From IMG/VR virus record IMGVR_UViG_3300046000_006661, positions 1,821-65,820 of that record: DNA of 64,000 nucleotides; one strand, given 5' to 3'. The stretch comes from a virus. Its lineage: Duplodnaviria > Caudoviricetes. How positions within the stretch are numbered: position 1 is the stretch's first letter; each line of letters opens with the position of its first letter. The notes under the pieces were generated by a model. The model was not told the DNA's origin and made no database searches. It worked only from the letters and a program-made list of their open reading frames with translations. Made by a program: the position numbers and the translations under genes. Below, piece after piece: positions 1 through 64,000 of the stretch.

Positions 1-552
1 CGTGATAGGAATAACGCTGGATTGCACAAGGTCAGAAATATCAACCGCTTTGTTTTTAGACTTGTCGATTTCATCAGCCCCGACAATATGAATATTGAGG
101 AAGTTGCGAACGCAACGAACGAATGCACGATTACACGCGATGGTTTCTAGGAACTTCAAGCAGAAGTTGTCAGTATTTGCTTCTGTGGCATTTGCAACAT
201 CTTCAAAAACAACTTCTTCATTGCTTGTTTCAAAATTACCAATCCATTCGATACAGCACAGTGCTGTAACATAATTTGGCGCTTCATGTCTGATGTTATA
301 ACGAACACTCTTAAAGCCTCGTAAGCGAGCCAACTCTTTGATGCCGCCAAGCATAATAAGCAATTGCTTATCGTCCAAGCCTTCAATAGATGTCGGAACG
401 GATTGTTTCCGAATCTCAAAGTAATCTTTATTTGGGTAAAGAAACTGTGGATCAATCATAGCTCGCCAATCGACGAAGCCGTCTGGGGTGAACTTGTATT
501 CTTTGTTTTCGATGAGTCCATCGGGACCTCTTGTTATTTTATTTTGTGTCAT
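1..552 (-). CDS. Putative Rad52/Sak-like single-strand annealing protein (runs off the window edge; not in ORF track)
   Basis: My translation from ATG 552 is open to position 1: MTQNKITRGPDG...GGIKELARLRGF...FEDVANA...LETIACNRAFVRCVRNFLNIHIVGADEI. The last motif resembles AETRAxxRALR..xxEE of Rad52-like phage annealases. Confidence 0.5.
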   Translation of the reverse strand, partial: MTQNKITRGPDGLIENKEYKFTPDGFVDWRAMIDPQFLYPNKDYFEIRKQSVPTSIEGLDDKQLLIMLGGIKELARLRGFKSVRYNIRHEAPNYVTALCCIEWIGNFETSNEEVVFEDVANATEANTDNFCLKFLETIACNRAFVRCVRNFLNIHIVGADEIDKSKNKAVDISDLVQSSVIPIT

Positions 553-1702
553 AGAGATAGAAATGGTTTAATTCGCTAAGAAGCAACTCATTATCTTCTA
601 TGACGAGGTTCTTGTCAAGAATATTTTTGTCTTTTTTCCAATGATAGGTGCTGGGGTATTTTTTGCCGCGAGAAATGATCGTTTTATTGGAGTGAAAAAA
701 TGACTGGTTAAAAGTGATTTTTTTATCTTTTAAAATAGACTTATCAGCAGTGGCATAAACTTGCACGTTGGAATTGAAATACTTATTACGAATCGTTGGA
801 AGAATCGACACATCTTTAACCAAAAGATTGATGGTAATTCCTAGACCGCTAATATAGTTGAGGTAATCATCAGAAATAACACTTTCCTCATTTACTAGAA
901 AAGTAATATTCTTTAATTTGCCGCGAAGTTTCTGGATGAATTGATGGGGGATCATCTTCTCTGTAAAGAATGAGAACGATTGCAGATACTCGCACCACGT
1001 TTCTACATACGAAAAAGAGTCAAGATAATCGAGTCTCATGAACCAGTGTTTCTCTGGCATTCCTGGCATTTGCGCAAAAAAGTCTGGAACCAACTCGAAA
1101 ACAGAATGATGGTAAAAATCACCAAGGAAACGAGTTTTGAGCGGAATAGATTTTTCGGGCGTAAATTTTTTAATAATCGCATTTGCTATATCTTCTGGTA
1201 AAATTTTGTTGATTGAATCTTGTTGATCTACAGCGTTGAAGCTAGGCTTGACAGCCCAAGGCGCTTCGATGTTTGTTTTGTTTGAACTCCAGTAGCCATC
1301 AGAACAGGCGGCGTAAGAATCGCCAAATAATGTGACAATAGGAATATCATTGGCGCTAGCATAATGCATAAGAGCGTCATTGCCACCGATATGCACTAAA
1401 CTATTCTTTACGATATATGCCTGTTTTTTGAAATCAAGATCAAAGATCATTTCATCTACTGACGATAGTTTCTGTGATTTTGAAGAACCGATTTGAATAA
1501 TCTTAATCGACTGCTTGCTCAAAAACGAACGCACAGTATCAAACACAATATCAAAATACTTATACTGCTTCGACTGAACTTGTGGCTCTACCGATACGGT
1601 AATATATTTTTCTGGAATGACTGGAAAGAAATGTTCCGCCAAAACAGGCTTGCCAATTTTCACGCCAAGATTTTTGGCATATTCTTCTATTAGGTGACTC
1701 AT
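539..1702 (-). CDS. GT9 (heptosyltransferase-like) C-terminal Rossmann half plus an unknown C-terminal domain
   Basis: HIGGNDALMHYASANDIPIVTLFG matches GT9 FIGNDSGPMHLAAALGxPTVALFG. It starts at the H..E.Y linker typical of the middle of GT9 proteins. Confidence 0.7.
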   Translation of the reverse strand: MSHLIEEYAKNLGVKIGKPVLAEHFFPVIPEKYITVSVEPQVQSKQYKYFDIVFDTVRSFLSKQSIKIIQIGSSKSQKLSSVDEMIFDLDFKKQAYIVKNSLVHIGGNDALMHYASANDIPIVTLFGDSYAACSDGYWSSNKTNIEAPWAVKPSFNAVDQQDSINKILPEDIANAIIKKFTPEKSIPLKTRFLGDFYHHSVFELVPDFFAQMPGMPEKHWFMRLDYLDSFSYVETWCEYLQSFSFFTEKMIPHQFIQKLRGKLKNITFLVNEESVISDDYLNYISGLGITINLLVKDVSILPTIRNKYFNSNVQVYATADKSILKDKKITFNQSFFHSNKTIISRGKKYPSTYHWKKDKNILDKNLVIEDNELLLSELNHFYLYDTK

Positions 1703-3585
1703 TGTAAATCGAATTGAATTTTATCTTTGCCGTTGTGAATGTAGCAGATGTTCTTTTGGGTAGTTGTTGTTGGCATAAATGCTAGGTCGAAATAACCTTT
1801 ATGAGCGCCAGCTCCCTCTAAAATAAATGAATTCTCCAACATTTCAGAATATAAAATACATTTGTGAACAAAACGGTTATCCTCAATCAGCGGGAAATAC
1901 TCTTGCCGTGTGGCGAAGTAGATGTTGTGCTGTGGATATTGCTTATGCAAGTTTTCCATAAGACCGTTCAGCAAAAGAATATCAGATTCTGTTCCTTGCG
2001 CTAGAACGCAAATACGTCTGCCTTCGTCATCTTTATCAAGAACGCTTTCAAATTCTACAGGCTTTTGTTGTTGCTGCAAGCAGACATTGCGAAAATGATT
2101 GTGCATTTGTTCGCGATTGATTTCTTGCTGTAGTTTGTTTTTCCATATTTTGAACGAAGTGTGATTTTCGTCAACTGATTCGCCAAGCATTTCCTTATGC
2201 AAAGAGATGATAAAGTCTTTTTCATCTGCTTCAAAATTAGGCTTGTGATCAGCATTGAATCGAGAGGGAGGATTGTCAAAGTCGTAATCAACTTCTGGCA
2301 TAGAATCAATGAGAGATTCAAGCTCTTCACCAATCGCTTCAATAGAACAATAGTCCACTACAAATTGACGAGCTTTAATACCAATCGCTGCACGTTCAAT
2401 CGAGGGCATATTATAAACAGTGAGTAACTGTTCGGCAATATGATCGGGATCGGTAGATGCTTTGATGAATTGAGTTCCAGGCTCTCTATACTCTGCCCAA
2501 TTAAGAGGCAAGCCGCCGCTTTCTTCTGTGCAATACTCTTCGCCGCAAGAATAGTTTGTGACGAGTGTGATAAGCTCTGTGAGTTTTGCTTCTTGAATTG
2601 GAATCTCTTGACCGCCACTTGTAAATGGATGGCAGTATACGTCCATAAGGTTGTAGATTTCATTCAGTTGAGCTTCACTTACTCCTTGGTTAATGTTTGT
2701 AGTGCTTACCGTTCTTTTACCACCACATGCTGGGCAGTCGCGATCTTGCCCCATAAATGGCGCAATGAAATAGCTCTTACATTGTTGGCAGAAATAAGTG
2801 GTGAGAATGTCTTTGTTGTCAATGCCCTTTTCTTGCAAGAGAGTTGGAATGTCCCATCCCTCTGACCAGTGAGTGTGCAACAAGAGTTTAGCATGAGGAA
2901 CTTGTTGTTTAAACTTTTTAAAACCTTCCAGCAAATTAGGAACGCTTTTTCTAAGCTGATTTCTAAACACAAAGCCCACAATATATTCATTAGACAAATT
3001 AAACTTCTGACGCAATGCAGCGCGTCTATGATCATCCATTCTATAGAATTGATTTACGTCTAAGCTTCCTCTGAGAGTTTTAATATGATTATAACCCATT
3101 CGTTGGAATGCTTTTTCCGCGAAAGAAGACCATACATAGTAATGTTTGATTTTGGGCGCAGCATCAATAGCTGATTGTAGAATTGGTAAGCTGTCAAGCG
3201 TAGTCCAAATCATGGAGTTCACTTTATTCCACCAAGGCTTTTCGTAGAAGCCGTCGAATGCCCAAATGTCCTCGATGCCAATATAAACATCAGGACGCAC
3301 AGTATTGATAACATCATCAATACCAAAAGCACCATACGCAGCTTGACGTTGCTTGTGTTGGTCTTGATTGATTTCTGCCATCTTTTGAACATCTGGCAAA
3401 GAGCCATAAGTAGTCCATGGAGTGCTATCAGTTTCGGGGCAGCGTCTCATCAAGCCATTAGCAAGCTCAAAGATTTCATACTTGCCTGTATTAAACAGAT
3501 AGCGCAAGATATTCTTTTTGTGCTTACCAAAGCCTGTGAAAGCTTTGCAGAAATTACTATGTATGAGAACTTTCTTTTTAGTCAT
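1699..3585 (-). CDS. GT4-family glycosyltransferase with zinc-ribbon insert and C-terminal GT9 N-domain
   Basis: Motifs: TGFG, FRNQLRKS, LNEIYNLMDVYCHPFTSGGQEIPIQEA; CQQC...CPAC insert; C-terminal RICVL..ESDILLL...LHKQYPQHNIYFAT. Confidence 0.8.
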   Translation of the reverse strand: MTKKKVLIHSNFCKAFTGFGKHKKNILRYLFNTGKYEIFELANGLMRRCPETDSTPWTTYGSLPDVQKMAEINQDQHKQRQAAYGAFGIDDVINTVRPDVYIGIEDIWAFDGFYEKPWWNKVNSMIWTTLDSLPILQSAIDAAPKIKHYYVWSSFAEKAFQRMGYNHIKTLRGSLDVNQFYRMDDHRRAALRQKFNLSNEYIVGFVFRNQLRKSVPNLLEGFKKFKQQVPHAKLLLHTHWSEGWDIPTLLQEKGIDNKDILTTYFCQQCKSYFIAPFMGQDRDCPACGGKRTVSTTNINQGVSEAQLNEIYNLMDVYCHPFTSGGQEIPIQEAKLTELITLVTNYSCGEEYCTEESGGLPLNWAEYREPGTQFIKASTDPDHIAEQLLTVYNMPSIERAAIGIKARQFVVDYCSIEAIGEELESLIDSMPEVDYDFDNPPSRFNADHKPNFEADEKDFIISLHKEMLGESVDENHTSFKIWKNKLQQEINREQMHNHFRNVCLQQQQKPVEFESVLDKDDEGRRICVLAQGTESDILLLNGLMENLHKQYPQHNIYFATRQEYFPLIEDNRFVHKCILYSEMLENSFILEGAGAHKGYFDLAFMPTTTTQKNICYIHNGKDKIQFDLQ

Positions 3586-4060
3586 CGGAGCGGTTTTGCA
3601 TTTGAGCGTTTGAGCGAGCTTCGTAAAGTTTTTGCAAAATTACTTTGCAGAACTCACGAATTGCGTAAGCTTCTCCAGGTTCAATACCAATACCAAACTT
3701 CAAAGCTGAATTCTTAGTAATGGAAAATGAAAAAGCTTTAGTGCCATCATTTTTCTGATAAGGCTTAAACGAGATGCTAGTCTTATTTGTTTCGTGGCTA
3801 TGAAATGCTTTGTATTCAGAATAGTTTTCAATAGCGTTGATGATGCCGCCAACTTCAAATTCGTTTAGTTTGATTACTACTGTTTTTTCTGGGTTTTTTG
3901 CATTCTCAGCAAAGGAACCGTTTTTTGTTTTTTCATCCCATGAATGCTGCATAATAGCGTTGACATATAGGCAAGGGTCTTTGAATTTACCAGTAGTGCC
4001 AAGACGGAAAGCGAATGCGCATCCGCTCGATTTTGAATTGGGTTTATAGAGTTGAATCAT
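3578..4060 (-). CDS. Putative Whirly/PC4-fold ssDNA-binding protein
   Basis: Duplicated beta4-alpha pattern (VIKLNEFEVGGII; AFH; SISFKP..DG..FSFSITK; IGIEPGEAYAI) resembling plant Whirly proteins. Confidence 0.5.
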   Translation of the reverse strand: MIQLYKPNSKSSGCAFAFRLGTTGKFKDPCLYVNAIMQHSWDEKTKNGSFAENAKNPEKTVVIKLNEFEVGGIINAIENYSEYKAFHSHETNKTSISFKPYQKNDGTKAFSFSITKNSALKFGIGIEPGEAYAIREFCKVILQKLYEARSNAQMQNRSDD

Positions 4061-4099
4061 ACCTGATTTTAAATAGTGCGTAGAAATTTTCTACTAAAA

Positions 4100-4105
4100 G
4101 TGTAA
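4100..4105 (+). promoter_or_regulatory. GTGTAA motif (putative phage-sigma promoter)
   Basis: 8 nt before start 4114; one of nine copies found at gene starts. Confidence 0.6.
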
Positions 4106-4113
4106 GATATAAT

Positions 4114-4761
4114 GTGTCCTATCTAAATCATAATATTCCCACGATTACTTGCCTACTACGCAATGAATATCTTTTTAATCACGAAAAAGGACATGGTGAG
4201 TATACTTCATGCGATGTCCATTCTGTAACGTCAATTGAGAAGAGAGTTCCTCTATTTGAAGCGTTCTTGACGAATGGAGTAAACTGGACTCGCAGACCTA
4301 TTACAGCATTCTGTTGGAAGCCTTGCGATCCAGTGCCATTGGAACATGCAATGTATTGGGATTGTTTTAGTCCTTATGTTGATGTTCAGGTTCGCACACG
4401 AATGAAAGGTCTGAGAGCTTTACTCATCACGCCGCAAAATACCAAAGAAGCTGGAGAGTATATGTTCACGCTTGATTGGGGATGGGAGAATAAGAGTATC
4501 TTGGACACCAATTTTTCTGAAACACCAGAACATAAATGCGCTCATGTATTCAAAATGGACAATGGTAACTTTTATGCTTACCCAAACAATCGCATTGTGT
4601 GGCACGATAATGCGTGGGTTGATAAGCCTATTGACAAAAATCCTGGATATAAGATCGACTTGACAGTATATAGCGTCGAAAATAAACGCACACTGTTTAC
4701 TGATTATAGCTACATGACAGAATTCACCACTCAACCAAAAGAAGAAAATGTCACTCACTAA
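4114..4761 (+). CDS. Conserved phage hypothetical protein
   Basis: 215-aa ORF with GTG start. MSYLN.NIP...R.EYL and HKCAH...NGNF.A.PNNR motifs recall a widespread aquatic-phage family. GTGTAA lies upstream. Confidence 0.7.
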   Translation: MSYLNHNIPTITCLLRNEYLFNHEKGHGEYTSCDVHSVTSIEKRVPLFEAFLTNGVNWTRRPITAFCWKPCDPVPLEHAMYWDCFSPYVDVQVRTRMKGLRALLITPQNTKEAGEYMFTLDWGWENKSILDTNFSETPEHKCAHVFKMDNGNFYAYPNNRIVWHDNAWVDKPIDKNPGYKIDLTVYSVENKRTLFTDYSYMTEFTTQPKEENVTH

Positions 4762-5158
4762 AAAAGCATTAACAAATCAAATATGCAATGGCATATTAGT
4801 AAAGCTAGTACCAAGCTCTATCGTTGGCGCAGGAGTTGGAGCTGTCACTCTTACTGAAATTCATAAAAATGAAGTTGTTTTCGCGCCAAAAGATTTGTGC
4901 TTTATCCGCTGGGGTGAAGTTAAAAATGTCGAGAATAACATCTTAGATCATATCAAAAAAGTCTGCAACAACAACGAATACGGTTTTTGGATTGATTGCC
5001 ACATTAACGATATTGGCGCAGCTTACTTCGTGAATCATTCTGATGAACCAAACTTAATTCACGACAGAGAGCGAGATATTTACTATGCCGCAAGAAAAAT
5101 TCAAATTGGAGAAGAGCTTACGTGTAAATATTCTTCAGACGAGATTGATTGGGTGTAA
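4748..5158 (+). CDS. SET-domain protein (putative lysine methyltransferase)
   Basis: SET motifs S.I.GAGVG, FVNHSDEPN and AARKIQIGEELTCKY. Confidence 0.85.
   Translation: MSLTKKALTNQICNGILVKLVPSSIVGAGVGAVTLTEIHKNEVVFAPKDLCFIRWGEVKNVENNILDHIKKVCNNNEYGFWIDCHINDIGAAYFVNHSDEPNLIHDRERDIYYAARKIQIGEELTCKYSSDEIDWV
5153..5158 (+). promoter_or_regulatory. GTGTAA motif
   Basis: 9 nt before ATG 5168; includes the SET gene stop codon. Confidence 0.55.
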
Positions 5159-5167
5159 TAATGTTTG

Positions 5168-5503
5168 ATGAGTGCTGCATATACAGGAATAACTATTGAA
5201 CAGAGAGGTTGCTATGATTTAACGCTTACTATTCAACGAAGCAATGGCATTTATAATTTAAGTGGAGTCACTCTCACTGGTCAAATTCGCAGAAGCTTTG
5301 ATGATGCTTTGCAAGCAGTTCTCACGACAGAAATTATTAGCATACCAAGTGGTATTGCAAAAATCAGTTTGAATTCGGCGCAAACGCTAAATCTCGATTT
5401 AGCGCCGTCTTATTGGGATTTATATGCAGACAAATCTGGCGAATGCCCAGATAAATTGATGCATGGTCCTGTTTATGTCATTAAATCTGCAACTAATCCA
5501 TGA
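5168..5503 (+). CDS. Small virion/fibre-attachment protein
   Basis: ITIEQ..YDLTLTI...NLSG.T..GQIR...G..KISL...QT..L...YWDL pattern, commonly found just before phage fibre genes. Overlaps the next gene by ATGA. Confidence 0.6.
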   Translation: MSAAYTGITIEQRGCYDLTLTIQRSNGIYNLSGVTLTGQIRRSFDDALQAVLTTEIISIPSGIAKISLNSAQTLNLDLAPSYWDLYADKSGECPDKLMHGPVYVIKSATNP

Positions 5504-8500
5504 GCGAATTTACAATAAATGTAGTTCAAGATCCATCGACAATTATTGATATAAATAATTCAAATCAAACTGTGTCTTTGAATATCCTTGAAGACCAGTA
5601 TAACTCTATTCAAGTAAATGATAACTCTAATGATGTATTATTGAATCCTTCTGTTTTTTACAATGGAATCAATATCGTCTATTTAAGTGGCGTAAGTGGT
5701 GAGCTTCTTCACAATACTTTTGGTGATTTGCAGGGGGGATCTACTGGTCAATATTATCATCTTTCATCTGGACAGTATTTCAATTTAATTACTGGCGCAG
5801 TTGTTAGACCAAATGAAACTGGTTCATTTTTAACTATAGGATCGGCAGATCTTCGCTATGTTGGTCTTGCTGGAGATCAAACAATTAGCGGAGCCAAAGC
5901 TTTTGTTTTACGACCAAGTGTTAATGGCACAGGGGTAATGCTTAGTGGAGAGGCTGTGAGTGTCAATACAGGAGAATTAACAGGCGCTTTTTACCCGCTT
6001 AATAGCAATCCAAGTAACTATATTACAGGAAGTGTTGTAAGACCTTCTGAAACTGGTGTATTTTATCCAACAAGTAACCCAAGTGGTTACATTACTGGAG
6101 TTGATCTTTCTGCTTACGTTACTGGCAATGTGGTAAGACCATCTGAAACGGGCAATTTTATCACCGCTTCGCAAACTGGAGCGTTTTACGCTGCCAGCAA
6201 CCCTTCGGGATTTATTACAGGTGTTAATTTATCTAACTATTCTACAATTGCTTTCTCGACTGGAATCAGTGGTTCTTTACAAAATCAAATAACCAACTTA
6301 AACAATCAAACGGGAAACTATTATCCAACAAGCAATCCTTCTGGATTTATTACAGGAGTCGATCTTTCATTCTCTGGCAACTATTATACCAAAAGCGAAT
6401 CTGAATCCAGATACGTTAATACAACTGGCGCGGAAACAATACTTGGAGACAAAACCTTTCATGATAAAGTATATATCAACAATTTGTATGTCACTGGTCT
6501 TGAAACAATCGTAAATACCACAAACACGAATATCGCAAGTAATTTCATCATGCTTAATTTGACTGGTGGGGCAGTTGATGGTGGTTTGTTTTTTGTAACT
6601 GGTGCTGGTTTGACTGGTATCAATGATTCTGGTGCGATTCTTGGTTTTGATCATTCAGATAAGTTTAAGTTTGGAATTGGAACTAGAGCTAGCGATCTAA
6701 GTGTTTTAGATACGATAGCTTCCGTTGAAGAAATGACGGGTATTAGTGGTAGCTTGCAAACCCAAATCAGCACCTTGTCTAATGCTACTGGTTCTTATGT
6801 TTTAAATTCTCAGACTGGTGCATTTTATTCTGTAAGTAATCCCTCTGGATTTATTACTGGAGTTGATCTATCTACTTATGCGACAATCACTAATCTCGCT
6901 GCGACAGGTTCGACGCTACAAACAAACATCAATAACCTAAGTGGCGTTTACGCGACCATAAGCAATCTTAACAGCACTGGAAGCTCTTTAGATTCTAAAA
7001 TTAGTTTACTTAGTGGTAGTTCTGTTTTGCTTTATGGTGATCAAACTATTTCTGGTGTTAAAACTTTCACTACAGGAGTAAATATTAGCGGAAATCTAAC
7101 AGTTGATACAAATACATTGTTTGTTGATAGTGTCAATAATAGAGTAGGTATCGGGACGACTACACCACAAAGTACTTTCATGCTTGATGTTAACGGTCAG
7201 GTTGTGATAAGAGGTGATAATTATCTAAATGGTAGCTTAAGAGAGTTTGGTGCGAATGCTTATAAACTCTCTAAAGCTGGAGATAGTTGGATTAATGGCG
7301 GTAATGTCGGCATTGGCACAACAACTCCAGCTGCCCCTCTTCACATTAATACATCACTGAGTGGTGTAGCCGTAAGAATAGGTCAAGACGGTACAGTAGG
7401 TAGATTAGAGTTTGGTAATGTTAATGTTGCATTAACTAGAATATCTAATCAACTAGCATTACAAGGGTTTGATGGCTTTACATTCGGTACTTCGAGTGGT
7501 GAAAGAATGAGAATTGATTCTTCTGGTAATGTCGGCATTGGCACATCATCTTTAATAGGCAAGTTAGATGTTGCTGGAAGTCTCACAACTACAACTCCTT
7601 CTAATGTTTTGGTTCTATCTCGACCTTACAATCCTGGAGTAGCATTTCATACCGCAGCATCATTTAGACTATCCAATCCTAATACAAACGTAAACAATAC
7701 TAGACTAGACATAGCGTTACAACAAGGAAACTCAGTATCACCAGTAACACCTGACACTACAGTTATGACGCTTCTAGGTGATGGTCGCGTTGGTATTGGA
7801 ACAACATCGCCGTTAACTCCATTACATACCTATACCGCAGGTAATAATTCACTAACGATTGAAGCTGGAGCTGGCGATTCTCAAGTTATGTTGAGATCCG
7901 CAGGATCGCTTAAATTTCTATTTGGCTATGAAGATTCTGATGATGGTTTTAGAATTTATAATTATGGAACATCAGCTACTTCACTTTTTGCAAAATCAAC
8001 AAATGGTTATATCGGCATTGGAACAGTTGCTCCAAATGAAAGATTAACTGTCAGTGGAAATGCAAATATAAGTGGAAATATAAGTGCCAACAATCTTGTT
8101 TATAATACAGGAAATCAAACCGTAAGTGGAATCAAAAACTTCCAATCTGTTCCATTGGTTAGTGGCGAAGAGGTTTACTATAAAAAGAACGTAGTATATT
8201 TTACTGGAAATAATTTTACTCCAGATGCGAATCTTGCAAGAACTTTTGAATATGTTTTAACTGGACTTGCAGGTGCAAGCGCCACTTTGAACGCGCCAAT
8301 CAATATGAATAATGGCGAAAATATTGTAATAAAAATAAAACAAAGTCCAAGCGGTAGCAACAATATCATATTTAATAGTAATTACAAATTCCCAGGAGGA
8401 GTTATTCCCTCTTTAACTTTGACACCAAGCAAAGCAGATATATATACAGCGCTTAAAATAGATTCTAATTTTTATTCGACTTATATTAAAGATTTTATTA

Positions 8501-8505
8501 ATTAA
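5500..8505 (+). CDS. Tail fibre protein
   Basis: 1001 aa, G/S/T/N-rich. Repeats GDQTISGxKxF, GNVGIGTxxP and FYxxSNPSGFITGVDLS; C-terminal beta-sandwich-like tip. Confidence 0.85.
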   Translation: MSEFTINVVQDPSTIIDINNSNQTVSLNILEDQYNSIQVNDNSNDVLLNPSVFYNGINIVYLSGVSGELLHNTFGDLQGGSTGQYYHLSSGQYFNLITGAVVRPNETGSFLTIGSADLRYVGLAGDQTISGAKAFVLRPSVNGTGVMLSGEAVSVNTGELTGAFYPLNSNPSNYITGSVVRPSETGVFYPTSNPSGYITGVDLSAYVTGNVVRPSETGNFITASQTGAFYAASNPSGFITGVNLSNYSTIAFSTGISGSLQNQITNLNNQTGNYYPTSNPSGFITGVDLSFSGNYYTKSESESRYVNTTGAETILGDKTFHDKVYINNLYVTGLETIVNTTNTNIASNFIMLNLTGGAVDGGLFFVTGAGLTGINDSGAILGFDHSDKFKFGIGTRASDLSVLDTIASVEEMTGISGSLQTQISTLSNATGSYVLNSQTGAFYSVSNPSGFITGVDLSTYATITNLAATGSTLQTNINNLSGVYATISNLNSTGSSLDSKISLLSGSSVLLYGDQTISGVKTFTTGVNISGNLTVDTNTLFVDSVNNRVGIGTTTPQSTFMLDVNGQVVIRGDNYLNGSLREFGANAYKLSKAGDSWINGGNVGIGTTTPAAPLHINTSLSGVAVRIGQDGTVGRLEFGNVNVALTRISNQLALQGFDGFTFGTSSGERMRIDSSGNVGIGTSSLIGKLDVAGSLTTTTPSNVLVLSRPYNPGVAFHTAASFRLSNPNTNVNNTRLDIALQQGNSVSPVTPDTTVMTLLGDGRVGIGTTSPLTPLHTYTAGNNSLTIEAGAGDSQVMLRSAGSLKFLFGYEDSDDGFRIYNYGTSATSLFAKSTNGYIGIGTVAPNERLTVSGNANISGNISANNLVYNTGNQTVSGIKNFQSVPLVSGEEVYYKKNVVYFTGNNFTPDANLARTFEYVLTGLAGASATLNAPINMNNGENIVIKIKQSPSGSNNIIFNSNYKFPGGVIPSLTLTPSKADIYTALKIDSNFYSTYIKDFIN

Positions 8506-8510
8506 AAAAT

Positions 8511-11500
8511 ATGTTTTTACCATTTTCGAATTTAGACAAAAATACCACAACAGAAAACTTATTATATCCGAACGGTATAGTTTACGCTTCTTTGGTTAAA
8601 GATAATATTTTGTATCTTGGCGGATCTTTTAATTCACTTTGTGAAGTTTATCCAAGTTATGCAACATTAGATAATGAACTCAATATTTATCCAGCAGAAG
8701 TAGATACTAGAACATACGGAACAAGAAACAATAAAGGAGTTGTTGATACTACAGTAGATCAGTATGGAAATAGATATTTACTTGGTGGTTTTTCATCGGT
8801 GAATAATCTTTCTCAAGTGCCATTCCCAGATGGAAGAATTTCTCAATCCCCAGCGAATTTTTTATTTGGAAAAATAGGATTGGCGCAAATTACTCCTTCG
8901 GGTTTAAATACTGGACTTGGATTGAGTCTTGGCGGCGGAACAAGTTTGAGAAATATACAAAGCATTGGCTCTGGAATATTTTTCATGCATGGTGGAAATA
9001 ATATAGCTGTGTTTACAGGAAATGGAGCATTTAACGCTGCAAGTTATAATTATGGTTTATATAATCAGACTGTTATGAAATTTAATCTGCTTGAAAATCC
9101 TGCTAATAATTATAAATGGGCTTTAAGGGCAGACCAGCTTTGGACTCAAAATTTCTCAAACGCCACTAAAACAGATGGTCCTCCAATAGATTATTTTGCA
9201 GATACGGGAAATTTTTATCCTAATAAAACTGGAATTTGGATCGCTGGACAATTTACAACTGCGGCAGGAGTCGTTTGCAATCGCTTGGTATGTTTAGATT
9301 ATGTAAGCGGAACTTATATTACTGGATTAACCATAGCTAATGGTCCCAATGGTAATATAGATCAAATCTTAAAATATGGAGATAAAATTTATATCATGGG
9401 TCCCTTTACAACTTTTAGTGGAGTATCCAGAAATCGAATGGCGGCAATAAATCTGCCAAGTATGAGCTTATCTCCATTTAATCCCAATGCTAATAGCACC
9501 ATCAGACAAATGGCAACTGGAGCAAATGGTATGTATTTGGTGGGAGATTTCACTACTATTAATGGATCAGGTGGAAACTATCAAAACATCTGCAAAGTTG
9601 ATTACGAAAGTGGGCTTTTAATTACAGGCTTTAGACCAAAATTTAATTTTGGAAATAATCCTTGTGGAAGTATTGCTGAATTTGGTGATAAAGTTATTAT
9701 AAATTCGACAACACCTAACAATAGAAGCTGGACATATAAAATTGATAATCGTCCGACAAGTGGTCCTTTGATACCTGATTATCATAATCCAATAGCTTTT
9801 CCTATAGTAATAGATAATATTAGCGGTTTAACCACTTATACTGGTTTAGGCTATGGAGCTGGTACCACAAATGTATATCAAGGAGATCAAAGTTCTATTG
9901 CGGGTTTTAATGTGATTAAAAAAATAGATAATAAAATACATATTTTTGCCAAACAAGGTGGAGCTTTTGTGCAGAAAGTACCTAGAAACAATGCTTTTGC
10001 AGTCGATCTAAATACGAATAGAATAACAGAATGGAATCCAAATCTCCAAATGATCAACGCTGCTACTAGCGCATACTCTCTCGCTAATGATACGCAAGCA
10101 GTATATTGTATGCATCTTGATACGGGAGATAATACAATAACAATTGGCGGAAGATTTAATACTGTAAATGAATCTAACAACGCTTCTAAAATCAGAAATT
10201 CTATAGCTATTGTAGATGCCATCAGCGGTGGGTTAACAACAAATTTAAATGTTAATTTGGGAGTAAATTACGATGTTATAGCAATCGAAAAAAGTGGAAG
10301 TACGCTATTTTTGGGCGGAAACTTTATTTCTGGAACCGTGCCTAATAGATACAACAATTTTATAGGACTAGACATAAATACTAATGCGCCAACTCATGGA
10401 AGAAATTTTGAAATTAATAATAACCTTTTTGGTTTAAATTCTAATAAAACTTCCAGTTCAAAAGTTTCCTGCATGAAAAGGAAAGACAATCTTCTTTATG
10501 TCGGAGGAACTTTCGACACAGTAAGCGGAAATAATAGATATGGAATTTTTTGTTTAAATATACAAAATAACACAATAACAGATTTTAATTTAAACCTTGA
10601 CAGAGGCGATGTCAAAGCCATGGATATAGATCCATCTACTAATACTTTGTATATTGGTGGCGGATTTAGATCGGTATTGGGGCAAGAAAGAAATTATGGC
10701 GCAGCTATAAATTTAAATAATACGGGGTTGTTAGAATGGGACCCAGAACTGTCTAAAGAACCGACAAATCTTAAAGTTACTCCATCTGGAGTAGTAATAT
10801 GTGGTAGCTTTTCTAATGCTGGAGAAAGAAGAGCTGGGTTGGCATTTTTTAGCATAGAAAGCGGAAGTCTTTTAAAGCGAAATGTTCATTTAATGGGATC
10901 TACATATGGAGGAGTGTATACAACAGAAATACATAAAAAAACTTTATATGCAAACGGAAGTATAATCTCTGCAACTATACCTCAAAGCGTTGGATCACAA
11001 AATTTTACTCCACATGCGTTTCAAATGAGATATAATTTGGAGTCTGGTCATATTGTAACTGGATATGTTAACGATAGAGATGGCGCTCCACTTTGCATTA
11101 GGGGAGGGGGGCAGGTTTTATCTACATTTTTAGAATCTGGTTTTATGTATATGGGAGGATCATTTACAAATGTTCAAAACATGTCTCCAAGCACAAACAC
11201 AAATTCTACAGTTACAAGAAATAGGGTTGCTTGGTTTGATTTAAATAACCAAATGATTTCTGGAATAGACTATAATGTAAATAGTGACGTTCGAGCAATT
11301 AAAAGAAAAGATAATTTTCTTTACATAGGTGGATCATTTACATCTGTATTGGGTGTGGCAAGAAATCGTATAGCAAGAATAAATTTAAATACAAATACTC
11401 TTGACGCATGGAATCCAAATTCCAATAGCACTATTTATGATTTTCAATTTAGCGGCGATAAACTTTTTGCTGGTGGTGATTTTACAACTATGAGCGGATT

Positions 11501-12380
11501 AAGCAGAAATAGAGTTTGTAGATTTGATATTTCTTCAGCTTCAGGAGGAGTTCTTGAATCTTACAATCCACTGATTTTAAATGGCGGGATTAGAAAACTT
11601 TTAGTTTCGGGAGATAGTTTATACGCTGGGGGAACATTTGGTCAAGTTGGAGCAGCTGCAAATAATGTTTATGCTTATGCTGCTGCTTTTAATGCGAATA
11701 ATGCTAATCATATTACGACTTTTCGTCCTTTTTCTGGCTATACTGTTCCTACAACTTATTGGTTTGCAAATCGAGCCGCAGGAGGAACAGATGGAGTTAC
11801 ATCTTTTCACATGCATCCTAGTGGATTATTTATAGGTGGAGATTTTATATCAGTGGGGGGTTCTGGTGATGATGTTAGTCCAAGAGGAGTGTTTTTAGTT
11901 AACCCCGCCAGTGGAAACATATTAAGAAATTATGGAGGATTCGGTCAGCAAAGTATTTTTAAAGAAAGAATGCCTTTTGGTGCGGGAGATAGTCATCCTG
12001 GAAATATATGGGATATAAAAAGTACTGGAGATATGTTAATAGTTGGAGGTGAATTTGCCGATGTGCCAGAATATAGATATTCAAATTCCGCTTCTCCTCA
12101 AAACAGTTTCATTACTTTAAAAGATAAAATAACAGGAGTAAATATTGGCAATTTTGATTTTACAATAGATTCAGAATTGCCAGCATCTTTAAATGATGCG
12201 TTGAATAATACAAATTCAAATAGCTCGAACTTGTTTGTATATGATGCATCTTTTAATGAAGATAAAATATTTTTCCATGGATTATTTGGCGACATGAAAG
12301 ATCCAAATTTTAGATGTTCTATTGCCGCTATGGATTATAGCGGAAAGATTGATAAGAATTTTCAAGGTTTTGGAGTGTAA
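8511..12380 (+). CDS. Large beta-propeller repeat protein (putative receptor-binding/adhesin)
   Basis: Many LYxGGxFTxxxGxxRNRxA and WNPNxN repeats; directly follows the fibre gene. Confidence 0.75.
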   Translation: MFLPFSNLDKNTTTENLLYPNGIVYASLVKDNILYLGGSFNSLCEVYPSYATLDNELNIYPAEVDTRTYGTRNNKGVVDTTVDQYGNRYLLGGFSSVNNLSQVPFPDGRISQSPANFLFGKIGLAQITPSGLNTGLGLSLGGGTSLRNIQSIGSGIFFMHGGNNIAVFTGNGAFNAASYNYGLYNQTVMKFNLLENPANNYKWALRADQLWTQNFSNATKTDGPPIDYFADTGNFYPNKTGIWIAGQFTTAAGVVCNRLVCLDYVSGTYITGLTIANGPNGNIDQILKYGDKIYIMGPFTTFSGVSRNRMAAINLPSMSLSPFNPNANSTIRQMATGANGMYLVGDFTTINGSGGNYQNICKVDYESGLLITGFRPKFNFGNNPCGSIAEFGDKVIINSTTPNNRSWTYKIDNRPTSGPLIPDYHNPIAFPIVIDNISGLTTYTGLGYGAGTTNVYQGDQSSIAGFNVIKKIDNKIHIFAKQGGAFVQKVPRNNAFAVDLNTNRITEWNPNLQMINAATSAYSLANDTQAVYCMHLDTGDNTITIGGRFNTVNESNNASKIRNSIAIVDAISGGLTTNLNVNLGVNYDVIAIEKSGSTLFLGGNFISGTVPNRYNNFIGLDINTNAPTHGRNFEINNNLFGLNSNKTSSSKVSCMKRKDNLLYVGGTFDTVSGNNRYGIFCLNIQNNTITDFNLNLDRGDVKAMDIDPSTNTLYIGGGFRSVLGQERNYGAAINLNNTGLLEWDPELSKEPTNLKVTPSGVVICGSFSNAGERRAGLAFFSIESGSLLKRNVHLMGSTYGGVYTTEIHKKTLYANGSIISATIPQSVGSQNFTPHAFQMRYNLESGHIVTGYVNDRDGAPLCIRGGGQVLSTFLESGFMYMGGSFTNVQNMSPSTNTNSTVTRNRVAWFDLNNQMISGIDYNVNSDVRAIKRKDNFLYIGGSFTSVLGVARNRIARINLNTNTLDAWNPNSNSTIYDFQFSGDKLFAGGDFTTMSGLSRNRVCRFDISSASGGVLESYNPLILNGGIRKLLVSGDSLYAGGTFGQVGAAANNVYAYAAAFNANNANHITTFRPFSGYTVPTTYWFANRAAGGTDGVTSFHMHPSGLFIGGDFISVGGSGDDVSPRGVFLVNPASGNILRNYGGFGQQSIFKERMPFGAGDSHPGNIWDIKSTGDMLIVGGEFADVPEYRYSNSASPQNSFITLKDKITGVNIGNFDFTIDSELPASLNDALNNTNSNSSNLFVYDASFNEDKIFFHGLFGDMKDPNFRCSIAAMDYSGKIDKNFQGFGV
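12375..12380 (+). promoter_or_regulatory. GTGTAA motif
   Basis: 11 nt before ATG 12392. Confidence 0.5.
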
Positions 12381-12391
12381 TAAAATATATC

Positions 12392-12631
12392 ATGGAACAA
12401 GTAATAGTTGATCATTTAATTTCTTTAGGATTTGAAGATTCTGGACAAGGTGTTTTCAAAAAACAAGAGATAACGATAACTCATGCAGAAAACGCTTATC
12501 ATTTAAGTTTTTATCTTGATCCTTTTGGCGATATTACCCTAGTCAACAGAATAGACGAAAGAAGATTTTTAGATATAAAAATTAACAATTTTATAGATTG
12601 CGTGCAATACGTTAAAAATAAGCTATACTAA
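12392..12631 (+). CDS. Hypothetical protein
   Basis: 79-aa ATG ORF, 11 nt after a GTGTAA motif. Confidence 0.6.
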   Translation: MEQVIVDHLISLGFEDSGQGVFKKQEITITHAENAYHLSFYLDPFGDITLVNRIDERRFLDIKINNFIDCVQYVKNKLY

Positions 12632-12642
12632 AATAATTACTT

Positions 12643-13707
12643 TTACGCTGAACTCTTTGCATCGCCAATCAAAGGCTCCATAATATCTGTAACTAAAAAC
12701 GTGTTGTATTGACTGAGGCTTGGTATCATTGCCAATGCCTCTTCATTACGTAAGAATACACTTACCATGTGTAGTATTTTTGCAGGACGAGAGCTTTCGT
12801 ATAGATATATCTCGCACAGATAGTTGAAAATCGTCTCATAAACAAACAGGCGAATCATTAAATTGAAGCATGAATTATACTCTTCAATAAACTGTTCCTG
12901 ATTAAAATCTGGAAACAAAGATTTATAATCCATCGCAAATTGTCTTTGATATTCTAGCGGAATGCCCATGTTAATAAACAAATAGCACAAATCAAACAAC
13001 TGATTTCCCATGTAACCATTCTGTAGGTGCTGGAATTTAAACAAATTATTTCTGATTAAAATGTTATCAGTGTTGAGCTTTCCGTGGCAAAAGTCAGAAG
13101 TCTTACAGAAACTTTGCCGCGAAAGATATTCGATTTCGTTTTTCAGAATTTGAAGAATTGACCGCAGACTATTGATGTTAGAATGATCTGCAATAGCGGC
13201 AAGTGAATGTTCTGGTAGCTGTTCTATATCGCAACGAGAGAACAGATCGTTGATATAATGCGTGAATGTTCTATCTACCTTTACGCCGCGCAATTGATCG
13301 AAAGAGTATAAGAAAGAATCGCTGCTCTCTATAAGAGATGATATGCCAAACTCTGTTACTGTGTCTGCTGATTCAAACGAGGTCACAATATACTGTAGAT
13401 GCTCACCATACTTGGTCTTGCCATGTTTGTAAGCAACAGGGGCAAATGGGGCTAGCTGTTTGAGAATACCATACTCATGCGCGAAAAATGAACCATCGCC
13501 ATCGAAAGAGTATTTGAAGTATCGTGGTTGTCCATCAACTGTAGCTTTGAAGCAGTCGAAGTCCATTTGTGAATCCAAAAAACTAACATCCTCTACAGAA
13601 GAAAAGCCAATCTTTTTTAATAGATTAGCTGCCAAGAGTTCATTTTCTGTGTCTGTTTGATTCAGAGAAAATAGATAAGGTCTATCAGCATTTGTTATAG
13701 ATTTCAC
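12643..13707 (-). CDS. APH/choline-kinase-fold protein, probable pseudokinase
   Basis: YFKY...HEYGILKQL..P.A, FCHGKLNTDNILI and G...FDL. The catalytic HGD reads HGK and the IDWE motif reads QHLQ. Confidence 0.7.
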   Translation of the reverse strand: MKSITNADRPYLFSLNQTDTENELLAANLLKKIGFSSVEDVSFLDSQMDFDCFKATVDGQPRYFKYSFDGDGSFFAHEYGILKQLAPFAPVAYKHGKTKYGEHLQYIVTSFESADTVTEFGISSLIESSDSFLYSFDQLRGVKVDRTFTHYINDLFSRCDIEQLPEHSLAAIADHSNINSLRSILQILKNEIEYLSRQSFCKTSDFCHGKLNTDNILIRNNLFKFQHLQNGYMGNQLFDLCYLFINMGIPLEYQRQFAMDYKSLFPDFNQEQFIEEYNSCFNLMIRLFVYETIFNYLCEIYLYESSRPAKILHMVSVFLRNEEALAMIPSLSQYNTFLVTDIMEPLIGDAKSSA

Positions 13708-13721
13708 TTTGTATTATAACG

Positions 13722-13749
13722 AAAAAACCCAGCCTTTCGACTGGGTTTT
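13722..13749 (-). terminator. Intrinsic terminator after the Hfq/LSm-like gene
   Basis: Minus strand CCCAGTC-GAAA-GGCTGGG followed by TTTTTT; A/T flanks allow bidirectional use. Confidence 0.8.
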
Positions 13750-13771
13750 AGGTTTTTTATATTCGACTTAC

Positions 13772-13999
13772 TTATGCAGCGTAACCTGTGCTATTAGTAA
13801 AGACGAAATCAATTCCCGATTTATTGATCAGTCGCTCACGACGATTTTTGCGATCATAAATCGACACTTTTTGTGGAGTTTCACGACGAAACTGAGCGTT
13901 GATAACTTCTCCGTTTTTGAGATAAAGACCGAAGAAACGACCTTTTGCTTGTTTCATTGCGTCTACTGCCGATGTTTTTTTAGTTTGTTTGTTCTTCAT
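13772..13999 (-). CDS. Small basic Sm/Hfq-like protein
   Basis: GLYLKNGEVINAQ ... RLINKSGIDFV parallels Hfq SIYLVNGIKLQGQ ... QMVYKHAISTV. Has its own promoter and terminator. Confidence 0.55.
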   Translation of the reverse strand: MKNKQTKKTSAVDAMKQAKGRFFGLYLKNGEVINAQFRRETPQKVSIYDRKNRRERLINKSGIDFVFTNSTGYAA

Positions 14000-14008
14000 T
14001 GCGCTGTT

Positions 14009-14037
14009 ATACTAAGCGATTACCACCGACTTGTCAA
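14009..14037 (-). promoter_or_regulatory. Sigma70-type promoter
   Basis: TTGACA-17 nt-TAGTAT, 9 nt before ATG 13999. Confidence 0.75.
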
Positions 14038-16306
14038 GAACTTTTATCGTCAAATTGCGACTTTTTTTACCAGAGGCAATGAATTGCGCGACTGAAGTTT
14101 GCACTTTGTTTCTGAAGATTGTTTTGATTTCGCGAGCGTGTAGTTTGCTTACGTCATCGACTAAATCTGAAAGAGTGATTTGGCAGTTGATTTTTATTCC
14201 TTTTTTATCTGCTCTCTCTTTGAGTTCTTCAAGGCACTGATCGAAAATCTTAGAAAGAGATTCTTCATTGATTTTTTCAAAGATGATAATCTCGTCAATA
14301 CGCGAGCGCATCTCTGGAGACAGCGCCTGTTTGATAGAAGACTCGAAAGAATTGGTGACATCTTCTGCATGAGACATAAAGCCCATTGACGGCTTGCTTG
14401 CTTCTACTGCGCCAATGTTACTCGTAAGAACGACAATCGTGCGAGAGAAGTCGATGTTGCGCCCATATCCATCTTTAAGCTTTCCTTCATCGAGGATTTG
14501 AAGCAACAAATTCAGCACAGAAAAGCTACCCTTTTCGATTTCATCAAACAAGATGAGACTGTTGGGATTGTTGCGCACGAAATCTGTAAGAATGCCTCCT
14601 TCGTCATATCCAACATATCCTGCACTTGCCCCCAAAAGTCGAGACACAGAAGCTGATTCTTGGTATTCGCTCATGTTAAGCTGTAGATAGCTGCTGTCAT
14701 TGCCGAAGAATTCTTTTGCAATTTTTTTGGCAGTATAAGTTTTACCAACGCTTGTCGGACCAACAAACAGAAAGCTAGACAATGGTTTATTCGGGGCATT
14801 GAGTCCTGCTTTTGCACATGCCAAACAATTGTAGATTTTTTCGATTGCTTTGTTTTGACCGAAGATTTCTTTTTTGAAGTTGTCTGCCAGATCAGAGAAT
14901 TTTTTGTCCAAGTTATTTCTAAGTGTATCTACATTCATGCCTGAGAGTTCCGACATAACCTTGAGCAAGTCTTCCATAGTGACAACTGCGATTGATTCTT
15001 CACCTGTTTGATTAGTGGTATTGAAGATGCGAATTTTTGCTTTAGCAAAAGCGCGATCAATAACATCAAAAGCCTTGTCGATGAATTTTTTGTGCGGCAA
15101 ATAAGTCTCGCACATATCAACTGACATTTTTAACATTTTTTTCGGGAACTTAATGCCGTGATACTTTTCATAAGCTGGGGCTGCTTTCAGAACAATTTCT
15201 TTCATTTGTTCCAAGTCAGGTTCTTTAATATCTAAAATGTGGAATCTTCGTGTAAGTGCGGCATCTTTTTCAAAGTATTTTTTATATTCTGAATATGTTG
15301 TTGCGCCAATGCACTTAATTTCGCCGCGAGCTAGTGCTGGCTTGATTAGGTTAGCAAAGTCTGGAGAACCTTCTTTGCCGCTGCCAGCGCCGATAATGCC
15401 ATGAATTTCGTCAATGAACAAGATGGCGTTACCGTCAGCTTTCAGTTCTTCGACTAGCTTGCTAAAACGCATCTCAAATTGACCACGATACTTGCTGCCA
15501 GCAATAAGCGATCCAACATCAAGAGAGTATATTTTTTTGTTTTTTAATGGTCCGTTATACTTTGGCGAAGAAATGTTTTGAGCCAAGCCTTCGACAACAG
15601 AAGTTTTTCCAGTTCCAGCTTCTCCAAGTAAAACGCAATTGCTTTTGATTTTGCAGTTAAGAATTTCTTCTAGGCTGCTAATCTCTTTATCTCGACCAGA
15701 GATGATGCCAAAACCTGGCTTTGATACAACATCGTTTAGCAAAATGCAAAATCTATTGATTTGCGATTGACCTAGTTGTTTTGATTCAGCTGCATCTTCT
15801 TCATCGTCAAGATCGAGACCAAGATCATCGCCAATCATTTCTATCGAATCGCTTTTAAGAAAAGCGTCAATAGAGTTTTTGAAATGCTCTGTATCAATGC
15901 CATTCTCTAGGAGAAAATCGCAAAACTTTTCTGAGCTTTGAAGAACGCCCCAAATAAAATGCTCTGTTCCAATGAACATGTTCTCATGCTTGATGGCGAG
16001 CATAGTAGCGTTTGAAATGCAATTCTGGATTTCTTTTTCGACAAGAGACTCCATTTCAGTGCTGAAAAACATATCAGGATTCTTCTTGGCGAATTTTTCT
16101 ACAATAGTATGAAGAGTTTTCGGCTTAATAGAGAAACCTTTGCTTTCTATAAACTCAAGAAAAGGTGTGTTGCTATGCTCCCATAAGGAGATCAGCAGGT
16201 GATAGATGTTGGTTATTTTATGATTCTTAGATTCTGCTAATTTAGTTACATGCATCCAAGATTCTAAAGCACTGAATGTCCAATTTTTTTTGTCAAGGTC
16301 CATCAT
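14012..16306 (-). CDS. ClpA/ClpC-like AAA+ chaperone/unfoldase
   Basis: Clp N-domain (FIGTEH); NBD1 GEAGTGKT and LFIDEIH; pore loops KYRGQFE and GYVGY; NBD2 GPTSVGKT and FDEIEK; MGF loop; no middle coiled coil. Confidence 0.92.
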   Translation of the reverse strand: MMDLDKKNWTFSALESWMHVTKLAESKNHKITNIYHLLISLWEHSNTPFLEFIESKGFSIKPKTLHTIVEKFAKKNPDMFFSTEMESLVEKEIQNCISNATMLAIKHENMFIGTEHFIWGVLQSSEKFCDFLLENGIDTEHFKNSIDAFLKSDSIEMIGDDLGLDLDDEEDAAESKQLGQSQINRFCILLNDVVSKPGFGIISGRDKEISSLEEILNCKIKSNCVLLGEAGTGKTSVVEGLAQNISSPKYNGPLKNKKIYSLDVGSLIAGSKYRGQFEMRFSKLVEELKADGNAILFIDEIHGIIGAGSGKEGSPDFANLIKPALARGEIKCIGATTYSEYKKYFEKDAALTRRFHILDIKEPDLEQMKEIVLKAAPAYEKYHGIKFPKKMLKMSVDMCETYLPHKKFIDKAFDVIDRAFAKAKIRIFNTTNQTGEESIAVVTMEDLLKVMSELSGMNVDTLRNNLDKKFSDLADNFKKEIFGQNKAIEKIYNCLACAKAGLNAPNKPLSSFLFVGPTSVGKTYTAKKIAKEFFGNDSSYLQLNMSEYQESASVSRLLGASAGYVGYDEGGILTDFVRNNPNSLILFDEIEKGSFSVLNLLLQILDEGKLKDGYGRNIDFSRTIVVLTSNIGAVEASKPSMGFMSHAEDVTNSFESSIKQALSPEMRSRIDEIIIFEKINEESLSKIFDQCLEELKERADKKGIKINCQITLSDLVDDVSKLHAREIKTIFRNKVQTSVAQFIASGKKSRNLTIKVLDKSVVIA

Positions 16307-16312
16307 ATTTGA

Positions 16313-16318
16313 TTACAC
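16313..16318 (-). promoter_or_regulatory. GTGTAA motif
   Basis: 6-9 nt before the two tandem ATGs of the clp gene. Confidence 0.6.
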
Positions 16319-16320
16319 TG

Positions 16321-18879
16321 TTATTTTAGCTCTGAGAGCTTCATGTAGATTTTATCTTCTAAAAGGACGAGCTTGTCAAGCATAATAATGTCGTTATTTT
16401 TTTGACCAACACCAATTACCACTTCTCCTTTTTTGGGAATCTTTTTACCAGAACTTAGGAAGTTTGTAAGTTTCGGCTCTCTGCTGTTGTCCATAAGTAG
16501 CATTGAAATGTTACCACGCTCATCAGCAATGTCAATGCGAGCATATTTGTTTCCATTGGCGCTAGTCCTAGAAATGGAATCCACGACAAACCCGACAGAA
16601 CATACGGTGGTATTGTTACTGACTGAAGATAAATCATGCGAAGAAACAAAATGAGACTGACTAGCTTCTTTGAAGACTTCGCGAATGTTTTGTGAATAGC
16701 TGTAACCAAGAAGCTTGCTCTCAAAGAACCAGTTAGCATACTTGATATGTTGTTTATTTTGGTCATAGATTTGTCTATAGGGTTGATATTTTGTTTTGAA
16801 TGTTTCAAAACGCTTTTCAGAAAAGATGGCTTTGTTGTCATCGCCAACTGCTTTGGTTTTTACGGAGTCGCTGATGCTTTCCAAAAGATTGAAATTATAC
16901 TTTTCGCCCAAAGTAATCAGGTTTCTTTTCTCTCTATCTGTGAGGATATTAAATGTTTGCGCTTCCAAAACTAATCGGCAGCGATCTTTCTCAACGAAGT
17001 GATCGAGTAAACCAGCTTGAGCAAGTCCAGACATTAAGCCAATATTCACACCAGCTTGTTTTGCCGCCATAAACACCTCATATTTGTTTTCGAATTCTCC
17101 TTGACGAAACTCTAGCAATGCTTCTAGGGACTTTGTAGAAACGCCTTTGATCGTATTCAAGCCGTAGCGAATATCTTTACCTTCAATCGAGAAGTCGATT
17201 TCAGATTTGGTAAGACTAGGAGGCAAAAGCTCAATGCCAAATGACGAAAGCTCTTGGGAAATCTTTAGGATTTCTTCATGAGGACTTGGCTCGAATTGCG
17301 CAAACTTCAAAAGGCTCAAGAAGAACTGTTGAGGATAGTTGAATTTGAGATACACAGTCGTAGCTGCAAGGTAGGCATAAGCCATAGAGTGCGACTTGTT
17401 GAACGAGTAATTTGCAGAGTCTTCGGCAACCTTCCACAGAATATCTCCAATGATAGGATCAAGACCGTTCTCTTGGATTTTTTGAGCGATTTTATCTTTC
17501 CACTCCGCCATTTTATCGACTTTTTTCTTGCCAACAATTCGACGCAATTGTTCTGATTCATCAAGATTAAATCCGACCTTTACTGCCATCTTCATCAACT
17601 GTTCTTGAAACAAAGGAATGTTGCCAGTGTATGAGAGAACATCATCGAAGAACGGATGGATAGATTGAGACTCGCCTGTTCTTACATATTCTGCATACTT
17701 GTCGAGGAAGTCTAATGCTCCAGGTCTTGCGATAGCAACTACCGCAGAAAGCTGCTCTAGGTTGCGTGGCGCGACTTTCTGTGCGACTTTGAAGTTGGTA
17801 TCAGCTTCAATCTGGAACAGACCTTTAGGAGCTTGCAGTGTTTGCAATGCTGCGTAAATAGAAGGATGCTCTACATCAATGTCGTGAGCTTTGATGCCAA
17901 TCTGTTGGCAAACGTCATTAACTACCGACAGTGTGCGCAGCCCAAGAATATCGAACTTGACCATCAGCTCTGCCACATTGTTCATATCATACCCCGAAAC
18001 TAATGCTTCTTCACCAGTATTCTGCACAGGCATAATCTCTTCTAGTGGATAGTAGCTAATAGCAATACCAGATGGATGAACGCCGACATTCTTGTTAAGA
18101 CCTTCGATCTTTTTGGAGATGCGATAAATACGTTTGTTCTTGTTGGCGAATTCTTTGAAGACTTCACTTTCTTCATACGCTACGCCAAGCTTCGCTACCT
18201 TGCCAAACTTTTTGGGGATTGAATCACTAATTATATTAACTTCCGACTCTGACATCTCGCCAACAATCTTGCCGCACTCTTTAATGCATAGTTTGCTGCT
18301 TAGAGTGTTGAGAGTTAGAATCTTGGAAGTTCTGCCAGCGTATTTTTTATTAATATAATCTAGCACTTCTTGTCGTCTATCGTAGCTAATGTCGTTGTCA
18401 ACATCGCATAGTAGCGAGCCATCCAAAAATATTTCGCCGTTGTGTTCGATTTTTCGCGCACGGCTTTTGGAAACAAATCGCTCGAAGAATAGATCATGTT
18501 TGATTGGGTCAATGTTAGTTACGCCAATTGCATACAACACCAAACTTCCAGGAGCTGAGCCACGACCCGCACCTGTAGGAATGCCTGTTTCGTGACAGAA
18601 ATTAATAATGTCCCAATTCAACAAAACATAATCAATAAAGCCCAAATCTTCAAAGACAGACAATTCCATCTTGAGACGCTCAAAGTATTTTTCTTTGTTT
18701 GGAAATTCAAGAATGCCTCGTTTTTTCACACCTTCAAAACAAATGCGGCGTAAGAATTCAAAGTTAGAAATGCTATCGGGAATTCCCAGCTCTTGATAGT
18801 AGCGCTGTTCGATTTGGATTTTAGGAAGTTTTACCCCTGCTGGAAATGGGGATTCGTAATGTGAGAATTGTTCAATCAT
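16321..18879 (-). CDS. dnaE: DNA polymerase III alpha catalytic core, lacking most of the PHP domain
   Basis: GRGSAPGSLV, FERF, DVDND, KFDILGLRTL, YSFNKSHS and IRYGL motifs; C-terminal OB fold. Confidence 0.95.
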   Translation of the reverse strand: MIEQFSHYESPFPAGVKLPKIQIEQRYYQELGIPDSISNFEFLRRICFEGVKKRGILEFPNKEKYFERLKMELSVFEDLGFIDYVLLNWDIINFCHETGIPTGAGRGSAPGSLVLYAIGVTNIDPIKHDLFFERFVSKSRARKIEHNGEIFLDGSLLCDVDNDISYDRRQEVLDYINKKYAGRTSKILTLNTLSSKLCIKECGKIVGEMSESEVNIISDSIPKKFGKVAKLGVAYEESEVFKEFANKNKRIYRISKKIEGLNKNVGVHPSGIAISYYPLEEIMPVQNTGEEALVSGYDMNNVAELMVKFDILGLRTLSVVNDVCQQIGIKAHDIDVEHPSIYAALQTLQAPKGLFQIEADTNFKVAQKVAPRNLEQLSAVVAIARPGALDFLDKYAEYVRTGESQSIHPFFDDVLSYTGNIPLFQEQLMKMAVKVGFNLDESEQLRRIVGKKKVDKMAEWKDKIAQKIQENGLDPIIGDILWKVAEDSANYSFNKSHSMAYAYLAATTVYLKFNYPQQFFLSLLKFAQFEPSPHEEILKISQELSSFGIELLPPSLTKSEIDFSIEGKDIRYGLNTIKGVSTKSLEALLEFRQGEFENKYEVFMAAKQAGVNIGLMSGLAQAGLLDHFVEKDRCRLVLEAQTFNILTDREKRNLITLGEKYNFNLLESISDSVKTKAVGDDNKAIFSEKRFETFKTKYQPYRQIYDQNKQHIKYANWFFESKLLGYSYSQNIREVFKEASQSHFVSSHDLSSVSNNTTVCSVGFVVDSISRTSANGNKYARIDIADERGNISMLLMDNSREPKLTNFLSSGKKIPKKGEVVIGVGQKNNDIIMLDKLVLLEDKIYMKLSELK

Positions 18880-19505
18880 AGATCAATGTTAAAAATTTGT
18901 TTTTTGAAGATTTCGAATGTCATCTCTACATCGTAGAGGCTATCGTGAAGTTTTTTAGGGTCATGAGGAATGTCGTAGTATTTAAGCATGAATGCTTGAC
19001 TGGTTTTTAAACCCTTTTCGCGAATATGCAACATCTTATATTGCCATGATAAGAAATTTTCTTTGTCGGGCAAGATGTTCTTGAATATGGCAGTGGATAT
19101 TGATTTTGTGTCAATGACTCTTTTGACATAAGAGTGATCGCTATCCATGCCGATCATTTTGCGCCAGACGTTGATCATATAAACATCGAAGCCAAGAAAG
19201 TTCTGCCCAATAACTAAAAACGATGGATCATAAAGATACTTGGAAAGTTTTTCGAATACCTGAATAGGATGTTCAGCTTTTGAATAATAGTGGTCTTTGT
19301 CAAAGCCTGTAATTCTGGCAGCATCGGGAGATACATTTATACTGTCCCAGCGAATAAAGTGATCATGCTTGGAAACGATTGTATTGCCACGGCAAATAGT
19401 CCATGAAGCTTGCCACGGTCTGGAAGAAACGAGGTTGAGTCCCTCTGTCTCTGTATCTAAAACTATGTAGCTTTGATCTTTTTTGAATCTAAGTAGGTCG
19501 TTCAT
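18876..19505 (-). CDS. DEDDh 3'-5' exonuclease (epsilon-like)
   Basis: LDTETEG, GQN..GFD and HDSLYD motifs. Confidence 0.9.
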   Translation of the reverse strand: MNDLLRFKKDQSYIVLDTETEGLNLVSSRPWQASWTICRGNTIVSKHDHFIRWDSINVSPDAARITGFDKDHYYSKAEHPIQVFEKLSKYLYDPSFLVIGQNFLGFDVYMINVWRKMIGMDSDHSYVKRVIDTKSISTAIFKNILPDKENFLSWQYKMLHIREKGLKTSQAFMLKYYDIPHDPKKLHDSLYDVEMTFEIFKKQIFNIDL

Positions 19506-20269
19506 GGTTGGTTCATTATTGTTTTAAGTTTTTGTTCGTATTGTTCCCAGCAAAATTCATCGCTGCCAAAGTGTTCTAAGTTGGGGCAAGAGAGTGTCGC
19601 TTGCTTGCCAAATTTGCGGTCACTGAGAATCTTGTATGTCTGAAAGGCATCGCAGTCAGATTTGTGCTTATAAAAAATAGATTGCACTAATTGAATTGAT
19701 GCATTTGGCATGGTATCTCGCGCATAACGATGCACAGCTTTCTTGATTAGTTCATCAAATGGAAGTCCATTAGACTCGATGAAAAATACTGGATTGAGCG
19801 GTGCGATATTTGGAATGCAATTGCCCATAATCATTTGATTATTAAAAATAAATGAGTCATAAAAAGGAACAGCTAACATCAGATCGTCGCTCCAGTGAGA
19901 GATCAGATCGTCATTAGAGATAGCACCTTTTTGACTTGTATTGATAAAAGAATACAATTGATTCAAAGCTTTGCAACCAGCGTCATTTTTTGCAAAGGCA
20001 ATAAGCTTATGATTAGACTTGGTATTGGCATCAGAGTTGCAGCATACGAATTTGTAGCCGAAGTGTAATTGAATGCCTAGCTCTTTAGAAATTCTAAAGG
20101 CTTCGAAGAATCCAGTCATTGATTCCTCAACCAAGAAAAGGTTCTTCAAACCGCTTTCTTTAGCGATTGAAAAGATGCTGTCAGAACCATCCGAAGTTTC
20201 TTTGTCGGGGTGCTGTAGCGTGAGAATCGACTTGCCTATCGAGAAGTGAGATGTAAATATAGGAATCAT
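19502..20269 (-). CDS. Stand-alone PHP domain of Pol III alpha
   Basis: SHFSIGKSIL, MTGFFEAF..SKELGIQLHFG and KLIAFAKNDAGCKALNQL match the DnaE PHP domain. Confidence 0.85.
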   Translation of the reverse strand: MIPIFTSHFSIGKSILTLQHPDKETSDGSDSIFSIAKESGLKNLFLVEESMTGFFEAFRISKELGIQLHFGYKFVCCNSDANTKSNHKLIAFAKNDAGCKALNQLYSFINTSQKGAISNDDLISHWSDDLMLAVPFYDSFIFNNQMIMGNCIPNIAPLNPVFFIESNGLPFDELIKKAVHRYARDTMPNASIQLVQSIFYKHKSDCDAFQTYKILSDRKFGKQATLSCPNLEHFGSDEFCWEQYEQKLKTIMNQP

Positions 20270-20276
20270 CAAGAAG

Positions 20277-20305
20277 AGAATAATACATCCCCTTCACGAT
20301 GTCAA
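20277..20305 (-). promoter_or_regulatory. Sigma70-type promoter for the polymerase operon
   Basis: TTGACA-17 nt-TATTCT, 7 nt before ATG 20269. Confidence 0.75.
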
Positions 20306-21318
20306 GACTTTTTTTGATGTGTAGGACATCCGCCATAGCTACGCTTCTCGTATTTTTGTCCTTCTGGAATATCTGATTCATTAAAATATGATTTTAATTG
20401 CTTTCCGTTTTCATCTACAGTGGAGAAATAATCGAAAGCCCATTTACAGGAACATGCCCACATAGGAGTTCCATCAATCTTTAGCTGTCCTGGATATTTG
20501 GCGAATCCACATTGTAGTGGTCCACTAAAAGTTTTATCTTTCGGGAACGGCTGCTTAGATGCAAAGTTAGAATAAGCATCTTCTTCGGAGAAATTGTCGA
20601 GGTATTCTTGAATCGCTGTTAGTTGATGCTCAAAGCCTTCTAAGTCATCATCGGTGATTGGAGCCATGCGAATGATGCCAGAGTTCTTTGAATCGTCTAA
20701 TTCAAACTTCAAAAATAGAAACTCGCTTGCTCTATCCGAATATTCGGGGAACAAGTGTTTTACTGCAAGACTATACATGTAGTCTTGTAAATTGTCTTTA
20801 ACTTCTTTGCCTTTGAAAGTTTCGCGGCTAGTTTTAAAATCTCGAATTAGTGCAAACTTCTGCTTCTTGTAGAGAAATAGTTTGTCGATGAATCCTTTGA
20901 TTTTGTATTTGAATTTTCCGTCATTAACGACAATATCGAAATCTTGTTCCGACACGGCTAGAGCTGGTTTTCCAGCAGATAGACCGAAGAAGTCATACAT
21001 CAGTCCATTGAGTGTCATTTTTTTAATCAACTCGATGTTATCATCATCATTTACCCCAAGACGTTTAGCGTGTTTGAAAATTAGTTTCTCGATAGACTTC
21101 ACCGAAAAGACATCTTGTTTTTTAATGATTTTGTCGTAGATTTTTTTTCTACGAGGCTCGCCAAGAACTTCAAAGATTAAGTGGCAGATCGTGCCGCGAT
21201 TTGCGCCATCGTTTGATTTGTCGGGTATGCCAATAACATACTTCGCATAATACATCCAGCTACAAGACTGGAGAGTTTTGATGCGACTAGCGGATAACGA
21301 ATTCTTTGGTTCACTCAT
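20302..21318 (-). CDS. RecB/AddB-like PD-(D/E)XK exonuclease
   Basis: LSASRIKT..SC, GT..H..FE, GFIDKL and IRDFKT motifs; C-terminal Cys cluster. Confidence 0.85.
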   Translation of the reverse strand: MSEPKNSLSASRIKTLQSCSWMYYAKYVIGIPDKSNDGANRGTICHLIFEVLGEPRRKKIYDKIIKKQDVFSVKSIEKLIFKHAKRLGVNDDDNIELIKKMTLNGLMYDFFGLSAGKPALAVSEQDFDIVVNDGKFKYKIKGFIDKLFLYKKQKFALIRDFKTSRETFKGKEVKDNLQDYMYSLAVKHLFPEYSDRASEFLFLKFELDDSKNSGIIRMAPITDDDLEGFEHQLTAIQEYLDNFSEEDAYSNFASKQPFPKDKTFSGPLQCGFAKYPGQLKIDGTPMWACSCKWAFDYFSTVDENGKQLKSYFNESDIPEGQKYEKRSYGGCPTHQKKS

Positions 21319-22385
21319 GAGGATTTTAATACTTTTCTTAGCATAGACAGGTCTTTTTCTTTAAATTTCTGCTTGTTTGCGGCTACAAAAGTAATCAATT
21401 CCTTGATGAATTGAGAACGGTCTACAGGAGTATTATACCATTTTTTTAGATCGACTCCAGAATTAAATGCGTCAGAGAAGTCATTGTGAGATTCTGGCGG
21501 CAAATTAATCTCGATACAATTAAAATCAAAATACGGCAAAAGATTTAACAATGTTTTGACGCATCCAAGATAGCCATGATTCTCGCCATCTAAGTCATTG
21601 TTGCCAGCGATTACGATTCTCTTAACAGGAAAAGAGCTGAGATACGATAGCATGATAGACTGACAACCGAGTCCAAAAGATACAAGATTGTTTTTGATGC
21701 CAGACTCAAAAAGAGCCATGCTATCGCCTATGCTTTCGACAATCACAACTTCTCCTGCTTTGCGAATGATTGAATCAACAGTTTCTTCTGCGGGAATATA
21801 TGCTGGATAAATCCAATTCTTTCTCTTACCAAGATGTTTCCACTTGGGAATTTTGTCATTACTATCGTCTATCTTTCTGCCGCTGAAGCCAATGATTTGC
21901 TTATACTCGTTGTAGATTGGGAATACCATACGTCGATACATCTTTCCAGATTGAGCGAGTCCAGTTTTGTAAAAGTTAAGAGTATCATCTGACAATCCCT
22001 TCTTCTTATAGAAAGAAAAATTGGGGAACAGATTGTTCAGCATTGATTCAGGGTAGATTTGGTCCATTTCGATTGTTTGTTTTTCAATATATACGTATTC
22101 TTCAGACTTGTTGATAGAAGATAAAATGTTTTTAATAGCTTGCTGGTCAGAGCCAAAAGTCAATTTGATTAGTCTCTCAAAGGGAAACTTCTGACTGCCT
22201 TGAGCATAGTCAGTCCATACTCCAGTGTTCTTGTAAACACAAATAGCAGTTTCATTGTCGCCGCCTCGATATAAAGCTTTTGTGCGCCAATGATTTCCGC
22301 AATCAATCAAGCGATACCCTATTTTTTCAAGGGTAGGCTTGATGTGAACGGGATCAATTGAAGTCTGGGATGTCATCTGATTCAT
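21315..22385 (-). CDS. dnaG: DNA primase (TOPRIM)
   Basis: RMVFPI...IIGFSGR, KWKH, IVESIGD and NNDLD motifs; adjacent to the helicase. Confidence 0.88.
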   Translation of the reverse strand: MNQMTSQTSIDPVHIKPTLEKIGYRLIDCGNHWRTKALYRGGDNETAICVYKNTGVWTDYAQGSQKFPFERLIKLTFGSDQQAIKNILSSINKSEEYVYIEKQTIEMDQIYPESMLNNLFPNFSFYKKKGLSDDTLNFYKTGLAQSGKMYRRMVFPIYNEYKQIIGFSGRKIDDSNDKIPKWKHLGKRKNWIYPAYIPAEETVDSIIRKAGEVVIVESIGDSMALFESGIKNNLVSFGLGCQSIMLSYLSSFPVKRIVIAGNNDLDGENHGYLGCVKTLLNLLPYFDFNCIEINLPPESHNDFSDAFNSGVDLKKWYNTPVDRSQFIKELITFVAANKQKFKEKDLSMLRKVLKSS

Positions 22386-23862
22386 TGTCTTCTAGGTCTG
22401 CGCCACCTTCCATTACGCGAGCAATGTCACGAAGGTCTCCTTTTTCGGTGATGCAAAAATTATGGAACTCAAGATTGATAAAGTTCTTCCGCAAATTATC
22501 GCCAATGCGAACTGGTTCAACAGCACCAGCAATGTCTTTGCCAAGGTGTCGAGCTTTTACATTGATAATTTTATGAGTGCCAAAGTTTCTTCCCTCTGTT
22601 TCAATTTCATCAGCAGTTTTATTGCGAAGAATAAACATGTGAGAGCAGAACTGTGTAATTCGGTCTGACAACGATACGATACTTTCATCATCAACAATGT
22701 TTGCTGACTGACGGTTGTTGGTAATACCACTTCTGTTAGATTGCACAGATGTAATCATGGGAATGACAGGCTCACCTTCATGAAGGATTTCTTTCTGAAG
22801 ACACTTCTTGAATTTGTCAACCATTTCGCCGACTACTTGCCATTCATTCTTGCCGCCGCCAGATTCTGAAGTTGTTTTGATATAGTCAAATGAGAAGATC
22901 ATTTTATTGCCACGACCAACTTTGCCATAGTAGAATCGCTTGAGAACCTTGATCATTGAATCTACATCCATGCCGCCGACATTGTAGTAATAAAACTTGA
23001 GGTTTTTTACTTTTGCCCAAGTAGCACGAACCTTTGCGACAACATCTGGTCCAGCTTTTCTCCAGTTTCCTGTTTCGAGAAGATGCATTTGAACTCCAGA
23101 AATAGCAGCGCACTGACGCATGATAAGCTCTTCTTTGCTCATCTCGCCATTGTCGAAGTGCAATACAGGAACATTGTATTTCATCGACACTTTAGTTGAG
23201 TAGTCCATGCACCATTGAGTCTTTCCTACGCCAGATCGAGCAACGATAACTGTGATGTTTCCAGGTCTTAGCAGTGATCCATAGATTTCATTGATTTTTT
23301 CATGAGGACCCATCATGCCGAATTCGGTAATGGGATTGTTGCCTCGCTCTTCAATCAATGCTTCCATTTCATCATAGATGTTTTCTGGCGTATCGTTTCC
23401 AATCTCATAAAGATTGATGCGCGAATTGTAGGAGTCATCTGCTGCTCCTATGATTTGACTATAGCTCGACTCTGGAGCAATAGACTTCATCTTGCGAGCA
23501 ATCTCTTGAGAGGATTCATATATCTCTCTACGAATCGTGAACTTCTTGAGTTCTTTTGCTGTCTTAATTAGATTGCCGTGCGGGACTTTGCGCATGGCAA
23601 GCGAGCGAATGTAATCAGCAGGATTGAGTCTATCTTCGAAAGATAATCCTAGTGACGATACTCGTTGTGCAACGATGACCTCATCAATCTGATCGCCAGC
23701 GTCGATCGCTTGTTTGATTACTGTAAAGATGGAACTGTGCAGCCCCGAATCTTCGCTGTAGAAATCCTTGTGGCTAATGAAATTGGAAATCTCACAATAG
23801 CTTTCGGGTTCTTTGATTAGTGCCGCTAGTAGTTGTTTTTCTAGTTCTAAGTTATAGATCAT
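22354..23862 (-). CDS. dnaB: Replicative DNA helicase
   Basis: ELEKQLLAAL N-domain; ARSGVGKT, GEMS, FDYIK and QSNR motifs. ATG 23862 chosen from the promoter position. Confidence 0.92.
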   Translation of the reverse strand: MIYNLELEKQLLAALIKEPESYCEISNFISHKDFYSEDSGLHSSIFTVIKQAIDAGDQIDEVIVAQRVSSLGLSFEDRLNPADYIRSLAMRKVPHGNLIKTAKELKKFTIRREIYESSQEIARKMKSIAPESSYSQIIGAADDSYNSRINLYEIGNDTPENIYDEMEALIEERGNNPITEFGMMGPHEKINEIYGSLLRPGNITVIVARSGVGKTQWCMDYSTKVSMKYNVPVLHFDNGEMSKEELIMRQCAAISGVQMHLLETGNWRKAGPDVVAKVRATWAKVKNLKFYYYNVGGMDVDSMIKVLKRFYYGKVGRGNKMIFSFDYIKTTSESGGGKNEWQVVGEMVDKFKKCLQKEILHEGEPVIPMITSVQSNRSGITNNRQSANIVDDESIVSLSDRITQFCSHMFILRNKTADEIETEGRNFGTHKIINVKARHLGKDIAGAVEPVRIGDNLRKNFINLEFHNFCITEKGDLRDIARVMEGGADLEDNESDDIPDFN

Positions 23863-23870
23863 CTGAGTTG

Positions 23871-23898
23871 AGGATAAGGTTTTTTTTACCGTTGTCAA
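23871..23898 (-). promoter_or_regulatory. Sigma70-type promoter
   Basis: TTGACA-16 nt-TATCCT, 8 nt before ATG 23862. Confidence 0.65.
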
Positions 23899-24306
23899 TT
23901 ACAAAATTACGCCAAATGAGGAAAAAAGTTCTTCGCAGATTTTATCCTTTGGATAAATTTCGACAAGAGTGATTCCATTGACTTCGCAGAATTGTAATTT
24001 CTTTTCATCTCTTTTTAATTGCTGGAGATATTGAAAACGATTGCCGTGGAAGAATTCAACATATTTCGTGTGTTGACCTCCTTGAACTTCGACGGCAATT
24101 TTTTTGTTAGCGTTGTAGAAATCAAAAGAAAGGCGAGTGCCGACAAGTTTGAACTCTTCGAAAACAATGTCGTTCTTCCAGTATGGAAAAAGAAATTCTT
24201 TAACGTATAGTTGAAACTTGCTGCGACTCTTGCCCTTCCATTTGATTAAATATCTCTTGGCATTTTTAAGCTCTGCGACAGAACCATTGATTGTTTTAAA
24301 CTTCAT
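23899..24306 (-). CDS. Vsr/DUF559-like endonuclease
   Basis: FDFY....IAVEVQGGQH...Q..RD..K...C..NGI.LVEI. Confidence 0.8.
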   Translation of the reverse strand: MKFKTINGSVAELKNAKRYLIKWKGKSRSKFQLYVKEFLFPYWKNDIVFEEFKLVGTRLSFDFYNANKKIAVEVQGGQHTKYVEFFHGNRFQYLQQLKRDEKKLQFCEVNGITLVEIYPKDKICEELFSSFGVIL

Positions 24307-25438
24307 TGCAAATTGCTTTCTTGAAATATCCAACAAGGAATTTGCTGAGTTGTGGGTCTTGTTCAATTTTGTTGAATACCGATTCTAGTCCTTGCACTTT
24401 ACCGAATGCTGGAAGAGAATTTTCCGCGAGAAGTTCTTCAAATTCTTCCGTTGCTGTGTACCAAGCACCACCCTTACCAAGAAACTCCCACAGCAGAAGC
24501 AAATCAACGATTTCTTTTTCAATCCATACAGAGTTGCCATTTGTGCGACCGTATTTAATTGGGTAAGCAATCGTGAGATTCGTTTTTTCGTTGGGAGACT
24601 TTTTCACAGTTACTTTTGCGAAGTGACCAATGATTGGGTTGTTGACAGCATCAATTGTCTTGTCAGAAGGATTTTTAAGAATTAAATCTCCCTTGTATCG
24701 CGGCTCAAACTCAAGAATGAAGTTTGCAAAGTGCAGAAGTGCATTGCCGCCAGTGGCAGTTGTTTGGCGAACTGGAGCTTTGGAATATGGATCGAGCTTA
24801 ATGTCAGCGCGAACTTGGCTAATGAATACTGCCATGTGACCTCTCTTAGCAAGAGCAATCGAAAGGCGCTTCATAAAGTTTGCGGCAATCACAGCACCGC
24901 CAGCAACTTTGTTTGAGTCTTCGAAGTCCTTGTCAAGATCGCCTTTGGTGATTAGTCCATCGACAGAATCAAGCAAGAAATAGTAGCGATTGTCTTCTTC
25001 GTTTTTGGTAACGAGTTCGCGCATTGCGGCGACAACAGTTTCATAAATGTTGCTTTCAAATACAAAGCATGTTCCAGCTTCCCATTCTTCTGGCTTGAAA
25101 ACAAATTTGATACCTGATCTTTCTCTCATTTCCTTAGACAAGCGACCTTCTGCTTTGATGTAGAATCCTTTTGAATTTGGAACAGTCGCCAAAAAGTTTT
25201 TCATGAATGCGAGCGCAGCGCTTGTCTTGCCTCCTTCATTCATACCGCAAAATCTATGCAATCCTGGACACAAGCCTCCACCGAGTCTCAAGTCTAGTTG
25301 CAGAGAACTGCTCGAAACTTTGTAATCAATTTCATCCTCAAAATTGTAGTGATCTTCGGAATTCTGTTTTAAGAATGAGCCTAGCACGGAGCTTGACTTT
25401 AATACTTCTTTATCTTTATCTTGTTTAATTTTAGCCAT
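24296..25438 (-). CDS. recA: RecA/UvsX-like recombinase
   Basis: SLQLDL.LGGGL, G.NEGGKT, LLDSV, FISQVR and TGGNAL.H motifs. Confidence 0.9.
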   Translation of the reverse strand: MAKIKQDKDKEVLKSSSVLGSFLKQNSEDHYNFEDEIDYKVSSSSLQLDLRLGGGLCPGLHRFCGMNEGGKTSAALAFMKNFLATVPNSKGFYIKAEGRLSKEMRERSGIKFVFKPEEWEAGTCFVFESNIYETVVAAMRELVTKNEEDNRYYFLLDSVDGLITKGDLDKDFEDSNKVAGGAVIAANFMKRLSIALAKRGHMAVFISQVRADIKLDPYSKAPVRQTTATGGNALLHFANFILEFEPRYKGDLILKNPSDKTIDAVNNPIIGHFAKVTVKKSPNEKTNLTIAYPIKYGRTNGNSVWIEKEIVDLLLLWEFLGKGGAWYTATEEFEELLAENSLPAFGKVQGLESVFNKIEQDPQLSKFLVGYFKKAICNEV

Positions 25439-25775
25439 CTAAAAAGTCTTTTAATGATTTTATTTTTTTGTTTATTGTGGCATCCTCGCCAACCTTCTCA
25501 CCTATATCGTAATCGGGGTACTTGGATAAGTCAACCTTAAAATTGAATGCGCGAAACTTTTTATCCATTGTCTCTTTAAGTTTGTCACAGACTAAATAAG
25601 CCAGAGAGTCAAGCTGTTTGTCAAAAGAAACGGCATTCATGAACTCAAGCGAGTATCTTTCGCACAAGTCATTTAGCAGCTTCATTTCTCGCATATAAAA
25701 CAAACGCTTATCCTTTGTGGGGACAAGCGTGAGTCTTGCGAGTATGTGTTTTTTGTTGATCTTACTCTTTGCCAT
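25431..25775 (-). CDS. Hypothetical protein
   Basis: 114-aa ORF coupled to recA, with its own sigma70-like promoter. Confidence 0.7.
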   Translation of the reverse strand: MAKSKINKKHILARLTLVPTKDKRLFYMREMKLLNDLCERYSLEFMNAVSFDKQLDSLAYLVCDKLKETMDKKFRAFNFKVDLSKYPDYDIGEKVGEDATINKKIKSLKDFLDG

Positions 25776-26889
25776 CCAAGAGCATTATGTCATGAAAAAT
25801 CATCTTGTCAACTAAATTTTTGAAAGAAGTTTTTGGCTTCCATCCAAGCTCTTGACGAGCCTTTGTTGAATCACCAAGAAGAAGCTCAACCTCTGCTGGG
25901 CGATAGAATTTTTCATTGATTACCATCAGCACTCTGCCAGTTTCTTTTTGTTGAAAGATTTCGTTAATATCAGATCCTTTCCATTCGCCATGAATACCAG
26001 CAGCTTCAAATGCGAGTTCAACGAATTCGCGGATTGTGTGGGTTTCATTGGAAGAGAGAACATAGTCGCGTGGCTCTTGTTGATTGAGCATTTTCCATAT
26101 ACCATCGACAAAATCTTCTGCGTCTGACCAATCTCTTTTGGATTCGATATTTCCAAGTTCCAGAAGATTGTAAGCTTCTTCATTATCAATTGCTTTTTTA
26201 ATGCGAGCTACTGCTTTGGTAATTTTGCGGGTAACAAATTCTTCACCACGACGAGTTCCTTCGTGATTGAATAACCAACCCTGAACAGCATATAGTCCAT
26301 AAGATTCTCGCCATACTTTGAGAATTTGTCTAGCTGCTGCCTTAGATGCGCCATAAGGACTTCTTGGGCGAAGAGGATGCTCCTCACTCTGAGGCACTGT
26401 TACTACATCACCAAACTCTTCAGATGATCCAGCTTGATAAAATCGGCAAGCAGGATGATAGTTTCTGATTGCTTCAAGAATATTGAGAACTGATGTTGCG
26501 TTAGTTTCCCAAGTTTGTTGAGCAAAATCCCAACTACTTCCGACAAAGCTTTGAGCTGCCAAATTAATAAAATAGTCAGGCTTTAGTTTTTCAATAATTC
26601 TCGAAATGGAGTGACAATCTGTCAGGTCAAAATTAATCAAATGGAATCTTTGGCTATTGATATGAGACAAATTTGTATGATTGTAGACACTCAGCCTACG
26701 AACGCAACCAAAGATTTCATAATCAGTATTTTCCAGTAGATAGTCTACCATGTGGCTTCCGTCTTGTCCAGTAACTCCAGTTACAATTATGCATTTTTTA
26801 TTGCCAAGAGTTTTGGCAGCGTCTTCGATATTTAGTATATTCATGTGATCTATTTTTTTGCCTATGTATTTTTCTTTAAGATTGTCCAT
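25762..26889 (-). CDS. gmd: GDP-mannose 4,6-dehydratase
   Basis: TGVTGQDGS, NLAAQSFV, YQAGSSE, PRSPYGASK, FVTRKIT and RPAEV motifs. Confidence 0.95.
   Translation of the reverse strand: MDNLKEKYIGKKIDHMNILNIEDAAKTLGNKKCIIVTGVTGQDGSHMVDYLLENTDYEIFGCVRRLSVYNHTNLSHINSQRFHLINFDLTDCHSISRIIEKLKPDYFINLAAQSFVGSSWDFAQQTWETNATSVLNILEAIRNYHPACRFYQAGSSEEFGDVVTVPQSEEHPLRPRSPYGASKAAARQILKVWRESYGLYAVQGWLFNHEGTRRGEEFVTRKITKAVARIKKAIDNEEAYNLLELGNIESKRDWSDAEDFVDGIWKMLNQQEPRDYVLSSNETHTIREFVELAFEAAGIHGEWKGSDINEIFQQKETGRVLMVINEKFYRPAEVELLLGDSTKARQELGWKPKTSFKNLVDKMIFHDIMLLDGKE
25784..25811 (-). promoter_or_regulatory. Sigma70-type promoter
   Basis: TTGACA-16 nt-CATAAT, 8 nt before ATG 25775. Confidence 0.65.
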
Positions 26890-26916
26890 TTGCCTATTGA
26901 GTTTAATTAAAGATAA

Positions 26917-27549
26917 TTATTTTTTATCATTTATCAATAAAACATCATAATGATTAGATCCATATCGAAAATGTGCTGGCTTTGAAGAAATTAAAGAAAA
27001 ACCCATTGATGTAAGCTTATTGATTATGATAGAATTGATGGCTCTTAAATTTGGATTGACAAAATCATGGAATTCTATCGTAAGCTGTTTAAATTTTTTC
27101 AAATCTTTTTCTTCTGCATTCAATAAAAGATCATATTCTGCTCCTTCAATGTCAATTTTTAGAATATCTATTAATTCATCGGGTTGCAAATCCATCATAT
27201 TAATTAATTTTTTTAGTGTAGTAGTTTTTATTTTATGAACCTTCATTGATTCAGAAAAATAATCAAAAACGATAGATCCATTATAAGGAGAGCTTTCGTC
27301 CTCATTAAAAGATACATACTCTTGTTCTGCATTGTGAACAATAGCCTGATTTAGCAATATAAAATTGTCTTTGTTTTTTATTTTGCAAAAATTTGTTGGG
27401 TTAGCTTCAACTAGAATAGATTGCTGTATTTTAAATTTTTCATTTACCCCAGAAGAGAATTCTCCCAAGCAAGCTCCGAGATCAATAATTTTCAAGTCCT
27501 TATCTTTTAATAGAGACTCATCTAAAGTGTGTTCACTAATTGTTATCAT
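26917..27549 (-). CDS. FkbM-family methyltransferase
   Basis: IDLGA..G, VEANP, ILKIDIEGAE and IEFH motifs. Confidence 0.88.
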   Translation of the reverse strand: MITISEHTLDESLLKDKDLKIIDLGACLGEFSSGVNEKFKIQQSILVEANPTNFCKIKNKDNFILLNQAIVHNAEQEYVSFNEDESSPYNGSIVFDYFSESMKVHKIKTTTLKKLINMMDLQPDELIDILKIDIEGAEYDLLLNAEEKDLKKFKQLTIEFHDFVNPNLRAINSIIINKLTSMGFSLISSKPAHFRYGSNHYDVLLINDKK

Positions 27550-28339
27550 ATATTTTTTTATTTTGTTTAGATAGCTCGGTATCTTCTATTTCTCCGATGT
27601 TAAGATGTTTAAAATACTCCCAATCTCTTGCATCGTCTGGATGGTGATTATTGACATCTCCTCTTTTCATTTTAACCTTTTCCCAAAATTCAATTGATTG
27701 TGTTGTATAGTGATTGATGATTAAATCATAATCTTTTTGACCTAAATATGAAGCATTTATTGATGAGAAATTTCCAATTGGATCGTGAACCCAAAGACCA
27801 CTTATTCTGGCATCGCCATTGATTATGTATTTGCGACTAGATGTTCTATTAGGAATGAAAGATCCATTAATGAGACACATCATTTCTCCATCTAAATCAT
27901 GCCTCATCGTGCAAGATTGAACTATTGACTTTGGGTGTTCGACATTTCCATTTGAGTGAAACATCGCCCAATTCGCATATATTGCGTCATATTGTTTATA
28001 TTTATTTAAAATATTTTTCAAATCTATTTCCTTGGGGGAATACCAAAATTCATCCAAATCGCAAATAATTGTCCATTCGGAATCTTTAATTTTAGGCAAT
28101 ATAAATTTATCATAAATAGCTTGTTGTCTATTATGAAATTTAGAAATGTCATTAATGATGAGAGTGACTACTTTTTTTTCTATATAAGGAGAAATAATTT
28201 CTAAGTATGAGTCAGAACTATTATCGTCAATTAAATATATATGTTCAACACCATGAAATAAATAATGCTCAATCCATTCCTTTAAATTTAAGGACTCATT
28301 TTTAAAAATAGCAGCTACAGATAACTTGTATTTTTTCAT
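27536..28339 (-). CDS. GT92/GT2-like glycosyltransferase
   Basis: AIFKNE...LKEWIEHYL..GVEHIYLIDDNSSD, CDLDEF and INHY motifs. Confidence 0.85.
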   Translation of the reverse strand: MKKYKLSVAAIFKNESLNLKEWIEHYLFHGVEHIYLIDDNSSDSYLEIISPYIEKKVVTLIINDISKFHNRQQAIYDKFILPKIKDSEWTIICDLDEFWYSPKEIDLKNILNKYKQYDAIYANWAMFHSNGNVEHPKSIVQSCTMRHDLDGEMMCLINGSFIPNRTSSRKYIINGDARISGLWVHDPIGNFSSINASYLGQKDYDLIINHYTTQSIEFWEKVKMKRGDVNNHHPDDARDWEYFKHLNIGEIEDTELSKQNKKIYDNN

Positions 28340-29040
28340 GATCTCATTTCTGTATGGTTTTTATCTCTATGGATAATAAGTCTTGGCACGTTTAATCGCC
28401 ACGATTCAGGATAAGAAAAAGAAGAAGAGACGATATTTACCTTTTCTTTATTATGAAAGAAATAATGATTTAGGTGTGATTCGTCAAACCATTTAGCAAT
28501 AAAATCATTATCTAAATCAATTTTAGCATTTTTATAAAGAGTGTCGCACATTTTTAAAACCTCTGAAGGAATTCCTCCCCAAAAGCAACCTTGAACATAA
28601 TTTCCAATTTGCGTTGGATCTAAATATGCGGTAGAATTTTTATTTGTTTCTATATCCCACATATTTGGCGTAAATAAATTCTGTGGGTGATTAACGGCAA
28701 ATAAATCATGAAATTCAAAATCATTAACATTTTCGACAACTAGTAGATCTGCGTCAAAATAAAAAACATAATCATATTGAGAAATTAAATCTTTTTTATC
28801 TACAAAATAACTATACCTTTTTAAAGAATTAAGTGGCCATTTTTCATGTTCAATTTTATTAAAAAAAACATTTGTTAATTTTTCTGAAAAAATATCTTCA
28901 TCGGAAAAAAGTATAAAATGCTTTTCAAATTCATTTAGAAATTTTTTATTTATTGACTCGACAAGATCGAGCATTAGAGATCTGTATTTATTTGTTCCAA
29001 CTGCTAAAATTGCTATTTTCATATTTATATTTTTATCCAT
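28336..29040 (-). CDS. GT6-family glycosyltransferase (ABO-like alpha-1,3-Gal/GalNAc transferase)
   Basis: KIAIL.VGT.KY, WP..SLKRY, YDYVFYFDAD, G.FWGG and WFDESHLN motifs. Confidence 0.88.
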   Translation of the reverse strand: MDKNINMKIAILAVGTNKYRSLMLDLVESINKKFLNEFEKHFILFSDEDIFSEKLTNVFFNKIEHEKWPLNSLKRYSYFVDKKDLISQYDYVFYFDADLLVVENVNDFEFHDLFAVNHPQNLFTPNMWDIETNKNSTAYLDPTQIGNYVQGCFWGGIPSEVLKMCDTLYKNAKIDLDNDFIAKWFDESHLNHYFFHNKEKVNIVSSSFSYPESWRLNVPRLIIHRDKNHTEMRS

Positions 29041-29816
29041 TCTTTTAGTAAAAGATCTTCCATATATTGAGCATTATTTCCTTCACACGAAAGATTTGCT
29101 AAATGTTGAGTAATCCATTGTTTTGGAGTTATTATAATTTTATTAGGATTTTTATTTAAATAAGCTCCCCACCAACTAAATGTTGAATTGGCTATGATAT
29201 TGTGATCACATTTCGACATTAATTCTAAATCAATATAATTGGCATTGTTATCAGCGAACTCAATATTTTCAAATCCCATATCTTTAGTAAAGTTTTTTTT
29301 GCACCATTCAATATCATTTGAAAAAACTAAGAACTTTGTATTTGGTGGCATCAAATTATAGGCAGTTTTATAATAATCGTATTCTAATTGTTCATAAAAA
29401 TGAGAAGATGATAAGTAGTCTCCTCTACGAACATGAATAGAGCAATAACCACTTCCATTAAATGGAATTAAATTTGTAGTAAATAAATCTATAATTTCAT
29501 CTTTATAGTCTAAGAAATACTTCTCACTTTGAAAGTCGCCATAAAAATAAAAATCTTCATTAATGTTCGGAACTTCTCTATAGAGCATTGCAGATTCTTT
29601 AAAAACTGGAAGATTTTGGGGATTTTCATTTGAAAATTTTATTTTAGAAAAAATTGTATTAATATACAAATCAAACGGGGAATGTGGGCTGTCGTCACAT
29701 AGCGATCTATAAATTTTAAAATTTTTATTATATCTTTTGGCATAAGCATAAGATGCAGCAATCTTAAATAAGATATTACCAAGTCCACTTTGCAATATAA
29801 CAGAGCATGTATTCAT
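29025..29816 (-). CDS. GT11 alpha-1,2-fucosyltransferase
   Basis: GLGN..F, G.FQSEKYF, SIHVRRGDY and CDHNIIANSTFSWWGAYL motifs. Confidence 0.92.
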   Translation of the reverse strand: MNTCSVILQSGLGNILFKIAASYAYAKRYNKNFKIYRSLCDDSPHSPFDLYINTIFSKIKFSNENPQNLPVFKESAMLYREVPNINEDFYFYGDFQSEKYFLDYKDEIIDLFTTNLIPFNGSGYCSIHVRRGDYLSSSHFYEQLEYDYYKTAYNLMPPNTKFLVFSNDIEWCKKNFTKDMGFENIEFADNNANYIDLELMSKCDHNIIANSTFSWWGAYLNKNPNKIIITPKQWITQHLANLSCEGNNAQYMEDLLLKEWIKI

Positions 29817-30559
29817 TTGTGTATAAAAAAAACGTCCTTTCTGTCTATTTCGTATTGCTTAAATACACTAGTAAAAGGCTCTCCGATAAGTATGTTTTTG
29901 TCGGCAAGATGTTTTCTAAAAACATATTGACCAACCCACATATCAGAATTAAACTCTGGTTCTCCAAGCCTTATTCTTGTTTCGCAAAATTGATTTAAAA
30001 ATAACATTATGTTGTAATAATTACCACCAATTACGCCCATGTTAATGAGTTCCCATCGACCTGCCATAATGGAGAATAAAACATAGTCATCCCATCCAAC
30101 TTGTTGATGAAGATCTAAATAAGCAAACTCATTGAGCATAATGCTGTCTTTGCATACAAATAAATCAGTATCAGAAAACTCCGCAATGATTTGAGAAGGA
30201 TCTTTGACAACTGTTACATCTGATCCATCAGTAAGAAATACGCTATCGAATTTGTTTTCTTCCAAGTAATTTCGATAGCAAAAAAATCTCCAATCATTAT
30301 TAGAGTAATCGGATGGAGATACTTTGACAAATTTAATCTTGTCAGTGGTATATTTACTCAAAAAGTCATCAGATAAATTGTCGTAAAAAATACGACCTTC
30401 GAGACCAAGTTTATCAACTGAACTATACCAAGGCTCAATATATTTAAAATCATTTTGCGCAACGCGACCGTCTGCTTGACGACCGATTACCCAAGGATCA
30501 TTAGGATCATTAGGATGTTGCTTTAGAGAGAAGTAAGAAGTAAAAATGACTGAACTCAC
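29813..30559 (-). CDS. Putative GT-A-fold glycosyltransferase
   Basis: RF..Y..YL....FDSVFLTDGSDV and INMGVIGG motifs; located in the glycan cluster. Confidence 0.6.
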   Translation of the reverse strand: MSSVIFTSYFSLKQHPNDPNDPWVIGRQADGRVAQNDFKYIEPWYSSVDKLGLEGRIFYDNLSDDFLSKYTTDKIKFVKVSPSDYSNNDWRFFCYRNYLEENKFDSVFLTDGSDVTVVKDPSQIIAEFSDTDLFVCKDSIMLNEFAYLDLHQQVGWDDYVLFSIMAGRWELINMGVIGGNYYNIMLFLNQFCETRIRLGEPEFNSDMWVGQYVFRKHLADKNILIGEPFTSVFKQYEIDRKDVFFIHK

Positions 30560-30572
30560 AGCCTATTTTAAC

Positions 30573-31547
30573 TTACAAATCAACTTCTTCAACCTGAATT
30601 TCTACATTTTGTAATTCTGGATATTCTGCAATAATTTCGTCGTATTCGACAAATTCAGAGTCATCCCAATCCCAATCCATTCCATCATCATCGCTCAAAA
30701 GGAATTCTTCTGATGCCATAGATGATACAGGCTTCTTGCTCCAGAATCGGCAGCTCCAGTAACGAGCTTTCCAGCGAGGACCAACATTGGTATCACACTG
30801 ATGTCGGGCGCGGAAGTTTTTTCTGCGATCTGGATCGTCTCTGCGAATCTCCATGTTAGGATCGCCGAACTTAACCATCACAGTGTTGCCTTTGTCATTT
30901 TTGACATAGACACCGAATTTTTTGTTGGAGCCACTTGGAAGACGGAACGGTTTGCCAAGAGTCTTCTTCTCAGCTTCGCTATAATCAATATCAAAGAGAT
31001 CAATGTCTCCTTCTTCATCCAAGTCTACATTAGCTTTCAAAAGGTCAATACGCGCCAAATCAAAGTCAATAGAATCAAACTCCCAAAATACATCTTCTGG
31101 CTTTTGTTCGTAATACAATTCTTCACCAGATGCCACATCTTGATCGGCAGCGCGATAGGAATTCTTTACTTTGCCGCCAGCTTGCATCTTCAAAAACATA
31201 TTGACGCGAGCCATTGCCCAGCTGTTTCTATTCTGTCCTGGTCTGTGAGACGAAGAAAATGCGCCTAAACCACGACGATAAACTTTCTTCAATTGAGAAA
31301 GCGTGACTTTTTTGCTGTGTTTTTCGTTATGGTTTTTGACTTTCTCTTGCAAAGAATTGACGATCTTTTCTGTAAATTCAATCTTTGCGCCATCTTTCGA
31401 TGCAGAACCTGCTGGATTTTTATCAGATCCTTTTTTGCGCTCGGACGGTTTAGCGGGGGTTTGCGCCCCGCTTTTTGGTCCAGATCTTTTAGCCGCTTCT
31501 GAATTTTCAAAGAGGTCTTTAATTTGCAAAGAGAAGTCTAATTCCAT
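30573..31547 (-). CDS. Two-domain basic/acidic protein (DUF5824-like plus DUF5754-like viral domains)
   Basis: LKKVYRRGLGAF..SHRP.....WAMARVN and VKFGDPNM.IRRD.P.RRKNFRARH..ARYWSC, joined by acidic linkers. Confidence 0.6.
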   Translation of the reverse strand: MELDFSLQIKDLFENSEAAKRSGPKSGAQTPAKPSERKKGSDKNPAGSASKDGAKIEFTEKIVNSLQEKVKNHNEKHSKKVTLSQLKKVYRRGLGAFSSSHRPGQNRNSWAMARVNMFLKMQAGGKVKNSYRAADQDVASGEELYYEQKPEDVFWEFDSIDFDLARIDLLKANVDLDEEGDIDLFDIDYSEAEKKTLGKPFRLPSGSNKKFGVYVKNDKGNTVMVKFGDPNMEIRRDDPDRRKNFRARHQCDTNVGPRWKARYWSCRFWSKKPVSSMASEEFLLSDDDGMDWDWDDSEFVEYDEIIAEYPELQNVEIQVEEVDL

Positions 31548-31556
31548 ACGAACTTA

Positions 31557-31562
31557 TTACAC
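31557..31562 (-). promoter_or_regulatory. GTGTAA motif
   Basis: 9 nt before ATG 31547, with an A-tract upstream. Confidence 0.6.
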
Positions 31563-31580
31563 TTTTTTTTAATAAAAAAA

Positions 31581-33233
31581 TCAACTTTCGCAACTAGAAC
31601 ATGTCAAAATTGATCGAGCTAAATCTTGAGATGGATTCGAACTTCTTTGATAATACAAAGATTTGATTCCTTGTTCCCATGCAAAGATCATCAATTCGTT
31701 AATTTCTTTTGGTTTTGTGCCAGCAGGAATCATCAAATTGAGCGATTGTCCTTGATCAACATACTGTTGTCTTTGTGCTGCGTGAATCACAACTTCTTTT
31801 TGAGAAAGTTCTGCGAACGTCTTAAAAACATTCTTTTCGTCTTCCGAGAAGAATTCAAGATGCTGAACACTTCCACCATGAATCAAAATACTCTTCCAAG
31901 TTTCTTTGTCATTCTTTCCTTTTGATTCCAACACTTCTTCGAGTTTTGGATTGCGATAAGTAAATTGACCTTTAGCAAGATTCTTAACGAAGTAGTTGCT
32001 ATTGAGAGGCTCAATGCTAGGACTTACTTGCCCCAAAATAAAGCTAGAGCTTGTAGTAGGTGCAATAGCAATAGTCGTAGTGTTGCGGCGACCATAGCCT
32101 TTCAATACTTCTGGCTCGCCAAACATTGTAGCAAGTTCTTGAGAAGTTTTATCGGCACGTTTACGAATTTCTGAAAAGATAGAGATATTCTCGAAATGAG
32201 CGTCCATGCTTTCCCATGCAATCATTTTTGATTGAAGGTAGCTATGATAGCCAAGAACGCCCATTCCCAAAGCTCTGTGATTTTTAGCAAAGTTATGAGC
32301 GGCTTCCATCAAGCGATTGCCTTTTGTTTTCTCCACGAATTCAGTCATGACGGCATCCAAGAACATTACCATTGTTTCGACGGCATCAGTCTTTTCGATT
32401 TCGTCCCACCACAACAAATTCAATGAAGACAAACAGCATACGAACGACTCATCATTGGTAGATGGAAGGAAAATCTCAGAACAAAGGTTGCTTGCATTGA
32501 TTTTATATTCTTTGTCTTTGTAGACTTGTGGAGCTTGATTGTTAGCGTTATCTGTAAAGAAAACGTAAGGATAGCCAGTCTCAGAACGCTTCTTGATTAC
32601 TGCTCCCCATCTGCGTCTTTTTTCTTTATCGCCATCAATCATTGAATTCATCCAACCTTCAGGAATGGTAATTCCAATAGACATTTCTTGAATAGAGTGA
32701 CCCTCAGAACGAATCTTCATAAACTCGTCAAAGTCACCATGATCAATCGGAAGGTATGCCGCGAAGCTGCCTCTACGTGCGCTTCCTTGGCTGATTATCT
32801 TAGCTACGTTGTCAAACAACTCCATGCATCGGACTGCACCCTCTGCAACGCCACCTGTTGAAATTTTAGAACCTCTTGGGCGAATGTCGCCAAAATATCC
32901 AGATGTTCCGCCACCAACTTTAGTCATCATTCCGACTTCTGCTTGTTTAGTTAAGAAAGCTTCGATGCTATCAGAGATGTGGCTGTTAAAGCAAGAAATT
33001 GGATTGCCTCTTTCGTTTCCGAAGTTCATCCACACAGGAGTGGAGAGGCTGTAAAAGCCGCGAGACATGTAATCAACAAACTTAGCCGCAAAACCTTCGA
33101 TGCCAAGTATTTTTTGCGCTGTATTAGCAATTTCTTGAATTCTTTCGATGGGGGATTGACCCTCACTTAGATAACCTTGCTCCAAGAATTTAATGGAGTC
33201 TTCATTTAGCCAGTAGTATTTTTCTTTCGTCAT
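31581..33233 (-). CDS. nrdA: Ribonucleotide reductase class I alpha subunit (short, no ATP cone)
   Basis: ISCF, SNLCSEI, APTTSSS and SLYY motifs; C-terminal CxxC. Confidence 0.95.
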   Translation of the reverse strand: MTKEKYYWLNEDSIKFLEQGYLSEGQSPIERIQEIANTAQKILGIEGFAAKFVDYMSRGFYSLSTPVWMNFGNERGNPISCFNSHISDSIEAFLTKQAEVGMMTKVGGGTSGYFGDIRPRGSKISTGGVAEGAVRCMELFDNVAKIISQGSARRGSFAAYLPIDHGDFDEFMKIRSEGHSIQEMSIGITIPEGWMNSMIDGDKEKRRRWGAVIKKRSETGYPYVFFTDNANNQAPQVYKDKEYKINASNLCSEIFLPSTNDESFVCCLSSLNLLWWDEIEKTDAVETMVMFLDAVMTEFVEKTKGNRLMEAAHNFAKNHRALGMGVLGYHSYLQSKMIAWESMDAHFENISIFSEIRKRADKTSQELATMFGEPEVLKGYGRRNTTTIAIAPTTSSSFILGQVSPSIEPLNSNYFVKNLAKGQFTYRNPKLEEVLESKGKNDKETWKSILIHGGSVQHLEFFSEDEKNVFKTFAELSQKEVVIHAAQRQQYVDQGQSLNLMIPAGTKPKEINELMIFAWEQGIKSLYYQRSSNPSQDLARSILTCSSCES

Positions 33234-33236
33234 AAA

Positions 33237-34208
33237 TTAAAACAGTTCGTCTTCGTCGTAGGATTGTGAATTTTTCGCATACTCTACGGGTCTGGAATGG
33301 AAAAAGTCAGTTTGATTAGGTGCGAGAACTTGCTCGTCGAACCAAAATGTATCATCCAATAATTGATTGTCAATATCAAAAACTGGAGAAAATCCAATTC
33401 CCGATAACGACTCATTGATTCTGTTTTTAATAAATTCTTTCAATACGGGAGCAGAAAGACCAGGCTCTTGAATTCCATTTACCATCCAATCAATGATTTT
33501 GCTTTCTGCAATAAAAGCTTGCTCTGCTTCGTGAGCGATACGATCCTGCAACTCTTGGTCGAAAAGTTCTGGATATTCTTCGCGAATGGTGCTGATAATT
33601 TTCATGCCGACCATTGCGTGAATCGCTTCTTCATTGCGTGTATAGCGAACTTGCTGGTCGGTATCTTTAAGAACATTCTTATTCTTGGCAAACCAATTGA
33701 TTACGTAAAACTGACTGAACAAAGAGACGTTCTCAACGAAAAGAGTGAACAAGATCAAAGCGTAAAGATACTGCTTCTTGGAATCTTTGTAAAAGCGATG
33801 TGTGTATTTCTTGAGATACTTCACGCGCCCTTGAATCCACTCCAGCTTGAGGTTTTCCTCGAATACATCTTCCATGTCCAATTCACGCAAAAGGCGCTCG
33901 TAAGCGTTGTTGTGAATTACCTCTACATTCGCCATTACGAAGCCCAGATCGGAAAGTGAGGGGTGGGGAAGGTTTTCGCCTAACTTAGCCCAGAATGTCT
34001 TAACGGCTACCTCAATTTGCCCAATTGCAGACAATGTTCTCACGATGATTTCGCGCTCCTTGTCATTCAGAACAGTTTTGAATTGGTGAAAGTCTGTTTT
34101 GAAGCTGAATTCTTTGTCAGTCCAAAATCCCTGATGCATTGCATCAATGAATTGTTCAGTCCATGGATATTTATTCGGTTTACGTGAGATTTGTTCTTCA
34201 AAGATCAT
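33237..34208 (-). CDS. nrdB: Ribonucleotide reductase class I beta subunit
   Basis: EVIHNNAY, VENVSLFSQF, EEAIH and DFF motifs. Confidence 0.95.
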   Translation of the reverse strand: MIFEEQISRKPNKYPWTEQFIDAMHQGFWTDKEFSFKTDFHQFKTVLNDKEREIIVRTLSAIGQIEVAVKTFWAKLGENLPHPSLSDLGFVMANVEVIHNNAYERLLRELDMEDVFEENLKLEWIQGRVKYLKKYTHRFYKDSKKQYLYALILFTLFVENVSLFSQFYVINWFAKNKNVLKDTDQQVRYTRNEEAIHAMVGMKIISTIREEYPELFDQELQDRIAHEAEQAFIAESKIIDWMVNGIQEPGLSAPVLKEFIKNRINESLSGIGFSPVFDIDNQLLDDTFWFDEQVLAPNQTDFFHSRPVEYAKNSQSYDEDELF

Positions 34209-34218
34209 AGCAATTTGT

Positions 34219-34224
34219 TTACAC
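34219..34224 (-). promoter_or_regulatory. GTGTAA motif
   Basis: 10 nt before the nrdB ATG. Confidence 0.6.
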
Positions 34225-34279
34225 GAACTATCGTCAAAATCGCGTCAATGTCAACAAGAAAAATTTTTTATTTTTTTTC

Positions 34280-34307
34280 TTGACAAGTTGTTTTTGGTCA
34301 TTATAAT
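34280..34307 (+). promoter_or_regulatory. Consensus sigma70 promoter firing into non-coding DNA
   Basis: TTGACA-16 nt-TATAAT with a T/A-rich upstream element. Confidence 0.7.
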
Positions 34308-34308
34308 G

Positions 34309-34560
34309 AGTACGTAGTACTTAGCGACCTAAGACAAAAGCTTTTGTAAAGTCTATAACGTATACGATAATCAATAAAGTATTGTATAGTACTACCACTC
34401 TACGCTTATCTATACGTATACGCTTGCCAATAACTTCACGCTTAGAACTAAAGCTTTGGCGCAGAGCAATTACTAAGCGTTATAATTAATTTAAATCGCC
34501 CGAAATAAGATAGACTCTCTTTGTTCATAAGAACAATACATTTTCTTTTTTGATTAAAAA
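34309..34560. other. Palindrome/repeat-rich non-coding region (candidate replication origin or ncRNA)
   Basis: 14-bp palindrome at 34334-34347; CGTATACG twice; TATACGTATA; ACGCTT at 18-bp spacing; AT-rich 34481-34496; lies at a divergent strand switch. Confidence 0.45.
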
Positions 34561-34576
34561 AATATCAACAAATTGC

Positions 34577-34605
34577 TTGACAAAGTAATAACTTTACGCT
34601 AAATT
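34577..34605 (+). promoter_or_regulatory. Sigma70-type promoter
   Basis: TTGACA-17 nt-TAAATT, 8 nt before ATG 34614. Confidence 0.7.
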
Positions 34606-34613
34606 TCACTCGT

Positions 34614-34916
34614 ATGAAAGACAAAAAAACAACACAATCATACATCTGTTCTAGTGCAGAGTGGGATTGTCTTATCGAATCAGCAGAATCGCCAATGGCG
34701 GCTGCAATAGCAGCTTTAAATCGACAAGTAAAATCTTCGGAAGATGGATTTTCTGTTGGAGCGACAATTGAAGTTATCCCAGTCAAAATCAACAAAAAAG
34801 CGGCAGAATTTATTTATTCGCCTTTTGTTTTAGCAGATCTTGGGATGCACTCATTCGCAAAAGACCTCGCAGAAAAACTTGGTCCACCAAAAAATAATCA
34901 AGAACAAGGAAAATGA
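34614..34916 (+). CDS. Hypothetical protein
   Basis: First ORF of the rightward operon; overlaps dut by ATGA. Confidence 0.7.
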   Translation: MKDKKTTQSYICSSAEWDCLIESAESPMAAAIAALNRQVKSSEDGFSVGATIEVIPVKINKKAAEFIYSPFVLADLGMHSFAKDLAEKLGPPKNNQEQGK

Positions 34917-35407
34917 AACTATCAGTAAATTCTGTTGATTATATCAGCTTGCCAGCCAATATGGGGGATGCTGGATGGGACGTTATCGCACAAAGCGAGC
35001 CAAAGATTGTTGGGAAGATTGCCTATGGTCCATATTGGGAAAAGATCGACTATATCGAATACGATACTGAACTAGCGATTGCCCCCGAAGAAGGCTATCA
35101 CACGCTTGTTATGCCAAGAAGCTCGATTTCCAAGACTAATTTGTTTTTGCGCAATTCTGTTGGACTTATCGACAATGGCTACCGTGGAACGATTAAACTT
35201 CGTTTTGGTTACATTTTTCAACCTCACGATATGATTGTTGATGGAGGCAAATTGTTATGCGAAGTAGATATGTTTCAAATTTACAAAAAATACGACAAAA
35301 TCGGTCAATTGGTTTTCACTAAAACAATCGAGCCAACGGAATTTGAAGTTGGCGCTTTAAATCAAACACAACGAGGAACTGGAGGCTTTGGCAGCACTGG
35401 ATCATGA
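34913..35407 (+). CDS. dut: Trimeric dUTPase
   Basis: DAGWD, PRSS, GLIDNGYRG, IGQLV and RGTGGFGSTG motifs. Confidence 0.95.
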   Translation: MKLSVNSVDYISLPANMGDAGWDVIAQSEPKIVGKIAYGPYWEKIDYIEYDTELAIAPEEGYHTLVMPRSSISKTNLFLRNSVGLIDNGYRGTIKLRFGYIFQPHDMIVDGGKLLCEVDMFQIYKKYDKIGQLVFTKTIEPTEFEVGALNQTQRGTGGFGSTGS

Positions 35408-36006
35408 ACACTGAACCTAAAACAATTATTGGAATTTGCGGCAACGCTCGCTGCGGCAAAGATACTATGGCAGATCTAATTCAAGAAGTCTTGGCAGACA
35501 TTAATGTGAAAAGCAAGAAAATAAATCTTGCTGATTCTCTAAAAGATGAACTGCGAGACTTTGTTGACAAGACTCTTGGCATTGATGTGTACACCGACAA
35601 CACTGAAGAAAAAACAATCATCAGACCATTGTTGGTTACATGGGGAACGCATGTGCGCCGAAAGCTTGACAACAATGTTTGGATTAAACAAGCAGCGGAA
35701 AAGATGACTGAACAATGTGTCTATATCGTTCCAGATATTCGCTTTCCAAATGAGCTTGAGTGGTTGAGGCAGCATAAGAGCTATTGCATCTTTATTGATA
35801 GAATGGACGGCGAAAATATCGTTCCTCCAGCAAATGAAGAGGAGGCTGCTAACAATCCAATTCTCAAAGCTAGCTGCGACTTCCAGTTGACTTGGCAAAC
35901 TGTTGGCGCTGAAAATAAAAAAATGCTCAAGCAAGTTGCTATTGAAGTGCTTGAAAAAACCGTTGATGAAAAAGAAATTGAACTATGGACACAGACATTT
36001 CATTGA
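35404..36006 (+). CDS. Deoxynucleoside monophosphate kinase
   Basis: IIGICGNARCGKDT, ADSLK, R.LL..WGT and DIRFPNE motifs. Confidence 0.88.
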   Translation: MNTEPKTIIGICGNARCGKDTMADLIQEVLADINVKSKKINLADSLKDELRDFVDKTLGIDVYTDNTEEKTIIRPLLVTWGTHVRRKLDNNVWIKQAAEKMTEQCVYIVPDIRFPNELEWLRQHKSYCIFIDRMDGENIVPPANEEEAANNPILKASCDFQLTWQTVGAENKKMLKQVAIEVLEKTVDEKEIELWTQTFH

Positions 36007-36554
36007 TTGAAAAAATCAAACAAGAAAACGACAGCGAAAGCCTTCAGTGTCTTATCGACAAGCATTCTGGCATTTACATCGACACCGTTAATAAAACAAT
36101 CGCTAATGCAGCATTTTTTATTGATAAAAACGAAATCCTAGAGGAGAAAGATTATTACATCTATTCTGCTGCTTTAAAATTCGAACCAGACAGAAACGTC
36201 AAGTTCTCGACATATCTAGCAAATGAAACTCGCTGGCGCTGTTTAAATATCTATAATAAACAAAAGAAATTCCAACGCGAATCGCTTGACGATAACTTCG
36301 ATCAATGCTCTGACGGCTCAATCTTCTTGGAAGAAATACAGGCGCAGGAATCTCTTGAAATGATCATCAAGATGGCTAGCGAACAAAAAGATCAAAGAAT
36401 CAAAAAAATTATTGACATGCGCTATGGATTGACTTACAATAAGCCGCACGGATGGAAAGAAGTTGCGGAATCTTTGAAAATGTCCATACAGGGCTGCATA
36501 GATATTCACGACAAATTCATCAGCAAAATTAAAAAAATTATTCAAAATGCATAA
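35985..36554 (+). CDS. Phage sigma70-family RNA polymerase sigma factor
   Basis: Region 2 KFEPDRNVKFSTYL; region 4 IIDMRYGL....WKEVAESLKMS. Confidence 0.85.
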   Translation: MDTDISLIEKIKQENDSESLQCLIDKHSGIYIDTVNKTIANAAFFIDKNEILEEKDYYIYSAALKFEPDRNVKFSTYLANETRWRCLNIYNKQKKFQRESLDDNFDQCSDGSIFLEEIQAQESLEMIIKMASEQKDQRIKKIIDMRYGLTYNKPHGWKEVAESLKMSIQGCIDIHDKFISKIKKIIQNA

Positions 36555-36939
36555 TACAATCGTAGGAATCGGACATCTGGTGGCTGACCCCACCACTCAA
36601 TCAACCTCTAGTGGCAAATCTATTTGTCGCATGAGAATGTGTATCTCAGACTCTAACTCAAAAAACAAATGTTTCATTGACGTTGAGTGTTGGGAAAAAC
36701 TTGGCGAAACATGCCAGCAATATCTAGTCAAAGGTCGTCAAATTTACTTTGAAGGCGAGCTTAGCTCCAGCACTTGGAAAGATAAAGATGGAACTGAAAA
36801 GTCCAAAAACTTTATCCGTGGAACGAAAATCAAGTTCCTTAATACTGGCGGCGGCAAAAAAGACGAAGCTGGCAAACCATCAGCACCAGCTGCAAAACAA
36901 GACAATTTCGCAGCAGACGATGATGACATTCCATTTTAA
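36547..36939 (+). CDS. ssb: Single-stranded DNA-binding protein
   Basis: IGHLVADP, FIDVECW and L.KGRQIY.EG.L...W.DKDG motifs; DDDIPF tail. Confidence 0.95.
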   Translation: MHNTIVGIGHLVADPTTQSTSSGKSICRMRMCISDSNSKNKCFIDVECWEKLGETCQQYLVKGRQIYFEGELSSSTWKDKDGTEKSKNFIRGTKIKFLNTGGGKKDEAGKPSAPAAKQDNFAADDDDIPF

Positions 36940-36944
36940 TTGAT

Positions 36945-38027
36945 ATGAAAAGCCTAATAGTAGAAGCTCCACTTAATTCCCTTAGTTTCGGAAATGTTTC
37001 TTTTAACATTCTTCGGGAGTTGTATAAATTGAATTTTGATATTGGGCTTTTTCCAATTGGAAATGTTGACTTGTCTACTTTCAAAGTCTCAGAAGACTTT
37101 AAACAATATTTGCAGAGAGCAATTGATAATCGTTACTCGGCGTTGTCACATGGATCTCCATCACTGAAGTTATGGCATTTCAGTGGTGGAGAAGACAGAA
37201 AATCTCACTGTCAAAATCTTTTTACATTTTACGAGTGCAGCGAACCCACTGATATAGAAGTCGCTATTGCCAAATCCCAAAATAAGGTAATCGTTACTTC
37301 CAATTATGCGCTGGACTTGTTTAAACAAAAAGGGTGTGATAACTTTGTTTTTGCACCTCTTGGGTTCGATCAGGACTTCCAAAGAACTGATCGCACATAC
37401 TTGAAAGGCGTAACTCATTTCGGACTGATGGGCAAGTTTGAGAAGAGAAAAAACACTGCTGGTATCATCAAAGCATGGCTCGAAAAATATGGAAACAACA
37501 ACAAGTATCAACTTACTTGCTGTATTACAAATCCATTCTTTAAGCCAGAGCAAATGAATGAAATCATCAACGGTGTTCTTGGAGGCAAAAGGTATTCTAA
37601 TATCAATTTTCTTCCATACTTGAAAACTAATCAAGAAGTCAATGAGTTGCTGAACGCAATTGATATTGACCTTACTGGATTAAGTTATGCCGAAGGTTGG
37701 AATCTGCCAAGCTTTAATGCTACATGTCTCGGCAAATGGTCTATCGTCTCAAACTCCACCTCTCACAAAGATTGGGCTACAGATGAAAACGCCATTCTCG
37801 TTGAGTGTGATTCTCATATCGACAGTCATGATGGAGCATTTTTTACTACTGGTCACAGCTTTAATCAAGGTCCTTTTCCTGCTTATTCTGAGCAAGCCAT
37901 GATTGATGCATTTGACAGAGCAGAAAAACGCTTGGCAGACCAACCTATCAATACTGCTGGAATCAAACTTGGCGAGCAATTAACTTATGCCAATACTGTC
38001 CAGAAAATTCTTGAGTCGTTCTCCTAA
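36945..38027 (+). CDS. GT4-like (GT-B) glycosyltransferase
   Basis: GKFEKRKN and S.AEGWNLPSFNA..LGK..I motifs. Confidence 0.82.
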   Translation: MKSLIVEAPLNSLSFGNVSFNILRELYKLNFDIGLFPIGNVDLSTFKVSEDFKQYLQRAIDNRYSALSHGSPSLKLWHFSGGEDRKSHCQNLFTFYECSEPTDIEVAIAKSQNKVIVTSNYALDLFKQKGCDNFVFAPLGFDQDFQRTDRTYLKGVTHFGLMGKFEKRKNTAGIIKAWLEKYGNNNKYQLTCCITNPFFKPEQMNEIINGVLGGKRYSNINFLPYLKTNQEVNELLNAIDIDLTGLSYAEGWNLPSFNATCLGKWSIVSNSTSHKDWATDENAILVECDSHIDSHDGAFFTTGHSFNQGPFPAYSEQAMIDAFDRAEKRLADQPINTAGIKLGEQLTYANTVQKILESFS

Positions 38028-38419
38028 TGCCAATTTATACTTATTTTAATTCTGAAACGGAAGAGTATCGGGACATTGTTCAAAAAATGAGCGATGTCCA
38101 CGAATATTTTGGAGAGGATGGGGATGAAGCTACTTGGAAAAGAGTATTCACTGTTCCACATGCATCTATTGATTCAAAAATTGATCCATTTAAATCCGAA
38201 GACTTTACTCGAAAAACTGGCGGCAAAAAAGGAACGTATGGAGACCTTTTAGATAAAAGCGCAGAACTTAGTCATCAACGAGCAGAGATGGCTGGCGGCG
38301 TTGACCCAGTGAAAGAAAAATACTTCAAAGACTATTCTGAAAAACGCAGAGGAGCAAAGCATCCCAATCAAATGAAATCATTTGAAAGCAAGAATATCCA
38401 AGTCGATTTCGGCAAGTGA
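38027..38419 (+). CDS. FmdB-like protein lacking the zinc-ribbon cysteines
   Basis: MPIYTY.......IVQKMSD...WKRVF is the FmdB pattern without CxxC. Confidence 0.6.
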   Translation: MPIYTYFNSETEEYRDIVQKMSDVHEYFGEDGDEATWKRVFTVPHASIDSKIDPFKSEDFTRKTGGKKGTYGDLLDKSAELSHQRAEMAGGVDPVKEKYFKDYSEKRRGAKHPNQMKSFESKNIQVDFGK

Positions 38420-38424
38420 TATTA

Positions 38425-39585
38425 TCAAGCAAACGCTCCAACTATATCAAAAGAACTGATGTATGTTGATGGTTTTGGATATGGCGAAACTTTTAATCCA
38501 GATGCGTCTGTAACCTCTACGGAGTAATTTGCGCTAAACTCTATTCTATTGTTTACTGTCATAGAATGCGAAAAAGAATTTATTTTCGCGCCACGAATCT
38601 CAAATTTTCCAGAAGCAGTTTGTTGTTGATCTGCAAATATAATATCGAAGTCGTACGTCTCTTCCGCTCTATTAAGCAGATGAAGATTACCGCTAGAAAA
38701 TTGATCAACTACAGCGCTAACGTCAACAGATGCTCTTATTGGCAACTGAAGCTTTCGTCCATATACGTGATTACTGCCTAAACCATATAGATCCGTTCTT
38801 TCAAATGGGACAGAAAGATTGACAGACTGAATGATTGCTCCACTAACGAGAACCGCTCCACCCATCTGTAGATTTTCGAGTTGAGCTGATACATTTTGAG
38901 GAGATACCACTTTTGGTCTAAATATATTGAGTTCATTGTTATTAAATTGGTTGGAATATCCTGATAATGATGTTTTTAAATTACTGAAGTTCAAAAATCC
39001 TGATCCGCTATTGTTTCCTGAAGCAAGATTGATTGCTGGAATACTAACATTTGAACCTGTCAAATTTGTCATTTGAAGATTTGACGCGCTGAACGAAGCA
39101 GATACCGTGGGCAATCCACCTACTTGAAAACCAACAGAATAGTTATTCAAAAAGCAGTTACCAATCGCTGCGCATGTCATTCCACTGAAATTAGTTCGCG
39201 GCGAAACTCCCGTAAAACTCTGCAATAAATCTTGCCCGTTTTGATCATTTATAATCAAATAAAAATTCTGATCGCGAGTAGACATTCCAGATGCTATTGA
39301 TCTTGCTGATCCACTTGCGGGTGATAGTCCAAGCAGATACTCGTTTACTAAATGCGGCGAAAAAAGATAATCAACATTAAAAGAAACATTCGGCGCTCTA
39401 ACAATTGAATCTAATGCATATTGTTGCGAGCCTACTTGTTTTGATGTTTGTCTATCCACCGAAACAGAAATCTCTGATCCTTGAACTAGCGGCACAAAAT
39501 AACCGCTCTGCTCGGTAGTAGTCCAAGCAGGAGATGGTGATGTTGCTAGTATTGCTGAATTGCTTTTGAATATGAATTTGCTCAT
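38425..39585 (-). CDS. Tail-tube paralog (tail tip/initiator) ending in a TYISSFDIVGA peptide
   Basis: Aligns by eye along its length with 56569..57684 (IGNCFLNNYS..VG.LPT; IQS..LS.P..R....LGS). Confidence 0.75.
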   Translation of the reverse strand: MSKFIFKSNSAILATSPSPAWTTTEQSGYFVPLVQGSEISVSVDRQTSKQVGSQQYALDSIVRAPNVSFNVDYLFSPHLVNEYLLGLSPASGSARSIASGMSTRDQNFYLIINDQNGQDLLQSFTGVSPRTNFSGMTCAAIGNCFLNNYSVGFQVGGLPTVSASFSASNLQMTNLTGSNVSIPAINLASGNNSGSGFLNFSNLKTSLSGYSNQFNNNELNIFRPKVVSPQNVSAQLENLQMGGAVLVSGAIIQSVNLSVPFERTDLYGLGSNHVYGRKLQLPIRASVDVSAVVDQFSSGNLHLLNRAEETYDFDIIFADQQQTASGKFEIRGAKINSFSHSMTVNNRIEFSANYSVEVTDASGLKVSPYPKPSTYISSFDIVGAFA

Positions 39586-40529
39586 TGATCGTTAGGAACT
39601 ATCCCAAGTGGATCTTCCACTATTTCAATTTCCAATGTGTGTGAATTGTTGTAGTTCCAAGTGTGGCTCCACGATGGACAATAGTATACCTTCAATCTAT
39701 TGTAAACAGAAGGAGGTGTATGATAGAATCTTCTATAGCCGAATTTATTTTCCAAAAAGTGGAAGATGGCTTTAGCTTTTTGATCATCAATATTTTCAAA
39801 CTTATACTGCCAATTGATTAAAGAAATATTACGCGAAGAATTTATCTTTTGGATAAAAGAGTTTTTGAAATCTACAGTGTCAACGCGCATTTTAACATCG
39901 TTTTGAACGCCAACATCTGGCTCGAAAAAGAATGACTGACTCCATTTTGCTGTAGAACCTGTTGGACCATCTAAAGAAGTGCTAGATGCAACATGATCTT
40001 CGGTGCAGTAATAAAAATTGTTTAATTTATTGCTATTTACCCCAGAATAAAGTATGTCATACTTTTTATAGGATTGAGCCGCAGACCAAGTTTTGTAGCT
40101 GGTATTGATATAAGACATTCCAGACCAATTAAGAATAGAAGAAGCCTGAAATACTTCTAGCGAAAATGCAACCTCATAATGTTGCTTGTTTATGTGATTA
40201 ATAGCATAGTTGTCGCAAACTCCACTTACCTTCTTATAGAAATCAGAAGGATCGTCAAATTCGATAAACTCTTGACCGCTTTTTAATTCTAAAAATCTCA
40301 CCAACTGTTGAGCTTTGTTTTCGGGCAGATCGTATCTCAAATCAAACTTGGCGTTCAAGTTATTGACTGACATTGGAATCATGTTATAGAATCCATTTTG
40401 TGTTTCATATAAACTGTTTCGCGAAGTGATTGACACTTTCGATCCGTATGCTGGAAACTCTGAGCTTAATGAAGCTAGTGGGCTAACGCCACTAATGTTA
40501 CCTGTTGTTCTATCGTAAAAGCTGCTCAT
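39582..40529 (-). CDS. Distal/minor tail protein (duplicated gpM-like domains with CBM-like insert)
   Basis: Two similar halves (KAQQLVRFLELKSG / KAKAIFHFLENKFG); located downstream of the tape measure gene. Confidence 0.65.
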   Translation of the reverse strand: MSSFYDRTTGNISGVSPLASLSSEFPAYGSKVSITSRNSLYETQNGFYNMIPMSVNNLNAKFDLRYDLPENKAQQLVRFLELKSGQEFIEFDDPSDFYKKVSGVCDNYAINHINKQHYEVAFSLEVFQASSILNWSGMSYINTSYKTWSAAQSYKKYDILYSGVNSNKLNNFYYCTEDHVASSTSLDGPTGSTAKWSQSFFFEPDVGVQNDVKMRVDTVDFKNSFIQKINSSRNISLINWQYKFENIDDQKAKAIFHFLENKFGYRRFYHTPPSVYNRLKVYYCPSWSHTWNYNNSHTLEIEIVEDPLGIVPNDQ

Positions 40530-41314
40530 GAATGACCAATATAGTTAAGTGTTAATTTTACGCCGCCATCAGCAGATGATGCTAGAGTCTCGCCAATTAG
40601 TGATGCATTTGGTATTGTGAGCTGCTGAATTGTTTGCGTATTGTCTTTTGACTTTACAGTAAAAGTTACTGTTTTGTTCTGTCTTCCTGATAAAAATCCA
40701 CTCGCATTTTGCAAGAACGCATCGTCCACATCAATCTGAACAGACGCACTAAATTCAATAACTCTATCAGTAATTACTTCGGCGGGAAGAATTGAACCTA
40801 TTTTGTAAAGTGGTTCTCTCCCAATCTTTAACGAGTAATCAAAACCAACTACTCTATTGGTAGTGGAATTGTCGCACGATAAAGATATTGAGCCTTGGTT
40901 TGGTATGTATATTGTTGGAGCTGCTACCGAACCAGAATGGTTGATGCCACTTCGCATTTCTCCATAAACAGATAAAGCAGCATTAGTTGACGGCACAGTT
41001 CCCACAGCGCAATTGACGCTATACTCAGTCAAGAATCCGCTATTGAAGCCATAAGCTTGACCATTGTAGTTGATGCTGCCACTTGTTGGCGAAGAACCTG
41101 TCAGTGATAAAACTGGATCGTTGTAAATCAAATACCGCGAGAATGTCACTTGTTTTTGAGTCTCGCCAGCAACTAATGTTTGCGCTGTAGACATTCCCAA
41201 AAATCTTGATAGAGCCGTTGATTGAGAATATGAAATATTGACGTTTTCAACTCCAAGCAGTTCTTGCCCAGAGATGAAAACTTTATTCTCGTAGTTGTTT
41301 AATAAATCAAACAT
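40526..41314 (-). CDS. Tail-tube-like baseplate/tip protein
   Basis: FLTEYSVNCAVG.VP and FDYSL.I.REPLY.IGS are shared with the tube paralogs. Confidence 0.65.
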   Translation of the reverse strand: MFDLLNNYENKVFISGQELLGVENVNISYSQSTALSRFLGMSTAQTLVAGETQKQVTFSRYLIYNDPVLSLTGSSPTSGSINYNGQAYGFNSGFLTEYSVNCAVGTVPSTNAALSVYGEMRSGINHSGSVAAPTIYIPNQGSISLSCDNSTTNRVVGFDYSLKIGREPLYKIGSILPAEVITDRVIEFSASVQIDVDDAFLQNASGFLSGRQNKTVTFTVKSKDNTQTIQQLTIPNASLIGETLASSADGGVKLTLNYIGHS

Positions 41315-41315
41315 A

Positions 41316-44300
41316 TTATCTTCTTAAAGAGCCTCCAATTCTTTTCTCGTCGTTGATGATCTGCAATACTGCGTCTTTGATTTGACGAGCGAGTTGTTGA
41401 CGGCTTGCAGATGGATCTTGCGAAGTTTCTTGAGAGGTTTGACCAGATGGAGCCACGTTGATTGTTATGTTTCCAGTTGAGCCAGATGCGCCAATAAGTT
41501 CATCAAGTTTTGCCAAGAGTTTTTCGTTGAGTTCCTTGCTTGTCTCTTCTGAAGTGATGGAAGTTCCACCAGAGTTCATTGATTGAAGGTTTGGCGCTCC
41601 AATGCTTTGAACAGCAGAGCGATTCATCACAAACTCTCCACCAGAAAGCATAGCTGGAACTGTGTCGATACCAGACCTAGATGGAATCATTCCACCAGTA
41701 GCGCTTCCTTTGGGTTTTCGCGGTAAGAGTATAAATTCTGGATTCTCTACTAGCGGAGTCATATTTGGATCAGATAATCCCTCTGGAAATAAATTGCCAC
41801 CACTCATACTTGTAGCTGCATCAAAAACAACTCCAGCAGGCGTTCTTGCTGTCCCTCTAGGTATGGAAGCATTTGCAGAAAATGGCATGGCTCCAGAAAC
41901 TGGCTCAGCCCTTAACGCGCCAATTCCGCCGCTTTTATCAATGTAAGAAGCAAAATTCTGATCTGATTGATAAAGATCCGATAATTGTTTGGCATTTCCG
42001 ATTTGAGACAGTTTGAATTTATTTACAGCACCCGCAAAATCTCCAGAAAACATCTTTCCAGCACCACTAAATAAATTTGATAAGCCTCCAACTTGTTGAT
42101 TTCCTACTTTCCCACCTTTAATTGCTCCAGAAAATGCAGTGCCAAATTTTTGAAAAAATCCAGCATCCTTTGGCAGATTGCCGAGAGCGGCTTTAGCTCC
42201 AGAGCTAGCAGCATTCCCAATACCTCCTAATGCAGCGCTTCCAACCAACATCAATAATTGAGATGTTAAAGCTTTTTTCTTTTCTTTCTCTTGTTTCTTG
42301 GCTTCTATTTCAGCATTATACTGTTGCAGATACAAATCAAAAGCTTGCTGTTTTGCTGATTGAGTGGCTTCGAACTGTGGCGAATTTCTCATTCCAGAAA
42401 CAGACAACATTGGACTTTCTGGCTCAAGAGCAATAGATTGGTAGCCATTTTCATTTGTCATTCTATCAAACACTCCCGATGTACCACTTTGAGTTGCAAA
42501 GCTTAATAAATCTCTTTTGCCTAAAATAGCTCCAGTATTATAAGTTCCTGGGGTATAGAAGCCAGCATTGCCGCCTTGTATTTTTTTGGCTTTTGATCGT
42601 CTTTCTTCATATATATTTTGTATTAATTTATTATATGGATTCTTTTCAGAATCGACCATGCCGCCATTAGCGTAACCATTCAATGTTCCGTTGTTGATTG
42701 CCTCTAAGAATTTTGGACCGTATTTCGATACAGCTTTCTTATTTACGACATATTCGCCGCCCATAAGCATTGCTGGAACATCGTCTTTTGATCCAGAACC
42801 ACCAGTTACTTTGCCGCCAGAAGCGAATCCAAGCATTCCAGATAAGAAATCAATAAATCCGCCACCACCAGCCGCTTCCTCTCCTTTTCCTTTAGGTTTT
42901 CCACTAACAATCCGATCAACTAATCTGCTAGTCATTCTTTGGTTTATAGTTTTTACCAACTCATAAGCGGCAGAACGGAATCCTTCTTTGAGAGAAACAG
43001 TTCCTTCAATTGCAGAGTTTATTGCACCGCTAATTCCATCAGAAAACATTTTTGGAATGTCTTTGCCTAATAGATAAGCAAATTGCTCGCCATCTATCTG
43101 CATTTGCAAAAATGCATTTTGCATTCCTTCTGCGAATGTTGAAGGAGATCCCTTTAAATCGTCTAGTTGCCGCTGCAATTGAGAATTTTCTGATTGTCCT
43201 ATGCTTTGAATTTCACCATTAATTTGCTTAATTGCATCTTCTCTTTCTCTAAGATCTTCTTTTGCTTTAGCAGCGTCTTCGCCACTTCTTATTGTATTTG
43301 CGGCTTGAGCTAATTTTTGTGCTAAACTTGCAGCGGCTTCATCTTGTAGTGTAAGTTCTTCTGTGGCATATTTTAATGCAGAATTATATATCTCCGCAGA
43401 GTCTGTCAATTTAGATAGTTCTTCGGCTTTTTTAAATTTTTCTTCTTCAGAAACTTTTGTAGTTAAAACTGTTGTAGTTGCTAATCCTGTATCTGTAGCT
43501 GGCCTGTAATCAGCTATTGATGATGTTCTACCAGTTGGATTGCCAAATTCTTTCATAAATGAAGGTTTGGCTCCACCAGCTTTACTCATCCGATCTGTAG
43601 CACTTCCAACTGGTCCCAATCTAAAGTTAGATGCCAAAGGATTATTAGGAATAACCTCTACCAGTTTTTTTAAAGCAATTGTGTTTTCTTTAATTTGTTC
43701 ATTATTGTCTCCTAATGCTAATATATTTTCTTCGAGCTTAGCATTTCTCACGAACTCGGCTTTAGCATCTAAGATATTTCTTTCGCGTTCGCTTTGTAAT
43801 TCATTTTGGAATTTAAGTCTTTCGAGTCTGTTTTCCTCATCTCTTCTTTCAAACGGAGAAATTCCATTAGTCTTAGATAATTGAGCAAGCTTTACGTCAA
43901 TGTCTGCATTTTTTAATTGCGATGCATATCCAACTTGTGTAGATTGATTCGATATGTCAGTTGCTCTTGCTGACATAAGTTGCGCGTATCTTTCAGACGC
44001 TTTATTGTTTTGTTCTTGGATTTTGTTTTTGGCAATTTCAAGATTTTTCGATTTTTCTTTTTCATCGTTTCCGTCTTGAACGGCTCGATTTGTTCTTTCT
44101 TGCAAATCAAGAGCGTTCAATATTGCTTTAGCTAATTGCTCAGCAGCATAAATATTTTCTTTTAAATCAGTTCCCTGTAATTGGGCTTTTGCAAAATCAA
44201 TCGCAGCTTGCTGTTGATTATTACTGCTTAATATCGCTTGCGCTTCTTTATTATCTTTAAGATTTTTTAAAGTTGCTCTTACTTTATCTTCTGCATTTGA

Positions 44301-47300
44301 GCCTTTAAACAGACCCTTGTCCATGAATTCTCCCGCCAATTTGTTTAGCTCTTCTTGGATTGTTTTTTGAGCTTCTAATTCGGCAGTTTGTTTTTCTAGC
44401 GCTGCTTGAGCTTCCAATGTTTTGATTGTTCTATTAGATGCTGAAAGATTTAAATCAGCTTCTATACCTGCTACAAGAAGTGAAGAATCATAACGCTTGT
44501 CTGCAATTTGCTGCTCTATCGTTCTAATAGACTCTCTTTCAAGCTTTTCTCGCTTGATAGCTTTAATTGTTTCTTGTAATTCTCTTGGTGATCTAGCTGT
44601 CGCGCTAATATTTTCTTCCGCAATTGCTTTTTCTTGATCTTTCGCAAGAGATGTAGTTTTATTTATATATTCATTTTGTATTTCTTCAGAAATGCCTTCT
44701 TTTTTTAAAGATTTAATTAAATTTAATAAAATTGTTGATTCTGGCGTTTGTCTACTTTGAGCATCTTTAAAAGAATTATACTCAAAAGAACCCTTTTTAA
44801 AATCTTTGCCTTCATACAAATACATAGTATCAGCTATTGACTTGGCTGATTGAATTTCTTCATAACTTGCGCTACCTAATACTTTTGCATTATCTTCGCC
44901 TATTTGATTTAGTAAATTTTGAGGGCTTAATGTCGATGGTATTTCAGACATCATTTTATTTAACTCATTGATATAATTTTTAACTTGACCGCCATTAAGC
45001 TGCACTTCGCCTAATTCATTTTTATCTCCCTGTTTAGCGTAATTAAGTAAAAGTTCATCAATTGTTTTTTGAGGAATTCCAACACCTCTTGCGTTTGCCA
45101 TAGATGTATATAATTCTTGGTTTAGTGTATCGCCAAGACCTTCTGTTAAATCACTATATCTTAATGAAGTCATGTCAATTTTTTGACCCATAGCTTTCGC
45201 TACTACTTGAAAGGCGGGAGCCATTAGTTTTTGTCCCGTGGTTTGTTCGCCATCGGATGTTAATTTTTGAGCCTTGCTTCCTATAGCCAAAACCGAAGCT
45301 CTAGCCTCTTCTTCAAATCTTTTCTTTATTGCTGGATTAATATTGTCTAAATTTACAGAAGCTTTACTAGCCGCTTCTGCTAATCTGCCAGTTGCTTCAG
45401 CAGCGCTCTTCATGCCTTGATTATTGCTATCTACATATTTTATAGCTTCCTTAAAAGCCACATACAAACCAACTCCTACTGCGGCAACACCACCCAATTT
45501 TCCAATGACTCTACCAAATCCTTTTTCTGCACCACCAAAAGCTTGCGATAATCCCTGACCAGCAAAAACTACTGTTGTTACTGAGCTAGCAACTGCACCG
45601 AAACTATTAAATAATTTCGCCATACCGCTTGTCGCGCCTTCTGTAGCTCCAGTTAAGGCGCTCATTGCTCCTTGAACTGCAAAAATAGTTCCAAGCATAT
45701 CTCTATTACCACCAGGAGTAGTGCTAGTGTCTCTTACTTTACCCATTGGGTTAGTAATAGATCTTTTTGCGCTTTGTGTGACTGCTGCTTGTAAATTTGC
45801 TGCGTTTTGATTAGCTTCTGCTTTTTTATTTGCTGTGTCTGTTGCAAGCGTTTTAGATTGGATTGCTATTTGCTTACGCTCTTCTAATGTTTGTCGAAGA
45901 GGTTGTTGTGCAGCGGCGACAGCTTTCTGCTGTTGAGCTTCTTGCATTTGCATATTAGTTATTGCCGCTTGCGCTTGTGGCGATTTCTTCCCCGCTGCTT
46001 GTGCTGCTGCAAGATTAGCCTGAATCTGTTTTAAAAGATCCTCTTCTTTTTTTAACATATCCCTTTCTATCTTGCTTCGTTTTTTTAAACTTTCAGAAGT
46101 TTGCTTTAAGCTTTTCTCTTGATTATCATATTCATCTTGAATTTGTTTCAAGTTATCAGTCAATCCTTGATTAATTTTAACTGTTGCTTCTGAAGGCTTC
46201 AAACCAACATAAGGAGATATATCTGCACCAGCTGCCCCAGCAGCAAAATTCGGCACAAACCCACCAGCAGCACCATACATCATTGGATTAGCTCCTTCTT
46301 TTCTTGCGCGGCTAATACCTTGGAATCCGCCAGCAGGTTCATCGCGACGATTGGCAACCATCAAACCCATAGGGTTTGCCGCATTCTTTAGCGCAGGACT
46401 CTTATCAATATAAATCTGTGAAGCAGGAACACCAGCAGCCATTTCGCGACCTACTGCCGCTTGAAGTGGATTGGCAAAGTTGGGAAGGAAGCCGCCAGCA
46501 GCTCCGCCTTCAATATTTCTGCGAGCTTGTTCTTTTATTTGTTTATGTGCGATTCTAGCTCTCTTAACCAATCCTTGAATCATTGGAGTTGGATCATTTA
46601 TATGACTTCCTGACCTTAATGGAATACCAGCATCTAAATCTATTAAATCTTTAAGAATTGATTGAAATGCTCCCATCTCTCTTGTAGAAACAGAAACGCC
46701 AATTCCTCTATTCATTAAGTCTTGAAATCCAGCTTTTGCCGCAGGTATAACCTGCTCTAAAGACTTTCCAACTAGGTCTTGTTCAATTGGAGAAATTCCG
46801 TTTGGCAATACAGCACCAAGAAACTGATCAAAACCAAGAGTTTTTGCAATACCAGTCAAAGGCTTCAGCTTTTCTAAAAGCCTTTTTGCATTTTCTGATG
46901 CACGATTAGGTGTTCCTCCAGCAAAATTAGGAATAAAACCACCAGCAGCCCTGGTGTTGAAAGGCACAACGCCTTTAAAAACCGCTGGCTTAGCTTTCGG
47001 GATAGAAGAAACCAATTCTCTCAAAATATAAGGTCCAATATTAAATCCTCTTTGCTCTGATTCCACGTAAGCGTTTTGGCTTTGTATTATTTTAGAAAAT
47101 TCAGAAGCAGAAGGTCTCAATTGTCCATCAAGGTATTTATATAAAATTTCTTTTTCTGCTGGATGTAAAGCTACGTCCCACGAATCTTTATAAGAAGCAT
47201 AAGCTTGTGGAAACTCATTCTTTCTCATTACTAATTTTTGTTTGCCAGTAAATCCTCCTAAAAGAGCGGTGTTGCCATAAAAGCCACCTTTATGGTCGGT

Positions 47301-50300
47301 CATTCTTGCTTTATCTTGTCCATGGTCATCAGCATAACCCCTTCTGCCAGCTAGTGCTGCTTCTGTAGCAACCTGCTTTCCATGTTCGCTTTTGGGATTT
47401 AATTTTAAAAATTCTCCCTTTTGGATATAAGCATCGCTTTTCTTCCCATCGTAATCCTTTAATGATTTTTGGCCTCCTAAAAGTTTGTATTTCAAGTATT
47501 CTTCCGAATCAGCATCTATGCTATGGCCTTCTCCACCTCCTGACTCGCGAGTCCCACTAATAACATTTTTGTTATTATAAAATGCTGTATTTATTCTTTG
47601 GGCTGCGAATTTAGCGAATTTTTCTCTTAATTTGTCATTTGTTAAAAAAGTTTTTATCGTATATTTTGCATTATCAAGATCTTTTCGTGTTTTAATGAGT
47701 CTTTCTGGTTCTTCGACAAATTTAGATACCATTGGCCAAACTTTATCTAAATCCAGTTTGCCTTTTAAAGCGGAAGAAATTACTCCTTGGGGTAATTGAG
47801 ATCCAAGATTTTTTGAAGAGGATATGGCAAATTTTGCAGCATTAAAAGCATCCATTACCCCGAAATTCGGCACAAACCCACCAGCAGCATTAGGAATATA
47901 ACCACGCGCAAAAGTATCTACTATAGAACTAATTCCAATGCTTAAACTACCGCCGCGCAAATCTTCGATAAATTCTTTGGGACCACTTTGCGTTTTGTTA
48001 TGTAGACCTTTAATTTCATTAATCAACAAAGAAAAAACATCTTTACCCGAAACCCTCTTAGCATTTATCTCCCTACCATTTTTTCCCCTATAACTAAAAG
48101 AGTCAATATTCGTATTTTTTACATTGCTGTTTTTTCTGTACCAAAGCTGCGGATACATCCCCTTTAAAATTTCTTCAAAGCCTACTCGTTGTCCTCCTTG
48201 TAAATTAGCCTCTAAATCATCTAATCTTGTTTTATCTTGAGCTAGAAGTATAGTAGAATACAACTTCATACCAGACCTTTTTGATAACGCCCCCAAGTGA
48301 TTAAACATTCTTAAACCATCGCCTTTTTGTAGAGACCTTATATAATCTATATTTATATAGTTTTTTAGTTTGCTTCCCGTTGATTTTGGATCGTATGATA
48401 ATGGATCGTATAAAGATGCATCCAGTTGTTTTAGTGAGTATGAAGCGTAGCTTCTGCTTTTTGGATCTGTTGCTGTTTTGGATTTTTTACCAGTAACATT
48501 TGATATTCGTTTGTTGAGACCAGGAATATATCCACTTAGAGCGTCAGGCGCTGTTGTTGGTTTTCTTCCATACGCAATGGATTGGTATTGAGGTGGAATT
48601 GCGGCTACATAATTCGGCACAAACCCATCAGCAGCACCATACGTCATCGGATCAGCTCCTTCTTTTATTGCTCTGTTGATTCCTTGAAATCCACCCGCTG
48701 GTTCGTCACGACGATTTGCTACCATTAAACCCATTGGGTTTGCCGCATTTTTTAATGTGGGGCTTTTGTCAACATAAATCTGCGAAGCTGGAATACCAGC
48801 AGACATTTCTCTATTCACTGCATCTTGCAATGGATTAGCGAAATTAGGAATAAAACCACCAAAAGCATTTTTTGCTTGTACTGCTTTTTGCGCTTCTGAA
48901 AGATTAAATGCGCCCTTTGCTTTTAAAATTTTAAGCGCTCTAGCGCTGTATTCAGGATCATTGAATACTTTTTTAATTATTCCTTGAACTTGACCAGAAC
49001 TTTCAAAATTAGCTTCTCCACCTCTTTTTGCCTCTCCTCTTTCAGCAGTTATTCCAAATATTTTACTAATACCTTCTGCATTCGAAAAATCAAATGGCCT
49101 ATTCTGTTCTTTACCAGAAAAAATTCCAGTAGATTTTAAATTTCCAGTCTTTAAATCTACTGCATCCCTTAAAGAATTAACCGCTACTTTACCAGCAGCT
49201 TCAAATAAATCTCCCTGTGCAGCAGTTGGTAATAATTGTTGTCCTGGTGTTTTTGCTATTTTTCTTATTGTTCCAACCCAATCTTCATTTTGAGCAAAAA
49301 GTTTACCATATAATTTATAAGCAAGATCGACAATTCCTTGTGCAAATGTATCACTTATATCTTCCTCTACCCCTTCAATGTCTCTACCAGATGGAGTATT
49401 TGTTTTTTGAATTCCAGAAAGTTGAATGTATTTATTTTTGTCTATTGGGGGTGCATCTTTATAGTTAAAGAACGGAATATCAGCAATCTTCATTGTTGTA
49501 TTTAAAAGACCCTTTTTCTTGCCAAATCGTGGAGAAATGAGAGCAATTCCACCAAGATTCTGGGCATTTAATTCATACGAACCCTTGTCTGCTATTTTTG
49601 CTTGTTTAATATCCGCATTAACAGCCGATACAGCTCTGCTAGACTTCATTACCCTTTCAACTTGAGATGGTGCTGCCTGAGTTCCATCAGGAAACCAATA
49701 ACTTCTGTATGGTCTACCAAATTCATCTTTCCCTGGTCTTATGTAATTTTCAATATTGCCAGCTTCAACATATTTTCTTATCTCGTCATCTATGGCTTTT
49801 GGTCGTGGCGCTTCAGCAAAGTTTGGAATAAAGCCTCCAGCACTATTATCAATTATAGAATTAATTTTTCTTTCAGAAGCTCTTTGAGAAGTTCTTTGTT
49901 CAAAATAAGAACTATTATTAAGTTTCGTATCATAGGGAACAACTAATCCTAATTTTCCTGATACGTTCTCGTCAAATGGATTTTTAATGTAGTTATTTGA
50001 AAGAAAAGAGTTTGCATATTTTTTAACAATTTCAAAAAGATTTTGTCTTTCCGTTGTTTTTACTTCATTATTGTCAGTTAAATCGAAAAATGAATTTTTA
50101 CCCAAAATTGGTTTACCGAGTAATTGAGATGCGTCTATCTCTCCAATAACTCCTTGAACTTTGTTTTGTAATTTTATCCATTTATCTTTATTTCCCTTTG
50201 TATCTCCTTTTGCATATTTTATATTTCTGATCGACGTTTCAATTGAAGAGACAGCTGATGGATCTGCACCTGCTTCTAACCATTCTTTTTTATATCGTTC

Positions 50301-52490
50301 CAAAGCATCTTCATTAATTTTCTTGCCAGAGCTAACTCCGAGTTTAGTGAAAATATAATCATCTTCTTTTCTTGTTTTTGACTGTCCTTTTCCAAGTACT
50401 AGCCCCGCTTCGTTTTGATAGGATTTAATTGCTTTTTTTTGTCTAAAGACGCTAATTATAGCTTTAAATTGATCAGATAGATCTGCATTTTCTCCATTTC
50501 TTAAAGCTCCTGATTTAGATTTTTTAAAAGAATCTACAGTCGTAAATGGAGTTTCAATGATTTCTGGCTTTATTGTATTTGCAAAATTTGGAACCAATCC
50601 TCCAGCTGCATTGATTTTCTTTGCTCCCGATGGCAACCCCATAGATTGAACCATACGTCTATTAAACACAGCAGTGCCACCACTTCCATTGAAATTCGGC
50701 ACAACATACTCGCCAGTATGTGCAACCATCGTCCCTTTTTTACCGCCTCCAAAATTAAAGTTTGGCATGACAACTGGTCTATCACCAGAACGAGCGCCAC
50801 CTACTCCTTGTTTGATTGCCTTGCTTTCTTTTGCAACTGCTGGCATATAACCGCCAGCGCTATTGCCAATGCGCAAACCAGAATCTTTAGCTCTACCTCC
50901 TACATTATAAAGAGGCGCTGCTAGTCCAGAGGAAATATTAGCGCTTCTTCTAAGAAGAGCTTCTTGCTCAACCAATGCTCCAGTAATTAATCTCAATTGA
51001 GCTGCTCTGTTGCCTTCTAATGCAAACAGTTGCTGTTGCAGATTGACGTTCTTGGATAATATTTGAGAAATTGCTCCCTCGACATTTTGAACTTCTTTAG
51101 CTGCCTTACCAACTCCAAAGAATGCCTTCAAGCTAGCAAATCCAAACTGTACTAAATCTTTTGAAAGTTTAAGAATAATGCCGCCAAATAAAGCCAATCC
51201 TGGACCAGCTAAAAAGCTTCCAAGACCTTTAACAAGTCCACGAACCAAATTTCCTAAACCGCTTTCTTCGCCTAAAACTTTTTGAATGCCTTCTAGCAGA
51301 CCATTGAAAAAGCCTAAAACATTTTTCAGGCTATCTGTTACGCCAATTTCACCAAGTTTCGCGCCAAGTTGCTCAGCACTTACAGCAACTTTATTTAATA
51401 ATGCGGCTAGCGTTTGATTAAGAACTGCATTTTTCTGATACGCCTTGCTTCCAGCTTCACCCATAGCCTTCAAAGCGCCAGTAGTAACGGATGCTTCATC
51501 AGAAAGGTCGTTTAATGCAGCTAGCAATTTATCCAATTGATATACACCGCCTAGTTTTTTGGCAATATCTGCTTGCTCAATTTGAGAAAAACTGCCCATT
51601 TTTTTAGCCAAGTTTTCTAATATTTTTAACGCTGGCAATACTTCTCCTTGAAGATCTGTAACTCCTACACGCATGTCTTGCAAATCGGACAAAACAGCTT
51701 TATCTTGTATTCTGCTAAAAATTGTTTTAAAAGCGTTACCGATAACAGCGCCACCTCTAGCGGTTTTTTCTTGAACTGCTGTAATAACAGCCGCTAATTC
51801 TTCAAACGAAACTCCAGCTAAATTAGCAACTGAGGCAGATCGCTTGAGACCCTCAATAATATCTCTTTCCGATACTGAATATTTTTGAGCAGCAGCAACA
51901 ACTTTATTGAGAATTTCTGCTGTGGTGATTCCAGAACTCTTGAATGAGTTAAATGCAGCAGTCAAACCTTCAACAGATTGTGCGGCATCTAGTCCAGAAA
52001 GCCGCGAAAGAATCAAAGCATCGTTTAATCTAGCAAGTGTATCTTCTGCGTTCAAACCTTGACGAGCCAATTCTAATGCACCTTTAGCAACTTCGTCAAA
52101 CGATTTGCCAGTATTTTTTGCCACGTTAAAAATATCTTGACCAAATTTGTCAAGTTCTGAGCCTGTCTTATTTAAGACGGTGCTAATTTCTACTAGACTT
52201 TTTTCTACTTTAATAGTGCTAGTCAAAAGTCCAGACATCGCCTTAGATACGCCAGCAATAATACCAGCTGAAGCTCCGAACGCCAAAACACGCGCATTTG
52301 CTGCTGCCATGGATTTTGAGAACTCATCTGCCTGACCAGTAATCCTACCCAATGGTTGGCTCAATGCGTTAATTTGCTTTGAGTTTGTTCCCAAGTTAAT
52401 CTGCGAAGAACTACCTACACGCTTCATTGCAGCGGCGATACTTTGCTCTAATCCGACTTGAGTAACTTGTAATTGAATAGACTGTGACAT
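41316..52490 (-). CDS. Tape measure protein with internal cargo modules (3724 aa)
   Basis: TP901-type core (ELARQG, TARGGAVIGNAFKTIFSRI), hydrophobic G/A segments, long coiled coils, FASGG/D.VPAML.GGE C-terminal motifs; AGGAG SD upstream. Confidence 0.92.
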   Translation of the reverse strand: MSQSIQLQVTQVGLEQSIAAAMKRVGSSSQINLGTNSKQINALSQPLGRITGQADEFSKSMAAANARVLAFGASAGIIAGVSKAMSGLLTSTIKVEKSLVEISTVLNKTGSELDKFGQDIFNVAKNTGKSFDEVAKGALELARQGLNAEDTLARLNDALILSRLSGLDAAQSVEGLTAAFNSFKSSGITTAEILNKVVAAAQKYSVSERDIIEGLKRSASVANLAGVSFEELAAVITAVQEKTARGGAVIGNAFKTIFSRIQDKAVLSDLQDMRVGVTDLQGEVLPALKILENLAKKMGSFSQIEQADIAKKLGGVYQLDKLLAALNDLSDEASVTTGALKAMGEAGSKAYQKNAVLNQTLAALLNKVAVSAEQLGAKLGEIGVTDSLKNVLGFFNGLLEGIQKVLGEESGLGNLVRGLVKGLGSFLAGPGLALFGGIILKLSKDLVQFGFASLKAFFGVGKAAKEVQNVEGAISQILSKNVNLQQQLFALEGNRAAQLRLITGALVEQEALLRRSANISSGLAAPLYNVGGRAKDSGLRIGNSAGGYMPAVAKESKAIKQGVGGARSGDRPVVMPNFNFGGGKKGTMVAHTGEYVVPNFNGSGGTAVFNRRMVQSMGLPSGAKKINAAGGLVPNFANTIKPEIIETPFTTVDSFKKSKSGALRNGENADLSDQFKAIISVFRQKKAIKSYQNEAGLVLGKGQSKTRKEDDYIFTKLGVSSGKKINEDALERYKKEWLEAGADPSAVSSIETSIRNIKYAKGDTKGNKDKWIKLQNKVQGVIGEIDASQLLGKPILGKNSFFDLTDNNEVKTTERQNLFEIVKKYANSFLSNNYIKNPFDENVSGKLGLVVPYDTKLNNSSYFEQRTSQRASERKINSIIDNSAGGFIPNFAEAPRPKAIDDEIRKYVEAGNIENYIRPGKDEFGRPYRSYWFPDGTQAAPSQVERVMKSSRAVSAVNADIKQAKIADKGSYELNAQNLGGIALISPRFGKKKGLLNTTMKIADIPFFNYKDAPPIDKNKYIQLSGIQKTNTPSGRDIEGVEEDISDTFAQGIVDLAYKLYGKLFAQNEDWVGTIRKIAKTPGQQLLPTAAQGDLFEAAGKVAVNSLRDAVDLKTGNLKSTGIFSGKEQNRPFDFSNAEGISKIFGITAERGEAKRGGEANFESSGQVQGIIKKVFNDPEYSARALKILKAKGAFNLSEAQKAVQAKNAFGGFIPNFANPLQDAVNREMSAGIPASQIYVDKSPTLKNAANPMGLMVANRRDEPAGGFQGINRAIKEGADPMTYGAADGFVPNYVAAIPPQYQSIAYGRKPTTAPDALSGYIPGLNKRISNVTGKKSKTATDPKSRSYASYSLKQLDASLYDPLSYDPKSTGSKLKNYINIDYIRSLQKGDGLRMFNHLGALSKRSGMKLYSTILLAQDKTRLDDLEANLQGGQRVGFEEILKGMYPQLWYRKNSNVKNTNIDSFSYRGKNGREINAKRVSGKDVFSLLINEIKGLHNKTQSGPKEFIEDLRGGSLSIGISSIVDTFARGYIPNAAGGFVPNFGVMDAFNAAKFAISSSKNLGSQLPQGVISSALKGKLDLDKVWPMVSKFVEEPERLIKTRKDLDNAKYTIKTFLTNDKLREKFAKFAAQRINTAFYNNKNVISGTRESGGGEGHSIDADSEEYLKYKLLGGQKSLKDYDGKKSDAYIQKGEFLKLNPKSEHGKQVATEAALAGRRGYADDHGQDKARMTDHKGGFYGNTALLGGFTGKQKLVMRKNEFPQAYASYKDSWDVALHPAEKEILYKYLDGQLRPSASEFSKIIQSQNAYVESEQRGFNIGPYILRELVSSIPKAKPAVFKGVVPFNTRAAGGFIPNFAGGTPNRASENAKRLLEKLKPLTGIAKTLGFDQFLGAVLPNGISPIEQDLVGKSLEQVIPAAKAGFQDLMNRGIGVSVSTREMGAFQSILKDLIDLDAGIPLRSGSHINDPTPMIQGLVKRARIAHKQIKEQARRNIEGGAAGGFLPNFANPLQAAVGREMAAGVPASQIYIDKSPALKNAANPMGLMVANRRDEPAGGFQGISRARKEGANPMMYGAAGGFVPNFAAGAAGADISPYVGLKPSEATVKINQGLTDNLKQIQDEYDNQEKSLKQTSESLKKRSKIERDMLKKEEDLLKQIQANLAAAQAAGKKSPQAQAAITNMQMQEAQQQKAVAAAQQPLRQTLEERKQIAIQSKTLATDTANKKAEANQNAANLQAAVTQSAKRSITNPMGKVRDTSTTPGGNRDMLGTIFAVQGAMSALTGATEGATSGMAKLFNSFGAVASSVTTVVFAGQGLSQAFGGAEKGFGRVIGKLGGVAAVGVGLYVAFKEAIKYVDSNNQGMKSAAEATGRLAEAASKASVNLDNINPAIKKRFEEEARASVLAIGSKAQKLTSDGEQTTGQKLMAPAFQVVAKAMGQKIDMTSLRYSDLTEGLGDTLNQELYTSMANARGVGIPQKTIDELLLNYAKQGDKNELGEVQLNGGQVKNYINELNKMMSEIPSTLSPQNLLNQIGEDNAKVLGSASYEEIQSAKSIADTMYLYEGKDFKKGSFEYNSFKDAQSRQTPESTILLNLIKSLKKEGISEEIQNEYINKTTSLAKDQEKAIAEENISATARSPRELQETIKAIKREKLERESIRTIEQQIADKRYDSSLLVAGIEADLNLSASNRTIKTLEAQAALEKQTAELEAQKTIQEELNKLAGEFMDKGLFKGSNAEDKVRATLKNLKDNKEAQAILSSNNQQQAAIDFAKAQLQGTDLKENIYAAEQLAKAILNALDLQERTNRAVQDGNDEKEKSKNLEIAKNKIQEQNNKASERYAQLMSARATDISNQSTQVGYASQLKNADIDVKLAQLSKTNGISPFERRDEENRLERLKFQNELQSERERNILDAKAEFVRNAKLEENILALGDNNEQIKENTIALKKLVEVIPNNPLASNFRLGPVGSATDRMSKAGGAKPSFMKEFGNPTGRTSSIADYRPATDTGLATTTVLTTKVSEEEKFKKAEELSKLTDSAEIYNSALKYATEELTLQDEAAASLAQKLAQAANTIRSGEDAAKAKEDLREREDAIKQINGEIQSIGQSENSQLQRQLDDLKGSPSTFAEGMQNAFLQMQIDGEQFAYLLGKDIPKMFSDGISGAINSAIEGTVSLKEGFRSAAYELVKTINQRMTSRLVDRIVSGKPKGKGEEAAGGGGFIDFLSGMLGFASGGKVTGGSGSKDDVPAMLMGGEYVVNKKAVSKYGPKFLEAINNGTLNGYANGGMVDSEKNPYNKLIQNIYEERRSKAKKIQGGNAGFYTPGTYNTGAILGKRDLLSFATQSGTSGVFDRMTNENGYQSIALEPESPMLSVSGMRNSPQFEATQSAKQQAFDLYLQQYNAEIEAKKQEKEKKKALTSQLLMLVGSAALGGIGNAASSGAKAALGNLPKDAGFFQKFGTAFSGAIKGGKVGNQQVGGLSNLFSGAGKMFSGDFAGAVNKFKLSQIGNAKQLSDLYQSDQNFASYIDKSGGIGALRAEPVSGAMPFSANASIPRGTARTPAGVVFDAATSMSGGNLFPEGLSDPNMTPLVENPEFILLPRKPKGSATGGMIPSRSGIDTVPAMLSGGEFVMNRSAVQSIGAPNLQSMNSGGTSITSEETSKELNEKLLAKLDELIGASGSTGNITINVAPSGQTSQETSQDPSASRQQLARQIKDAVLQIINDEKRIGGSLRR
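46242..50864 (-). repeat. About ten dispersed AxGG(F/Y/L)(I/V/L/M)PNF repeats and a duplicated ~75-aa module inside the tape measure gene
   Basis: Copies near 50850, 50595, 49830, 48850, 48620, 47900, 47875, 46935, 46485 and 46255. Identical 27-mer at 46246-46272 and 47863-47889. Confidence 0.9.
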
Positions 52491-52512
52491 GGCTCCTTTT
52501 TCCTATAAAGGA

Positions 52513-52518
52513 TTACAC
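52513..52518 (-). promoter_or_regulatory. GTGTAA motif
   Basis: 22 nt before the tape measure ATG, with an SD in between. Confidence 0.55.
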
Positions 52519-52532
52519 CAAAAGTCTATGAA

Positions 52533-53504
52533 CTAGCCCATTAATTCTATCAATTGATCCATATTCATTACGCCGCCATTTTTGCTAATCTCATCGGACA
52601 AGCTAATGGCTCTAGCATTTGGATCAATCGCTTCTAAATCTTCTTTTGTAGCGCCGAAGACTGCTGAAGCTCCTTTTTCAGTATTGACATTTCCTTTATT
52701 GCTGTTGCCCTTCTTTCTTTCAACAAAGTCGAAAATTGCTTCTGGGTCTTGTTTCATTCTTTCGGGAATGTCTTCATTGTATTGGAACATATTGAAGAAA
52801 ATACGCGCATAGATTGCGAGCTTCAATTGATAAACAGAAAGCTCAATAATCGGCTTACCATAAAACGCCGAAACGTCTTCTGTTTGCGACATATACATGT
52901 TGAAGAAGTCACGCAATACCACACGTTGTATGTTCGACTCACTTAGCCTTCGACTAATGTAATCGTTTTCTTTTACAAAGAACTCCACCTCTTCTTCTGA
53001 TAGATTAGAAAACTGCTCATCTGTAAAGAAATGGCGAGAACACTGTTGATCGGCATAAATCAAATATCGAATAAATTCCTCGTTGGATCGTTGAGAACCG
53101 TACCGCTCAGATGTCTTTCCTACAAGTTCTGCTTTTTTATTAAACAAGAAATAAAGCTCTTTTTGTTTAGCCTCAAGAGTTTCTTGAATATTTTTTTTCT
53201 GCGATGGTAGGAATGAGTTTCTTTTTGCGCCTCTTAAACCCTCCATCTCTTGTTCGAGTTCTATAATTTTGCGATCATCGTTGTCGCTCCATAATCCATC
53301 TTCACGCAAAGAATCGAGCATCTCCTCTTCCGAGGGGATGCCCTTTGATTCTGCAATTGATTTGTATTTGTTGTAAAATCTGTGGATATATCGTTGGTCT
53401 CGAATAGAGAAATGCTTGATGTATACAGTCTTTCCTTGAAAAGTTATGTCTGTATAGCCATCAAATATTTCTCCAACGATTCCAATGTATTCCTCTTCAG
53501 TCAC
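52533..53504 (-). CDS. Putative tail assembly chaperone (second paralog)
   Basis: Immediately upstream of the tape measure gene; helical; resembles 53507..54268. Confidence 0.6.
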   Translation of the reverse strand: MTEEEYIGIVGEIFDGYTDITFQGKTVYIKHFSIRDQRYIHRFYNKYKSIAESKGIPSEEEMLDSLREDGLWSDNDDRKIIELEQEMEGLRGAKRNSFLPSQKKNIQETLEAKQKELYFLFNKKAELVGKTSERYGSQRSNEEFIRYLIYADQQCSRHFFTDEQFSNLSEEEVEFFVKENDYISRRLSESNIQRVVLRDFFNMYMSQTEDVSAFYGKPIIELSVYQLKLAIYARIFFNMFQYNEDIPERMKQDPEAIFDFVERKKGNSNKGNVNTEKGASAVFGATKEDLEAIDPNARAISLSDEISKNGGVMNMDQLIELMG

Positions 53505-53506
53505 AA

Positions 53507-54268
53507 TTAGAGTTCATTACTTTCGACTCGCTTCATTAGGTCGTCGAATGAATCTTTATCGGAAGCTTGATTGAAGAACCAGAACGCCAAAATTGTTGCG
53601 GCTTTTTTGGTAATCAAGAAATAGAGCGAATCGTCGGATTCTTCTTTCTTGTAATATTCTGCAAGCTTGTCGTCAAAATCTCCAGCTCCAAAATAAGGCG
53701 TTGGATTTTCGTCATCAACTCCTTGAATATAGGTAAGCATGATAACATACCAAAGAATAAGCCTGTTCTGAGCTTTGACATCGGCAGTATGATCGAACAG
53801 TGCTTGATAATTCGACTCTGTTTCAACAATCTTGCGGCGAACTAATTGAAGCTCTTCGATAATTTCATCGACTCTTTTCGTTTGTTTTTCCGTTTTGTTT
53901 TGAATAATTTCGAGTCTTGAGTAATCAGACTGCAATTCAAAAATCTTTTTATAATTATCTACTAGCTCTTGAGCGTCATCTTCGCTCATTAGACCGCCAG
54001 TATCGCTATACTTTTTCGCTAACATCGCTTTCGTGAGAATGCCTTTTTTAATGCACTTGCTCATTTCAACACTAAACTCAAGTTCAGCATCTTCTAGTTC
54101 GCGGCGAGATGGCTTTTTAATTTTGACTGCGAGAGGCTCTTTTTCCTTGACTTTTTTAGTCACGGTAATCTGCTCGCCAGTTTTCTTGTCTGTTTTAGAC
54201 GAGCTAACTTCCTTTTCCACTTCTCTGTCAACAGAGAAACTATATAATTCTTTAAAACCTTTTTCCAT
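53507..54268 (-). CDS. Putative tail assembly chaperone (first paralog)
   Basis: Position, plus a V.IKKPS..E motif typical of such chaperones. Confidence 0.6.
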   Translation of the reverse strand: MEKGFKELYSFSVDREVEKEVSSSKTDKKTGEQITVTKKVKEKEPLAVKIKKPSRRELEDAELEFSVEMSKCIKKGILTKAMLAKKYSDTGGLMSEDDAQELVDNYKKIFELQSDYSRLEIIQNKTEKQTKRVDEIIEELQLVRRKIVETESNYQALFDHTADVKAQNRLILWYVIMLTYIQGVDDENPTPYFGAGDFDDKLAEYYKKEESDDSLYFLITKKAATILAFWFFNQASDKDSFDDLMKRVESNEL

Positions 54269-54273
54269 ACTTG

Positions 54274-54561
54274 TTATTTAAATATAAATGAAACAGAATA
54301 GTTTTCCATTTCTTCAGTAAAATTTCTTAGAGATTCGTTGCCGCCATCAAGTATTCTTTTACGAATCCAATTCAACTTATCGTTGGTAAAGTGATTTGCA
54401 GCAGTAATAATAACGTGATGTTCTTCTGGAATTAGCTCGTAAAGCTTATTATAATGAAAGTCGTGATCAGCTTTCATGTCCTCCAAAATTTTCAAGTAAT
54501 TCTTGAATAAAGCGGTGACTTCTTTCTTGTGCTGCTTTAATAAGTAGTGATTAGCGTCCAT
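54274..54561 (-). CDS. Hypothetical protein
   Basis: 95-aa ORF heading the chaperone operon. Confidence 0.65.
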   Translation of the reverse strand: MDANHYLLKQHKKEVTALFKNYLKILEDMKADHDFHYNKLYELIPEEHHVIITAANHFTNDKLNWIRKRILDGGNESLRNFTEEMENYSVSFIFK

Positions 54562-54588
54562 TTTATCTATTTTATAATAGAAAAAAAA

Positions 54589-54594
54589 GTGTAA
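54589..54594 (+). promoter_or_regulatory. GTGTAA motif
   Basis: 8 nt before ATG 54603, with an A-tract upstream. Confidence 0.6.
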
Positions 54595-54602
54595 ATTTCA
54601 AT

Positions 54603-55061
54603 ATGCCAAGTTTAATTAACCAAAAACTCATGGATAGGGTCAGTCTTAGATTAGCTGATCTACATGATACTTTCTCCCGCGAAATCACTGTTTATAAAAA
54701 TGCAAAAAGAGTTGCCATTGCCAGCTCTCCTTCATTCAACGCTATTTATGGTAATTCTGGCGCAACAAATACATCTGAATATCAAACAGTATCTGCAACA
54801 TTCTCAGCTCGCATTTACTATCTAAAGATGGATGAAGAATTTTTTCAAAACTCTTCTGCTGGCACTGATTCCCAAAATAAAATCATCATGCCAAACGGTT
54901 CTGTAAAAATTGTTGTCGATCCTAGAGGCTATTTGTTTATTAGAGAAGCTCGCAAGGTTGAGTTTGACGGCATCACGTTTTCCATTCGCAGCGATGGTAA
55001 TCCAATTGGTTTGTTTAGTAATCAATACTATGAATTTCTTTTGACACCTATCGACGAATAA
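54603..55061 (+). CDS. Putative head-closure/neck protein
   Basis: Beta-rich 152-aa ORF, first of the neck-tail operon, GTGTAA upstream. Confidence 0.55.
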   Translation: MPSLINQKLMDRVSLRLADLHDTFSREITVYKNAKRVAIASSPSFNAIYGNSGATNTSEYQTVSATFSARIYYLKMDEEFFQNSSAGTDSQNKIIMPNGSVKIVVDPRGYLFIREARKVEFDGITFSIRSDGNPIGLFSNQYYEFLLTPIDE

Positions 55062-55663
55062 TGAAAATTGGCAACCCCATAATCCCGCAATCTGTTCTTA
55101 AAAAAGCTCGCAAAGACTCTGCAAAGGTTTTGCAAGCGCAAGTTTATGAATCAATTCAAAGAGAGTTTAACATAATCAAAGAACAAATGATTCGCGACTT
55201 TTTGAACTTGCCAGTTACTCAAGAAATTATGGGAGGCTCGGATTCTCCTAATATTTCTAGCACATTAGTTGGTGGAGGCAATCTTTTTGGCTTTATAGGA
55301 TTTGAGCGATCAGATAAACCCATCGAGCCTATTTTAGATCTTTTGGAGTCTTCATCTATTACGATTCGCGAAGGAGCCGATCATCTTGTTACTATTACAA
55401 TTCCATCTGCCGCATCTATTTTTAGCGTCACACCAATGCCATGGGCATCTGGACGCAGCTGGGCAAAAGGTATTGAAAGTGGAATTTCTGGGCTTGGCTT
55501 CTACATTGCAAAAAGTGGCGTTGGAAGATCAACCGCTGGAGTTCAATCTACCAAAAAAGTAAAAAGTGGAACCTTCAAACGAACTCAATACATATCCACC
55601 TTTATACAAAAATACATCAAACAATTTTCCTCAATCAAATCGTCACAATTAAATCTTAAATAA
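55061..55663 (+). CDS. Putative neck/tail-completion protein
   Basis: Lies between the closure-like and terminator-like genes; basic, Gly-rich C-terminal half. Confidence 0.5.
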   Translation: MKIGNPIIPQSVLKKARKDSAKVLQAQVYESIQREFNIIKEQMIRDFLNLPVTQEIMGGSDSPNISSTLVGGGNLFGFIGFERSDKPIEPILDLLESSSITIREGADHLVTITIPSAASIFSVTPMPWASGRSWAKGIESGISGLGFYIAKSGVGRSTAGVQSTKKVKSGTFKRTQYISTFIQKYIKQFSSIKSSQLNLK

Positions 55664-55666
55664 TCA

Positions 55667-56515
55667 ATGATCGAACAATTCCAACACAAAGCAACAAACT
55701 CTTTCATGCTGTGGTTTGACAACTACTTGCTAAAAAAGGGACAAGCCTATTCTAATAAAAGCGGCTCATTCTATTACTATTCCGATGATCGTCTCGATGA
55801 TCGCTTCAAGGCTTTTGGCAGTCCATATAAACAATGGGTGAATGATTCATCTATCGCTGGCGCAACTGTACCATCTGGCGTTTATGTCGGTGGAACTTTT
55901 CAGCCGCGAAGTTCTTCACTTCTTTTAGATTTTACTAATGGTCGCGCATTGATTAGTGGCGCAGCTTCTACAGCATCTGTTTCAGGTTCTTTCGCGGTAA
56001 AAGATTTCAACATCTACTTTACCAATGACGGAGAAGAAGATTTGATCGTGGACAAAAAATACACGCCCAACTCTCGCATTTTTTCTGCGGCTGCATCTTA
56101 TATTGAGCCATACGATAATGTCGTGCCAGCTATTTTCTTGTCGAGCCAATCAATCAACAATGCACCATTTTCTTTTGGCGGCGAAGACACGACCAAGATC
56201 CAAATGAAAGCAGTAGTAATGGCAGAAAACTCTTATCAACTTGATGGCGCACTTTCTATTTTCGCCGATAGCTTCAACGAGGTTTTCCCGACAATACCAT
56301 TCTCTGGCAATCCAACCACTGAATATGGAGATATTAAAAACGGCACTTATTCTTATGATTCATTAAAAAACCAATACAATGGTGAGCCGCTTTTCTTTAT
56401 TGATGAAGTTGTAACGTCTAAATTAAGCGACAAAGCAAGAAAGTCTTTATCGAATGATTTATTTATTGGATTTATTGATTTTGAAATTCACCAACAAAGA
56501 TTTCATCGTTTGTAA
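55667..56515 (+). CDS. Putative tail terminator protein
   Basis: VPAIFL......PFSFGG and GFIDFEI motifs; directly upstream of the tube gene. Confidence 0.55.
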   Translation: MIEQFQHKATNSFMLWFDNYLLKKGQAYSNKSGSFYYYSDDRLDDRFKAFGSPYKQWVNDSSIAGATVPSGVYVGGTFQPRSSSLLLDFTNGRALISGAASTASVSGSFAVKDFNIYFTNDGEEDLIVDKKYTPNSRIFSAAASYIEPYDNVVPAIFLSSQSINNAPFSFGGEDTTKIQMKAVVMAENSYQLDGALSIFADSFNEVFPTIPFSGNPTTEYGDIKNGTYSYDSLKNQYNGEPLFFIDEVVTSKLSDKARKSLSNDLFIGFIDFEIHQQRFHRL

Positions 56516-56568
56516 TTTTTTTTTCTCTTTTTTTTATTGTTGATGTAAACAAAGTAAAGTAAACACTT

Positions 56569-57684
56569 ATGGCAAGAAATCGAATCATTTATCAATCGGA
56601 AGGCGTATATATCAGCAAAGAAGCTACCTCTACTGGCAGCGGTGATCACGCCCAGCTTTCTCGCGTACAATCCGCGAACTACAATTTCAACATTGCTCGT
56701 CAGGATGTTAACCAATACGGTGAGTTGGCTCGTATCGACTCTATCGTTCTGGAATCTCCTACTGTGTCGATGGATATGAGCTACTACATCACTGATGGTC
56801 GAAATGAAGCCGCTCTTGGTTTCTATGTTCCCACTGGCACTCAAACTCAGTCTCAGTTCCCATCTGGTCACATTGTAGACGGAAGTGGAAGAAATCTTTA
56901 TATCGTAACCAGTAACGAAGGTACCGACCTTAACAACTTTGATGGCGCATCTAGCTTGAGTGGTAAAGGTTGCATCGGCGTTGGCAATGCTTATCTTACC
57001 GATTACTCAATTGAGTTGGCTGTTGGCAGCATTCCTACCGCAACTGTTAGCTTCGAAGGCTCCAACATGAATGCATTCACATTCAGCGGAACTAATTCAG
57101 GAACTTCTGTTGCGATCAATCAAGAATCTGGAACTGCACTTAATTCTGTTATTCGCTTGAAAGAACCCGATAGCTTTACTGGAGCTGCTGTGGTTACTGC
57201 TCTTCGTCCTGGTGACGTTACCATTAACTTTGGCACTTGGGGAACTGGCGGTTTGATTTCTAAACTCGGTGGCACTGATGGTGCGCACATTCAAAGCGCA
57301 AGCTTGTCTCTTCCTCTTGGTAGAACTCCAATTGAGCGACTTGGTTCTAAATTCGCTTTTGCGCGTGTTGTTGACTTCCCAGTTACCGCTACTCTTACTT
57401 TGAATGGCGTACAAAACGAAGTTGCTGGTGGCAACTTGGTTGATTTGGTCAATGCAAATCCCAAGCAAGACATCACAATTTCGGTCAAGAAGCCAGGAAC
57501 TAACACTAATGAGCTTGCTGTTGTATACGTTATCAAACGTGCGCAGCTTGATTCTGCTAGTGTTTCTAGCTCGATTGGTTCAAACAAAACTGCTGACTTT
57601 ACATTCACAACTCAAATCGGTGGTGCTAACGACACAGACAACGGTATTCAGATGAGCGGGAGCTTTACAACAGCCCCTTTTTAA
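56569..57684 (+). CDS. Major tail tube protein
   Basis: Two tandem tube-like domains (RVQSANYNFNIARQDVNQYG / IQSASLSLPLGRTPIERLG); synteny; followed by a terminator. Confidence 0.82.
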   Translation: MARNRIIYQSEGVYISKEATSTGSGDHAQLSRVQSANYNFNIARQDVNQYGELARIDSIVLESPTVSMDMSYYITDGRNEAALGFYVPTGTQTQSQFPSGHIVDGSGRNLYIVTSNEGTDLNNFDGASSLSGKGCIGVGNAYLTDYSIELAVGSIPTATVSFEGSNMNAFTFSGTNSGTSVAINQESGTALNSVIRLKEPDSFTGAAVVTALRPGDVTINFGTWGTGGLISKLGGTDGAHIQSASLSLPLGRTPIERLGSKFAFARVVDFPVTATLTLNGVQNEVAGGNLVDLVNANPKQDITISVKKPGTNTNELAVVYVIKRAQLDSASVSSSIGSNKTADFTFTTQIGGANDTDNGIQMSGSFTTAPF

Positions 57685-57752
57685 GTAGCCCTTCTGAACC
57701 TCCTGCTCCAACTTATATTAGTTCATTTGATATTGTTGGTGCGCTTTCATAA
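57675..57752 (+). other. Programmed -1 frameshift site and 23-aa C-terminal extension of the tail tube protein
   Basis: C CCT TTT TAA heptamer; the -1 frame reads (PF)LSSPSEPPAPTYISSFDIVGALS*. Confidence 0.85.
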
Positions 57753-57773
57753 AAATTAAAAAAAAAAAAAAAA

Positions 57774-57805
57774 GGGGGTTCTGAAAACAGAACCTCCTTT
57801 TTATT
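57774..57805 (+). terminator. Intrinsic terminator after the tail tube extension
   Basis: GGGGGTTCTG-AAAA-CAGAACCTCC followed by TTTTTATT; preceded by A16. Confidence 0.85.
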
Positions 57806-57844
57806 CAGAAGGGCTAAAAAAACAAAACAAAACAAAATAAAAAT

Positions 57845-58825
57845 ATGCCAAGATACATAGATTACGAAACATTTATAACTCCTAGTGGAGCCTTACCAGT
57901 TGCTCCAATTCAACCATACGAATATGCTTCCATTTACAATGGAATTAGCGATTTATTAATAAACGATGGAATAATTACATTTACTGGCTTGCCAACTGGT
58001 ATTGTTGTAGCTACACCAGAATCAAGCACAGCGCCATTTGATCAAGTTTTTGTTGATCTTGAGGATGCTGACGATTTCGTAACACTAAATTTAAATGGAA
58101 ACTACTGGAGCGGCAGTGCTATTGATAGTGGCGGCGAAGGCATAATATGTTCATATACTTCTGGAGGATTTTGGGCCATGGCACTTTATGATGGCGTAGA
58201 GCTGTATAGTATTATCCATACTGGAGATGGCGACCCTAATTCCTCTATATTGGATATTTCATTTAATCCGCTACAATCAGAATTACTAGAAAATCCTATT
58301 AATTTCGCTCCAGGACAAGAGGCTCCCATTAATTTAGTTCCAGGAGCTACTTATCAATTTGATGGTGACTCGTCCAGTATTACTGTTCCGATTCAATTTA
58401 ATCAAACTAGAAATGCTAGTTGGTATCTAGCACAAGTCAATAGATTCGGAGGCGTTTCTTATGGGCAATTAAATATTTCTGGAGTGGCATTTACAGGTGG
58501 CAGTTATCAAACTGTTACAATTCCATCGAAATCTGCTGGTGCTACACAGCTATATAATGTAAAATGGCTCAATGGTCAATTAACACTAACATCAGGAGCT
58601 GGACAAATGGCTCCAGACCCATTCGCAAATTTTAATTATGGAGTAGGAAATAATGTCTCCGCAATAATTCCAAACGAGATAATGAGCAGCTATAGCATTA
58701 TATCTAGTAATACTGGGAATAGTGGAACAGCTTCTATTCAAATCAATAATGCGCAACAATTTAGCGACCTGCCCTTGCCGCTTAGAAAGTTGCATGTTGT
58801 CTTTGACATTGCCGAGGATCTATAA
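57845..58825 (+). CDS. Putative tail-associated (decoration) protein
   Basis: 326-aa acidic, beta-rich ORF between two terminators, just after the tube gene. Confidence 0.55.
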   Translation: MPRYIDYETFITPSGALPVAPIQPYEYASIYNGISDLLINDGIITFTGLPTGIVVATPESSTAPFDQVFVDLEDADDFVTLNLNGNYWSGSAIDSGGEGIICSYTSGGFWAMALYDGVELYSIIHTGDGDPNSSILDISFNPLQSELLENPINFAPGQEAPINLVPGATYQFDGDSSSITVPIQFNQTRNASWYLAQVNRFGGVSYGQLNISGVAFTGGSYQTVTIPSKSAGATQLYNVKWLNGQLTLTSGAGQMAPDPFANFNYGVGNNVSAIIPNEIMSSYSIISSNTGNSGTASIQINNAQQFSDLPLPLRKLHVVFDIAEDL

Positions 58826-58831
58826 ACCACT

Positions 58832-58860
58832 AAAAAGGCGCTGTGAAAACAGCGCCTTTT
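58832..58860. terminator. Bidirectional terminator
   Basis: AAAAGGCGCTGT-GAAA-ACAGCGCCTTTT between convergent genes. Confidence 0.9.
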
Positions 58861-58881
58861 CTGTTTCTACATCTTTCTTTT

Positions 58882-59361
58882 TTACAGAAAGCTATTGTAA
58901 TCAGCAATGGTTAATACGCCATCAGTTTCCAATCCGCCCAACTGTAAAGGCTCAGACTGATACATATTATACTGATGAGCGAGCTTGTCGATCTTAGTTT
59001 CACAATCATCCGACAAAGACTTGTATACTTTTGATACTTCGTTCTTGTTGGTGAATGTAACAGAGCTGTTGCCATCTCTTAGCGAAAGAATATCTGAGCC
59101 ATCTGTGTTTCCCACTAATCCTTTCAATGCATTGCGCGATTGTTTGCGGTAATAGTTCGCCATATACATCTCCTTATAGATAGCCTGAGACTCTTGATCT
59201 AGTGGAGCATTAACTCCGCTGTAAGATGTATTGATGCGCGTATTTAATAGCCCCAAATTAGCGCCAAGCCATGCTTCAATGTAAGAACGTGGCACAATGC
59301 CAGTATCACCATCGAATTCCGTCTGAAATATTTTGGTTGCTAAACCACTTAATGTACTCAT
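58882..59361 (-). CDS. Putative head-tail adaptor
   Basis: Helical N-half followed by SLRDGNSSVTF hairpin; downstream of the capsid genes; GTGTAA upstream. Confidence 0.55.
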   Translation of the reverse strand: MSTLSGLATKIFQTEFDGDTGIVPRSYIEAWLGANLGLLNTRINTSYSGVNAPLDQESQAIYKEMYMANYYRKQSRNALKGLVGNTDGSDILSLRDGNSSVTFTNKNEVSKVYKSLSDDCETKIDKLAHQYNMYQSEPLQLGGLETDGVLTIADYNSFL

Positions 59362-59369
59362 GTATTCTT

Positions 59370-59375
59370 TTACAC
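59370..59375 (-). promoter_or_regulatory. GTGTAA motif
   Basis: 8 nt before ATG 59361. Confidence 0.6.
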
Positions 59376-59831
59376 TTAGTTATTGAGCAGCTTCAATAAT
59401 TCTTTATGCTTGGGATTGTTGTGGTCGATAACAAACGACTGCACAGCAGTAGGCATAATGTTGCGGCGACTATTGCGTGTGTAAGCAGTAAACTCTCTAA
59501 TAAGACTCTTCTTCAATACAGGCTTTTCGTGGTATGGATTTGTGCCAATCTTGAGAGCAAGTTTCTGCATATCAGAAAGAGACATTTCCGCGAGATTCTG
59601 TTCAAAGATTTCCAACTCATTTGTGCCGAATGGACTGATTTCACTCACGCCCAACATAACTTCCAACTTGCGCATTTTATCTGTAAATTCTGGAGTACCA
59701 ACTAAGCCAGATGCTTTCATTTCTTCAATTTCTTGAATTAGTGTTCTTTTTGGGGCGCTGGCAATTGATTCAGACACAGGCTCTTGAATCATTCCATTGG
59801 TTTCTTCTACTATTTTTTTCTTTCTAGCCAT
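59376..59831 (-). CDS. Hypothetical protein (Rho-N-like helical motif)
   Basis: LAEMSLSDMQKLALKIG...K..L.K.L motif; extended -10 TGTTACCAT 5 nt before the ATG. Confidence 0.6.
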   Translation of the reverse strand: MARKKKIVEETNGMIQEPVSESIASAPKRTLIQEIEEMKASGLVGTPEFTDKMRKLEVMLGVSEISPFGTNELEIFEQNLAEMSLSDMQKLALKIGTNPYHEKPVLKKSLIREFTAYTRNSRRNIMPTAVQSFVIDHNNPKHKELLKLLNN

Positions 59832-59865
59832 ACTTTATGGTAACATTTAAATATTAATTTTAAGC

Positions 59866-59942
59866 AAAAAAATACCCACCCTGGTTCGCATCGTTGAGAG
59901 GCGTGGTGGGTTTTTTGAAAGCTGGGAGGCGAACCCCCCAGC
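59866..59942 (-). terminator. Tandem hairpins/terminator after the major capsid gene
   Basis: GCTGGGGGG-TTCG-CCTCCCAGC, then ACCCACC-(24 nt)-GGTGGGT-ATTTTTTT. Confidence 0.75.
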
Positions 59943-59951
59943 CTGAATCTA

Positions 59952-61094
59952 TTAGGCGAGACCCGTAATGATCTTGCCAACCAGAGCGCGAGTGTCAAGC
60001 ACCATGCGACCTTCTTCCATCGAGCCGAAGTAGCCGATTTTCTTCTGACGAACGCTGTATTGGTCATCAGCAGTCAGAGAGAACTCCGAACCATTTTCCG
60101 AATCGACAGCAACAGCACGGATCAGAGACTCACGACCACGATCAAGACCGATGATGATCTCTTCATTAGTACCATCAAATGCAGAGGTGACTGTTCCAGC
60201 AGTATTTGTATACTGAGTGTTGCCAGCAACAGTATCGAAGATAGTGTTGAAGCGTTGACCACGACCAAGCTCATTGATTTCCATGATAGCCACACCATAA
60301 AACTCAGGAATGCCTGCGGAGTTATAGATAGCAGTTCTCATGTCTTCAGGAGCAGCGATACCATCGGCAGGAGAGCCACCAGCAGGTGAACCTTTGGTAT
60401 TGATTGGATTGTAAGCCATAGCGCGAAGCTCTTGAACAACTTCAGGAGAAACGATGATGTCGGTAAGACCACGACCTTGACGAGCATCTGGAGTACCACC
60501 AACCCAAGAAGTGTTGATACGCTTAGCGAGAGTGAACAATTCGTTCAAATCTGCCAAGAGGAAACGACCAGCGGTGTTGCCACGTTGAACGTGTCGCTTG
60601 CTGTTGGTTTGAGCATTGGCGAGAGCGCCAAGCAACAGGTTTGCAGAAGTCTTCTCTTGCTTCAGAAGGATTTCTTGAGCAAGGCGAGTGAAGGTTTTGC
60701 TGATTACATCCAAGCGGCTCTTAGCAGCATAGCGCTTATCGAAGCTCAATGCGGAGTCAAGAGTGTAGGTGTGAATCTTCATTTCAGAAACAGTAGGAAG
60801 CACTTGGTTCTGAGGAAGACCGCCAGCAGCGCTTTGGCTGTAAACTTCGATATAGTCTTCAGCGTTGACATCATAATAGAGGTCAAGCGGAATGCTAGGA
60901 TTGTCATCGGCATTGAATTGAAGAGTAGTGAACAAGTTGCTCAACGTAGGAGCGTTATTGATCACTTCAGCCAACACAGGACCGATGAACTCAGCGAGTG
61001 CAACTTGAGCTTCGGTCGCGATAGCGCGATTTTTCGAAGCCATAGCTTTTACAAGCTCGATTTGTTCAGGAGTTCTTTTAAGGGTAATTTTCAT
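59952..61094 (-). CDS. Major capsid protein
   Basis: 380 aa; order protease/scaffold, decoration, this gene; HK97-like segments (IIVSPEVVQELR, G.FGSMEEG..VLD.RAL). Confidence 0.82.
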   Translation of the reverse strand: MKITLKRTPEQIELVKAMASKNRAIATEAQVALAEFIGPVLAEVINNAPTLSNLFTTLQFNADDNPSIPLDLYYDVNAEDYIEVYSQSAAGGLPQNQVLPTVSEMKIHTYTLDSALSFDKRYAAKSRLDVISKTFTRLAQEILLKQEKTSANLLLGALANAQTNSKRHVQRGNTAGRFLLADLNELFTLAKRINTSWVGGTPDARQGRGLTDIIVSPEVVQELRAMAYNPINTKGSPAGGSPADGIAAPEDMRTAIYNSAGIPEFYGVAIMEINELGRGQRFNTIFDTVAGNTQYTNTAGTVTSAFDGTNEEIIIGLDRGRESLIRAVAVDSENGSEFSLTADDQYSVRQKKIGYFGSMEEGRMVLDTRALVGKIITGLA

Positions 61095-61117
61095 GTGATT
61101 ATTTTTCTAAGTTAAAA

Positions 61118-61753
61118 TTAGAGACCCAAGAAAACGATGGCATACGAGCCAGTCAAAGGATCTGAAAGATTTGCGGTTGAAACGGTAGCTGTGCGCGAGC
61201 CAGTAGCCAAAACCGTGCCGACTTTCTGGGTATCGCTGTTAGCGCAACCAGTAACTTTACCGCTAACGCCGCTAGGAAGTTTGAAACCAGAACCAATTGC
61301 TGGAACGGAGCCAGCGAAAGCAGAAGCAGCAAGGGTGAATACACCACGGCTAGCAACAGGAACCGCTTGACCAGGAAGCATACACATCAACTCTTCAGCT
61401 TTTTGTGGGTAGTAGAGAAGCTTCTCACCGTTTTCGTCAGTCTTTGCAGTTTGACGAAGAGTAATGCCAAGAAGAGCATCGCCCGAAGTCGCAGGTTTCA
61501 GCGAGAGGGAAACGCGAGGATATTGGTTAACTCCAACGTGTGGGTAATTGGTTTTGCCGAGATAGGAGTCGTAAGCGCTGTCATACACGATAGTATCGAG
61601 ATTGAGGTTGCCAGATTCCACGGTAACGAAAACGCCAGCATCGCCATTGTCGCTGCTAGTAACGGATTCATTAATGAATCCAGTACCCATAGCGAACATG
61701 TTGATAACATCAGTTTCGTTATACTGTCTGAATGGTAGTGTTCTAAGTGCCAT
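61118..61753 (-). CDS. Capsid decoration/cement protein
   Basis: LGITL...PGQAVPVASRGVF pattern; lies between the scaffold and major capsid genes. Confidence 0.65.
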   Translation of the reverse strand: MALRTLPFRQYNETDVINMFAMGTGFINESVTSSDNGDAGVFVTVESGNLNLDTIVYDSAYDSYLGKTNYPHVGVNQYPRVSLSLKPATSGDALLGITLRQTAKTDENGEKLLYYPQKAEELMCMLPGQAVPVASRGVFTLAASAFAGSVPAIGSGFKLPSGVSGKVTGCANSDTQKVGTVLATGSRTATVSTANLSDPLTGSYAIVFLGL

Positions 61754-61785
61754 ATATTTTGTTTATTAGATTGTTTTTGTTTAAA

Positions 61786-63351
61786 TTAGGAGATTACAAT
61801 GTTTTCTCTGCTAAATGCATTAGCAAATTTTTCTTTGAAAGAGACGGGTTTTTGCGATTGAGCTTCGTTGTTGTTTGGAAGAGTGGTTTCGGAAGCTTTA
61901 GCATTGTCAAGAGCTTCTTGAGCCAGCTCTTCTGCGGTTTTGGTTTCAGAAGCATTCGAAACGGAAATTTTCTTAGCGACTTCTTCGTCAATACGAGCTT
62001 GAATTTGTTTTTCGAAAGCTGCTTTAGCTTCTTTGTTTTTGTGTTTCCACATAACGGCAAGCTTTTCTTGATAAGAAGCAAAAGCTTCTTCGGTAGCAGC
62101 AAGTTCTTTAAGATCAGAAGCCAAAACTTTGCGATCTTCGTCGTCAAGCTCATAGCCTTGGTCGATTACTTCCATACGGGAATTGAAACGAGCAACAGCT
62201 TCTTCTTGTTTTTGGAAGTTTTCAAACTCTTGAATTTTTTCAACAGCAGCCTTGAGTTCAGCTTCAACTTTTTTAACAGAATCTTTCATTTCTTCTTTTT
62301 CCTTAGCCATATCTTCTTTTTCTTTTTCGGCTTTGGTCATAGAATCGCGATATTCTGCGTCTTTCTTTTTGATCGCTTCAGCGAAGGTCTGCGTCATGTT
62401 AGCAACTGCCTCTTCGGAGAATTTCTTCTCAACAAGGAGACCTTTTAGTTCGGCAAGAATTTGTTCAATATCCATATTAGTTTCTTTTTTGTTTTTTACA
62501 TCATCATTATTCAAATGGGAAATAAAAGCGGTATTTTTTTTAGAAAAAATGTTATTTTTAATGTCAAAATAGGCTTTTGCATCTCTTTTGTCTTTGAAGG
62601 TGATATTATTGGTAGTTGCATTTTCAGAATACAAACCTTTTACATCGGCGGCTGGTTTAGTAGTAAAGCCGATACCGAGTGGGAAGATTTCGCCTTTAAG
62701 AAGTCGATAAACTTTAGTTCCATCTTTCATTGCTCCATTGCCGCCGTATGCTTTGAGCATCGGTTTGATTTCGTTGAAGTGTTTTGGATCAATGCGTTCA
62801 GCATCTTTCGTATTTTTACTGCCAACCAAAATGTCGTATTCGCTAAAGCCAATTTCCCAGCTAGCAGAAACTGCTTCGTGAAGTGTATCAAGTTCGTCAA
62901 CCGATCTTTCAATCAATTTTACAAAGTCTTTGTTTACATGTTTATAAACAACAGCGCCCAAGGCAATATTGAAAGGATCTTTCATATCGCGAGCCTCTTC
63001 TGCTGAAATCATTTTGTTCGAATTGTTATATTCGCTGAATCCAGCGTTGATAATGTGTCCGACAATGTTTTCTTTGTTGTGTTCGATATTAGTTGGTTTA
63101 TGTCTAAAGTTTTGAACTACTTGTGCCGCCAAAGCTGAGTCAATACCATCGTCATTCTTGTTGAATTGATTAACTACTGCCGCATTAAAAGCTACGCCAA
63201 GCAGATCAATATTCTGCGAAAAGTCAATATCCTGTGGCAACAAAGATCGCAGGTTTTTCAGTGAAGCTTTAGATATAAACGACTCCTCTTCTTGCGAATA
63301 AGCAAGAATCGGTGAATCAAAAGAAGCTCTGTATAGATAATTTTTTTTCAT
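61786..63351 (-). CDS. Prohead protease-scaffold fusion
   Basis: N.NDDG, KPTNIEH...IVGHI, SASWE and G.GFT.KPA motifs, followed by a long E/K/A coiled coil (possible internal start MDIEQ). Confidence 0.72.
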   Translation of the reverse strand: MKKNYLYRASFDSPILAYSQEEESFISKASLKNLRSLLPQDIDFSQNIDLLGVAFNAAVVNQFNKNDDGIDSALAAQVVQNFRHKPTNIEHNKENIVGHIINAGFSEYNNSNKMISAEEARDMKDPFNIALGAVVYKHVNKDFVKLIERSVDELDTLHEAVSASWEIGFSEYDILVGSKNTKDAERIDPKHFNEIKPMLKAYGGNGAMKDGTKVYRLLKGEIFPLGIGFTTKPAADVKGLYSENATTNNITFKDKRDAKAYFDIKNNIFSKKNTAFISHLNNDDVKNKKETNMDIEQILAELKGLLVEKKFSEEAVANMTQTFAEAIKKKDAEYRDSMTKAEKEKEDMAKEKEEMKDSVKKVEAELKAAVEKIQEFENFQKQEEAVARFNSRMEVIDQGYELDDEDRKVLASDLKELAATEEAFASYQEKLAVMWKHKNKEAKAAFEKQIQARIDEEVAKKISVSNASETKTAEELAQEALDNAKASETTLPNNNEAQSQKPVSFKEKFANAFSRENIVIS

Positions 63352-63359
63352 ATTGAAAA

Positions 63360-63755
63360 TTAATCTTCGCTCTCTTCCATTTCTTCCTCTTCATCAGTTT
63401 CTTTGTTTTCGTGAGAAGCTGGATCAGAAGGTTTGTCCATTTTTTTAAGAAGAGCTTTTTGAATAGCTGGTGGCAGTTTCTTTTGCGCTGGTGTCAATTC
63501 TCCAGAATTGCTTTTTTCCATAAGCATTGCTTTCATATTGTCAAATTGCACCATACAGGCTTTCATGGTTGATTCATCATCCATATCTGTAGTATCAACT
63601 AAAGCTTTATCGTCTGATGCACATGCGCTCATAAATGTTTTATAGATCGCAGCTTTGCCATCATCCATTTTAGCAAGGGACACTTGAACTTCTCTGTTTT
63701 TAACTTCCACTACTTTTTCGAGTGGCACTTTAATATCTTCTGGATTAATTTTCAT
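63360..63755 (-). CDS. Hypothetical head-module protein
   Basis: 131-aa ORF with LTPAQKKLPPAIQKA motif and an acidic tail. Confidence 0.6.
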   Translation of the reverse strand: MKINPEDIKVPLEKVVEVKNREVQVSLAKMDDGKAAIYKTFMSACASDDKALVDTTDMDDESTMKACMVQFDNMKAMLMEKSNSGELTPAQKKLPPAIQKALLKKMDKPSDPASHENKETDEEEEMEESED

Positions 63756-64000
63756 TTATTTTGTTTGTGAATGGTATAACAATGCCGCAGAATAATCGTC
63801 TTCGATTTCAAATTCGGCTGCTGCTTCTAATACTTCTGGCAGAGTAGATAAAGAAGCGATATTCTCAAAATTCTTTACACATGAAGATGCGACTTCATCC
63901 CAACTTTCTAAATTGCTTGAAACAACAACGGTTTCGCACAACTTATCCACCATTTCCTGTTGATTATCAGATAATGTTTCCAGCGACAACGATCCTTTCA
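63756..64000 (-). CDS. 3' end of a gene entering from beyond the window (possibly portal)
   Basis: Frame is open to the window edge; lies upstream of the protease gene. Confidence 0.45.
   Translation of the reverse strand, partial: KGSLSLETLSDNQQEMVDKLCETVVVSSNLESWDEVASSCVKNFENIASLSTLPEVLEAAAEFEIEDDYSAALLYHSQTK

Follow-up and report, generated by a model that had tools for sequence, protein, structure and literature searches.

In a 64,000-nt stretch of DNA from an uncultured freshwater tailed phage (hereafter the window) the hexamer GTGTAA precedes nine gene starts. We propose, with a probability of roughly 0.7, that this box is a -10-like phage promoter consisting of one element without a -35 partner, which alone would be recognised at the promoters of a phage-specific class. 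The host core RNA polymerase would use it together with a phage-encoded sigma factor, and the resulting mRNAs would be nearly leaderless. The likeliest reader, as a candidate, is a sigma factor encoded in the window and called sigma-1 here.

All nine boxes listed in a preliminary description of the window are present before their genes (Table 1). The window as a whole has no excess of GTGTAA, with 17 copies on both strands compared with 22.7 +/- 5.0 expected. Nine of the 17 are found in sense orientation 6-22 nt upstream of gene starts, the gap being the number of nucleotides that separate the final A of the box from the start codon. In the set of upstream regions, defined as the 30 nt before each of 57 hand-picked gene starts, GTGTAA is the most enriched of all hexamers (hypergeometric p=5.8e-14), and 5000 shufflings of these regions gave a mean of 0.43 and a maximum of 5 copies. 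The remaining eight copies lie inside genes, where a few had already been noted; three are sense and five antisense. An intrinsic terminator directly upstream of the box was not found at any of the window sites.

Table 1. Boxes, sigma70-type promoters and the sigma-1 gene in the window. Fractions of genomes refer to the related genomes described in the text.
Element	Position	Strand	Gap to start codon	Gene and remarks
GTGTAA	4100..4105	+	8 nt to GTG 4114	215-aa protein, PHROG 3704 'ferredoxin'; box inside 53-nt spacer separating divergent genes, same box and spacing in G001
GTGTAA	5153..5158	+	6 nt to TTG 5165 or 9 nt to ATG 5168	112-aa protein, first of the tail-fibre-like genes; TAA doubles as stop codon of SET-domain gene 4748..5158; box kept in 3/3 genomes bearing the family
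GTGTAA	12375..12380	+	11 nt to ATG 12392	79-aa ORF; TAA doubles as stop codon of ORF 8511..12380
GTGTAA	16313..16318	-	6 nt to ATG 16306	Clp-type AAA+ ATPase, 764 aa; box in 3/4 genomes, gap 5-6 nt
GTGTAA	31557..31562	-	9 nt to ATG 31547	DUF5824 protein, first in glycosyltransferase operon; box in 3/4 genomes
GTGTAA	34219..34224	-	10 nt to ATG 34208	nrdB, ribonucleotide reductase small subunit; box kept despite diverging flanks in loci L002, L005 and L006/L007, also in many distant loci
GTGTAA	52513..52518	-	22 nt to ATG 52490	tape measure protein, 3724 aa
GTGTAA	54589..54594	+	8 nt to ATG 54603	152-aa protein; 41-nt spacer, back to back with sigma70-type promoter of divergent gene; box in 4/4 genomes, gap 8-10 nt
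GTGTAA	59370..59375	-	8 nt to ATG 59361	159-aa protein; box immediately after stop codon of ORF 59376..59831; box in 4/4 genomes, gap 8-9 nt
ATGTAA	56543..56548	+	20 nt to ATG 56569	371-aa protein ('tube' gene of the preliminary description); possible weak variant
TTGACA-N17-TAAATT	34577..34605	+	8 nt to ATG 34614	sigma70-type; heads operon containing sigma-1
TTGACA-N16-GATAGT	34254-34227			sigma70-type; directly upstream of nrdB box
TTGAAA-N16-TATTAT	54574..54601	-	12 nt to ATG of divergent gene 54274..54561	sigma70-type
sigma-1	35985..36554	+		divergent sigma70-family factor, 189 aa; candidate box reader

The enrichment, for which a check over a full genome had been asked, extends beyond the window. 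Four related genomes were used: G001 (complete, 133.8 kb) and the near-complete, divergent genomes G003, G004 and G005. In G001, 18 of the 62 copies are situated at most 30 nt upstream of one of the 195 ORFs (p=4e-17), and in each of the four genomes no hexamer is more enriched before genes than GTGTAA (p from 2e-13 to 2e-25). In seven gene families the box is present in 4/4 genomes, between unrelated flanks. The box is concentrated before starts also in 44 non-redundant distant loci with a sigma-1 identity of only 43-61%: 45 of their 198 copies are placed 5-12 nt before one of 699 ORF starts, where about 0.8 would be expected and where seven control permutations of the hexamer occur 0-4 times. 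The flanks of used copies contain 80% A+T compared with 64% around the others. Some 40 copies in each genome are intragenic and have no obvious role; six bases alone may therefore not suffice.

All six bases of the box are invariant, and one-mismatch variants at 5-12 nt in G001 are not enriched, each being found once. Two variants had been put forward. TTGTAA at 30573..30578 on the minus strand was rejected, as the TAA in it terminates ORF 30573..31547. The ATGTAA before the 371-aa gene fared better: [AC]TGTAA is kept 20-33 nt before the orthologs of this gene in 4/4 genomes with differing flanks, and it is possibly a weak form of the box, although one-mismatch variants show no statistical enrichment. 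A T six nt after the box, previously described as usual, is present at 7/9 window sites but at only 24/65 sites in the four related genomes, which is background.

Over these 65 sites the gap is 8 nt in 25 cases, 9 nt in 13 and 10 nt in 11, so that 49/65 fall at 8-10 nt. The sigma70-type promoters of G001 (TTGACA-N16-18-TAnnnT, n=26) show the same geometry, with 9 nt between the end of the -10 box and the ATG in nine cases and 8 nt in five. GTGTAA thus takes the position of a -10 box. Neither a -35 box nor any other second element was found upstream of it, and the sequence upstream of the box carries no information.

A preferred gap of 8-10 nt would also be shown by a ribosome-binding site or another signal on the mRNA. 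In a rival reading the box would be a translation signal, bound by the ribosome or a factor in place of a Shine-Dalgarno sequence. It would be comparable to the start-associated sequence of the Cluster K mycobacteriophages, a 13 bp element that contains AGGAG, is located 3-7 bp from the start and has been proposed to act in translation (PMC3203893). Both are short, asymmetric repeats near start codons in one orientation, here sense only; both are conserved, in Cluster K across subclusters, and at times overlap the upstream stop codon. Both prefer ATG, which starts 55/60 box-bearing genes (506/681 ORFs overall) and 80/93 genes with a start-associated sequence (PMC3203893). Moreover, the phage rarely uses Shine-Dalgarno sequences, an SD-like 4-mer being found upstream of 143/1191 genes. 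However, GTGTAA lacks an SD core and by inspection is not complementary to the anti-SD sequence CCUCC. Only about one tenth of the G001 ORFs (18/195) carry the box. Its position, shared with the -10 boxes, and the invariance of its six bases, with weaker variants unenriched, also speak against a translation signal.

The tape measure gene speaks against a translation signal as well. As the preliminary description had noted, its box at 22 nt is the only one accompanied by a Shine-Dalgarno sequence; the AAGGAG between box and ATG is the sole good one among the 57 upstream regions. In 4/4 related genomes the box precedes the tape measure orthologs by 21-26 nt, and an SD-like tract is interposed. 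It follows that the box needs no fixed distance to the ATG, whereas a translation signal should keep its distance in all orthologs; in the portal-like orthologs, too, the gap varies from 9 to 14 nt. Over all sites an SD-like 4-mer lies in the spacer in 1/96 cases at gaps of 5-12 nt compared with 17/29 at gaps of 13-30 nt and a baseline of 143/1191 genes, the cases at long gaps coming from only three gene families and hence representing few independent events. A -10 element 5-10 nt before the start codon with no Shine-Dalgarno sequence between them is the layout of leaderless transcripts. Transcription would begin a few bases past the box, at the start codon or 1-4 nt before it, so that most of the mRNAs would have no leader, or almost none, and would not depend on a Shine-Dalgarno sequence. 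Four metatranscriptome runs in the form of assembled contigs listed no transcription starts. A box further upstream, like that of the tape measure gene, would give a short leader, and this leader contains an SD-like tract.

A further distinction is offered by the copies inside genes. In the four genomes shuffling of synonymous codons leads one to expect 92 antisense copies, but 49 are found (z=-5.8; rank 44 among 3919 hexamers), whereas sense copies are not depleted (79 found, 68 expected, z=+1.7). The direction of the antisense depletion is identical in all five genomes. It is partly common to neighbouring hexamers, the ratio of observed to expected being 0.53 for exact GTGTAA and mostly 0.7-0.9 for its one-mismatch neighbours. 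A signal on the RNA predicts the opposite strand pattern, and we regard the translational reading as improbable.

Initiation regions are the targets of some phage endonucleases and translational repressors, T4 RegB and RegA being examples. A short and strictly conserved word adjoining start codons could likewise be an RNA-processing site or the binding site of a phage repressor or activator. The strand-specific depletion and the geometry common to -10 boxes argue against this, and six non-palindromic nucleotides are short for a DNA-binding regulator. In addition, the box is found in spacers of 31-41 nt that separate divergent genes and must contain a promoter. A site of this kind is consequently very improbable, and we infer that the box acts on the DNA as a promoter.

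The candidate reader of the proposed promoter is sigma-1. Profile matches and a structural model identify this 189-aa protein as a genuine, though divergent, sigma factor. Pfam Sigma70_r2 matches it at only E=0.12. Sigma models make up 18 of the 21 NCBIfam matches listed (best E=1.6e-6, all below the curated cut-offs), and a profile of the family retrieved sigma factors from the PDB in 42/42 matches (best 4.7e-5). The profile alignment pairs KFSTYLANETRW of sigma-1 with KFSTYATWWIRQ of RpoD, and the putative -10-recognition helix KFSTYLANETRW-CLN is near-invariant across the family. Residues 110-184 align to region 4 of RpoD, and an AlphaFold model (pLDDT 82) contains a C-terminal helical domain. 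The best 50 Foldseek matches of this model are all sigma factors; their TM-scores of 0.3-0.4 are low because the two domains are freely oriented. Sigma-1 therefore has region 2 of the sigma70 family by sequence and the helix-turn-helix of region 4 by profile and model.

The residues of sigma-1 that align to the -10 and -35 contact positions of RpoD are replaced. The region-4 helix is indeed non-canonical, as had been stated from the sequence: 'VTRERIRQIE' of RpoD corresponds to 'MSIQGCIDIH'. Region 4.2 has no basic residues aligning to the -35 contacts of RpoD, a loss that would fit a promoter with one box.

A second phage sigma factor has to be considered here. It is ECF-like, has 229 aa (E=9e-8 with ECF sigma models) and is encoded outside the window at G001 77032-77721. 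All four related genomes searched encode it, with 52-63% identity in G003, G004 and G005, and it is as conserved there as sigma-1. Its gene adjoins the portal-like and packaging module and is preceded by an intrinsic terminator as well as a sigma70-like promoter. For the two sigma factors a single phage-specific motif was found, and the second sigma could be the box reader instead of sigma-1. ECF sigma factors, however, normally require a -35 element, and none is seen at GTGTAA. The near-invariant putative -10 helix of sigma-1, in a family with an invariant box, and its region 4.2 likewise favour sigma-1. Further candidate readers are a host alternative sigma and the host primary sigma re-targeted by a phage factor; at the late promoters of Thermus phages a -10 box particular to the class is used with no phage sigma involved (10.64898/2026.04.20.719267). 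Taken together, a reader other than sigma-1 appears rather unlikely. The earlier proposal of a single-element promoter read by the phage sigma is thus favoured by the -10-like geometry, the missing -35 box, the Shine-Dalgarno exception, the antisense-only depletion and the conservation, while the second sigma makes its part concerning the reader less certain.

The closest known system is phage phiEco32, whose middle and late promoters are read by the phage sigma gp36 with the host core (PMC8948821). Its box tAATGTAtA is single and highly conserved without a -35 element, and transcription starts 6-8 bp downstream; the term 'leaderless' does not occur in this paper (PMC8948821). Like the phiEco32 promoters, GTGTAA is one conserved element with no -35 partner, contains TGTA and stands before middle and late genes. 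It differs in box sequence and in abutting the start codon. The sigma factors differ too: gp36 is described as having no homology to region 4 (PMC8948821), whereas sigma-1 keeps a region-4-like domain and has no detectable sequence similarity to gp36. A tblastn search of sigma-1 against 50,697 phage records gave no match at E<=1e-3. From this and the region-4-like domain we predict that sigma-1 works like the phiEco32 class but stands outside the gp36 lineage, which is marked by gp36 homology and the lack of region 4.

In the Thermus phages Lalka27a and YS40 most transcripts have the A or G of the start codon as their first nucleotide, a few nt past the -10 box. The late class uses a separate box, TAGGGT, and the TANNNT frame is kept; instead of a phage sigma, a phage factor acting on the host polymerase to modify it has been proposed (10.64898/2026.04.20.719267). 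The class-specific box a few nt before the start codon and the leaderless layout, predicted for GTGTAA, are shared. GTGTAA, however, falls outside TANNNT, since T three bases past the box (24/65) is at background. The late promoters of Salmonella phage 7-11 are read by the sigma gp47 and are bipartite, GTAAtg-N16-aCTA (PMC8948821). There, as proposed here, late genes are reached by the host core through a phage sigma. One of the two elements includes GTAA, but for GTGTAA no second element was found.

The preliminary description had pointed to phage T4. Together with gp33 and the sliding clamp, gp55 reads the late promoters of T4 (TATAAATA); gp55 comprises region 2 only and needs gp33 and gp45, and the late mRNAs have leaders with a Shine-Dalgarno sequence. 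The likeness consists in a late promoter of one -10 box and a divergent phage sigma. Sigma-1, in contrast, has regions 2 and 4, and the T4 leaders carry the Shine-Dalgarno sequence.

The preliminary description had inferred a late promoter, but the box regulon is not purely 'late'. Tail, portal-like and lysis genes bear the box in agreement with that name, but so do nrdB, the Clp ATPase gene, the glycosyltransferase operon and, in relatives, PhoH. The class would accordingly cover middle and late functions, whereas the early genes and the operon of sigma-1 would be driven by sigma70-type TTGACA-N17-TAnnnT promoters of the same geometry. Most likely, the mode of control is one already known from phages, and the sequence of the box is what is new.

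The preliminary description had placed the hexamer GTGTAA, here called the box, 6-11 nt before eight gene starts and 22 nt before that of the tape measure gene, and all nine sites were found with this spacing. Taken over the entire window, the hexamer shows no excess (17 copies, 22.7 +/- 5.0 expected). Nine of the 17 copies are sense-oriented and lie no more than 30 nt upstream of one of the 57 gene starts; shuffled upstream regions contain 0.43 copies on average. The box is the most enriched hexamer upstream of these starts (p=5.8e-14). The other eight copies are intragenic, three sense and five antisense, and correspond to the background copies already mentioned. Two boxes end in a TAA that also terminates the gene before them. 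A search for intrinsic terminators directly upstream of the boxes in the window found none. From these counts the placement of GTGTAA is confirmed to be far from random.

The window covers bases 1821-65820 of a viral contig of 65.8 kb with 38% G+C. It encodes a tape measure protein of 3724 aa and tail-fibre-like proteins, as expected of a tailed phage, as well as a DnaE-type polymerase, DnaB, a primase, a RecA/UvsX-like protein, a class I ribonucleotide reductase, a Clp-type ATPase and a block of glycosyltransferases. The complete IMG/VR relative G001 (133,831 bp, 95-bp terminal repeat) is 91-94% identical over the shared segments. Three divergent relatives, G003, G004 and G005, are near-complete (112-140 kb), and their versions of sigma-1, the 189-aa sigma70-family protein of the window, are 51-56% identical to the window's. 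Searches for cultured relatives found none: they gave no match with the tape measure gene (megablast) or with sigma-1 (tblastn against phage records), only distant matches below 32% identity with the DnaE protein, and for the portal-like protein a sole match to Bacillus phage Stahl (23.5%). Concerning the host, the nearest cellular homologs of the GDP-mannose dehydratase are spread across unrelated taxa. Contigs with sigma-1 relatives were binned into nine MAGs (five Bacteroidota, two Verrucomicrobiota, one Halobacteriovorax, one Pseudomonadales), binning of phage contigs being unreliable; there is a weak hint of Flavobacteriia. Four metatranscriptome runs cover the region in part (shares 0.06-0.15), all as assembled contigs, from which no start positions were obtained.

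The box is kept throughout this family. G001 has 62 copies, 18 of them no more than 30 nt upstream of one of its 195 ORF starts (p=4e-17), with gaps of 6-10 nt at 17 sites and 22 nt at the tape measure gene. No upstream hexamer is more enriched than GTGTAA in any of the four related genomes, with p values between 2e-13 and 2e-25. A more distant set of 73 loci, reduced to 44 by removing near-duplicates (665.5 kb, 699 ORFs, sigma-1 43-61% identical), has 45 of its 198 copies 5-12 nt upstream of a start, where position alone would give about 0.8 and the counts for seven permutations of the word, used as controls, are 0-4. Seven gene families, among them those of the tape measure protein, the portal-like protein and PhoH, carry the box in all four genomes, and the bases around it are unrelated among their orthologs, as they are in the upstream regions of nrdB. 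Eight tRNA genes (Met x2, Glu, Thr, Tyr, Pro, Gln and Arg) were found in G001 outside the window (L009, L010 and L011), and two of its apparently intergenic GTGTAA copies fall within tRNA genes.

The box consists of six invariant bases in A+T-rich flanks and is preceded by A at 42 of 65 sites; no conserved -35 element was found upstream of it among these sites. Two details of the preliminary description did not hold. TTGTAA, listed as a variant, reflects a stop-codon context, and enrichment of one-mismatch variants was looked for and not found; a T six nt after the box occurs at 24 of 65 sites, which is the background level. ATGTAA, the other proposed variant, is kept as [AC]TGTAA in all four genomes and may be a weak form of the box, albeit without statistical backing. 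A possible second motif, CTAATTTWAAC before capsid-region genes, was dropped (5 matches, 5.7 expected).

Coordinates of the features discussed in the text
Feature	Sequence	Coordinates	Strand	Remark
Sigma-1 gene	window	35985-36554	+	189 aa
Second sigma gene, ECF-like	G001	77032-77721 (L011:17032-17721)		229 aa; outside the source contig
Box TAA serving as stop codon	window	5156-5158; 12378-12380
Spacer with palindrome GTAGAAATTTTCTAC	window	4063-4113		between divergent genes 3578..4060 and 4114..4761
Spacer with box and sigma70-type promoter	window	54561/54603		41 nt, divergent genes
Starts behind sigma70-type promoters	window	13999; 20272; 25775; 34614		gap 4-9 nt
ATGTAA, possible weak variant	window	upstream of 56569
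Perfect consensus promoter	window	34280-34307	+	within 405-nt spacer 34209-34613
Rfam abiF RNA match	window	59874-59910	-	42.1 bits, gathering score 37
ORFs with doubtful TTG starts	window	22354-23898; 19502-20272	-	longest-ORF starts
Early small-gene region	G001	64-75 kb (L011:4000-15000)

Two alternatives can account for a word so close to gene starts. It could be a promoter, or it could act as a signal at the RNA level, for which the start-associated sequences of Cluster K are a translation-level look-alike (PMC3203893). The spacing was compared with that of sigma70-type promoters. Among 26 such promoters in G001 (TTGACA-N16-18-TAnnnT) the gap from -10 box to ATG is 9 nt in nine and 8 nt in five, and the window has four starts with similarly short gaps. 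Behind the conserved terminator of the capsid gene TATAAT is followed by 5 nt and ATG in three of the four related genomes, and TACCAT with 5 nt stands at this position in G001 and the window. The gap behind the box is 8 nt at 25, 9 nt at 13 and 10 nt at 11 of the 65 sites. Because the gaps are alike, transcription is predicted to start at the ATG or a few bases before it with both promoter types.

An SD-like 4-mer is present in the spacer between box and start at 1 of 96 sites with a gap of 5-12 nt and at 17 of 29 with a gap of 13-30 nt, the baseline being 143 of 1191 genes without a box. The 17 distant cases belong to three gene families only and thus represent few independent events; the tape measure gene has its box at 21-26 nt together with an SD-like tract in all four genomes. 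Within genes of the four genomes antisense GTGTAA is depleted (synonymous-codon shuffles predict 92 copies and 49 are present; z=-5.8, rank 44 of 3919 hexamers), whereas sense copies are not (79 against 68, z=+1.7), and the asymmetry has the same direction in all five genomes. Since one-mismatch neighbours are mildly depleted too (O/E mostly 0.7-0.9, against 0.53 for GTGTAA), the depletion is real but moderate. A signal in the RNA would give the opposite asymmetry, while promoters directed against genes would be counter-selected. One short spacer in the window accommodates both a box and the sigma70-type promoter of the divergent gene, and a similar case of 31 nt exists in G001. Pairing of GUGUA with the conserved 1400 region of 16S rRNA was considered and set aside as sterically implausible. 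Four indirect lines of evidence point the same way, to a promoter rather than an RNA-level signal. The core of the promoter interpretation put forward earlier is thereby supported; sigma-1 and a second, ECF-like sigma are candidate readers of the box. The restriction to late promoters has to be widened, as late genes are covered within a regulon that is middle plus late.

Judged from its sequence, sigma-1 is a true but divergent sigma factor. It matches many sigma models weakly (E about 1e-6, below the cut-offs) and also PHROG 351. All 42 PDB matches of the family profile are sigma factors (best 4.7e-5), as are the top 50 Foldseek matches of the sigma-1 model (pLDDT 82). In the alignment with RpoD KFSTYATWWIRQAITR stands opposite KFSTYLANETRWRCLN, and MSIQGCIDIH opposite VTRERIRQIE, so that the region-4 helix is indeed non-canonical, as had been noticed. 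The residues that we take to be the tryptophan pair, the -12 contacts and the basic -35 contacts of sigma70 are all replaced; a new -10-like specificity and the absence of a -35 box would fit these replacements. The putative -10-recognition helix hardly varies across the sigma-1 family, which has at least 102 proteins and is encoded on at least 405 IMG/VR viral contigs. As its gene lies within an operon headed by TTGACA-N17-TAAATT, sigma-1 could be made early.

The second sigma is kept in G003, G004 and G005 with 52-63% identity, and hhalign found no similarity between it and the sigma-1 family. Its gene comes after a small zinc-ribbon-like gene and is preceded by a terminator as well as by a sigma70-like promoter; the protein itself has a Cys-rich insert separating regions 2 and 4. 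Neither gene order nor co-occurrence separates the two sigmas as reader: both genes lie behind sigma70-like promoters, and both sigmas are present in all four genomes, each searched for both. The missing -35 box would favour sigma-1 as the reader.

Several other elements were observed. The early small-gene region of G001, which lies outside the window, has about 15 sigma70-type promoters with the pattern TTGACA-N17-TAnnnT, each followed by a C-rich 9-nt stretch (ttccccgcc/ttccccgtc) and ATG; several of their -10 boxes are TACACT, which accounts for antisense GTGTAA copies there. This region also has at least four copies of a repeat, roughly 60 nt long, that includes a GACCCC-N4-GGGGTC hairpin. 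In the window, the perfect consensus promoter (TTGACA-N16-TATAAT, 12/12) has no ORF of at least 60 aa behind it and could drive a small RNA or sit in an origin or regulatory region. Two longest-ORF TTG starts lie inside TTGACA or just past a sigma70-type -10 box, and translation of these genes probably begins at the following ATG. The 15-bp palindrome GTAGAAATTTTCTAC just upstream of a box is kept in G001 and is a possible operator. The abiF RNA match, the sole Rfam match, is unrelated to the box; it lies in a 120-nt gap that follows the putative major capsid gene and in which an intrinsic terminator is conserved among relatives. Among the coding sequences predicted in the four genomes the palindromes CTGCAG, GAGCTC, ACGCGT and GCGCGC are absent altogether (28-110 expected from synonymous shuffles) and CAGCTG, ATCGAT and CTTAAG strongly depleted, which suggests avoidance of restriction sites. 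The SD-like words TAAGGA, CTAAGG and CTGAGG are likewise avoided within genes.

Control of this kind has precedents in T4, phiEco32 and Thermus phages, and the gain here is a new specificity within a known kind of control, not a new principle. Among the papers listed by full-text searches outside subscription journals, none describes a GTGTAA phage promoter. Functionally, the nearest counterpart is the phiEco32 class, in which a single element, tAATGTAtA, is read by the phage sigma gp36 and transcription starts 6-8 bp downstream (PMC8948821). As sigma-1 resembles no phage record and keeps region 4, it falls outside the gp36 lineage. Leaderless messages whose -10 boxes are class-specific have a precedent in the Thermus phages (10.64898/2026.04.20.719267).

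The most far-reaching reading is speculative, with a probability of roughly 0.3. A large, aquatic, uncultured family of tailed phages of 110-140 kb would express nearly all of its genes from mRNAs that are leaderless or almost so, using host-type promoters and strict one-box GTGTAA promoters 5-10 nt before the starts; the reader of GTGTAA would be a minimal sigma that retains region 4 for binding core and has lost its contact with DNA, and the ECF-like sigma would add a further step to the cascade. Such a programme would point to a host in which translation of leaderless messages is routine and SD sequences are sparse. If the 189-aa sigma reads the box, it would be a natural sigma that keeps region 4 yet uses a -10-like box alone, and the two would form a compact orthogonal sigma-promoter pair for study. 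The box would sharpen the calling of start codons in SD-poor genomes, and a six-base word would predict operon heads and temporal class from sequence alone, giving a simple and testable guide to how an abundant, uncultured group of freshwater and marine phages programmes its transcription.

Follow-up and report, generated by a model that had tools for sequence, protein, structure and literature searches.

The tape measure protein (TMP) of an uncultured lake phage, whose record is estimated to be 50% complete, carries between aa 543 and 2083 an array of seven modules separated by ten copies of a ten-residue connector (A-A-G-G-F-I-P-N-F-A), two of them degenerate, and comparison with related phages identified the connector as the place where their module content differs. 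We consider it moderately probable that this is an exchangeable array of entry domains with a recognised connector, housed inside the TMP.

The tape measure gene and its array

The gene occupies positions 41316-52490 (minus strand) of the window, by which we mean the whole 64,000-nt stretch of DNA analysed, and encodes 3724 aa plus a stop in one open frame of 11,175 nt. PF10145 (PhageMin_Tail) matched aa 123-315 with an E value of 2.1e-30 (106.6 bits versus a cut-off of 33.2), the ORF also matched TMP PHROGs (phrog_4211, E = 4.3e-47), and the second gene downstream (39582-40529) matched PF05939 Phage_min_tail (E = 1.3e-14) and phrog_14. By these profile matches, the ORF is a TP901-type TMP, placed in the tail module upstream of a minor tail protein. 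Two genes without an assignment (52533-53504 and 53507-54268) lie upstream of the TMP gene. Both ends of the protein were conserved: the N-part (aa 1-542; 50865-52490, minus strand) aligned in 106-117 of 118 relatives with a dN/dS of 0.06-0.10, and the C-part (aa 2084-3724; 41319-46241, minus strand) in 100-116 of 118. In a collection of cultured phages the array had no match, and the N-part matched, at no more than 28% identity, only TMPs of Bacillus, Staphylococcus and Lactococcus phages. As a host clue, five binned MAG contigs gave conflicting taxonomy (four different phyla). At 0.15 nm per residue, 3724 aa would correspond to a tail of ~560 nm, and to ~340 nm without aa 628-2083. The peptidoglycan hydrolases of relatives (VanY, NlpC/P60, GH19, lysozyme, SLT) occupied a separate slot equivalent to aa 2940-3010 here; this slot was empty in the TMP of the window, in which Pfam and NCBIfam recognised no lysin domain. 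The FASGG and ATGG stretches near the C-terminus, which the sequence-only reading had regarded as kin of the connector, form part of another repeat, VPAML..GE[YF]V, at aa 3238 and 3611; kinship of this repeat to connector-bearing units was not borne out by hhalign (0.6% and 1.2% probability).

Read from the N-terminal side, with every part on the minus strand, the array opened with an N-end unit (aa 544-637; 50580-50861) that began with a weak SAGGYMPAVA and closed with connector 1, AAGGLVPNFA (50580-50609). This was followed by module M6 (aa 638-881; 49848-50579), which belongs to an accessory family placed ahead of the core module; connector 2, SAGGFIPNFA (49815-49844); the core module M1 (aa 893-1207; 48870-49814), present in 158 of 185 relatives; connector 3, AFGGFIPNFA (48837-48866); a first copy of module M2 (aa 1219-1284; 48639-48836); connector 4, AADGFVPNYV (48606-48635); module M4 (aa 1296-1525; 47916-48605); the double connector 5+6, FARGYIPNAAGGFVPNFG (47859-47912); module M11 (aa 1545-1846; 46953-47858), whose relatives were almost all very long proteins; connector 7, AAGGFIPNFA (46920-46949); module M16 (aa 1858-1995; 46506-46919); connector 8, AAGGFLPNFA (46473-46502); a second copy of M2 (aa 2007-2072; 46275-46472), the usual last module; and connector 9, AAGGFVPNFA, at the array end (46242-46271). 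The first G of the ten copies lay at aa 546, 630, 885, 1211, 1288, 1529, 1537, 1850, 1999 and 2076; the copy at aa 546 was weak (SAGGYMPA), that at aa 1288 had D for G, and that at aa 1529 was degenerate (FARGYIPN). The segments between copies measured 73, 244, 315, 66, 230, 302, 138 and 66 aa.

The repeats were found where the sequence-only reading had placed them, and chance was excluded by shuffling: the strict pattern GG[FYLM][IVLM]PN[FY] occurred seven times in the TMP, compared with a mean of 0.00015 and a maximum of 1 in 20,000 protein shuffles, and a looser pattern occurred eight times in the TMP ORF and not once in the other frames of the window. G, P and N were almost invariant, N being present in 455 of 464 copies (collected with a pattern also allowing S, A, D or G). 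All synonymous codons were used among 51 connector copies at frequencies near background, which indicates selection on the peptide and not on the DNA. The DNA-identical repeats reported earlier were verified (27/27, 21/21 and 31/32 nt) but are exceptions, since the longest exact match between connector sites had a median of 8 nt (45 site pairs). Thus, with synonymous sites free and the peptide conserved, the connector repeats are not mere DNA recombination anchors; the earlier proposal of such anchors holds for exchange at the repeats but fails for their conservation as DNA. In the AlphaFold models of M1 and M2, the connectors were disordered (pLDDT <55).

An alignment of 72 sequences gave the N-end unit 24 invariant columns, and this unit contained two inner h-h-P-N-F copies, at spacings of 22 and 37 aa. 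It was weakly akin to M2 (hhalign 88%). A homotrimer model of it scored 0.12 (mark 0.42), which counts neither for nor against a trimer. Comparison of 19 module families by hhalign on cleaned segments detected no kinship except for a family composed of two others fused together. Successive units thus do not resemble each other as tandem-repeat length units do, only M2 being duplicated within this TMP (aa 1219-1284 and 2007-2072; 80% identity over 259 nt). The earlier description of the segments as mostly unrelated was therefore correct in general but not for the M2 pair.

Module exchange among relatives

We collected 314 related long proteins and 243 related loci in IMG/VR. The 185 non-redundant TMPs contained 479 inner segments, which grouped into 50 module families; each TMP had between 0 and 8 modules, and 90 architectures were seen. 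These family and architecture counts are approximate, since some contigs are truncated and since architectures were called by regular expression, with which a degenerate connector can be overlooked and its neighbours joined into a composite segment such as M18. TMP length ranged from 1776 to 4358 aa across the family. Similarity broke at the connectors at both the protein and the DNA level. BLASTP end points inside the array fell within 5 aa of a connector in 314 of 557 cases (11% expected), and DNA homology to 11 loci ended at aa 636-638, 1207-1211/1294-1296 and 1996-2002/2082-2084. Among 87 junction pairs, not independent of one another, with a left flank at least 90% and a right flank less than 50% identical, identity stopped between nt +20 and +33 in 66 and at nt -1 in 13, counted along the 30-nt connector. 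In addition, 10 of the 22 loose contig ends listed from four lake metagenome runs lay at connector edges. The alignment of related TMPs proposed by the sequence-only reading thus yielded relatives that differ in modules and module number, with breaks at the repeats. Connector-to-connector joints in the lake runs were considered as deletion variants; their shorter side comprised just 20-29 letters and they coincided with the 21-nt stretch in which connectors are identical, and hence they were not counted.

Module turnover was fast relative to the TMP backbone, as judged from the alignments: TMP pairs whose N-parts were at least 95% identical shared the same architecture in only 23 of 129 cases. 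Core M1 and the small terminal M2, last in 90 of 182 arrays, were near-universal by sequence clustering and the other modules accessory, with families divided into sets located before or after the core module and few inversions. The supposed variability of the cassettes was consequently confirmed for their number (0-8, freely varying) but not for their order, which was mostly constrained. This largely fixed order would fit allele replacement via flanking homology equally as well as connector-to-connector exchange.

Module folds and searches for known families

The AlphaFold model of M1 reached a pLDDT of 85.2 and a pTM of 0.74, and that of M2, of moderate confidence, a pLDDT of 65 (core 75-82). 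These two modules are predicted to fold as compact domains, and it is from these two models that the middle of the TMP, described earlier as not coiled-coil-like, would merit that description. The dN/dS values were 0.15-0.46 for M1, 0.34-0.37 for M6, 0.41 for M4 and 0.02-0.14 for M2, although dS was often saturated. Ten inner positions of M2 were invariant, and six of these held polar or charged residues (R, E, N, N, D, E).

Searches for known families gave no leads. No Pfam match above cut-off was obtained with 27 module sequences, the modules matched no PHROG or NCBIfam entry, and PDB sequence searches with M6, M4, M11 and M16 returned nothing credible. Foldseek found no match for the M1 model in PDB (best E = 0.26) or BFVD (best E = 0.19) and left the M2 model unmatched (best E = 3.4); searches of the ESM Atlas with M11 and M4 gave best scores of 0.79 and 0.89, respectively. 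Convincing free-standing relatives were absent for the three modules searched: no such relative of 126-403 aa was found for M4, and M11 had 10 matches among 1.84 billion representatives, nine of which were proteins of 2304-3745 aa. The suggestion that the modules are effectors was accordingly not supported by these 27 family searches and three relative searches. Two other assignments were rejected. The invariant E219, D256 and K277 of M1 resemble a PD-(D/E)xK nuclease motif, but the model has one real strand there and the nuclease reading was without support from Foldseek (PDB, BFVD), the PDB sequence profile or Pfam; and M6, suspected by eye to be a distant M1 paralogue, gave an hhalign probability of 0.3% in the comparison of module families.

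Explanations of the array and its significance

In the explanation we favour, the TMP middle would be a string of independently folding domains, confined to one TMP lineage and joined by a flexible standard connector. As part of the TMP, the array would be packed into the tail and exit before the DNA, and the modules may work on host-specific targets at entry, either in the envelope or within the host, which would explain module turnover. The connector would be a short linear recognition peptide within a disordered linker, through which every module could be handled alike, whether by being held in a form that can be loaded into the narrow tail lumen, by docking or by cleavage; with the same connector throughout the array, any two units could presumably recombine in frame. 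Delivery of the modules into the host is suggested by analogy with TMP behaviour in model phages. Size speaks against this reading: a tail lumen ~4 nm wide would hardly accommodate folded M1, which has ~35 kDa and would be there in three copies in a trimeric TMP.

Several of these features would also be expected of an injected polyprotein whose connectors are cut during or after ejection by a phage protease, a host protease or an autocatalytic reaction, freeing up to seven proteins, a possibility to which we assign a rather low probability. The same short peptide is repeated at the two array ends as well as between the independently folding domains, is under peptide-level selection with near-invariant G, P and N, and is modelled as disordered and hence would be accessible; the inner h-h-P-N-F copies in the N-end unit, however, resemble a binding repeat more than a set of cut sites. 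M2 lies just upstream of the last connector and has invariant residues as in a possible catalytic or binding unit. A Lon-like ATP-dependent protease is encoded in the window at 14012-16306, but nothing ties it to the connector motif; the ten neighbour genes scanned, in a record that covers about half the genome, contained no peptidase family, and the motif, being absent from the other frames of the window, is not a maturation site shared by genes there. Processing occurs in lambda gpH and T5 pb2, and lactococcal Tal proteins undergo cleavage at a glycine-rich site, yet a TMP must remain intact while measuring the tail. Furthermore, no natural variant was found among the relatives in which the array is split into separate genes at a connector, short ORFs proving to be shorter complete TMPs or broken contigs. 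A self-processing form of this reading, which we judge unlikely, would have the connectors cut after the tail fires, up to seven proteins freed into the host and the set reshuffled at the connector; the chemistry might then involve the invariant Asn in P-N-F, or the conserved M2 or M1 might catalyse a cut beside GG. If true, the array would be a phage counterpart of polymorphic effector arrays.

It is improbable, in our estimation, that the modules are only spacers tuning tail length and the connector is kept for in-frame homology. Tail length is reported to be set by TMP length in lambda, TP901-1 and TM4 (PMC1796659, PMC5099701), and the wide range of TMP lengths in the family, the identity of some connector pairs over 21-27 nt and the location of all breakpoints at connectors are what such a device would give; but the free synonymous sites and the short median match argue that the DNA is not the conserved thing, the modules are modelled as compact domains with invariant residues and have dN/dS below 1, and 50 distinct families would be superfluous for spacers. 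We regard as highly improbable an artefact of chimeric metagenome assembly or of read-through fusion of several genes. Although the sequence is an uncultured, incomplete viral contig with repeats able to mislead assemblers, the frame stays open throughout the gene, a near-identical 3723-aa protein is known from other sources, and at least 83% of sampled array words were recovered in 20 lake runs (20 studies), 12 of which were not flagged as a possible source. Single contigs from 2016 and 2023 runs also span connectors 1-4 and 6-8, and the run index uses 31-letter words, which exceed the longest exact inter-connector repeat (27 nt).

Among known systems, the TP901-1 TMP, of 937 aa, has the N-terminal family PF10145 in common with the TMP described here. 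Neither its N-terminal nor its C-terminal region is dispensable, and tail length is set by the length between the two (Mahony et al. 2016, PMC5099701); the abstract of that paper mentions no cassette array, whereas here ~1450 of 3724 aa are modular. The Mt3 motif of TM4 gp17 lies inside the TMP, is reported to be dispensable for assembly and to act at infection, and still adds to tail length, as a 114-aa deletion in this TMP gave tails ~20 nm shorter (Piuri and Hatfull 2006, PMC1796659). It is likewise a non-ruler domain within a TMP, but is described as a single small motif from a known peptidoglycan-hydrolase family, without a connector, whereas here up to 8 modules are bounded by a ten-residue peptide and exchanged. 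Sle1-type effectors have a TMP-derived carrier in a tail-like tube and a diverse domain that was swappable experimentally (Nagakubo et al. 2026, PMC13277306); according to the abstract, each such protein of the actinobacterial contractile injection systems has a single functional domain, and a repeated junction motif is not mentioned there, in contrast to the phage array. A survey found TMPs to be often mosaic by sequence, with genuine recent TMP mosaicism reported as unconfirmed (Smug et al. 2023, PMC10684548), and against this account the present family provides clear mosaicism with defined breakpoints. As to polymorphic toxins, the array would be comparable in having a short conserved peptide at the exchange border. 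Short peptides such as VENN (CdiA) and DPxGL (Rhs) border rapidly exchanged domains, the Rhs junction peptide doubles as a self-cleavage site, and in CdiA/Rhs-type systems a single toxin sits at the C-terminus and is followed by an immunity gene. Unlike these, the array domains lie several in a row inside one ORF, with no toxin family match and no immunity gene downstream. Tandem-repeat length units in TMPs were reportedly described by Belcaid et al. in 2011. A literature search of main texts with chosen terms returned no description of a connector-delimited module array in a TMP.

The array is a genuine new variant among domain-carrying TMPs, motif-delimited and exchangeable. TMPs are usually regarded as rulers that contain no more than a single embedded lysin, and here the TMP is a platform for many fast-changing domains, adding some 50 domain families confined to these TMPs and, in M1, a confidently modelled core domain without a match among solved (PDB) or viral predicted (BFVD) structures. 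The natural plug-in connector could inform how foreign domains are loaded into phage tails in laboratory phage-bacterium systems, and the array makes testable the storage and expulsion of folded cargo in a siphophage tail as well as whether TMP length always equals tail length.

Connector repeats of the tape measure protein

The virus record of 65,820 bp, of which the window is a part, is estimated to be about 50% complete. Window positions 41316-52490 (minus strand) form a single open frame of 3724 aa. By homology we assign its product as a TP901-type tape measure protein (TMP): a PF10145 PhageMin_Tail domain lies at aa 123-315 (E 2.1e-30), several tape measure PHROGs align to aa 20-480, and the second gene downstream encodes a PF05939 minor tail protein. 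The three genes upstream (52533-54561, minus strand; 323, 253 and 95 aa) had no Pfam or PHROG match and occupy the expected place of the major tail protein and assembly chaperones. Elsewhere in the window lie a gene for a 764-aa Lon-like ATP-dependent protease, unusual for a phage (14012-16306, minus strand; phrog_4871, E 2.2e-197), genes encoding both ribonucleotide reductase subunits, large and small (31581-34208, minus strand; phrog_84, E 1.6e-147; phrog_86, E 2.8e-62), and an interval at 28001-30000 in which G+C falls to 27%, against 34-46% in the rest of the window.

The middle of the TMP is an array of modules delimited by a ten-residue connector, AAGGFIPNFA. A sequence-only reading had reported such repeats, and they are real and lie where it placed them, with first glycines at aa 546 (weak), 630, 885, 1211, 1288, 1529 (degenerate), 1537, 1850, 1999 and 2076, separating segments of 73, 244, 315, 66, 230, 302, 138 and 66 aa. 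A strict connector pattern occurred 7 times, whereas 20,000 shuffles gave a mean of 0.00015. A looser one had eight matches across the six frames of the window, all of them within the TMP ORF. The logo of 464 copies read (K/M)(K/T)(I/Y)(G/N)-A-A-G-G-F-I-P-N-F-A, with N in 455 copies although the search pattern also permitted S, A, D and G there. Synonymous codons within the connector were all used near background frequency (51 copies, ten genes), and the longest exact DNA match between copies in the window had a median of 8 nt; the connector is therefore conserved by selection at the peptide level. The three DNA identities noted in the sequence-only reading are correct (27/27, 21/21 and 31/32 nt), and the identical 21-27-mers are exceptions, perhaps derived from recent exchange.

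Module turnover and breakpoints among related TMPs

A search with aa 540-2090 returned 314 related proteins, and the 120 matches listed among these were 2100-4358 aa long and covered the query in patches of 6-64%. The conserved flanks of the array, the N-part (aa 1-630) and a C-part starting near aa 2100, aligned in nearly all of 118 relatives, and some middle segments in merely 21-23 of them. The ~175 aa following the last connector (window 45715-46242, minus strand; aa 2084-2259) are also variable, aligning in 100-104 of the 118.

Two IMG/VR scans yielded 243 related loci, and we retained 80 of them. When 185 non-redundant TMPs were cut at the motif and the 479 inner segments clustered, the segments fell into 50 module families and the proteins, each with 0 to 8 modules, into 90 different architectures, counts that are approximate because the cuts were set by a regular expression, degenerate motifs it missed left composite segments, and some contigs were truncated. 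The array is confined to this TMP lineage, and the architecture here, M6-M1-M2-M4-M11-M16-M2, is among the richest. By sequence comparison module turnover is fast; TMP pairs with N-parts at least 95% identical had the same architecture in 23 of 129 cases. The sequence-only reading had named variation in module number and order as a check, and number and identity do vary freely, but order varies much less and is largely fixed relative to M1: M6, M7, M13, M19 and M22 precede it (with one exception among 11 M7 copies), and M3, M4, M8-M12 and M15-M17 follow it. M2 held the last position in 90 of 182 arrays, few family pairs were seen in both orders, and five TMPs, this one included, carry two M2 copies.

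Similarity breaks sit at the connector, as that reading had expected, whether judged by BLASTP ends or by the ends of DNA homology. Within the array, 314 of 557 BLASTP end points lay no more than 5 aa from a motif (11% expected), and DNA homology to 11 loci stopped at aa 636-638, 1207-1211/1294-1296 and 1996-2002/2082-2084. Of 87 junction pairs with conserved left and unrelated right flanks, which share ancestry and are not independent, 66 lost identity between nt +20 and +33 of the 30-nt motif and 13 did so at nt -1.

A near-identical array was present in 20 lake-water runs from 20 studies (2016-2025; at least 83% of sampled array words in each), 12 of them without a flag as possible source of the virus record, showing that precisely this architecture persists in fresh water. 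Contigs from four of these runs were mapped onto the array. Single contigs of 2970 and 2437 nt bridged connectors 1-4 and one of 1865 nt bridged connectors 6-8, which excludes an assembly chimera as the origin of the arrangement. Of the 22 loose contig ends listed (36 further ends exist), 10 lie at connector edges, where the match to a co-occurring relative gives way to different sequence. Connector-to-connector joints in these assemblies were disregarded because their shorter side was 20-29 letters. Contigs of one run join 45715 to 46242/46243, with a shorter side of 49-90 letters.

Properties of the modules and of the C-part

The core module M1 was present in 158 of the 185 TMPs. Its AlphaFold model (63 sequences) is a compact alpha/beta domain (pLDDT 85.2, pTM 0.74) flanked by connectors at pLDDT about 47-54, and it had no match by Foldseek in PDB or BFVD, by PDB sequence profile, or in Pfam. 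The M2 model is a small unit of the order helix-strand-strand-helix (pLDDT 65, core 75-82), and its connectors are again disordered. In 34 sequences, ten of its inner positions are invariant, and six of these hold polar or charged residues (R, E, N, N, D, E); M2 also weakly resembles the conserved unit preceding the first connector (hhalign 88%, partly motif-driven). The modules are thus predicted to be folded and the connectors disordered.

The description of the segments as mostly unrelated holds between families in cleaned profile comparisons, but fails for the two 66-aa segments, which are duplicate M2 copies (259 nt, 80% identity). None of the seven segments here, nor of 20 representatives of other families, reached the Pfam cut-off, and the segments of this TMP had no significant PHROG match (best E 0.0014, M6), no NCBIfam match and no credible PDB sequence match. 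Searches for free-standing relatives through a word index with capped candidate numbers, which could miss distant ones, gave two matches of 125-709 aa for M1, both TMP fragments, and none of 126-403 aa for M4; M11 had 10 matches among 1.84 billion representatives, nine of 2304-3745 aa and one marginal at 121 aa. None of the three thus appears to have a convincing free-standing relative. In other TMPs, the first 30-45 residues of M5 (L081:10700-11161) and of M50 (L072:10724-12031) matched AAA_30 below threshold (18-19 bits where 27 is required; E 0.0017 and 0.0026), which may represent a P-loop-like start. Against five close loci, dN/dS, with dS often saturated, was 0.06-0.10 for the N-part, 0.02-0.14 for M2, 0.15-0.46 for M1, 0.34-0.37 for M6 and 0.41 for M4; the modules are constrained, yet change faster than the TMP backbone.

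Peptidoglycan hydrolase domains of relatives (VanY, NlpC/P60, GH19, phage lysozyme, SLT) lie 700-1200 aa past the last connector, and the sequences flanking them correspond to aa 2602-2957 and 2999-3390 of the TMP studied here. All of them thus share a single slot near aa 2940-3010 (window 43461-43673, minus strand). In this phage the slot holds just a short linker that is not helical, and nowhere in the 3724 aa was a lysin domain found. The known theme of a lysin in a TMP is thus separate from the connector array. Toward the C-terminus, a unit VPAML..GE[YF]V occurs twice (window 42681-42845 and 41562-41726, minus strand; around aa 3238 and 3611; phrog_13338 and phrog_24 matches); among 185 relatives it was found twice in 107, once in 58 and not at all in 20. 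The sequence-only reading had treated C-terminal motifs as kin of the connector, a relationship that hhalign did not recover for this unit.

Proposed role of the array

The closest known systems are the embedded TMP motifs of the TM4 type (PMC1796659), the TP901-1 TMP (PMC5099701) and Sle1, a TMP-related CIS effector with an exchangeable domain (PMC13277306). A large mosaicism survey reports a mosaic signal in TMPs of which genuine cases could not be confirmed (PMC10684548), and in the literature searched no TMP was described as carrying an array delimited by connectors. The TM4 and TP901-1 sources state that TMP length sets tail length (PMC1796659, PMC5099701), that in TM4 a 114-aa deletion shortens tails by about 20 nm and an embedded domain can both contribute to the ruler and act at infection (PMC1796659), and that TMPs exit the tail at infection (PMC5099701). 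At 0.15 nm per residue, the predicted tail here is about 560 nm with the array and about 340 nm without aa 628-2083. That the array is purely a device for length or recombination strikes us as very unlikely.

The sequence-only reading had proposed an injected polyprotein with the repeats as cleavage sites and/or recombination anchors. Cleavage would fit a disordered, invariant connector that also stands at both ends of the array, but we regard it as doubtful: no protease, the Lon-like gene product included, is linked to the motif, which is absent from other genes within the window; the conserved unit ending with connector 1 (aa 544-637) holds two extra connector-like copies (h-h-P-N-F) close together; and a ruler has to stay whole during assembly. 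An exchangeable array of entry domains with a recognized connector is the reading we lean toward, if with some reserve. For the connector, the junction motifs VENN and DPxGL of polymorphic toxins offer a working analogy. The connector would be a short linear peptide whose recognition ensures like handling of every module; this recognition could serve to dock with a tail or chaperone partner, to keep the modules loadable, or to cut them apart. Carried along by the TMP, the modules of this exchangeable array would act on host-specific targets during entry, and this would account for their rapid turnover.

What the first reader, a model, noticed from the sequence alone, without database searches (positions are those of the whole stretch)
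57675..57752. Hidden -1 frameshift adds to the major tail tube the same peptide a paralog carries in frame
Seen: the tube gene ends GCC CCT TTT TAA, a perfect X XXY YYZ heptamer (C CCT TTT, 57675-57681). The -1 frame continues LSSPSEPPAPTYISSFDIVGALS* (stop 57750-57752). The tube paralog 38425..39585 ends in frame with SPYPKPSTYISSFDIVGAFA*. The 11 residues TYISSFDIVGA are identical, and 6 of the 11 codons differ, all synonymously (ACT/ACA, TAT/TAC, ATT/ATC, TCA/TCT, ATT/ATA, GGT/GGA). That is the signature of protein-level selection on this apparently intergenic DNA. The terminator sits just after the -1 stop, not the 0-frame stop. Established: frameshift extensions of major tail proteins are known (e.g. 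SPP1 gp17.1*) but typically add Ig-like domains. Inference: here a Pro-rich linker plus a short docking tag is displayed on a fraction of tube subunits and on every copy of the tip paralog. It could recruit a separately encoded decoration or fibre protein, or act as a modification (e.g. glycosylation) acceptor.
Basis: partly seen in the sequence, partly recalled or inferred. Interest (0 to 1): 0.95.

Follow-up and report, generated by a model that had tools for sequence, protein, structure and literature searches.

The report
Frameshift-added docking tag on tail tube
A lake phage seems to use a ribosomal slip at the end of its tail-tube gene to put a short docking peptide on some tube subunits, probably so that the variable protein encoded next door can attach along the tail.

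Summary
The tube gene 56569..57684 ends GCC CCT TTT TAA. The -1 frame then reads 23 codons, ending in the 11 residues that the paralog 38425..39585 carries in frame; 6 of those 11 codons differ, all synonymously.

It is not an assembly error. 24 of 68 related loci keep a T-run (NNT TTT), an open -1 frame and the tag, with in-frame indels in the linker and wobble-only changes in the tag. None has a start codon upstream of the tag.

A covarying 11-13 bp stem starts 4-6 nt after the slippery heptamer. It encloses the extension and the intrinsic terminator.

The tag co-occurs with the downstream 326-aa gene: 23 of 23 informative tag loci have it, and 0 of 44 tag-less loci do. A complex model places the tag between that protein's conserved N- and C-terminal strands (0.78; best control 0.02).

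The tube folds like T5 pb6. The paralog resembles T5 p140, whose C terminus anchors the collar.

Best reading: a programmed -1 frameshift meters a docking tag for a separately encoded, variable decoration protein. This is a new variant of frameshift-extended major tail proteins. Nothing was tested at the bench.

The parts
56569..57684 (+). Major tail tube gene in the 0 frame (371 aa). It is a T5 pb6-type protein with two tube domains.
   Evidence: ORF. AlphaFold model with pLDDT 77. Foldseek top hits are the DT57C and T5 tube and tip proteins, T5 pb6, and the P74-26 tube, at E 8e-12 to 1e-7.
57675..57681 (+). Slippery heptamer C CCT TTT, followed directly by the 0-frame stop TAA (57682-57684).
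   Evidence: NNT TTT is present in 24 of 24 tag-bearing loci and in 0 of 8 tag-less loci of the same clade. The X XXY YYZ pattern is perfect in 17 of 24.
57681..57752 (+). -1 frame extension: 23 codons plus the stop. It encodes a Pro-rich linker (LSSPSEPPAP) and then the tag.
   Evidence: There is no ATG/GTG/TTG upstream of the tag in 24 of 24 loci.
57711..57743 (+). Conserved tag TYISSFDIVGA.
   Evidence: It is the predicted interface with the 326-aa protein.
57686..57698 (+). 5' arm of the long-range stem. The core of 11 nt runs 57688-57698.
   Evidence: (I3).
57774..57802 (+). Intrinsic terminator hairpin (57774-57797) with its U-tract, inside the loop of the long-range stem.
   Evidence: (I1).
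57804..57816 (+). 3' arm of the long-range stem, directly after the terminator's U-tract.
   Evidence: (I3).
57845..58825 (+). 326-aa protein, the predicted partner of the tag. Its N- and C-terminal parts are conserved; the middle domain is variable and can be absent.
38425..39585 (-). Tube paralog (386 aa) in the tail-tip module, carrying the tag in frame at its C terminus (38434-38466).

Best explanation
Shown by sequence comparison. The end of the tube gene is a conserved recoding site. A T-run is followed, 0 or 1 codon later, by the 0-frame stop. After that, the -1 frame encodes a Pro-rich linker of variable length and a conserved C-terminal tag of about 13 aa. The tag cannot be translated on its own.

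Inferred mechanism. A minority of ribosomes slip -1 on C CCU UUU, or at the least tRNA-Phe slips on U UUU. A stem that begins 4-6 nt downstream helps the slip. The result is a tube subunit with the tag at its C terminus.

Inferred function. The tag is a beta-strand 'address'. It inserts between the conserved N-terminal strand (about residues 27-31) and the C-terminal strand (about 315-320) of the 326-aa protein encoded just downstream. That protein's variable middle domain resembles phage fibre or spike domains and cadherin-like adhesion domains. In this way a sub-stoichiometric set of tube subunits along a very long tail is decorated in trans.

The p140-like tip paralog carries the same tag in frame, so in this genome every copy of the paralog can dock the same protein.
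For: 1. Conservation. 76 loci (the window and relatives) were examined, and 68 include the tube 3' end. Of these, 24 (tube identity 61-100%) have the -1 extension with the tag.
2. Slip site. All 24 have NNT TTT; 18 have TAA directly after it and 6 have one sense codon first. None of the 8 tag-less loci in the same clade has a T before TTT.
3. Position of the shift. In L004, L034, L072 and L047 the -1 frame opens only 3-5 codons before the 0-frame stop, which pins the shift to the T-run. No ATG/GTG/TTG lies upstream of the tag in 24 of 24 loci.
4. Selection. Linker indels are all in frame (A1). Tag codon differences are 640 synonymous against 648 non-synonymous, compared with 97 against 1133 and 100 against 1037 in the other frames.
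5. Not in frame on the tube. None of the 120 best tube-homologue clusters carries the tag in frame, whereas 25 of 86 paralog-type proteins do.
6. Not an assembly error. These are independent assemblies. DNA contigs of runs X9 and X12, and a contig from RNA library X16, cross 57675-57684 without an indel.
7. Stem. The arms are 13 bp and perfectly complementary. The MFE is -54.8 kcal/mol, z -8.7, and 0 of 200 shuffles fold as well. On 21 loci, 4 of the 11 core pairs show changes on both sides, and 0 of 500 shuffles reach the covariation score. RNAalifold predicts the same stem. The spacer from TTT to the core is 6 nt in all 21 loci.
8. Partner. A homologue of the 326-aa gene follows the tube in 23 of 24 tag loci; the 24th, L040, has only 86 nt after the stop. 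It follows the tube in 0 of 8 tag-less loci of the clade and 0 of 36 more distant loci. On the tube tree the tag/partner label needs 5 changes, of which at least 4 are forced.
9. Complex model (ESMFold2). The score was 0.78 (runs 0.78, 0.79, 0.77) against 0.02 for the best of 3 controls. That mark was reached by 58 of 80 solved complexes and 2 of 110 mismatched pairs. These counts hold only roughly here, because my own alignments were used. The runs agree in 100% of contacts, and the partner's pLDDT is at least 70. The contacts are peptide residues 17-30, which are exactly the tag, with partner residues 5-59 and 300-322. Those are its conserved termini (A2).
10. Analogy. In T5, the pb6 duplicate p140 contacts the collar protein p132 through its C terminus, and p132 anchors the side fibres (passages of PMC10038345).
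Against: No protein, RNA-end or reporter data exist, so frameshifting and its efficiency are inferred.

The tag and the 326-aa gene are adjacent. One deletion or one recombination can therefore remove or bring both, which makes the co-occurrence weaker evidence than the counts suggest.

The label on the tree is not strongly clustered or dispersed (31 of 500 shuffles are as low), and several loci are near-duplicates: L002/L033, L041/L042, L003/L008 and L006/L022.

7 of 24 heptamers are imperfect: A CCT TTT, G CCT TTT and G GTT TTT.

The stem's 3' arm lies after the terminator's U-tract, so terminated transcripts cannot form the stem.

The complex score is a model's confidence, not a measurement.

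In the record behind L001 the paralog lacks the tag while the tube has it, so the link between paralog and tag is not universal.

The fold matches of the 326-aa protein are weak (Z at most 7; Foldseek E at least 3e-4).
Confidence: 0.6

Rival explanations
1. The frameshift is real, but the tag does something other than dock the 326-aa protein. It could bind another virion protein. It could add a strand to neighbouring tube rings or to the tip. It could be an acceptor for modification, such as glycosylation.
For: The co-occurrence may come only from adjacency. The paralog's tails form several alternative classes: 25 with the tag, 31 with a W-rich tail and 30 other, out of 86. So tails of this kind can have other partners. 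An earlier unchecked note reports a glycan-synthesis cassette at 25762-30559. A 360-aa gene lies beside the paralog at 36945..38027; I did not test its family.
Against: The complex model puts exactly the conserved tag residues on the conserved termini of the 326-aa protein, at 0.78 against 0.02 for the best control. No locus keeps the tag without that gene: 0 of 23 informative loci. The tag has no obvious conserved Ser/Thr/Asn sequon; the invariant residues are F, I, G and A.
Confidence: 0.22
2. The extension is reached by transcriptional slippage of RNA polymerase on the T-run, not by ribosomal slippage.
For: The site is a homopolymer run (T5 in 18 of 24 loci). One extra U in the mRNA would give the same protein.
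Against: The run is only 4-5 T, and six loci have just T4 before a sense codon. From recall, known slippage sites are longer. A conserved, covarying stem 6 nt downstream fits ribosomal frameshifting. The one RNA-library contig across the site has no indel, but a contig cannot show a minority form.
Confidence: 0.06
3. The feature is an assembly error or a decaying remnant of a formerly in-frame tag, with no present function.
For: A single missing T would put the tag in frame.
Against: 24 independent loci from different samples all have the out-of-frame arrangement. Other runs' contigs agree. None of the 120 best tube-homologue clusters has the tag in frame. The tag is under strong purifying selection and linker indels stay in frame.
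Confidence: 0.02
4. The long-range stem is not a frameshift stimulator. It belongs to the terminator or attenuator, or to mRNA stability or processing control of the downstream gene.
For: Its 3' arm lies after the U-tract, so it forms only on read-through RNA. It encloses the terminator hairpin. No promoter-like GTGTAA motif and no Shine-Dalgarno sequence precede the 326-aa gene (read), so that gene probably depends on read-through.
Against: The stem begins 4-6 nt after the heptamer. The 6-nt spacer to the core is invariant in 21 loci although the codons in it differ. That is the usual geometry of -1 stimulators (spacing rule recalled). The two roles are not exclusive.
Confidence: 0.3

Closest known systems
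SPP1 gp17.1*, the TpeX extension of 936-group lactococcal phages, and the long major tail proteins of Listeria phages PSA, A118 and A500
   Same: [quoted passage not shown] Sources: passages of PMC6669499 and PMC5009743.
   Different: In those phages the extension is itself a folded Ig-like, adhesin or carbohydrate-binding domain of about 100 aa or more, and the Listeria shifts are +1. Here the extension is 17-26 aa: a linker plus a tag. The binding domain appears to be supplied in trans by the next gene.
T5 p140 with the p132 collar
   Same: A duplicate of the double-domain tube protein sits in the tip. Its C terminus contacts a separate protein that anchors fibres (PMC10038345 passages). The tube here folds like pb6 and p140, and its paralog is encoded in the tip module.
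   Different: No frameshift is described for T5 pb6 in the passages I read, and pb6 has its own Ig-like domain. Here the paralog's docking tail is also put on the tube itself, by recoding. The 326-aa protein shows no detected similarity to p132.
T7 gene 10A/10B
   Same: A -1 shift at the end of a major virion protein gene on G GUU UUC. It has an unexplained long-range effect of a sequence in the transcription terminator more than 200 nt downstream (PMC5009743 passage). Two loci here use G GTT TTT, and the stem here bridges the terminator.
   Different: T7 10A/10B is a capsid protein, not a tail protein. The T7 extension has no described docking role in the passages I read. The long-range pairing here is an explicit stem with covariation.
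Lambda gpG/gpGT tail assembly chaperone
   Same: A -1 frameshift sets a fixed ratio of two products, and the added part binds another tail protein (PMC5009743, Figure 4 legend).
   Different: gpGT is a chaperone that leaves the tail. Here the shifted product is the tube subunit itself.

Membership tests
Programmed -1 ribosomal frameshift cassette | Slippery heptamer X XXY YYZ that allows tandem re-pairing | tested here: met
   C CCT TTT in the window and in 17 of 24 loci. The other 7 have A/G CCT TTT or G GTT TTT. T TTT is present in 24 of 24.
Programmed -1 ribosomal frameshift cassette | Stimulatory RNA structure a few nucleotides 3' of the slip site | tested here: met
   A 13-bp stem starts 4 nt after the heptamer (core at 6 nt). 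It has compensatory changes at 4 core pairs, and 0 of 500 shuffles reach its covariation score. Whether it stimulates frameshifting was not tested.
Programmed -1 ribosomal frameshift cassette | A trans-frame protein is made at a set ratio | not testable with these tools
   There are no proteomic or reporter data. Only contigs, not raw reads, were available for RNA.
Frameshift-extended major tail proteins (SPP1 gp17.1*, 936 TpeX, Listeria PSA) | The shift lies at the 3' end of the major tail/tube gene | tested here: met
   The tube fold is shown. The shift site is the last two sense codons.
Frameshift-extended major tail proteins (SPP1 gp17.1*, 936 TpeX, Listeria PSA) | The extension is a folded Ig-like, FN3 or carbohydrate-binding domain | tested here: not met
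   The extension is 17-26 aa in all 24 loci, which is too short for a domain.
T5 pb6-type tail tube protein | Two tail-tube domains in one chain (pseudo-hexameric trimer rings) | tested here: met
   Foldseek hits to T5 pb6 (5ngj, 9iny, 7qg9_A), the DT57C tube, the P74-26 tube and T5 p140 at E 8e-12 to 1e-7, over about 380-420 alignment columns. The ring stoichiometry was not modelled.
T5 p140-like tip tube paralog | A tube duplicate encoded in the tip module, whose C terminus holds another protein | tested here: inconclusive
   It is a paralog of the tube (E 5e-22). The gene order is TMP, 262-aa gene, 315-aa gene with PF05939, then the paralog. Its own structure was not predicted. Its binding is inferred from the shared tag only.

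The most novel reading that the evidence does not exclude
This is an 'address-tag' system with a built-in meter. Tube-fold proteins of this phage group carry exchangeable short C-terminal tags that recruit exchangeable host-binding proteins. On the tube itself the tag is deliberately kept out of frame. The frameshift-stimulating stem can form only on transcripts that read through the tube terminator, and those are the same mRNAs that encode the tag's ligand. The number of tagged tube subunits would therefore follow the supply of the 326-aa protein.
Probability: 0.3. Interest if true: 0.85.

Novelty: new variant of a known kind. Interest (0 to 1): 0.72.

Why it matters
Frameshift extensions of major tail proteins are known, but as whole domains fused to the tube. 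Here recoding seems to add only a 13-aa docking strand, and the variable binding module sits on a separate gene. That gene is swapped far faster than the tube: it is 26-100% identical across loci where the tube is 61-100% identical.

If this is true, it shows a cheap way for a phage with a very long tail to tune how many tube subunits are decorated, and to change the decoration without touching the tube gene.

It also gives a defined peptide-protein pair and a compact recoding cassette, consisting of slip site, 6-nt spacer, and a stem that spans a terminator. Each piece can be tested directly.

The stem-across-terminator layout may also bear on the unexplained terminator effect in T7 gene 10 frameshifting.

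Tried and rejected
Searches that gave nothing.
- PHROGs and Pfam gave nothing for the tube, the paralog or the 326-aa protein.
- tblastn of the tube against deposited phage genomes found no match.
- The ESM Atlas gave no usable hit for the 326-aa protein.
- Foldseek of the 326-aa model against the PDB had no hit at E of 0.001 or below.
- VIA-align gave only Z of 7 or less to phage spike and fibre domains, over residues 145-252.
- BFVD gave weak tail-fibre rows with TM about 0.2.
- Rfam: no family reached its gathering score. The best was idnO, 28 bits against 100.

Ideas dropped.
- Exact FDIVGAFA pattern scan of viral contigs: 10 loci, of which only 3 are the real C-terminal tag; the other 7 are internal chance matches.
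- FDILGAFVP variant scan: one locus, L101. It is a distant paralog with the tag, but the contig lacks the tube, so the partner test could not be made.
- An upstream Shine-Dalgarno-like GGGAG 12 nt before the slip site is present in only 10 of 24 tag loci, so I dropped it as a stimulator.
- Pairing of the slip site itself with the terminator's 5' flank (79% complementary, I2) is not kept in the distant loci by eye. I did not pursue it.

Tests that could not be completed.
- Read laying: only contigs were on hand, so no transcript ends and no minority forms could be seen. The stretch 57745-57848 was skipped as a repeat. The RNA contig stops at 57704, which proves nothing.
- The genome search could reach only 3 of 5 records; L007 and L022 are not held.
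So I could not test whether homologues of the 326-aa gene, ascertained on their own, always follow a tagged tube.
- Supplementary files of the papers were not consulted.
Full report
WHAT IS THERE. The window is 64,000 of the 65,820 bases of a single virus record, and the stretch around the finding (window 57300-58200) is held in lake-water metagenome runs. The gene 56569..57684 ends GCC CCT TTT TAA. Read one base back from 57681, the sequence gives LSSPSEPPAPTYISSFDIVGALS and stops at 57750-57752. The gene 38425..39585 on the other strand is a paralog: BLASTP E 5e-22, but only 28% identity. It ends in frame with the same eleven residues, TYISSFDIVGA. Six of those eleven codons differ, all synonymously. 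The motif occurs nowhere else in the six frames of the window.

IS IT A TUBE? Neither Pfam nor PHROGs recognises the protein. A model built on 45 sequences (pLDDT 77) matches the double-domain tube proteins: the DT57C and T5 tube and tip chains, T5 pb6, T5 p140 and the P74-26 tube, at Foldseek E 8e-12 to 1e-7. The paralog lies in the tip module. On the minus strand the order is a 3724-aa tape-measure-sized ORF, a 262-aa gene, a 315-aa gene with a PF05939 minor-tail domain, and then the paralog. In T5, p140 is a duplicate of pb6 that forms the ring next to the distal tail protein. Its C terminus contacts the collar protein p132, onto which the side fibres are grafted (passages of PMC10038345). 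That is the nearest known analogue of a tube paralog with a docking tail.

IS THE -1 FRAME CODING? I fetched relatives of the tube from viral contigs (23 loci) and metagenome contigs (52 loci). With the window, 76 loci were examined, and 68 include the 3' end of the tube gene.
- 24 loci, with tube identity 61-100%, have a -1 extension of 17-26 codons. It ends in a variant of the tag. The invariant residues of the tag core are F, I, G and A.
- The linker varies by in-frame indels only: SPSEPS, SPSEPPAPT, SPSEPPEPPTPT, SPFEA and SPPEDPE.
- Among 19 distinct DNA versions of the tag, pairwise codon differences are 640 synonymous against 648 non-synonymous in the -1 frame. In the other two frames they are 97 against 1133 and 100 against 1037.
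- In 24 of 24 loci there is no ATG, GTG or TTG between the upstream -1 stop and the tag, so the peptide cannot be started on its own.
- In L004, L034, L072 and L047 the -1 frame opens only 3-5 codons before the 0-frame stop, which pins the change of frame to the T-run.

THE SHIFT SITE. All 24 loci have NNT TTT: CCT TTT in 22 and GTT TTT in 2. The full X XXY YYZ pattern (C CCT TTT) is present in 17. The 0-frame stop follows at once in 18 loci and after one sense codon in 6. None of the 8 tag-less members of the same clade has a T before a TTT codon there; they read CCT TTC TCG, GCT TTC GAC, CCA TTT TGA and GTC TAT AGT. G GUU UUC is the known T7 gene 10 site, and imperfect X_XX is documented (passage of PMC5009743).

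An assembly error is excluded. Many independent assemblies agree, and DNA contigs of two other runs, plus one contig of an RNA library, cross the site without an indel. Among the 120 best tube-homologue clusters (60-100% identity), none carries the tag in frame. Among 86 paralog-type proteins, 25 do. The tag on the tube is thus kept out of frame, which argues for selected partial tagging.

A DOWNSTREAM STEM. I found this stem independently, before I saw the sibling note on it. The 13 nt at 57686-57698 are perfectly complementary to 57804-57816. The minimum-energy fold of 57675-57825 closes on this stem at -54.8 kcal/mol, z -8.7, and 0 of 200 shuffles fold as well. The stem encloses the rest of the extension and the intrinsic terminator hairpin at 57774-57797.

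In an alignment of 21 loci (A1, 20 distinct rows), the 11 core pairs are kept. Changes on both sides occur at 4 of them: G-C to C-G, two U-A to C-G, and C-G to U-A. Three rows have one mismatch. For the whole structure (stem plus terminator), 0 of 500 shuffles reach the observed covariation score, and sliding the partners by 1-3 columns lowers pairing from 92% to 39-65%. RNAalifold predicts the same stem on its own.

The spacer from the TTT codon to the core is 6 nt in all 21 loci, although the letters in it differ. This is the geometry expected of a -1 stimulator (spacing rule recalled). No Rfam family fits.

The 3' arm starts right after the terminator's U-tract, so only read-through transcripts can form the stem. 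Nothing that looks like a promoter motif or a Shine-Dalgarno sequence precedes the next gene (read). That gene therefore probably also depends on read-through. This coupling is an inference, not a result.

THE PARTNER. A homologue of the 326-aa gene 57845..58825 follows the tube in 23 of the 24 tag-bearing loci. The 24th, L040, ends 86 nt after the stop. It follows the tube in none of the 8 tag-less clade members and none of the 36 more distant loci. In those loci the tube is followed directly by the terminator that in the window follows the 326-aa gene.

On a tube tree of 26 rows the label needs 5 changes, of which at least 4 are forced by supported branches. I left out partial tube sequences, exact duplicates and most of the distant group. 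Because the tag and the gene are adjacent, joint loss by one deletion is an alternative reading of these counts. Even so, no locus keeps one without the other.

The 326-aa protein is 26-100% identical across loci where the tube is 61-100% identical. Its first 135 or so residues and its last 60 or so are conserved. The middle is variable and is missing in L041 and L045. A profile search of 1.84 billion representatives finds only 28 clusters. These include forms of about 200 aa without the middle domain. They also include a 4490-aa cadherin-like repeat protein (34 PF16184 repeats) that matches the middle domain only. The model (pLDDT 87) has weak matches for residues 145-252 to phage spike and fibre domains: Z 5.2-7.0, and tail-fibre rows. 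The window's own record holds no second protein of this family.

THE COMPLEX MODEL. The complex scored 0.78 (three runs: 0.78, 0.79, 0.77) against 0.02 for the best of three controls. The tool's mark was reached by 58 of 80 solved complexes and 2 of 110 mismatched pairs. These counts hold only roughly here, because my own alignments were used. The runs agree in 100% of contacts, and the partner's pLDDT is at least 70.

The contacts are peptide residues 17-30, which are the tag and nothing else. They touch partner residues 5-59 and 300-322. The tightest pairs are between tag residues 23-28 and partner residues 315-320 and 27-31. So the tag is modelled as a strand laid between the partner's two conserved terminal strands. 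This supports binding but does not show it.

Tag variants and partner termini change together between the two main clades: tags ending GAFVPA go with partners ending NFSGIS. This is confounded by descent.

THE PARALOG'S TAILS. Among 86 paralog-type proteins, 25 end in the tag, 31 end in a W-rich tail of the WQNI..W kind, and 30 have another tail or none.
- In the record behind L005, both the tube extension (FYAEFGIYGAFAPSV) and the paralog (YYEPFSIMGAFAPAF) carry the same local variant.
- In the record behind L001, the paralog has the W-rich tail while the tube has the tag and the 326-aa gene is present.
- In the record behind L012, the paralog has the W-rich tail, and neither the tag nor the 326-aa gene is present.
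All three cases fit the rule 'tag somewhere, partner present', but three cases are few.

COMPARISON WITH THE KNOWN. Frameshift extensions of major tail proteins are established: SPP1, the 936-group TpeX, and the Listeria phages (passages of PMC6669499 and PMC5009743). There the extension is itself a folded adhesin or Ig-like domain. Here a defining feature of that group, a domain-sized extension, is tested and not met. The extension is a linker and a tag, and the domain appears to come from the next gene. I therefore file this as a new variant of a known kind. My two literature searches on the theme listed no case of a frameshift-added docking peptide on a tube protein. I read only the listings and the passages named above, so that is not proof that none is in print.

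VERDICT. That recoding happens is strongly supported by comparison (my estimate about 0.85-0.9). Docking of the 326-aa protein is the best-supported function (about 0.65 given recoding). The stem's role as a stimulator, and its coupling to terminator read-through, remain open. Nothing here has been tested at the bench.

Noticed in passing
window 38425-38500 and proteins P0021-P0106: The tip paralog's C-terminal tail comes in exchangeable classes: the tag (25 of 86), a W-rich tail of the ..WQNI.V.W.. kind (31 of 86), and other or none (30 of 86). A small group ends ..YLSDGSQVFL.. . This suggests several alternative docking tails for different partners.
   Followed up: partly
window 53507-54561 (- strand): A 95-aa gene ends TTT AAA TAA six bases before the ATG of a 253-aa gene, just upstream of the tape-measure-sized ORF. 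This position fits a tail assembly chaperone pair and may hold a second recoding site.
   Followed up: no
window 41316-52490 (- strand): A single 3724-aa ORF in the tape-measure position would imply a very long tail with several hundred tube subunits. That makes partial tagging of the tube plausible.
   Followed up: no
G001 (record behind L001), whole record: A close relative is 133,831 bases with direct terminal repeats and is rated complete. The window's own record is 65,820 bases, so it may be about half a genome.
   Followed up: no
window 58277-58600 (middle of the 326-aa gene) and protein P0143: The variable middle domain of the 326-aa protein matches, as a profile, 34 cadherin-like repeats (PF16184) of a 4490-aa protein. 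This hints that the domain is an adhesion-type beta sandwich.
   Followed up: partly
window 57664-57682 and 57769-57787: The slip site and the bases before it are 79% complementary to the A-run and rising arm of the terminator. This alternative pairing could compete with the terminator hairpin.
   Followed up: no
window 58833-58860; L003, L006, L008, L022, L037, L076, L081: The two-way terminator after the 326-aa gene is the same element that follows the tube gene directly in tag-less relatives. The tag, the first terminator and the 326-aa gene therefore behave as one cassette, inserted or lost exactly at the slip site.
   Followed up: partly
window 57648-57656: AGC GGG AGC (a GGGAG) lies 12 nt before the slip site in 10 of 24 tag-bearing loci and in 0 of 8 tag-less loci. 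The other 14 tag-bearing loci use GGC, GGT or GGA, so it is not a conserved stimulator.
   Followed up: partly

Follow-up and report, generated by a model that had tools for sequence, protein, structure and literature searches.

What does a phage gain from ending a structural gene in a slippery heptamer, continuing it with an open -1 frame, and then enclosing a terminator-like hairpin in a stem whose first strand lies inside that open frame? The locus that raises this question belongs to an uncultured freshwater (lake-water) phage. It lies in a window of 64,000 bases, by which we mean the whole stretch of DNA analyzed here, taken from a linear virus record of 65,820 bases with a CheckV completeness of about 50%. 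At least half of the sampled words of the stretch 57300-58200 are present in 15 metagenome runs, from lake water or other sources. An initial annotation of the window had proposed that the frameshift, the terminator and the downstream gene are linked by an interlocked RNA switch, and we evaluate that proposal here by comparison with related loci.

Loci and alignments

Relatives were collected by scanning viral contigs with the gene upstream of the hairpin (gene A), which yielded 23 loci, and metagenome contigs with an alignment of this gene (A1), which yielded 533 relatives, the best 80 being taken. Ten loci carry the -1 frame extension described below (L001, L002, L004, L005 and L145-L150). 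L146 is identical to L002 across the stem region, and L148 ends 86 nt past the gene A stop, before the 3' arm of the stem. L148 was left out of the folds extending past the hairpin, whose 10 rows represent nine different sequences. The downstream gene (gene B), used as a query in the viral contigs, gave no match beyond one partial locus (L024). A scan of the viral contigs with a pattern of 14 specified bases returned at least 120 stretches, nearly all due to chance; the sole true match among the matches listed (L054) lies on the same contig as L005.

MAFFT alignments of the region (A2, A6) shifted the 3' arms of L005 and L149 against those of the other loci, and a covariance-model alignment was used for this reason. 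The first of these (A7) was discarded because it contained nine reverse-strand or partial matches. The alignment retained (A8) comprises nine sequences and was fitted to the structure, which biases it in the structure's favor.

Gene A encodes a predicted tail-tube protein

Gene A (56569-57684, + strand) encodes a protein of 371 aa. Its AF2 model (pLDDT 78.2, pTM 0.81) found its best Foldseek matches in the tail-tube chains of T5, DT57C and P74-26, with E values of 2.7e-13 to 7.6e-10 and TM scores of 0.50-0.63, and it contains two fused tube-fold domains, as T5 pb6-type proteins do. Judged by its modeled fold, the gene A product is a major tail-tube protein with a duplicated tube fold of the T5 pb6 / P74-26 type, and the earlier description of it as a tube subunit is confirmed at this level. 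By sequence it falls outside the T5 pb6-type family: gene A had no Pfam or PHROG family match in a search that included ten neighboring proteins, nothing below E 0.027 among PDB sequences, and no tblastn match in 50,697 phage records.

Several observations on the surrounding genes may be recorded here. In distant, mostly marine relatives, a second copy of gene A with the same conserved N-terminal motif lies directly downstream of the first (L174, L183, L194, L195, L196, L203, L219, L220 and L222). Tandem tube-protein paralogues thus stand where the tag and gene B module would be in those nine loci. A single ORF of 3,724 aa (41316-52490, - strand) adjoins the tail genes and could encode a giant tape measure or virion protein. 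The ORF at 61118-61750 (- strand) weakly matches cement-protein families of phages below the cut-off (E 0.01; 16.4 bits, where 27 are required), and the 380-aa ORF beside it may be a candidate for the major capsid protein.

A candidate shift site and a conserved tag in the -1 frame

The 3' end of gene A reads GCC CCT TTT TAA. The heptamer C_CCT_TTT (57675-57681, + strand) is thus in the 0 frame, has the X_XXY_YYZ form of a -1 frameshift cassette, and is followed directly by the stop codon (57682-57684). NNT_TTT is kept in all ten tag-bearing loci. The canonical C_CCT_TTT is found in the window and in six of the ten, the other four lacking a canonical X_XXY. The stop codon directly follows the TTT codon in the window and in seven of the ten loci, and comes one codon later in L147, L148 and L150. 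The T run at the shift site consists of five T only, and so short a run speaks against transcriptional slippage.

Slippage into the -1 frame would add a C-terminal tag of 23 codons, ending at a stop codon at 57750-57752 (extension 57681-57752, + strand). In the window this extension contains no in-frame ATG, GTG or TTG. Tags in the relatives are 19-27 residues long; eight residues are invariant in the alignment of 10 sequences (A5), where all indels are whole codons. It is the third codon position of the -1 frame that varies most (nine columns, against five and six for the first and second positions). What emerges is an open -1 frame under protein-coding selection without a start codon of its own, and from this pattern we read the region as a site of genuine -1 ribosomal frameshifting.

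An upstream stimulator of the Shine-Dalgarno (SD) type is unlikely in this host, since SD-like 4-mers precede only 2 of the 49 ORFs of at least 120 aa in the window. Leaders are A-rich, and the phage's host appears, from these sequences, to do without SD sequences. We take this to be the pattern of Bacteroidota hosts, a candidate host assignment only.

One marine locus deserves a separate remark. L176, whose gene A is 53% identical, lacks shift site, tag and gene B after the gene A stop (near 1609). The 13 letters past its stop are the same as those of the window from the stop into the 5' arm of the stem, and no complementary 3' arm lies downstream. This match may be left over from the module or may be coincidental.

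The outer stem is conserved and covaries

The outer stem is formed by a 5' arm at 57686-57698 (+ strand), inside the tag coding sequence, and a non-coding 3' arm at 57804-57816 (+ strand), 1 nt past the extended terminator-like hairpin. The arms are 13 nt long, 100% complementary and 105 nt apart. The 5' arm begins 4 nt past the heptamer in the window, the invariant core of the stem begins at 6 nt, and among the loci the stem lies 4-6 nt from the NNT_TTT site. The 3' arm shares just 3 nt with the U tract, at the end of the latter. The initial annotation had described a perfect 13-bp repeat starting 4 nt after the heptamer, with its 3' arm almost wholly beyond the U tract, and it was accurate on both points. 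The usual spacer between a shift site and its stimulator is 5-9 nt, with shorter ones noted, according to a review of frameshifting (PMC5009743), so that a stable 3' structure is found close to where a stimulator would be expected.

In the minimum free energy (MFE) fold of 57660-57850, the outer stem closes a three-way junction made up of an inner hairpin (57704-57743, + strand), which is different or absent in the folds of relatives, and the terminator-like hairpin. This fold has an energy of -55.4 kcal/mol (z -6.44), and none of 200 shuffled sequences was equally stable. The outer-stem duplex itself has energies of -15.9 to -22.0 kcal/mol. Rfam returned nothing at its gathering threshold, the best match, idnO, scoring 28.3 bits where 100 are required.

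Taken by itself, such a repeat could well arise by chance. The outer stem is the only perfect 13-nt inverted repeat in the 64-kb window when loops of 3-150 nt are allowed; 100 dinucleotide shuffles contained 0.47 such repeats on average (sd 0.87, maximum 4), which makes its mere presence weak evidence. A second repeat, of 11 nt (26869/26991), is A/T-rich and within chance expectation, and was set aside. It is the position beside the shift site, together with conservation by compensatory changes, that takes the outer stem beyond chance.

Independent MFE folds of all nine sequences reaching past the hairpin contain the same enclosing stem. When the arms are anchored on invariant motifs, all 7 distinct arm pairs retain pairing of an 11-bp core, three positions of which show changes on both sides. 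Compared to the window, L149 has G-C changed to C-G, U-A to C-G, and C-G to U-A; L005 has one of these changes in common and one C/U mismatch. As L005 and L149 are sister taxa, these changes represent few independent events among nine sequences only. L150 and L149 have an extra pair at the inner end of the stem. One of the changes in the 5' arm produces a synonymous Pro codon in the tag and is matched in the non-coding 3' arm. Pairing is kept by compensatory changes in loci down to 65-68% gene A identity.

The same picture was obtained for the whole two-helix structure in A8 where, with the bias of a structure-fitted alignment, 93.7% of cells are paired, against 87.5% in shuffled alignments, and 11 pairs are changed on both sides, against 3.6. 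None of 500 shuffles reached any of five measures, and moving the partner by 1-3 columns reduced pairing to 42-66%. For the outer helix in this alignment, eight pairs are invariant and 4 of 13 are changed on both sides, with pairing in 93.2% of cells. The covariation in homologous loci that the initial annotation had asked for is thus present, and from it the outer stem is very probably a selected RNA structure.

A terminator-like hairpin separates the two arms

Between the two arms lies a hairpin of 11 bp with a tetraloop (57773-57798, + strand; -17 kcal/mol), followed by a U tract with seven T in eight positions (57799-57806, + strand). A G+C-rich hairpin with a U tract is the makeup of an intrinsic terminator. 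The hairpin is preceded by a run of 16 A (57758-57773, + strand) that can pair with the U tract, and these A-U pairs extend the hairpin to -21.6 kcal/mol. In the extended helix, 7 of 15 pairs are changed on both sides among the relatives (in the structure-fitted A8), and at least four consecutive T follow the hairpin in 9/9 loci. The A run itself is a length-variable, non-coding homopolymer, and no relative has one as long as the 16 A of the window.

A consensus terminator scan listed the hairpin on the - strand only and not on the + strand; our guess is that on the + strand the tail is consumed when the stem extends by its A/T pairs. The same scan identified a distal bidirectional terminator (58833-58860), common to the convergent genes, whose -16.4 kcal/mol is similar to the hairpin's -17. 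Relatives without the module have an equivalent terminator directly 3' of gene A. We infer that the hairpin would terminate part of transcription. Metatranscriptome contigs from four runs include stretches of gene A, reaching as far as 57704 and 57736, and nothing of gene B; being assembled contigs in which 57745-57848 was skipped as a repeat, they are uninformative on 3' ends or read-through.

The arrangement has a direct consequence for folding. In full-length RNA, the predicted pair probability of the stem core is 0.81-1.00. If the RNA stops at the U tract, so that just two bases of the 3' arm are included, the pairing probability of the 5'-arm bases is 0.22-0.47, spread over assorted partners. 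Geometry and predicted pairing therefore both support the earlier claim that formation of the stem requires RNA reaching beyond the hairpin and its U tract.

Tag, stem, hairpin and gene B form a mobile module

Gene B (57845-58825, + strand), preceded by an A-rich leader without an SD sequence (57817-57844, + strand), encodes a predicted all-beta protein of 326 aa (AF2 pLDDT 73.8) that is present only with the tag. Its model gave no Foldseek match at E<=0.001, and its sequence gave no Pfam or PHROG match. The N-terminal ~140 aa and the C-terminal ~50 aa are conserved and flank a hypervariable middle, which is deleted in the gene B of L149 (at 3747-4400 of that locus). As far as sequence goes, this layout is the pattern of an exchangeable binding module.

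The tag had been said to be tied to the downstream gene, and the survey agrees. Among the 102 loci in which the gene A stop could be placed (their metagenome part being the best 80 of 533), the tag motif occurs in 10, always in the -1 frame; gene B occurs in nine loci, all of them tag-bearing, and in none of the 92 tag-less ones. The tenth tag locus is the truncated L148, so that co-occurrence is complete in the nine testable loci. Relatives without gene B also have no shift site, tag, stem or hairpin, examples being L003 and L008, whose gene A is 88% identical. On the gene A tree, the presence of the module requires four changes, at least three of them forced by the starred branches, and 2/500 label shuffles gave a number as low. 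Tree and co-occurrence together indicate that tag, stem, hairpin and gene B travel as one unit that has been gained or lost at least three times.

The joint travel of the module would fit docking of the gene B product on the tag. A complex prediction of gene B with the 30-residue -1 frame peptide, run without controls, gave scores of 0.00, 0.74 and 0.00.

An unrelated sequence motif was seen in the same analysis. The 8-mer AAGTGTAA lies 9-16 nt upstream of four gene starts, at 4098-4105 (+), 31557-31564 (-), 54587-54594 (+) and 59370-59377 (-). A fifth copy, at 20061, is inside a gene, and none is found at gene B. The motif is not enriched in number (five against 2.76 expected); what is striking is where its copies lie, and it may be a promoter element of the phage or a motif for initiation.

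A proposed split stimulator that depends on read-through

The absence of shift site, tag, stem and hairpin where gene B is absent, together with the spacing of 4-6 nt, leads us to read the outer stem as a frameshift stimulator. The model we favor is as follows. A fraction of ribosomes would slip into the -1 frame at NNT_TTT before the gene A stop and add the conserved tag of ~23 residues to the tube subunit. The 12-13 bp G+C-rich stem, 4-6 nt past the shift site, would act as the 3' stimulator, being the helix that closes a three-way junction around the terminator-like hairpin. Transcripts ending at the U tract would lack the 3' arm, and the stem would form only in RNA continuing into gene B. 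The amounts of tagged tube subunit and of gene B product would then both follow the level of read-through, and the tag would recruit the gene B product to the tube.

For this explanation as a whole, a tube gene -1 frameshift with a read-through-dependent split stimulator, we estimate a probability of roughly 0.55. Its parts differ in strength. Stimulation of slippage by the outer stem is somewhat more probable than not. Gating of recoding by termination, such that only read-through mRNAs make tagged subunits while also encoding the partner of the tag, would be a form of ratio control and is a tentative suggestion that we consider rather less likely than its opposite. If true, the ratio of tag to partner would be fixed whatever the strength of the terminator. 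Several considerations weigh against this explanation. The 4-nt spacer is at the short end, and the first ribosome, if close behind the polymerase, would reach the shift site before the 3' arm exists. The four loci with a non-canonical shift site, the three with a displaced stop and the silence of the terminator scan on the + strand also count against it.

Alternative explanations

The interlocked switch of the initial annotation goes further, and in its full form would have three states. An antiterminator strand, the terminator and the outer stem would exclude one another, and the position of the ribosome, at the stop at 57682 or through to 57752, would set read-through. The proposed antiterminator strand (57696-57704, + strand) is indeed an exact 9-nt copy of the hairpin 3' arm (57790-57798), as had been noted, and can pair with 57773-57781. 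When the RNA is cut before the hairpin 3' arm, the MFE fold joins the hairpin 5' arm to the outer 5'-arm region in 9/9 loci. In addition, the energy of the antiterminator duplex is better than that of most shuffles in the close clade (0.023-0.080 as good) and of all shuffles in L147 (0/300), the locus in which the upstream copy and both hairpin arms are altered together.

However, that is the single double change in the antiterminator, and on A8, an alignment fitted to the two-helix structure, 228/500 shuffles were as good as the 91% of antiterminator cells paired. The two most divergent loci, L005 and L149, have these columns unpaired, and their best alternative duplexes are no better than shuffles (0.30 and 0.26 as good, respectively). 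A conserved, mutually exclusive alternative helix, as in an attenuator, is therefore not supported at this locus. The antiterminator helix would also have to form at about -15 kcal/mol over a loop of ~70 nt, in competition with a local hairpin of -17 to -21.6 kcal/mol. Moreover, Pro codons (CCN) in the tag beside a G-rich hairpin arm can yield such pairing without selection. We thus consider the antiterminator doubtful, and a switch with three states equally so. What stands of the original proposal is a conserved outer stem, its position at the shift site, a predicted fold that depends on read-through, the tube identity of gene A and the strict co-occurrence of tag and gene B; the covariation of its antiterminator does not rise above shuffle level.

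The outer stem could instead be an mRNA processing or stability element. Since the 3' arms of the hairpin and of the outer stem abut in 9/9 loci, with 1-2 nt between the 3' strands, the two would stack into a quasi-continuous helix of ~28 bp, in which both helices covary. Such a helix could be an RNase III-type site or give protection between the messages of genes A and B. This explanation is unlikely, as it leaves unaccounted for both the placement of the 5' arm within tag codons, 4-6 nt past the shift site, and the joint loss of stem, tag and shift site with gene B.

Another possibility is that the stem serves translation of gene B. At its base, the gene A stop meets a position 28 nt upstream of where gene B starts, and by closing the 130-nt loop the stem could bring ribosomes terminating at 57682-57684 to the gene B leader, in a host that appears not to use SD sequences. 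In a variant of this idea, frameshifted ribosomes would open the stem and thereby regulate gene B, for which frameshift-driven unfolding in ermC, described in PMC5009743, offers a precedent. However, the 3' arm ends 28 nt before the ATG, which leaves the initiation region uncovered, and the distance from arm to ATG differs among loci. We regard both versions, taken jointly, as quite improbable.

Finally, a repeat that arose by chance or is a DNA-level relic of the recombination that inserted the module, with no RNA function, would suit the chance expectation of such repeats per window and the mobility of the module as a unit, but it is strongly disfavored by compensatory changes that hold the pairing together in loci as divergent as those described above and by the extent of the repeat, which brackets the tag end and the hairpin alone and leaves the inserted gene outside.

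Comparison with known systems

The cassette is, by its sequence features, best described as a -1 frameshift cassette, in which the stem straddling the terminator appears to be what is new. To our knowledge, the stimulators of frameshifting in bacteria and phages are, with few exceptions, hairpins or pseudoknots formed locally. A literature search, to which subscription papers were mostly inaccessible, found no account of a stimulator stem enclosing an intrinsic terminator. A covarying stem in this position would make recoding depend on a transcriptional decision. The module also points to a new kind of tail-tube decoration, in which a short peptide, predicted to be added by frameshifting, always travels with one variable all-beta protein.

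The locus resembles attenuators such as those of trp and pheA in having, upstream, a duplicate of the terminator 3' arm that could act as a competitor for the 5' arm, and differs in that the possible competition here comes without covariation support and with no sensor identified. In barley yellow dwarf virus, according to PMC5009743, the stimulator at the shift site needs distal 3' pairing, so that recoding depends on downstream sequence as proposed here. That virus, however, is a eukaryotic RNA virus in which the pairing is on a kb scale and linked to replication, whereas the distance here is 105 nt and the link would be to termination.

Extension of a subset of major subunits by recoding has counterparts in the Listeria phages A118, A500 and PSA and in the Ig-like extensions of tail and capsid proteins, as described in a review. 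Compared to the Ig-like extensions, the extension here is a peptide of 19-27 aa and always occurs with one specific downstream gene. The frameshift stimulator of IS911 is a three-way junction according to PMC5009743, and the IS911/IS3-family shares with this locus a -1 shift and a branched 3' stimulator whose basal helix begins a few nt past the heptamer. What sets the locus apart from that family is a branch consisting of a terminator-like hairpin and U tract, a shift site beside the stop codon, and the lack of an SD-like 5' stimulator.

The nearest known counterpart is gene 10 of phage T7. In our own reading, the T7 record (NC_001604, 23800-24400; positions 187-221 and 371-384 of that segment, our L227) has a G run 16 nt past the shift site of this gene, and the CCCC of the Tphi 5' arm is complementary to it. 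Frameshifting in gene 10 of T7 was reportedly first described by Condron and colleagues in 1991. As in the window, a phage structural gene (10A/10B) undergoes a -1 shift a few codons before its stop and gains a C-terminal extension, and a far-3' sequence at a transcription terminator (Tphi) is involved: in the 2016 review PMC5009743, this is a CCCC located in the terminator, over 200 nt downstream of where the shift occurs, and the role of the distal element is given as still unexplained. The T7 shift site, G_GUU_UUC, resembles the G_GTT_TTT of L150. The two systems differ in that the T7 gene encodes a capsid protein and that of our phage a predicted tail-tube protein. In T7 the element is inside the terminator, whereas here the pairing partner lies just beyond it, and here the stem covaries and is 4-6 nt from the shift site. 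If our explanation is correct, pairing of sequence near the shift site with sequence at a terminator may also explain the terminator dependence of T7 gene 10, and the cassette described here, with its ~145 nt, would be a compact and mutable model for that long-range effect.
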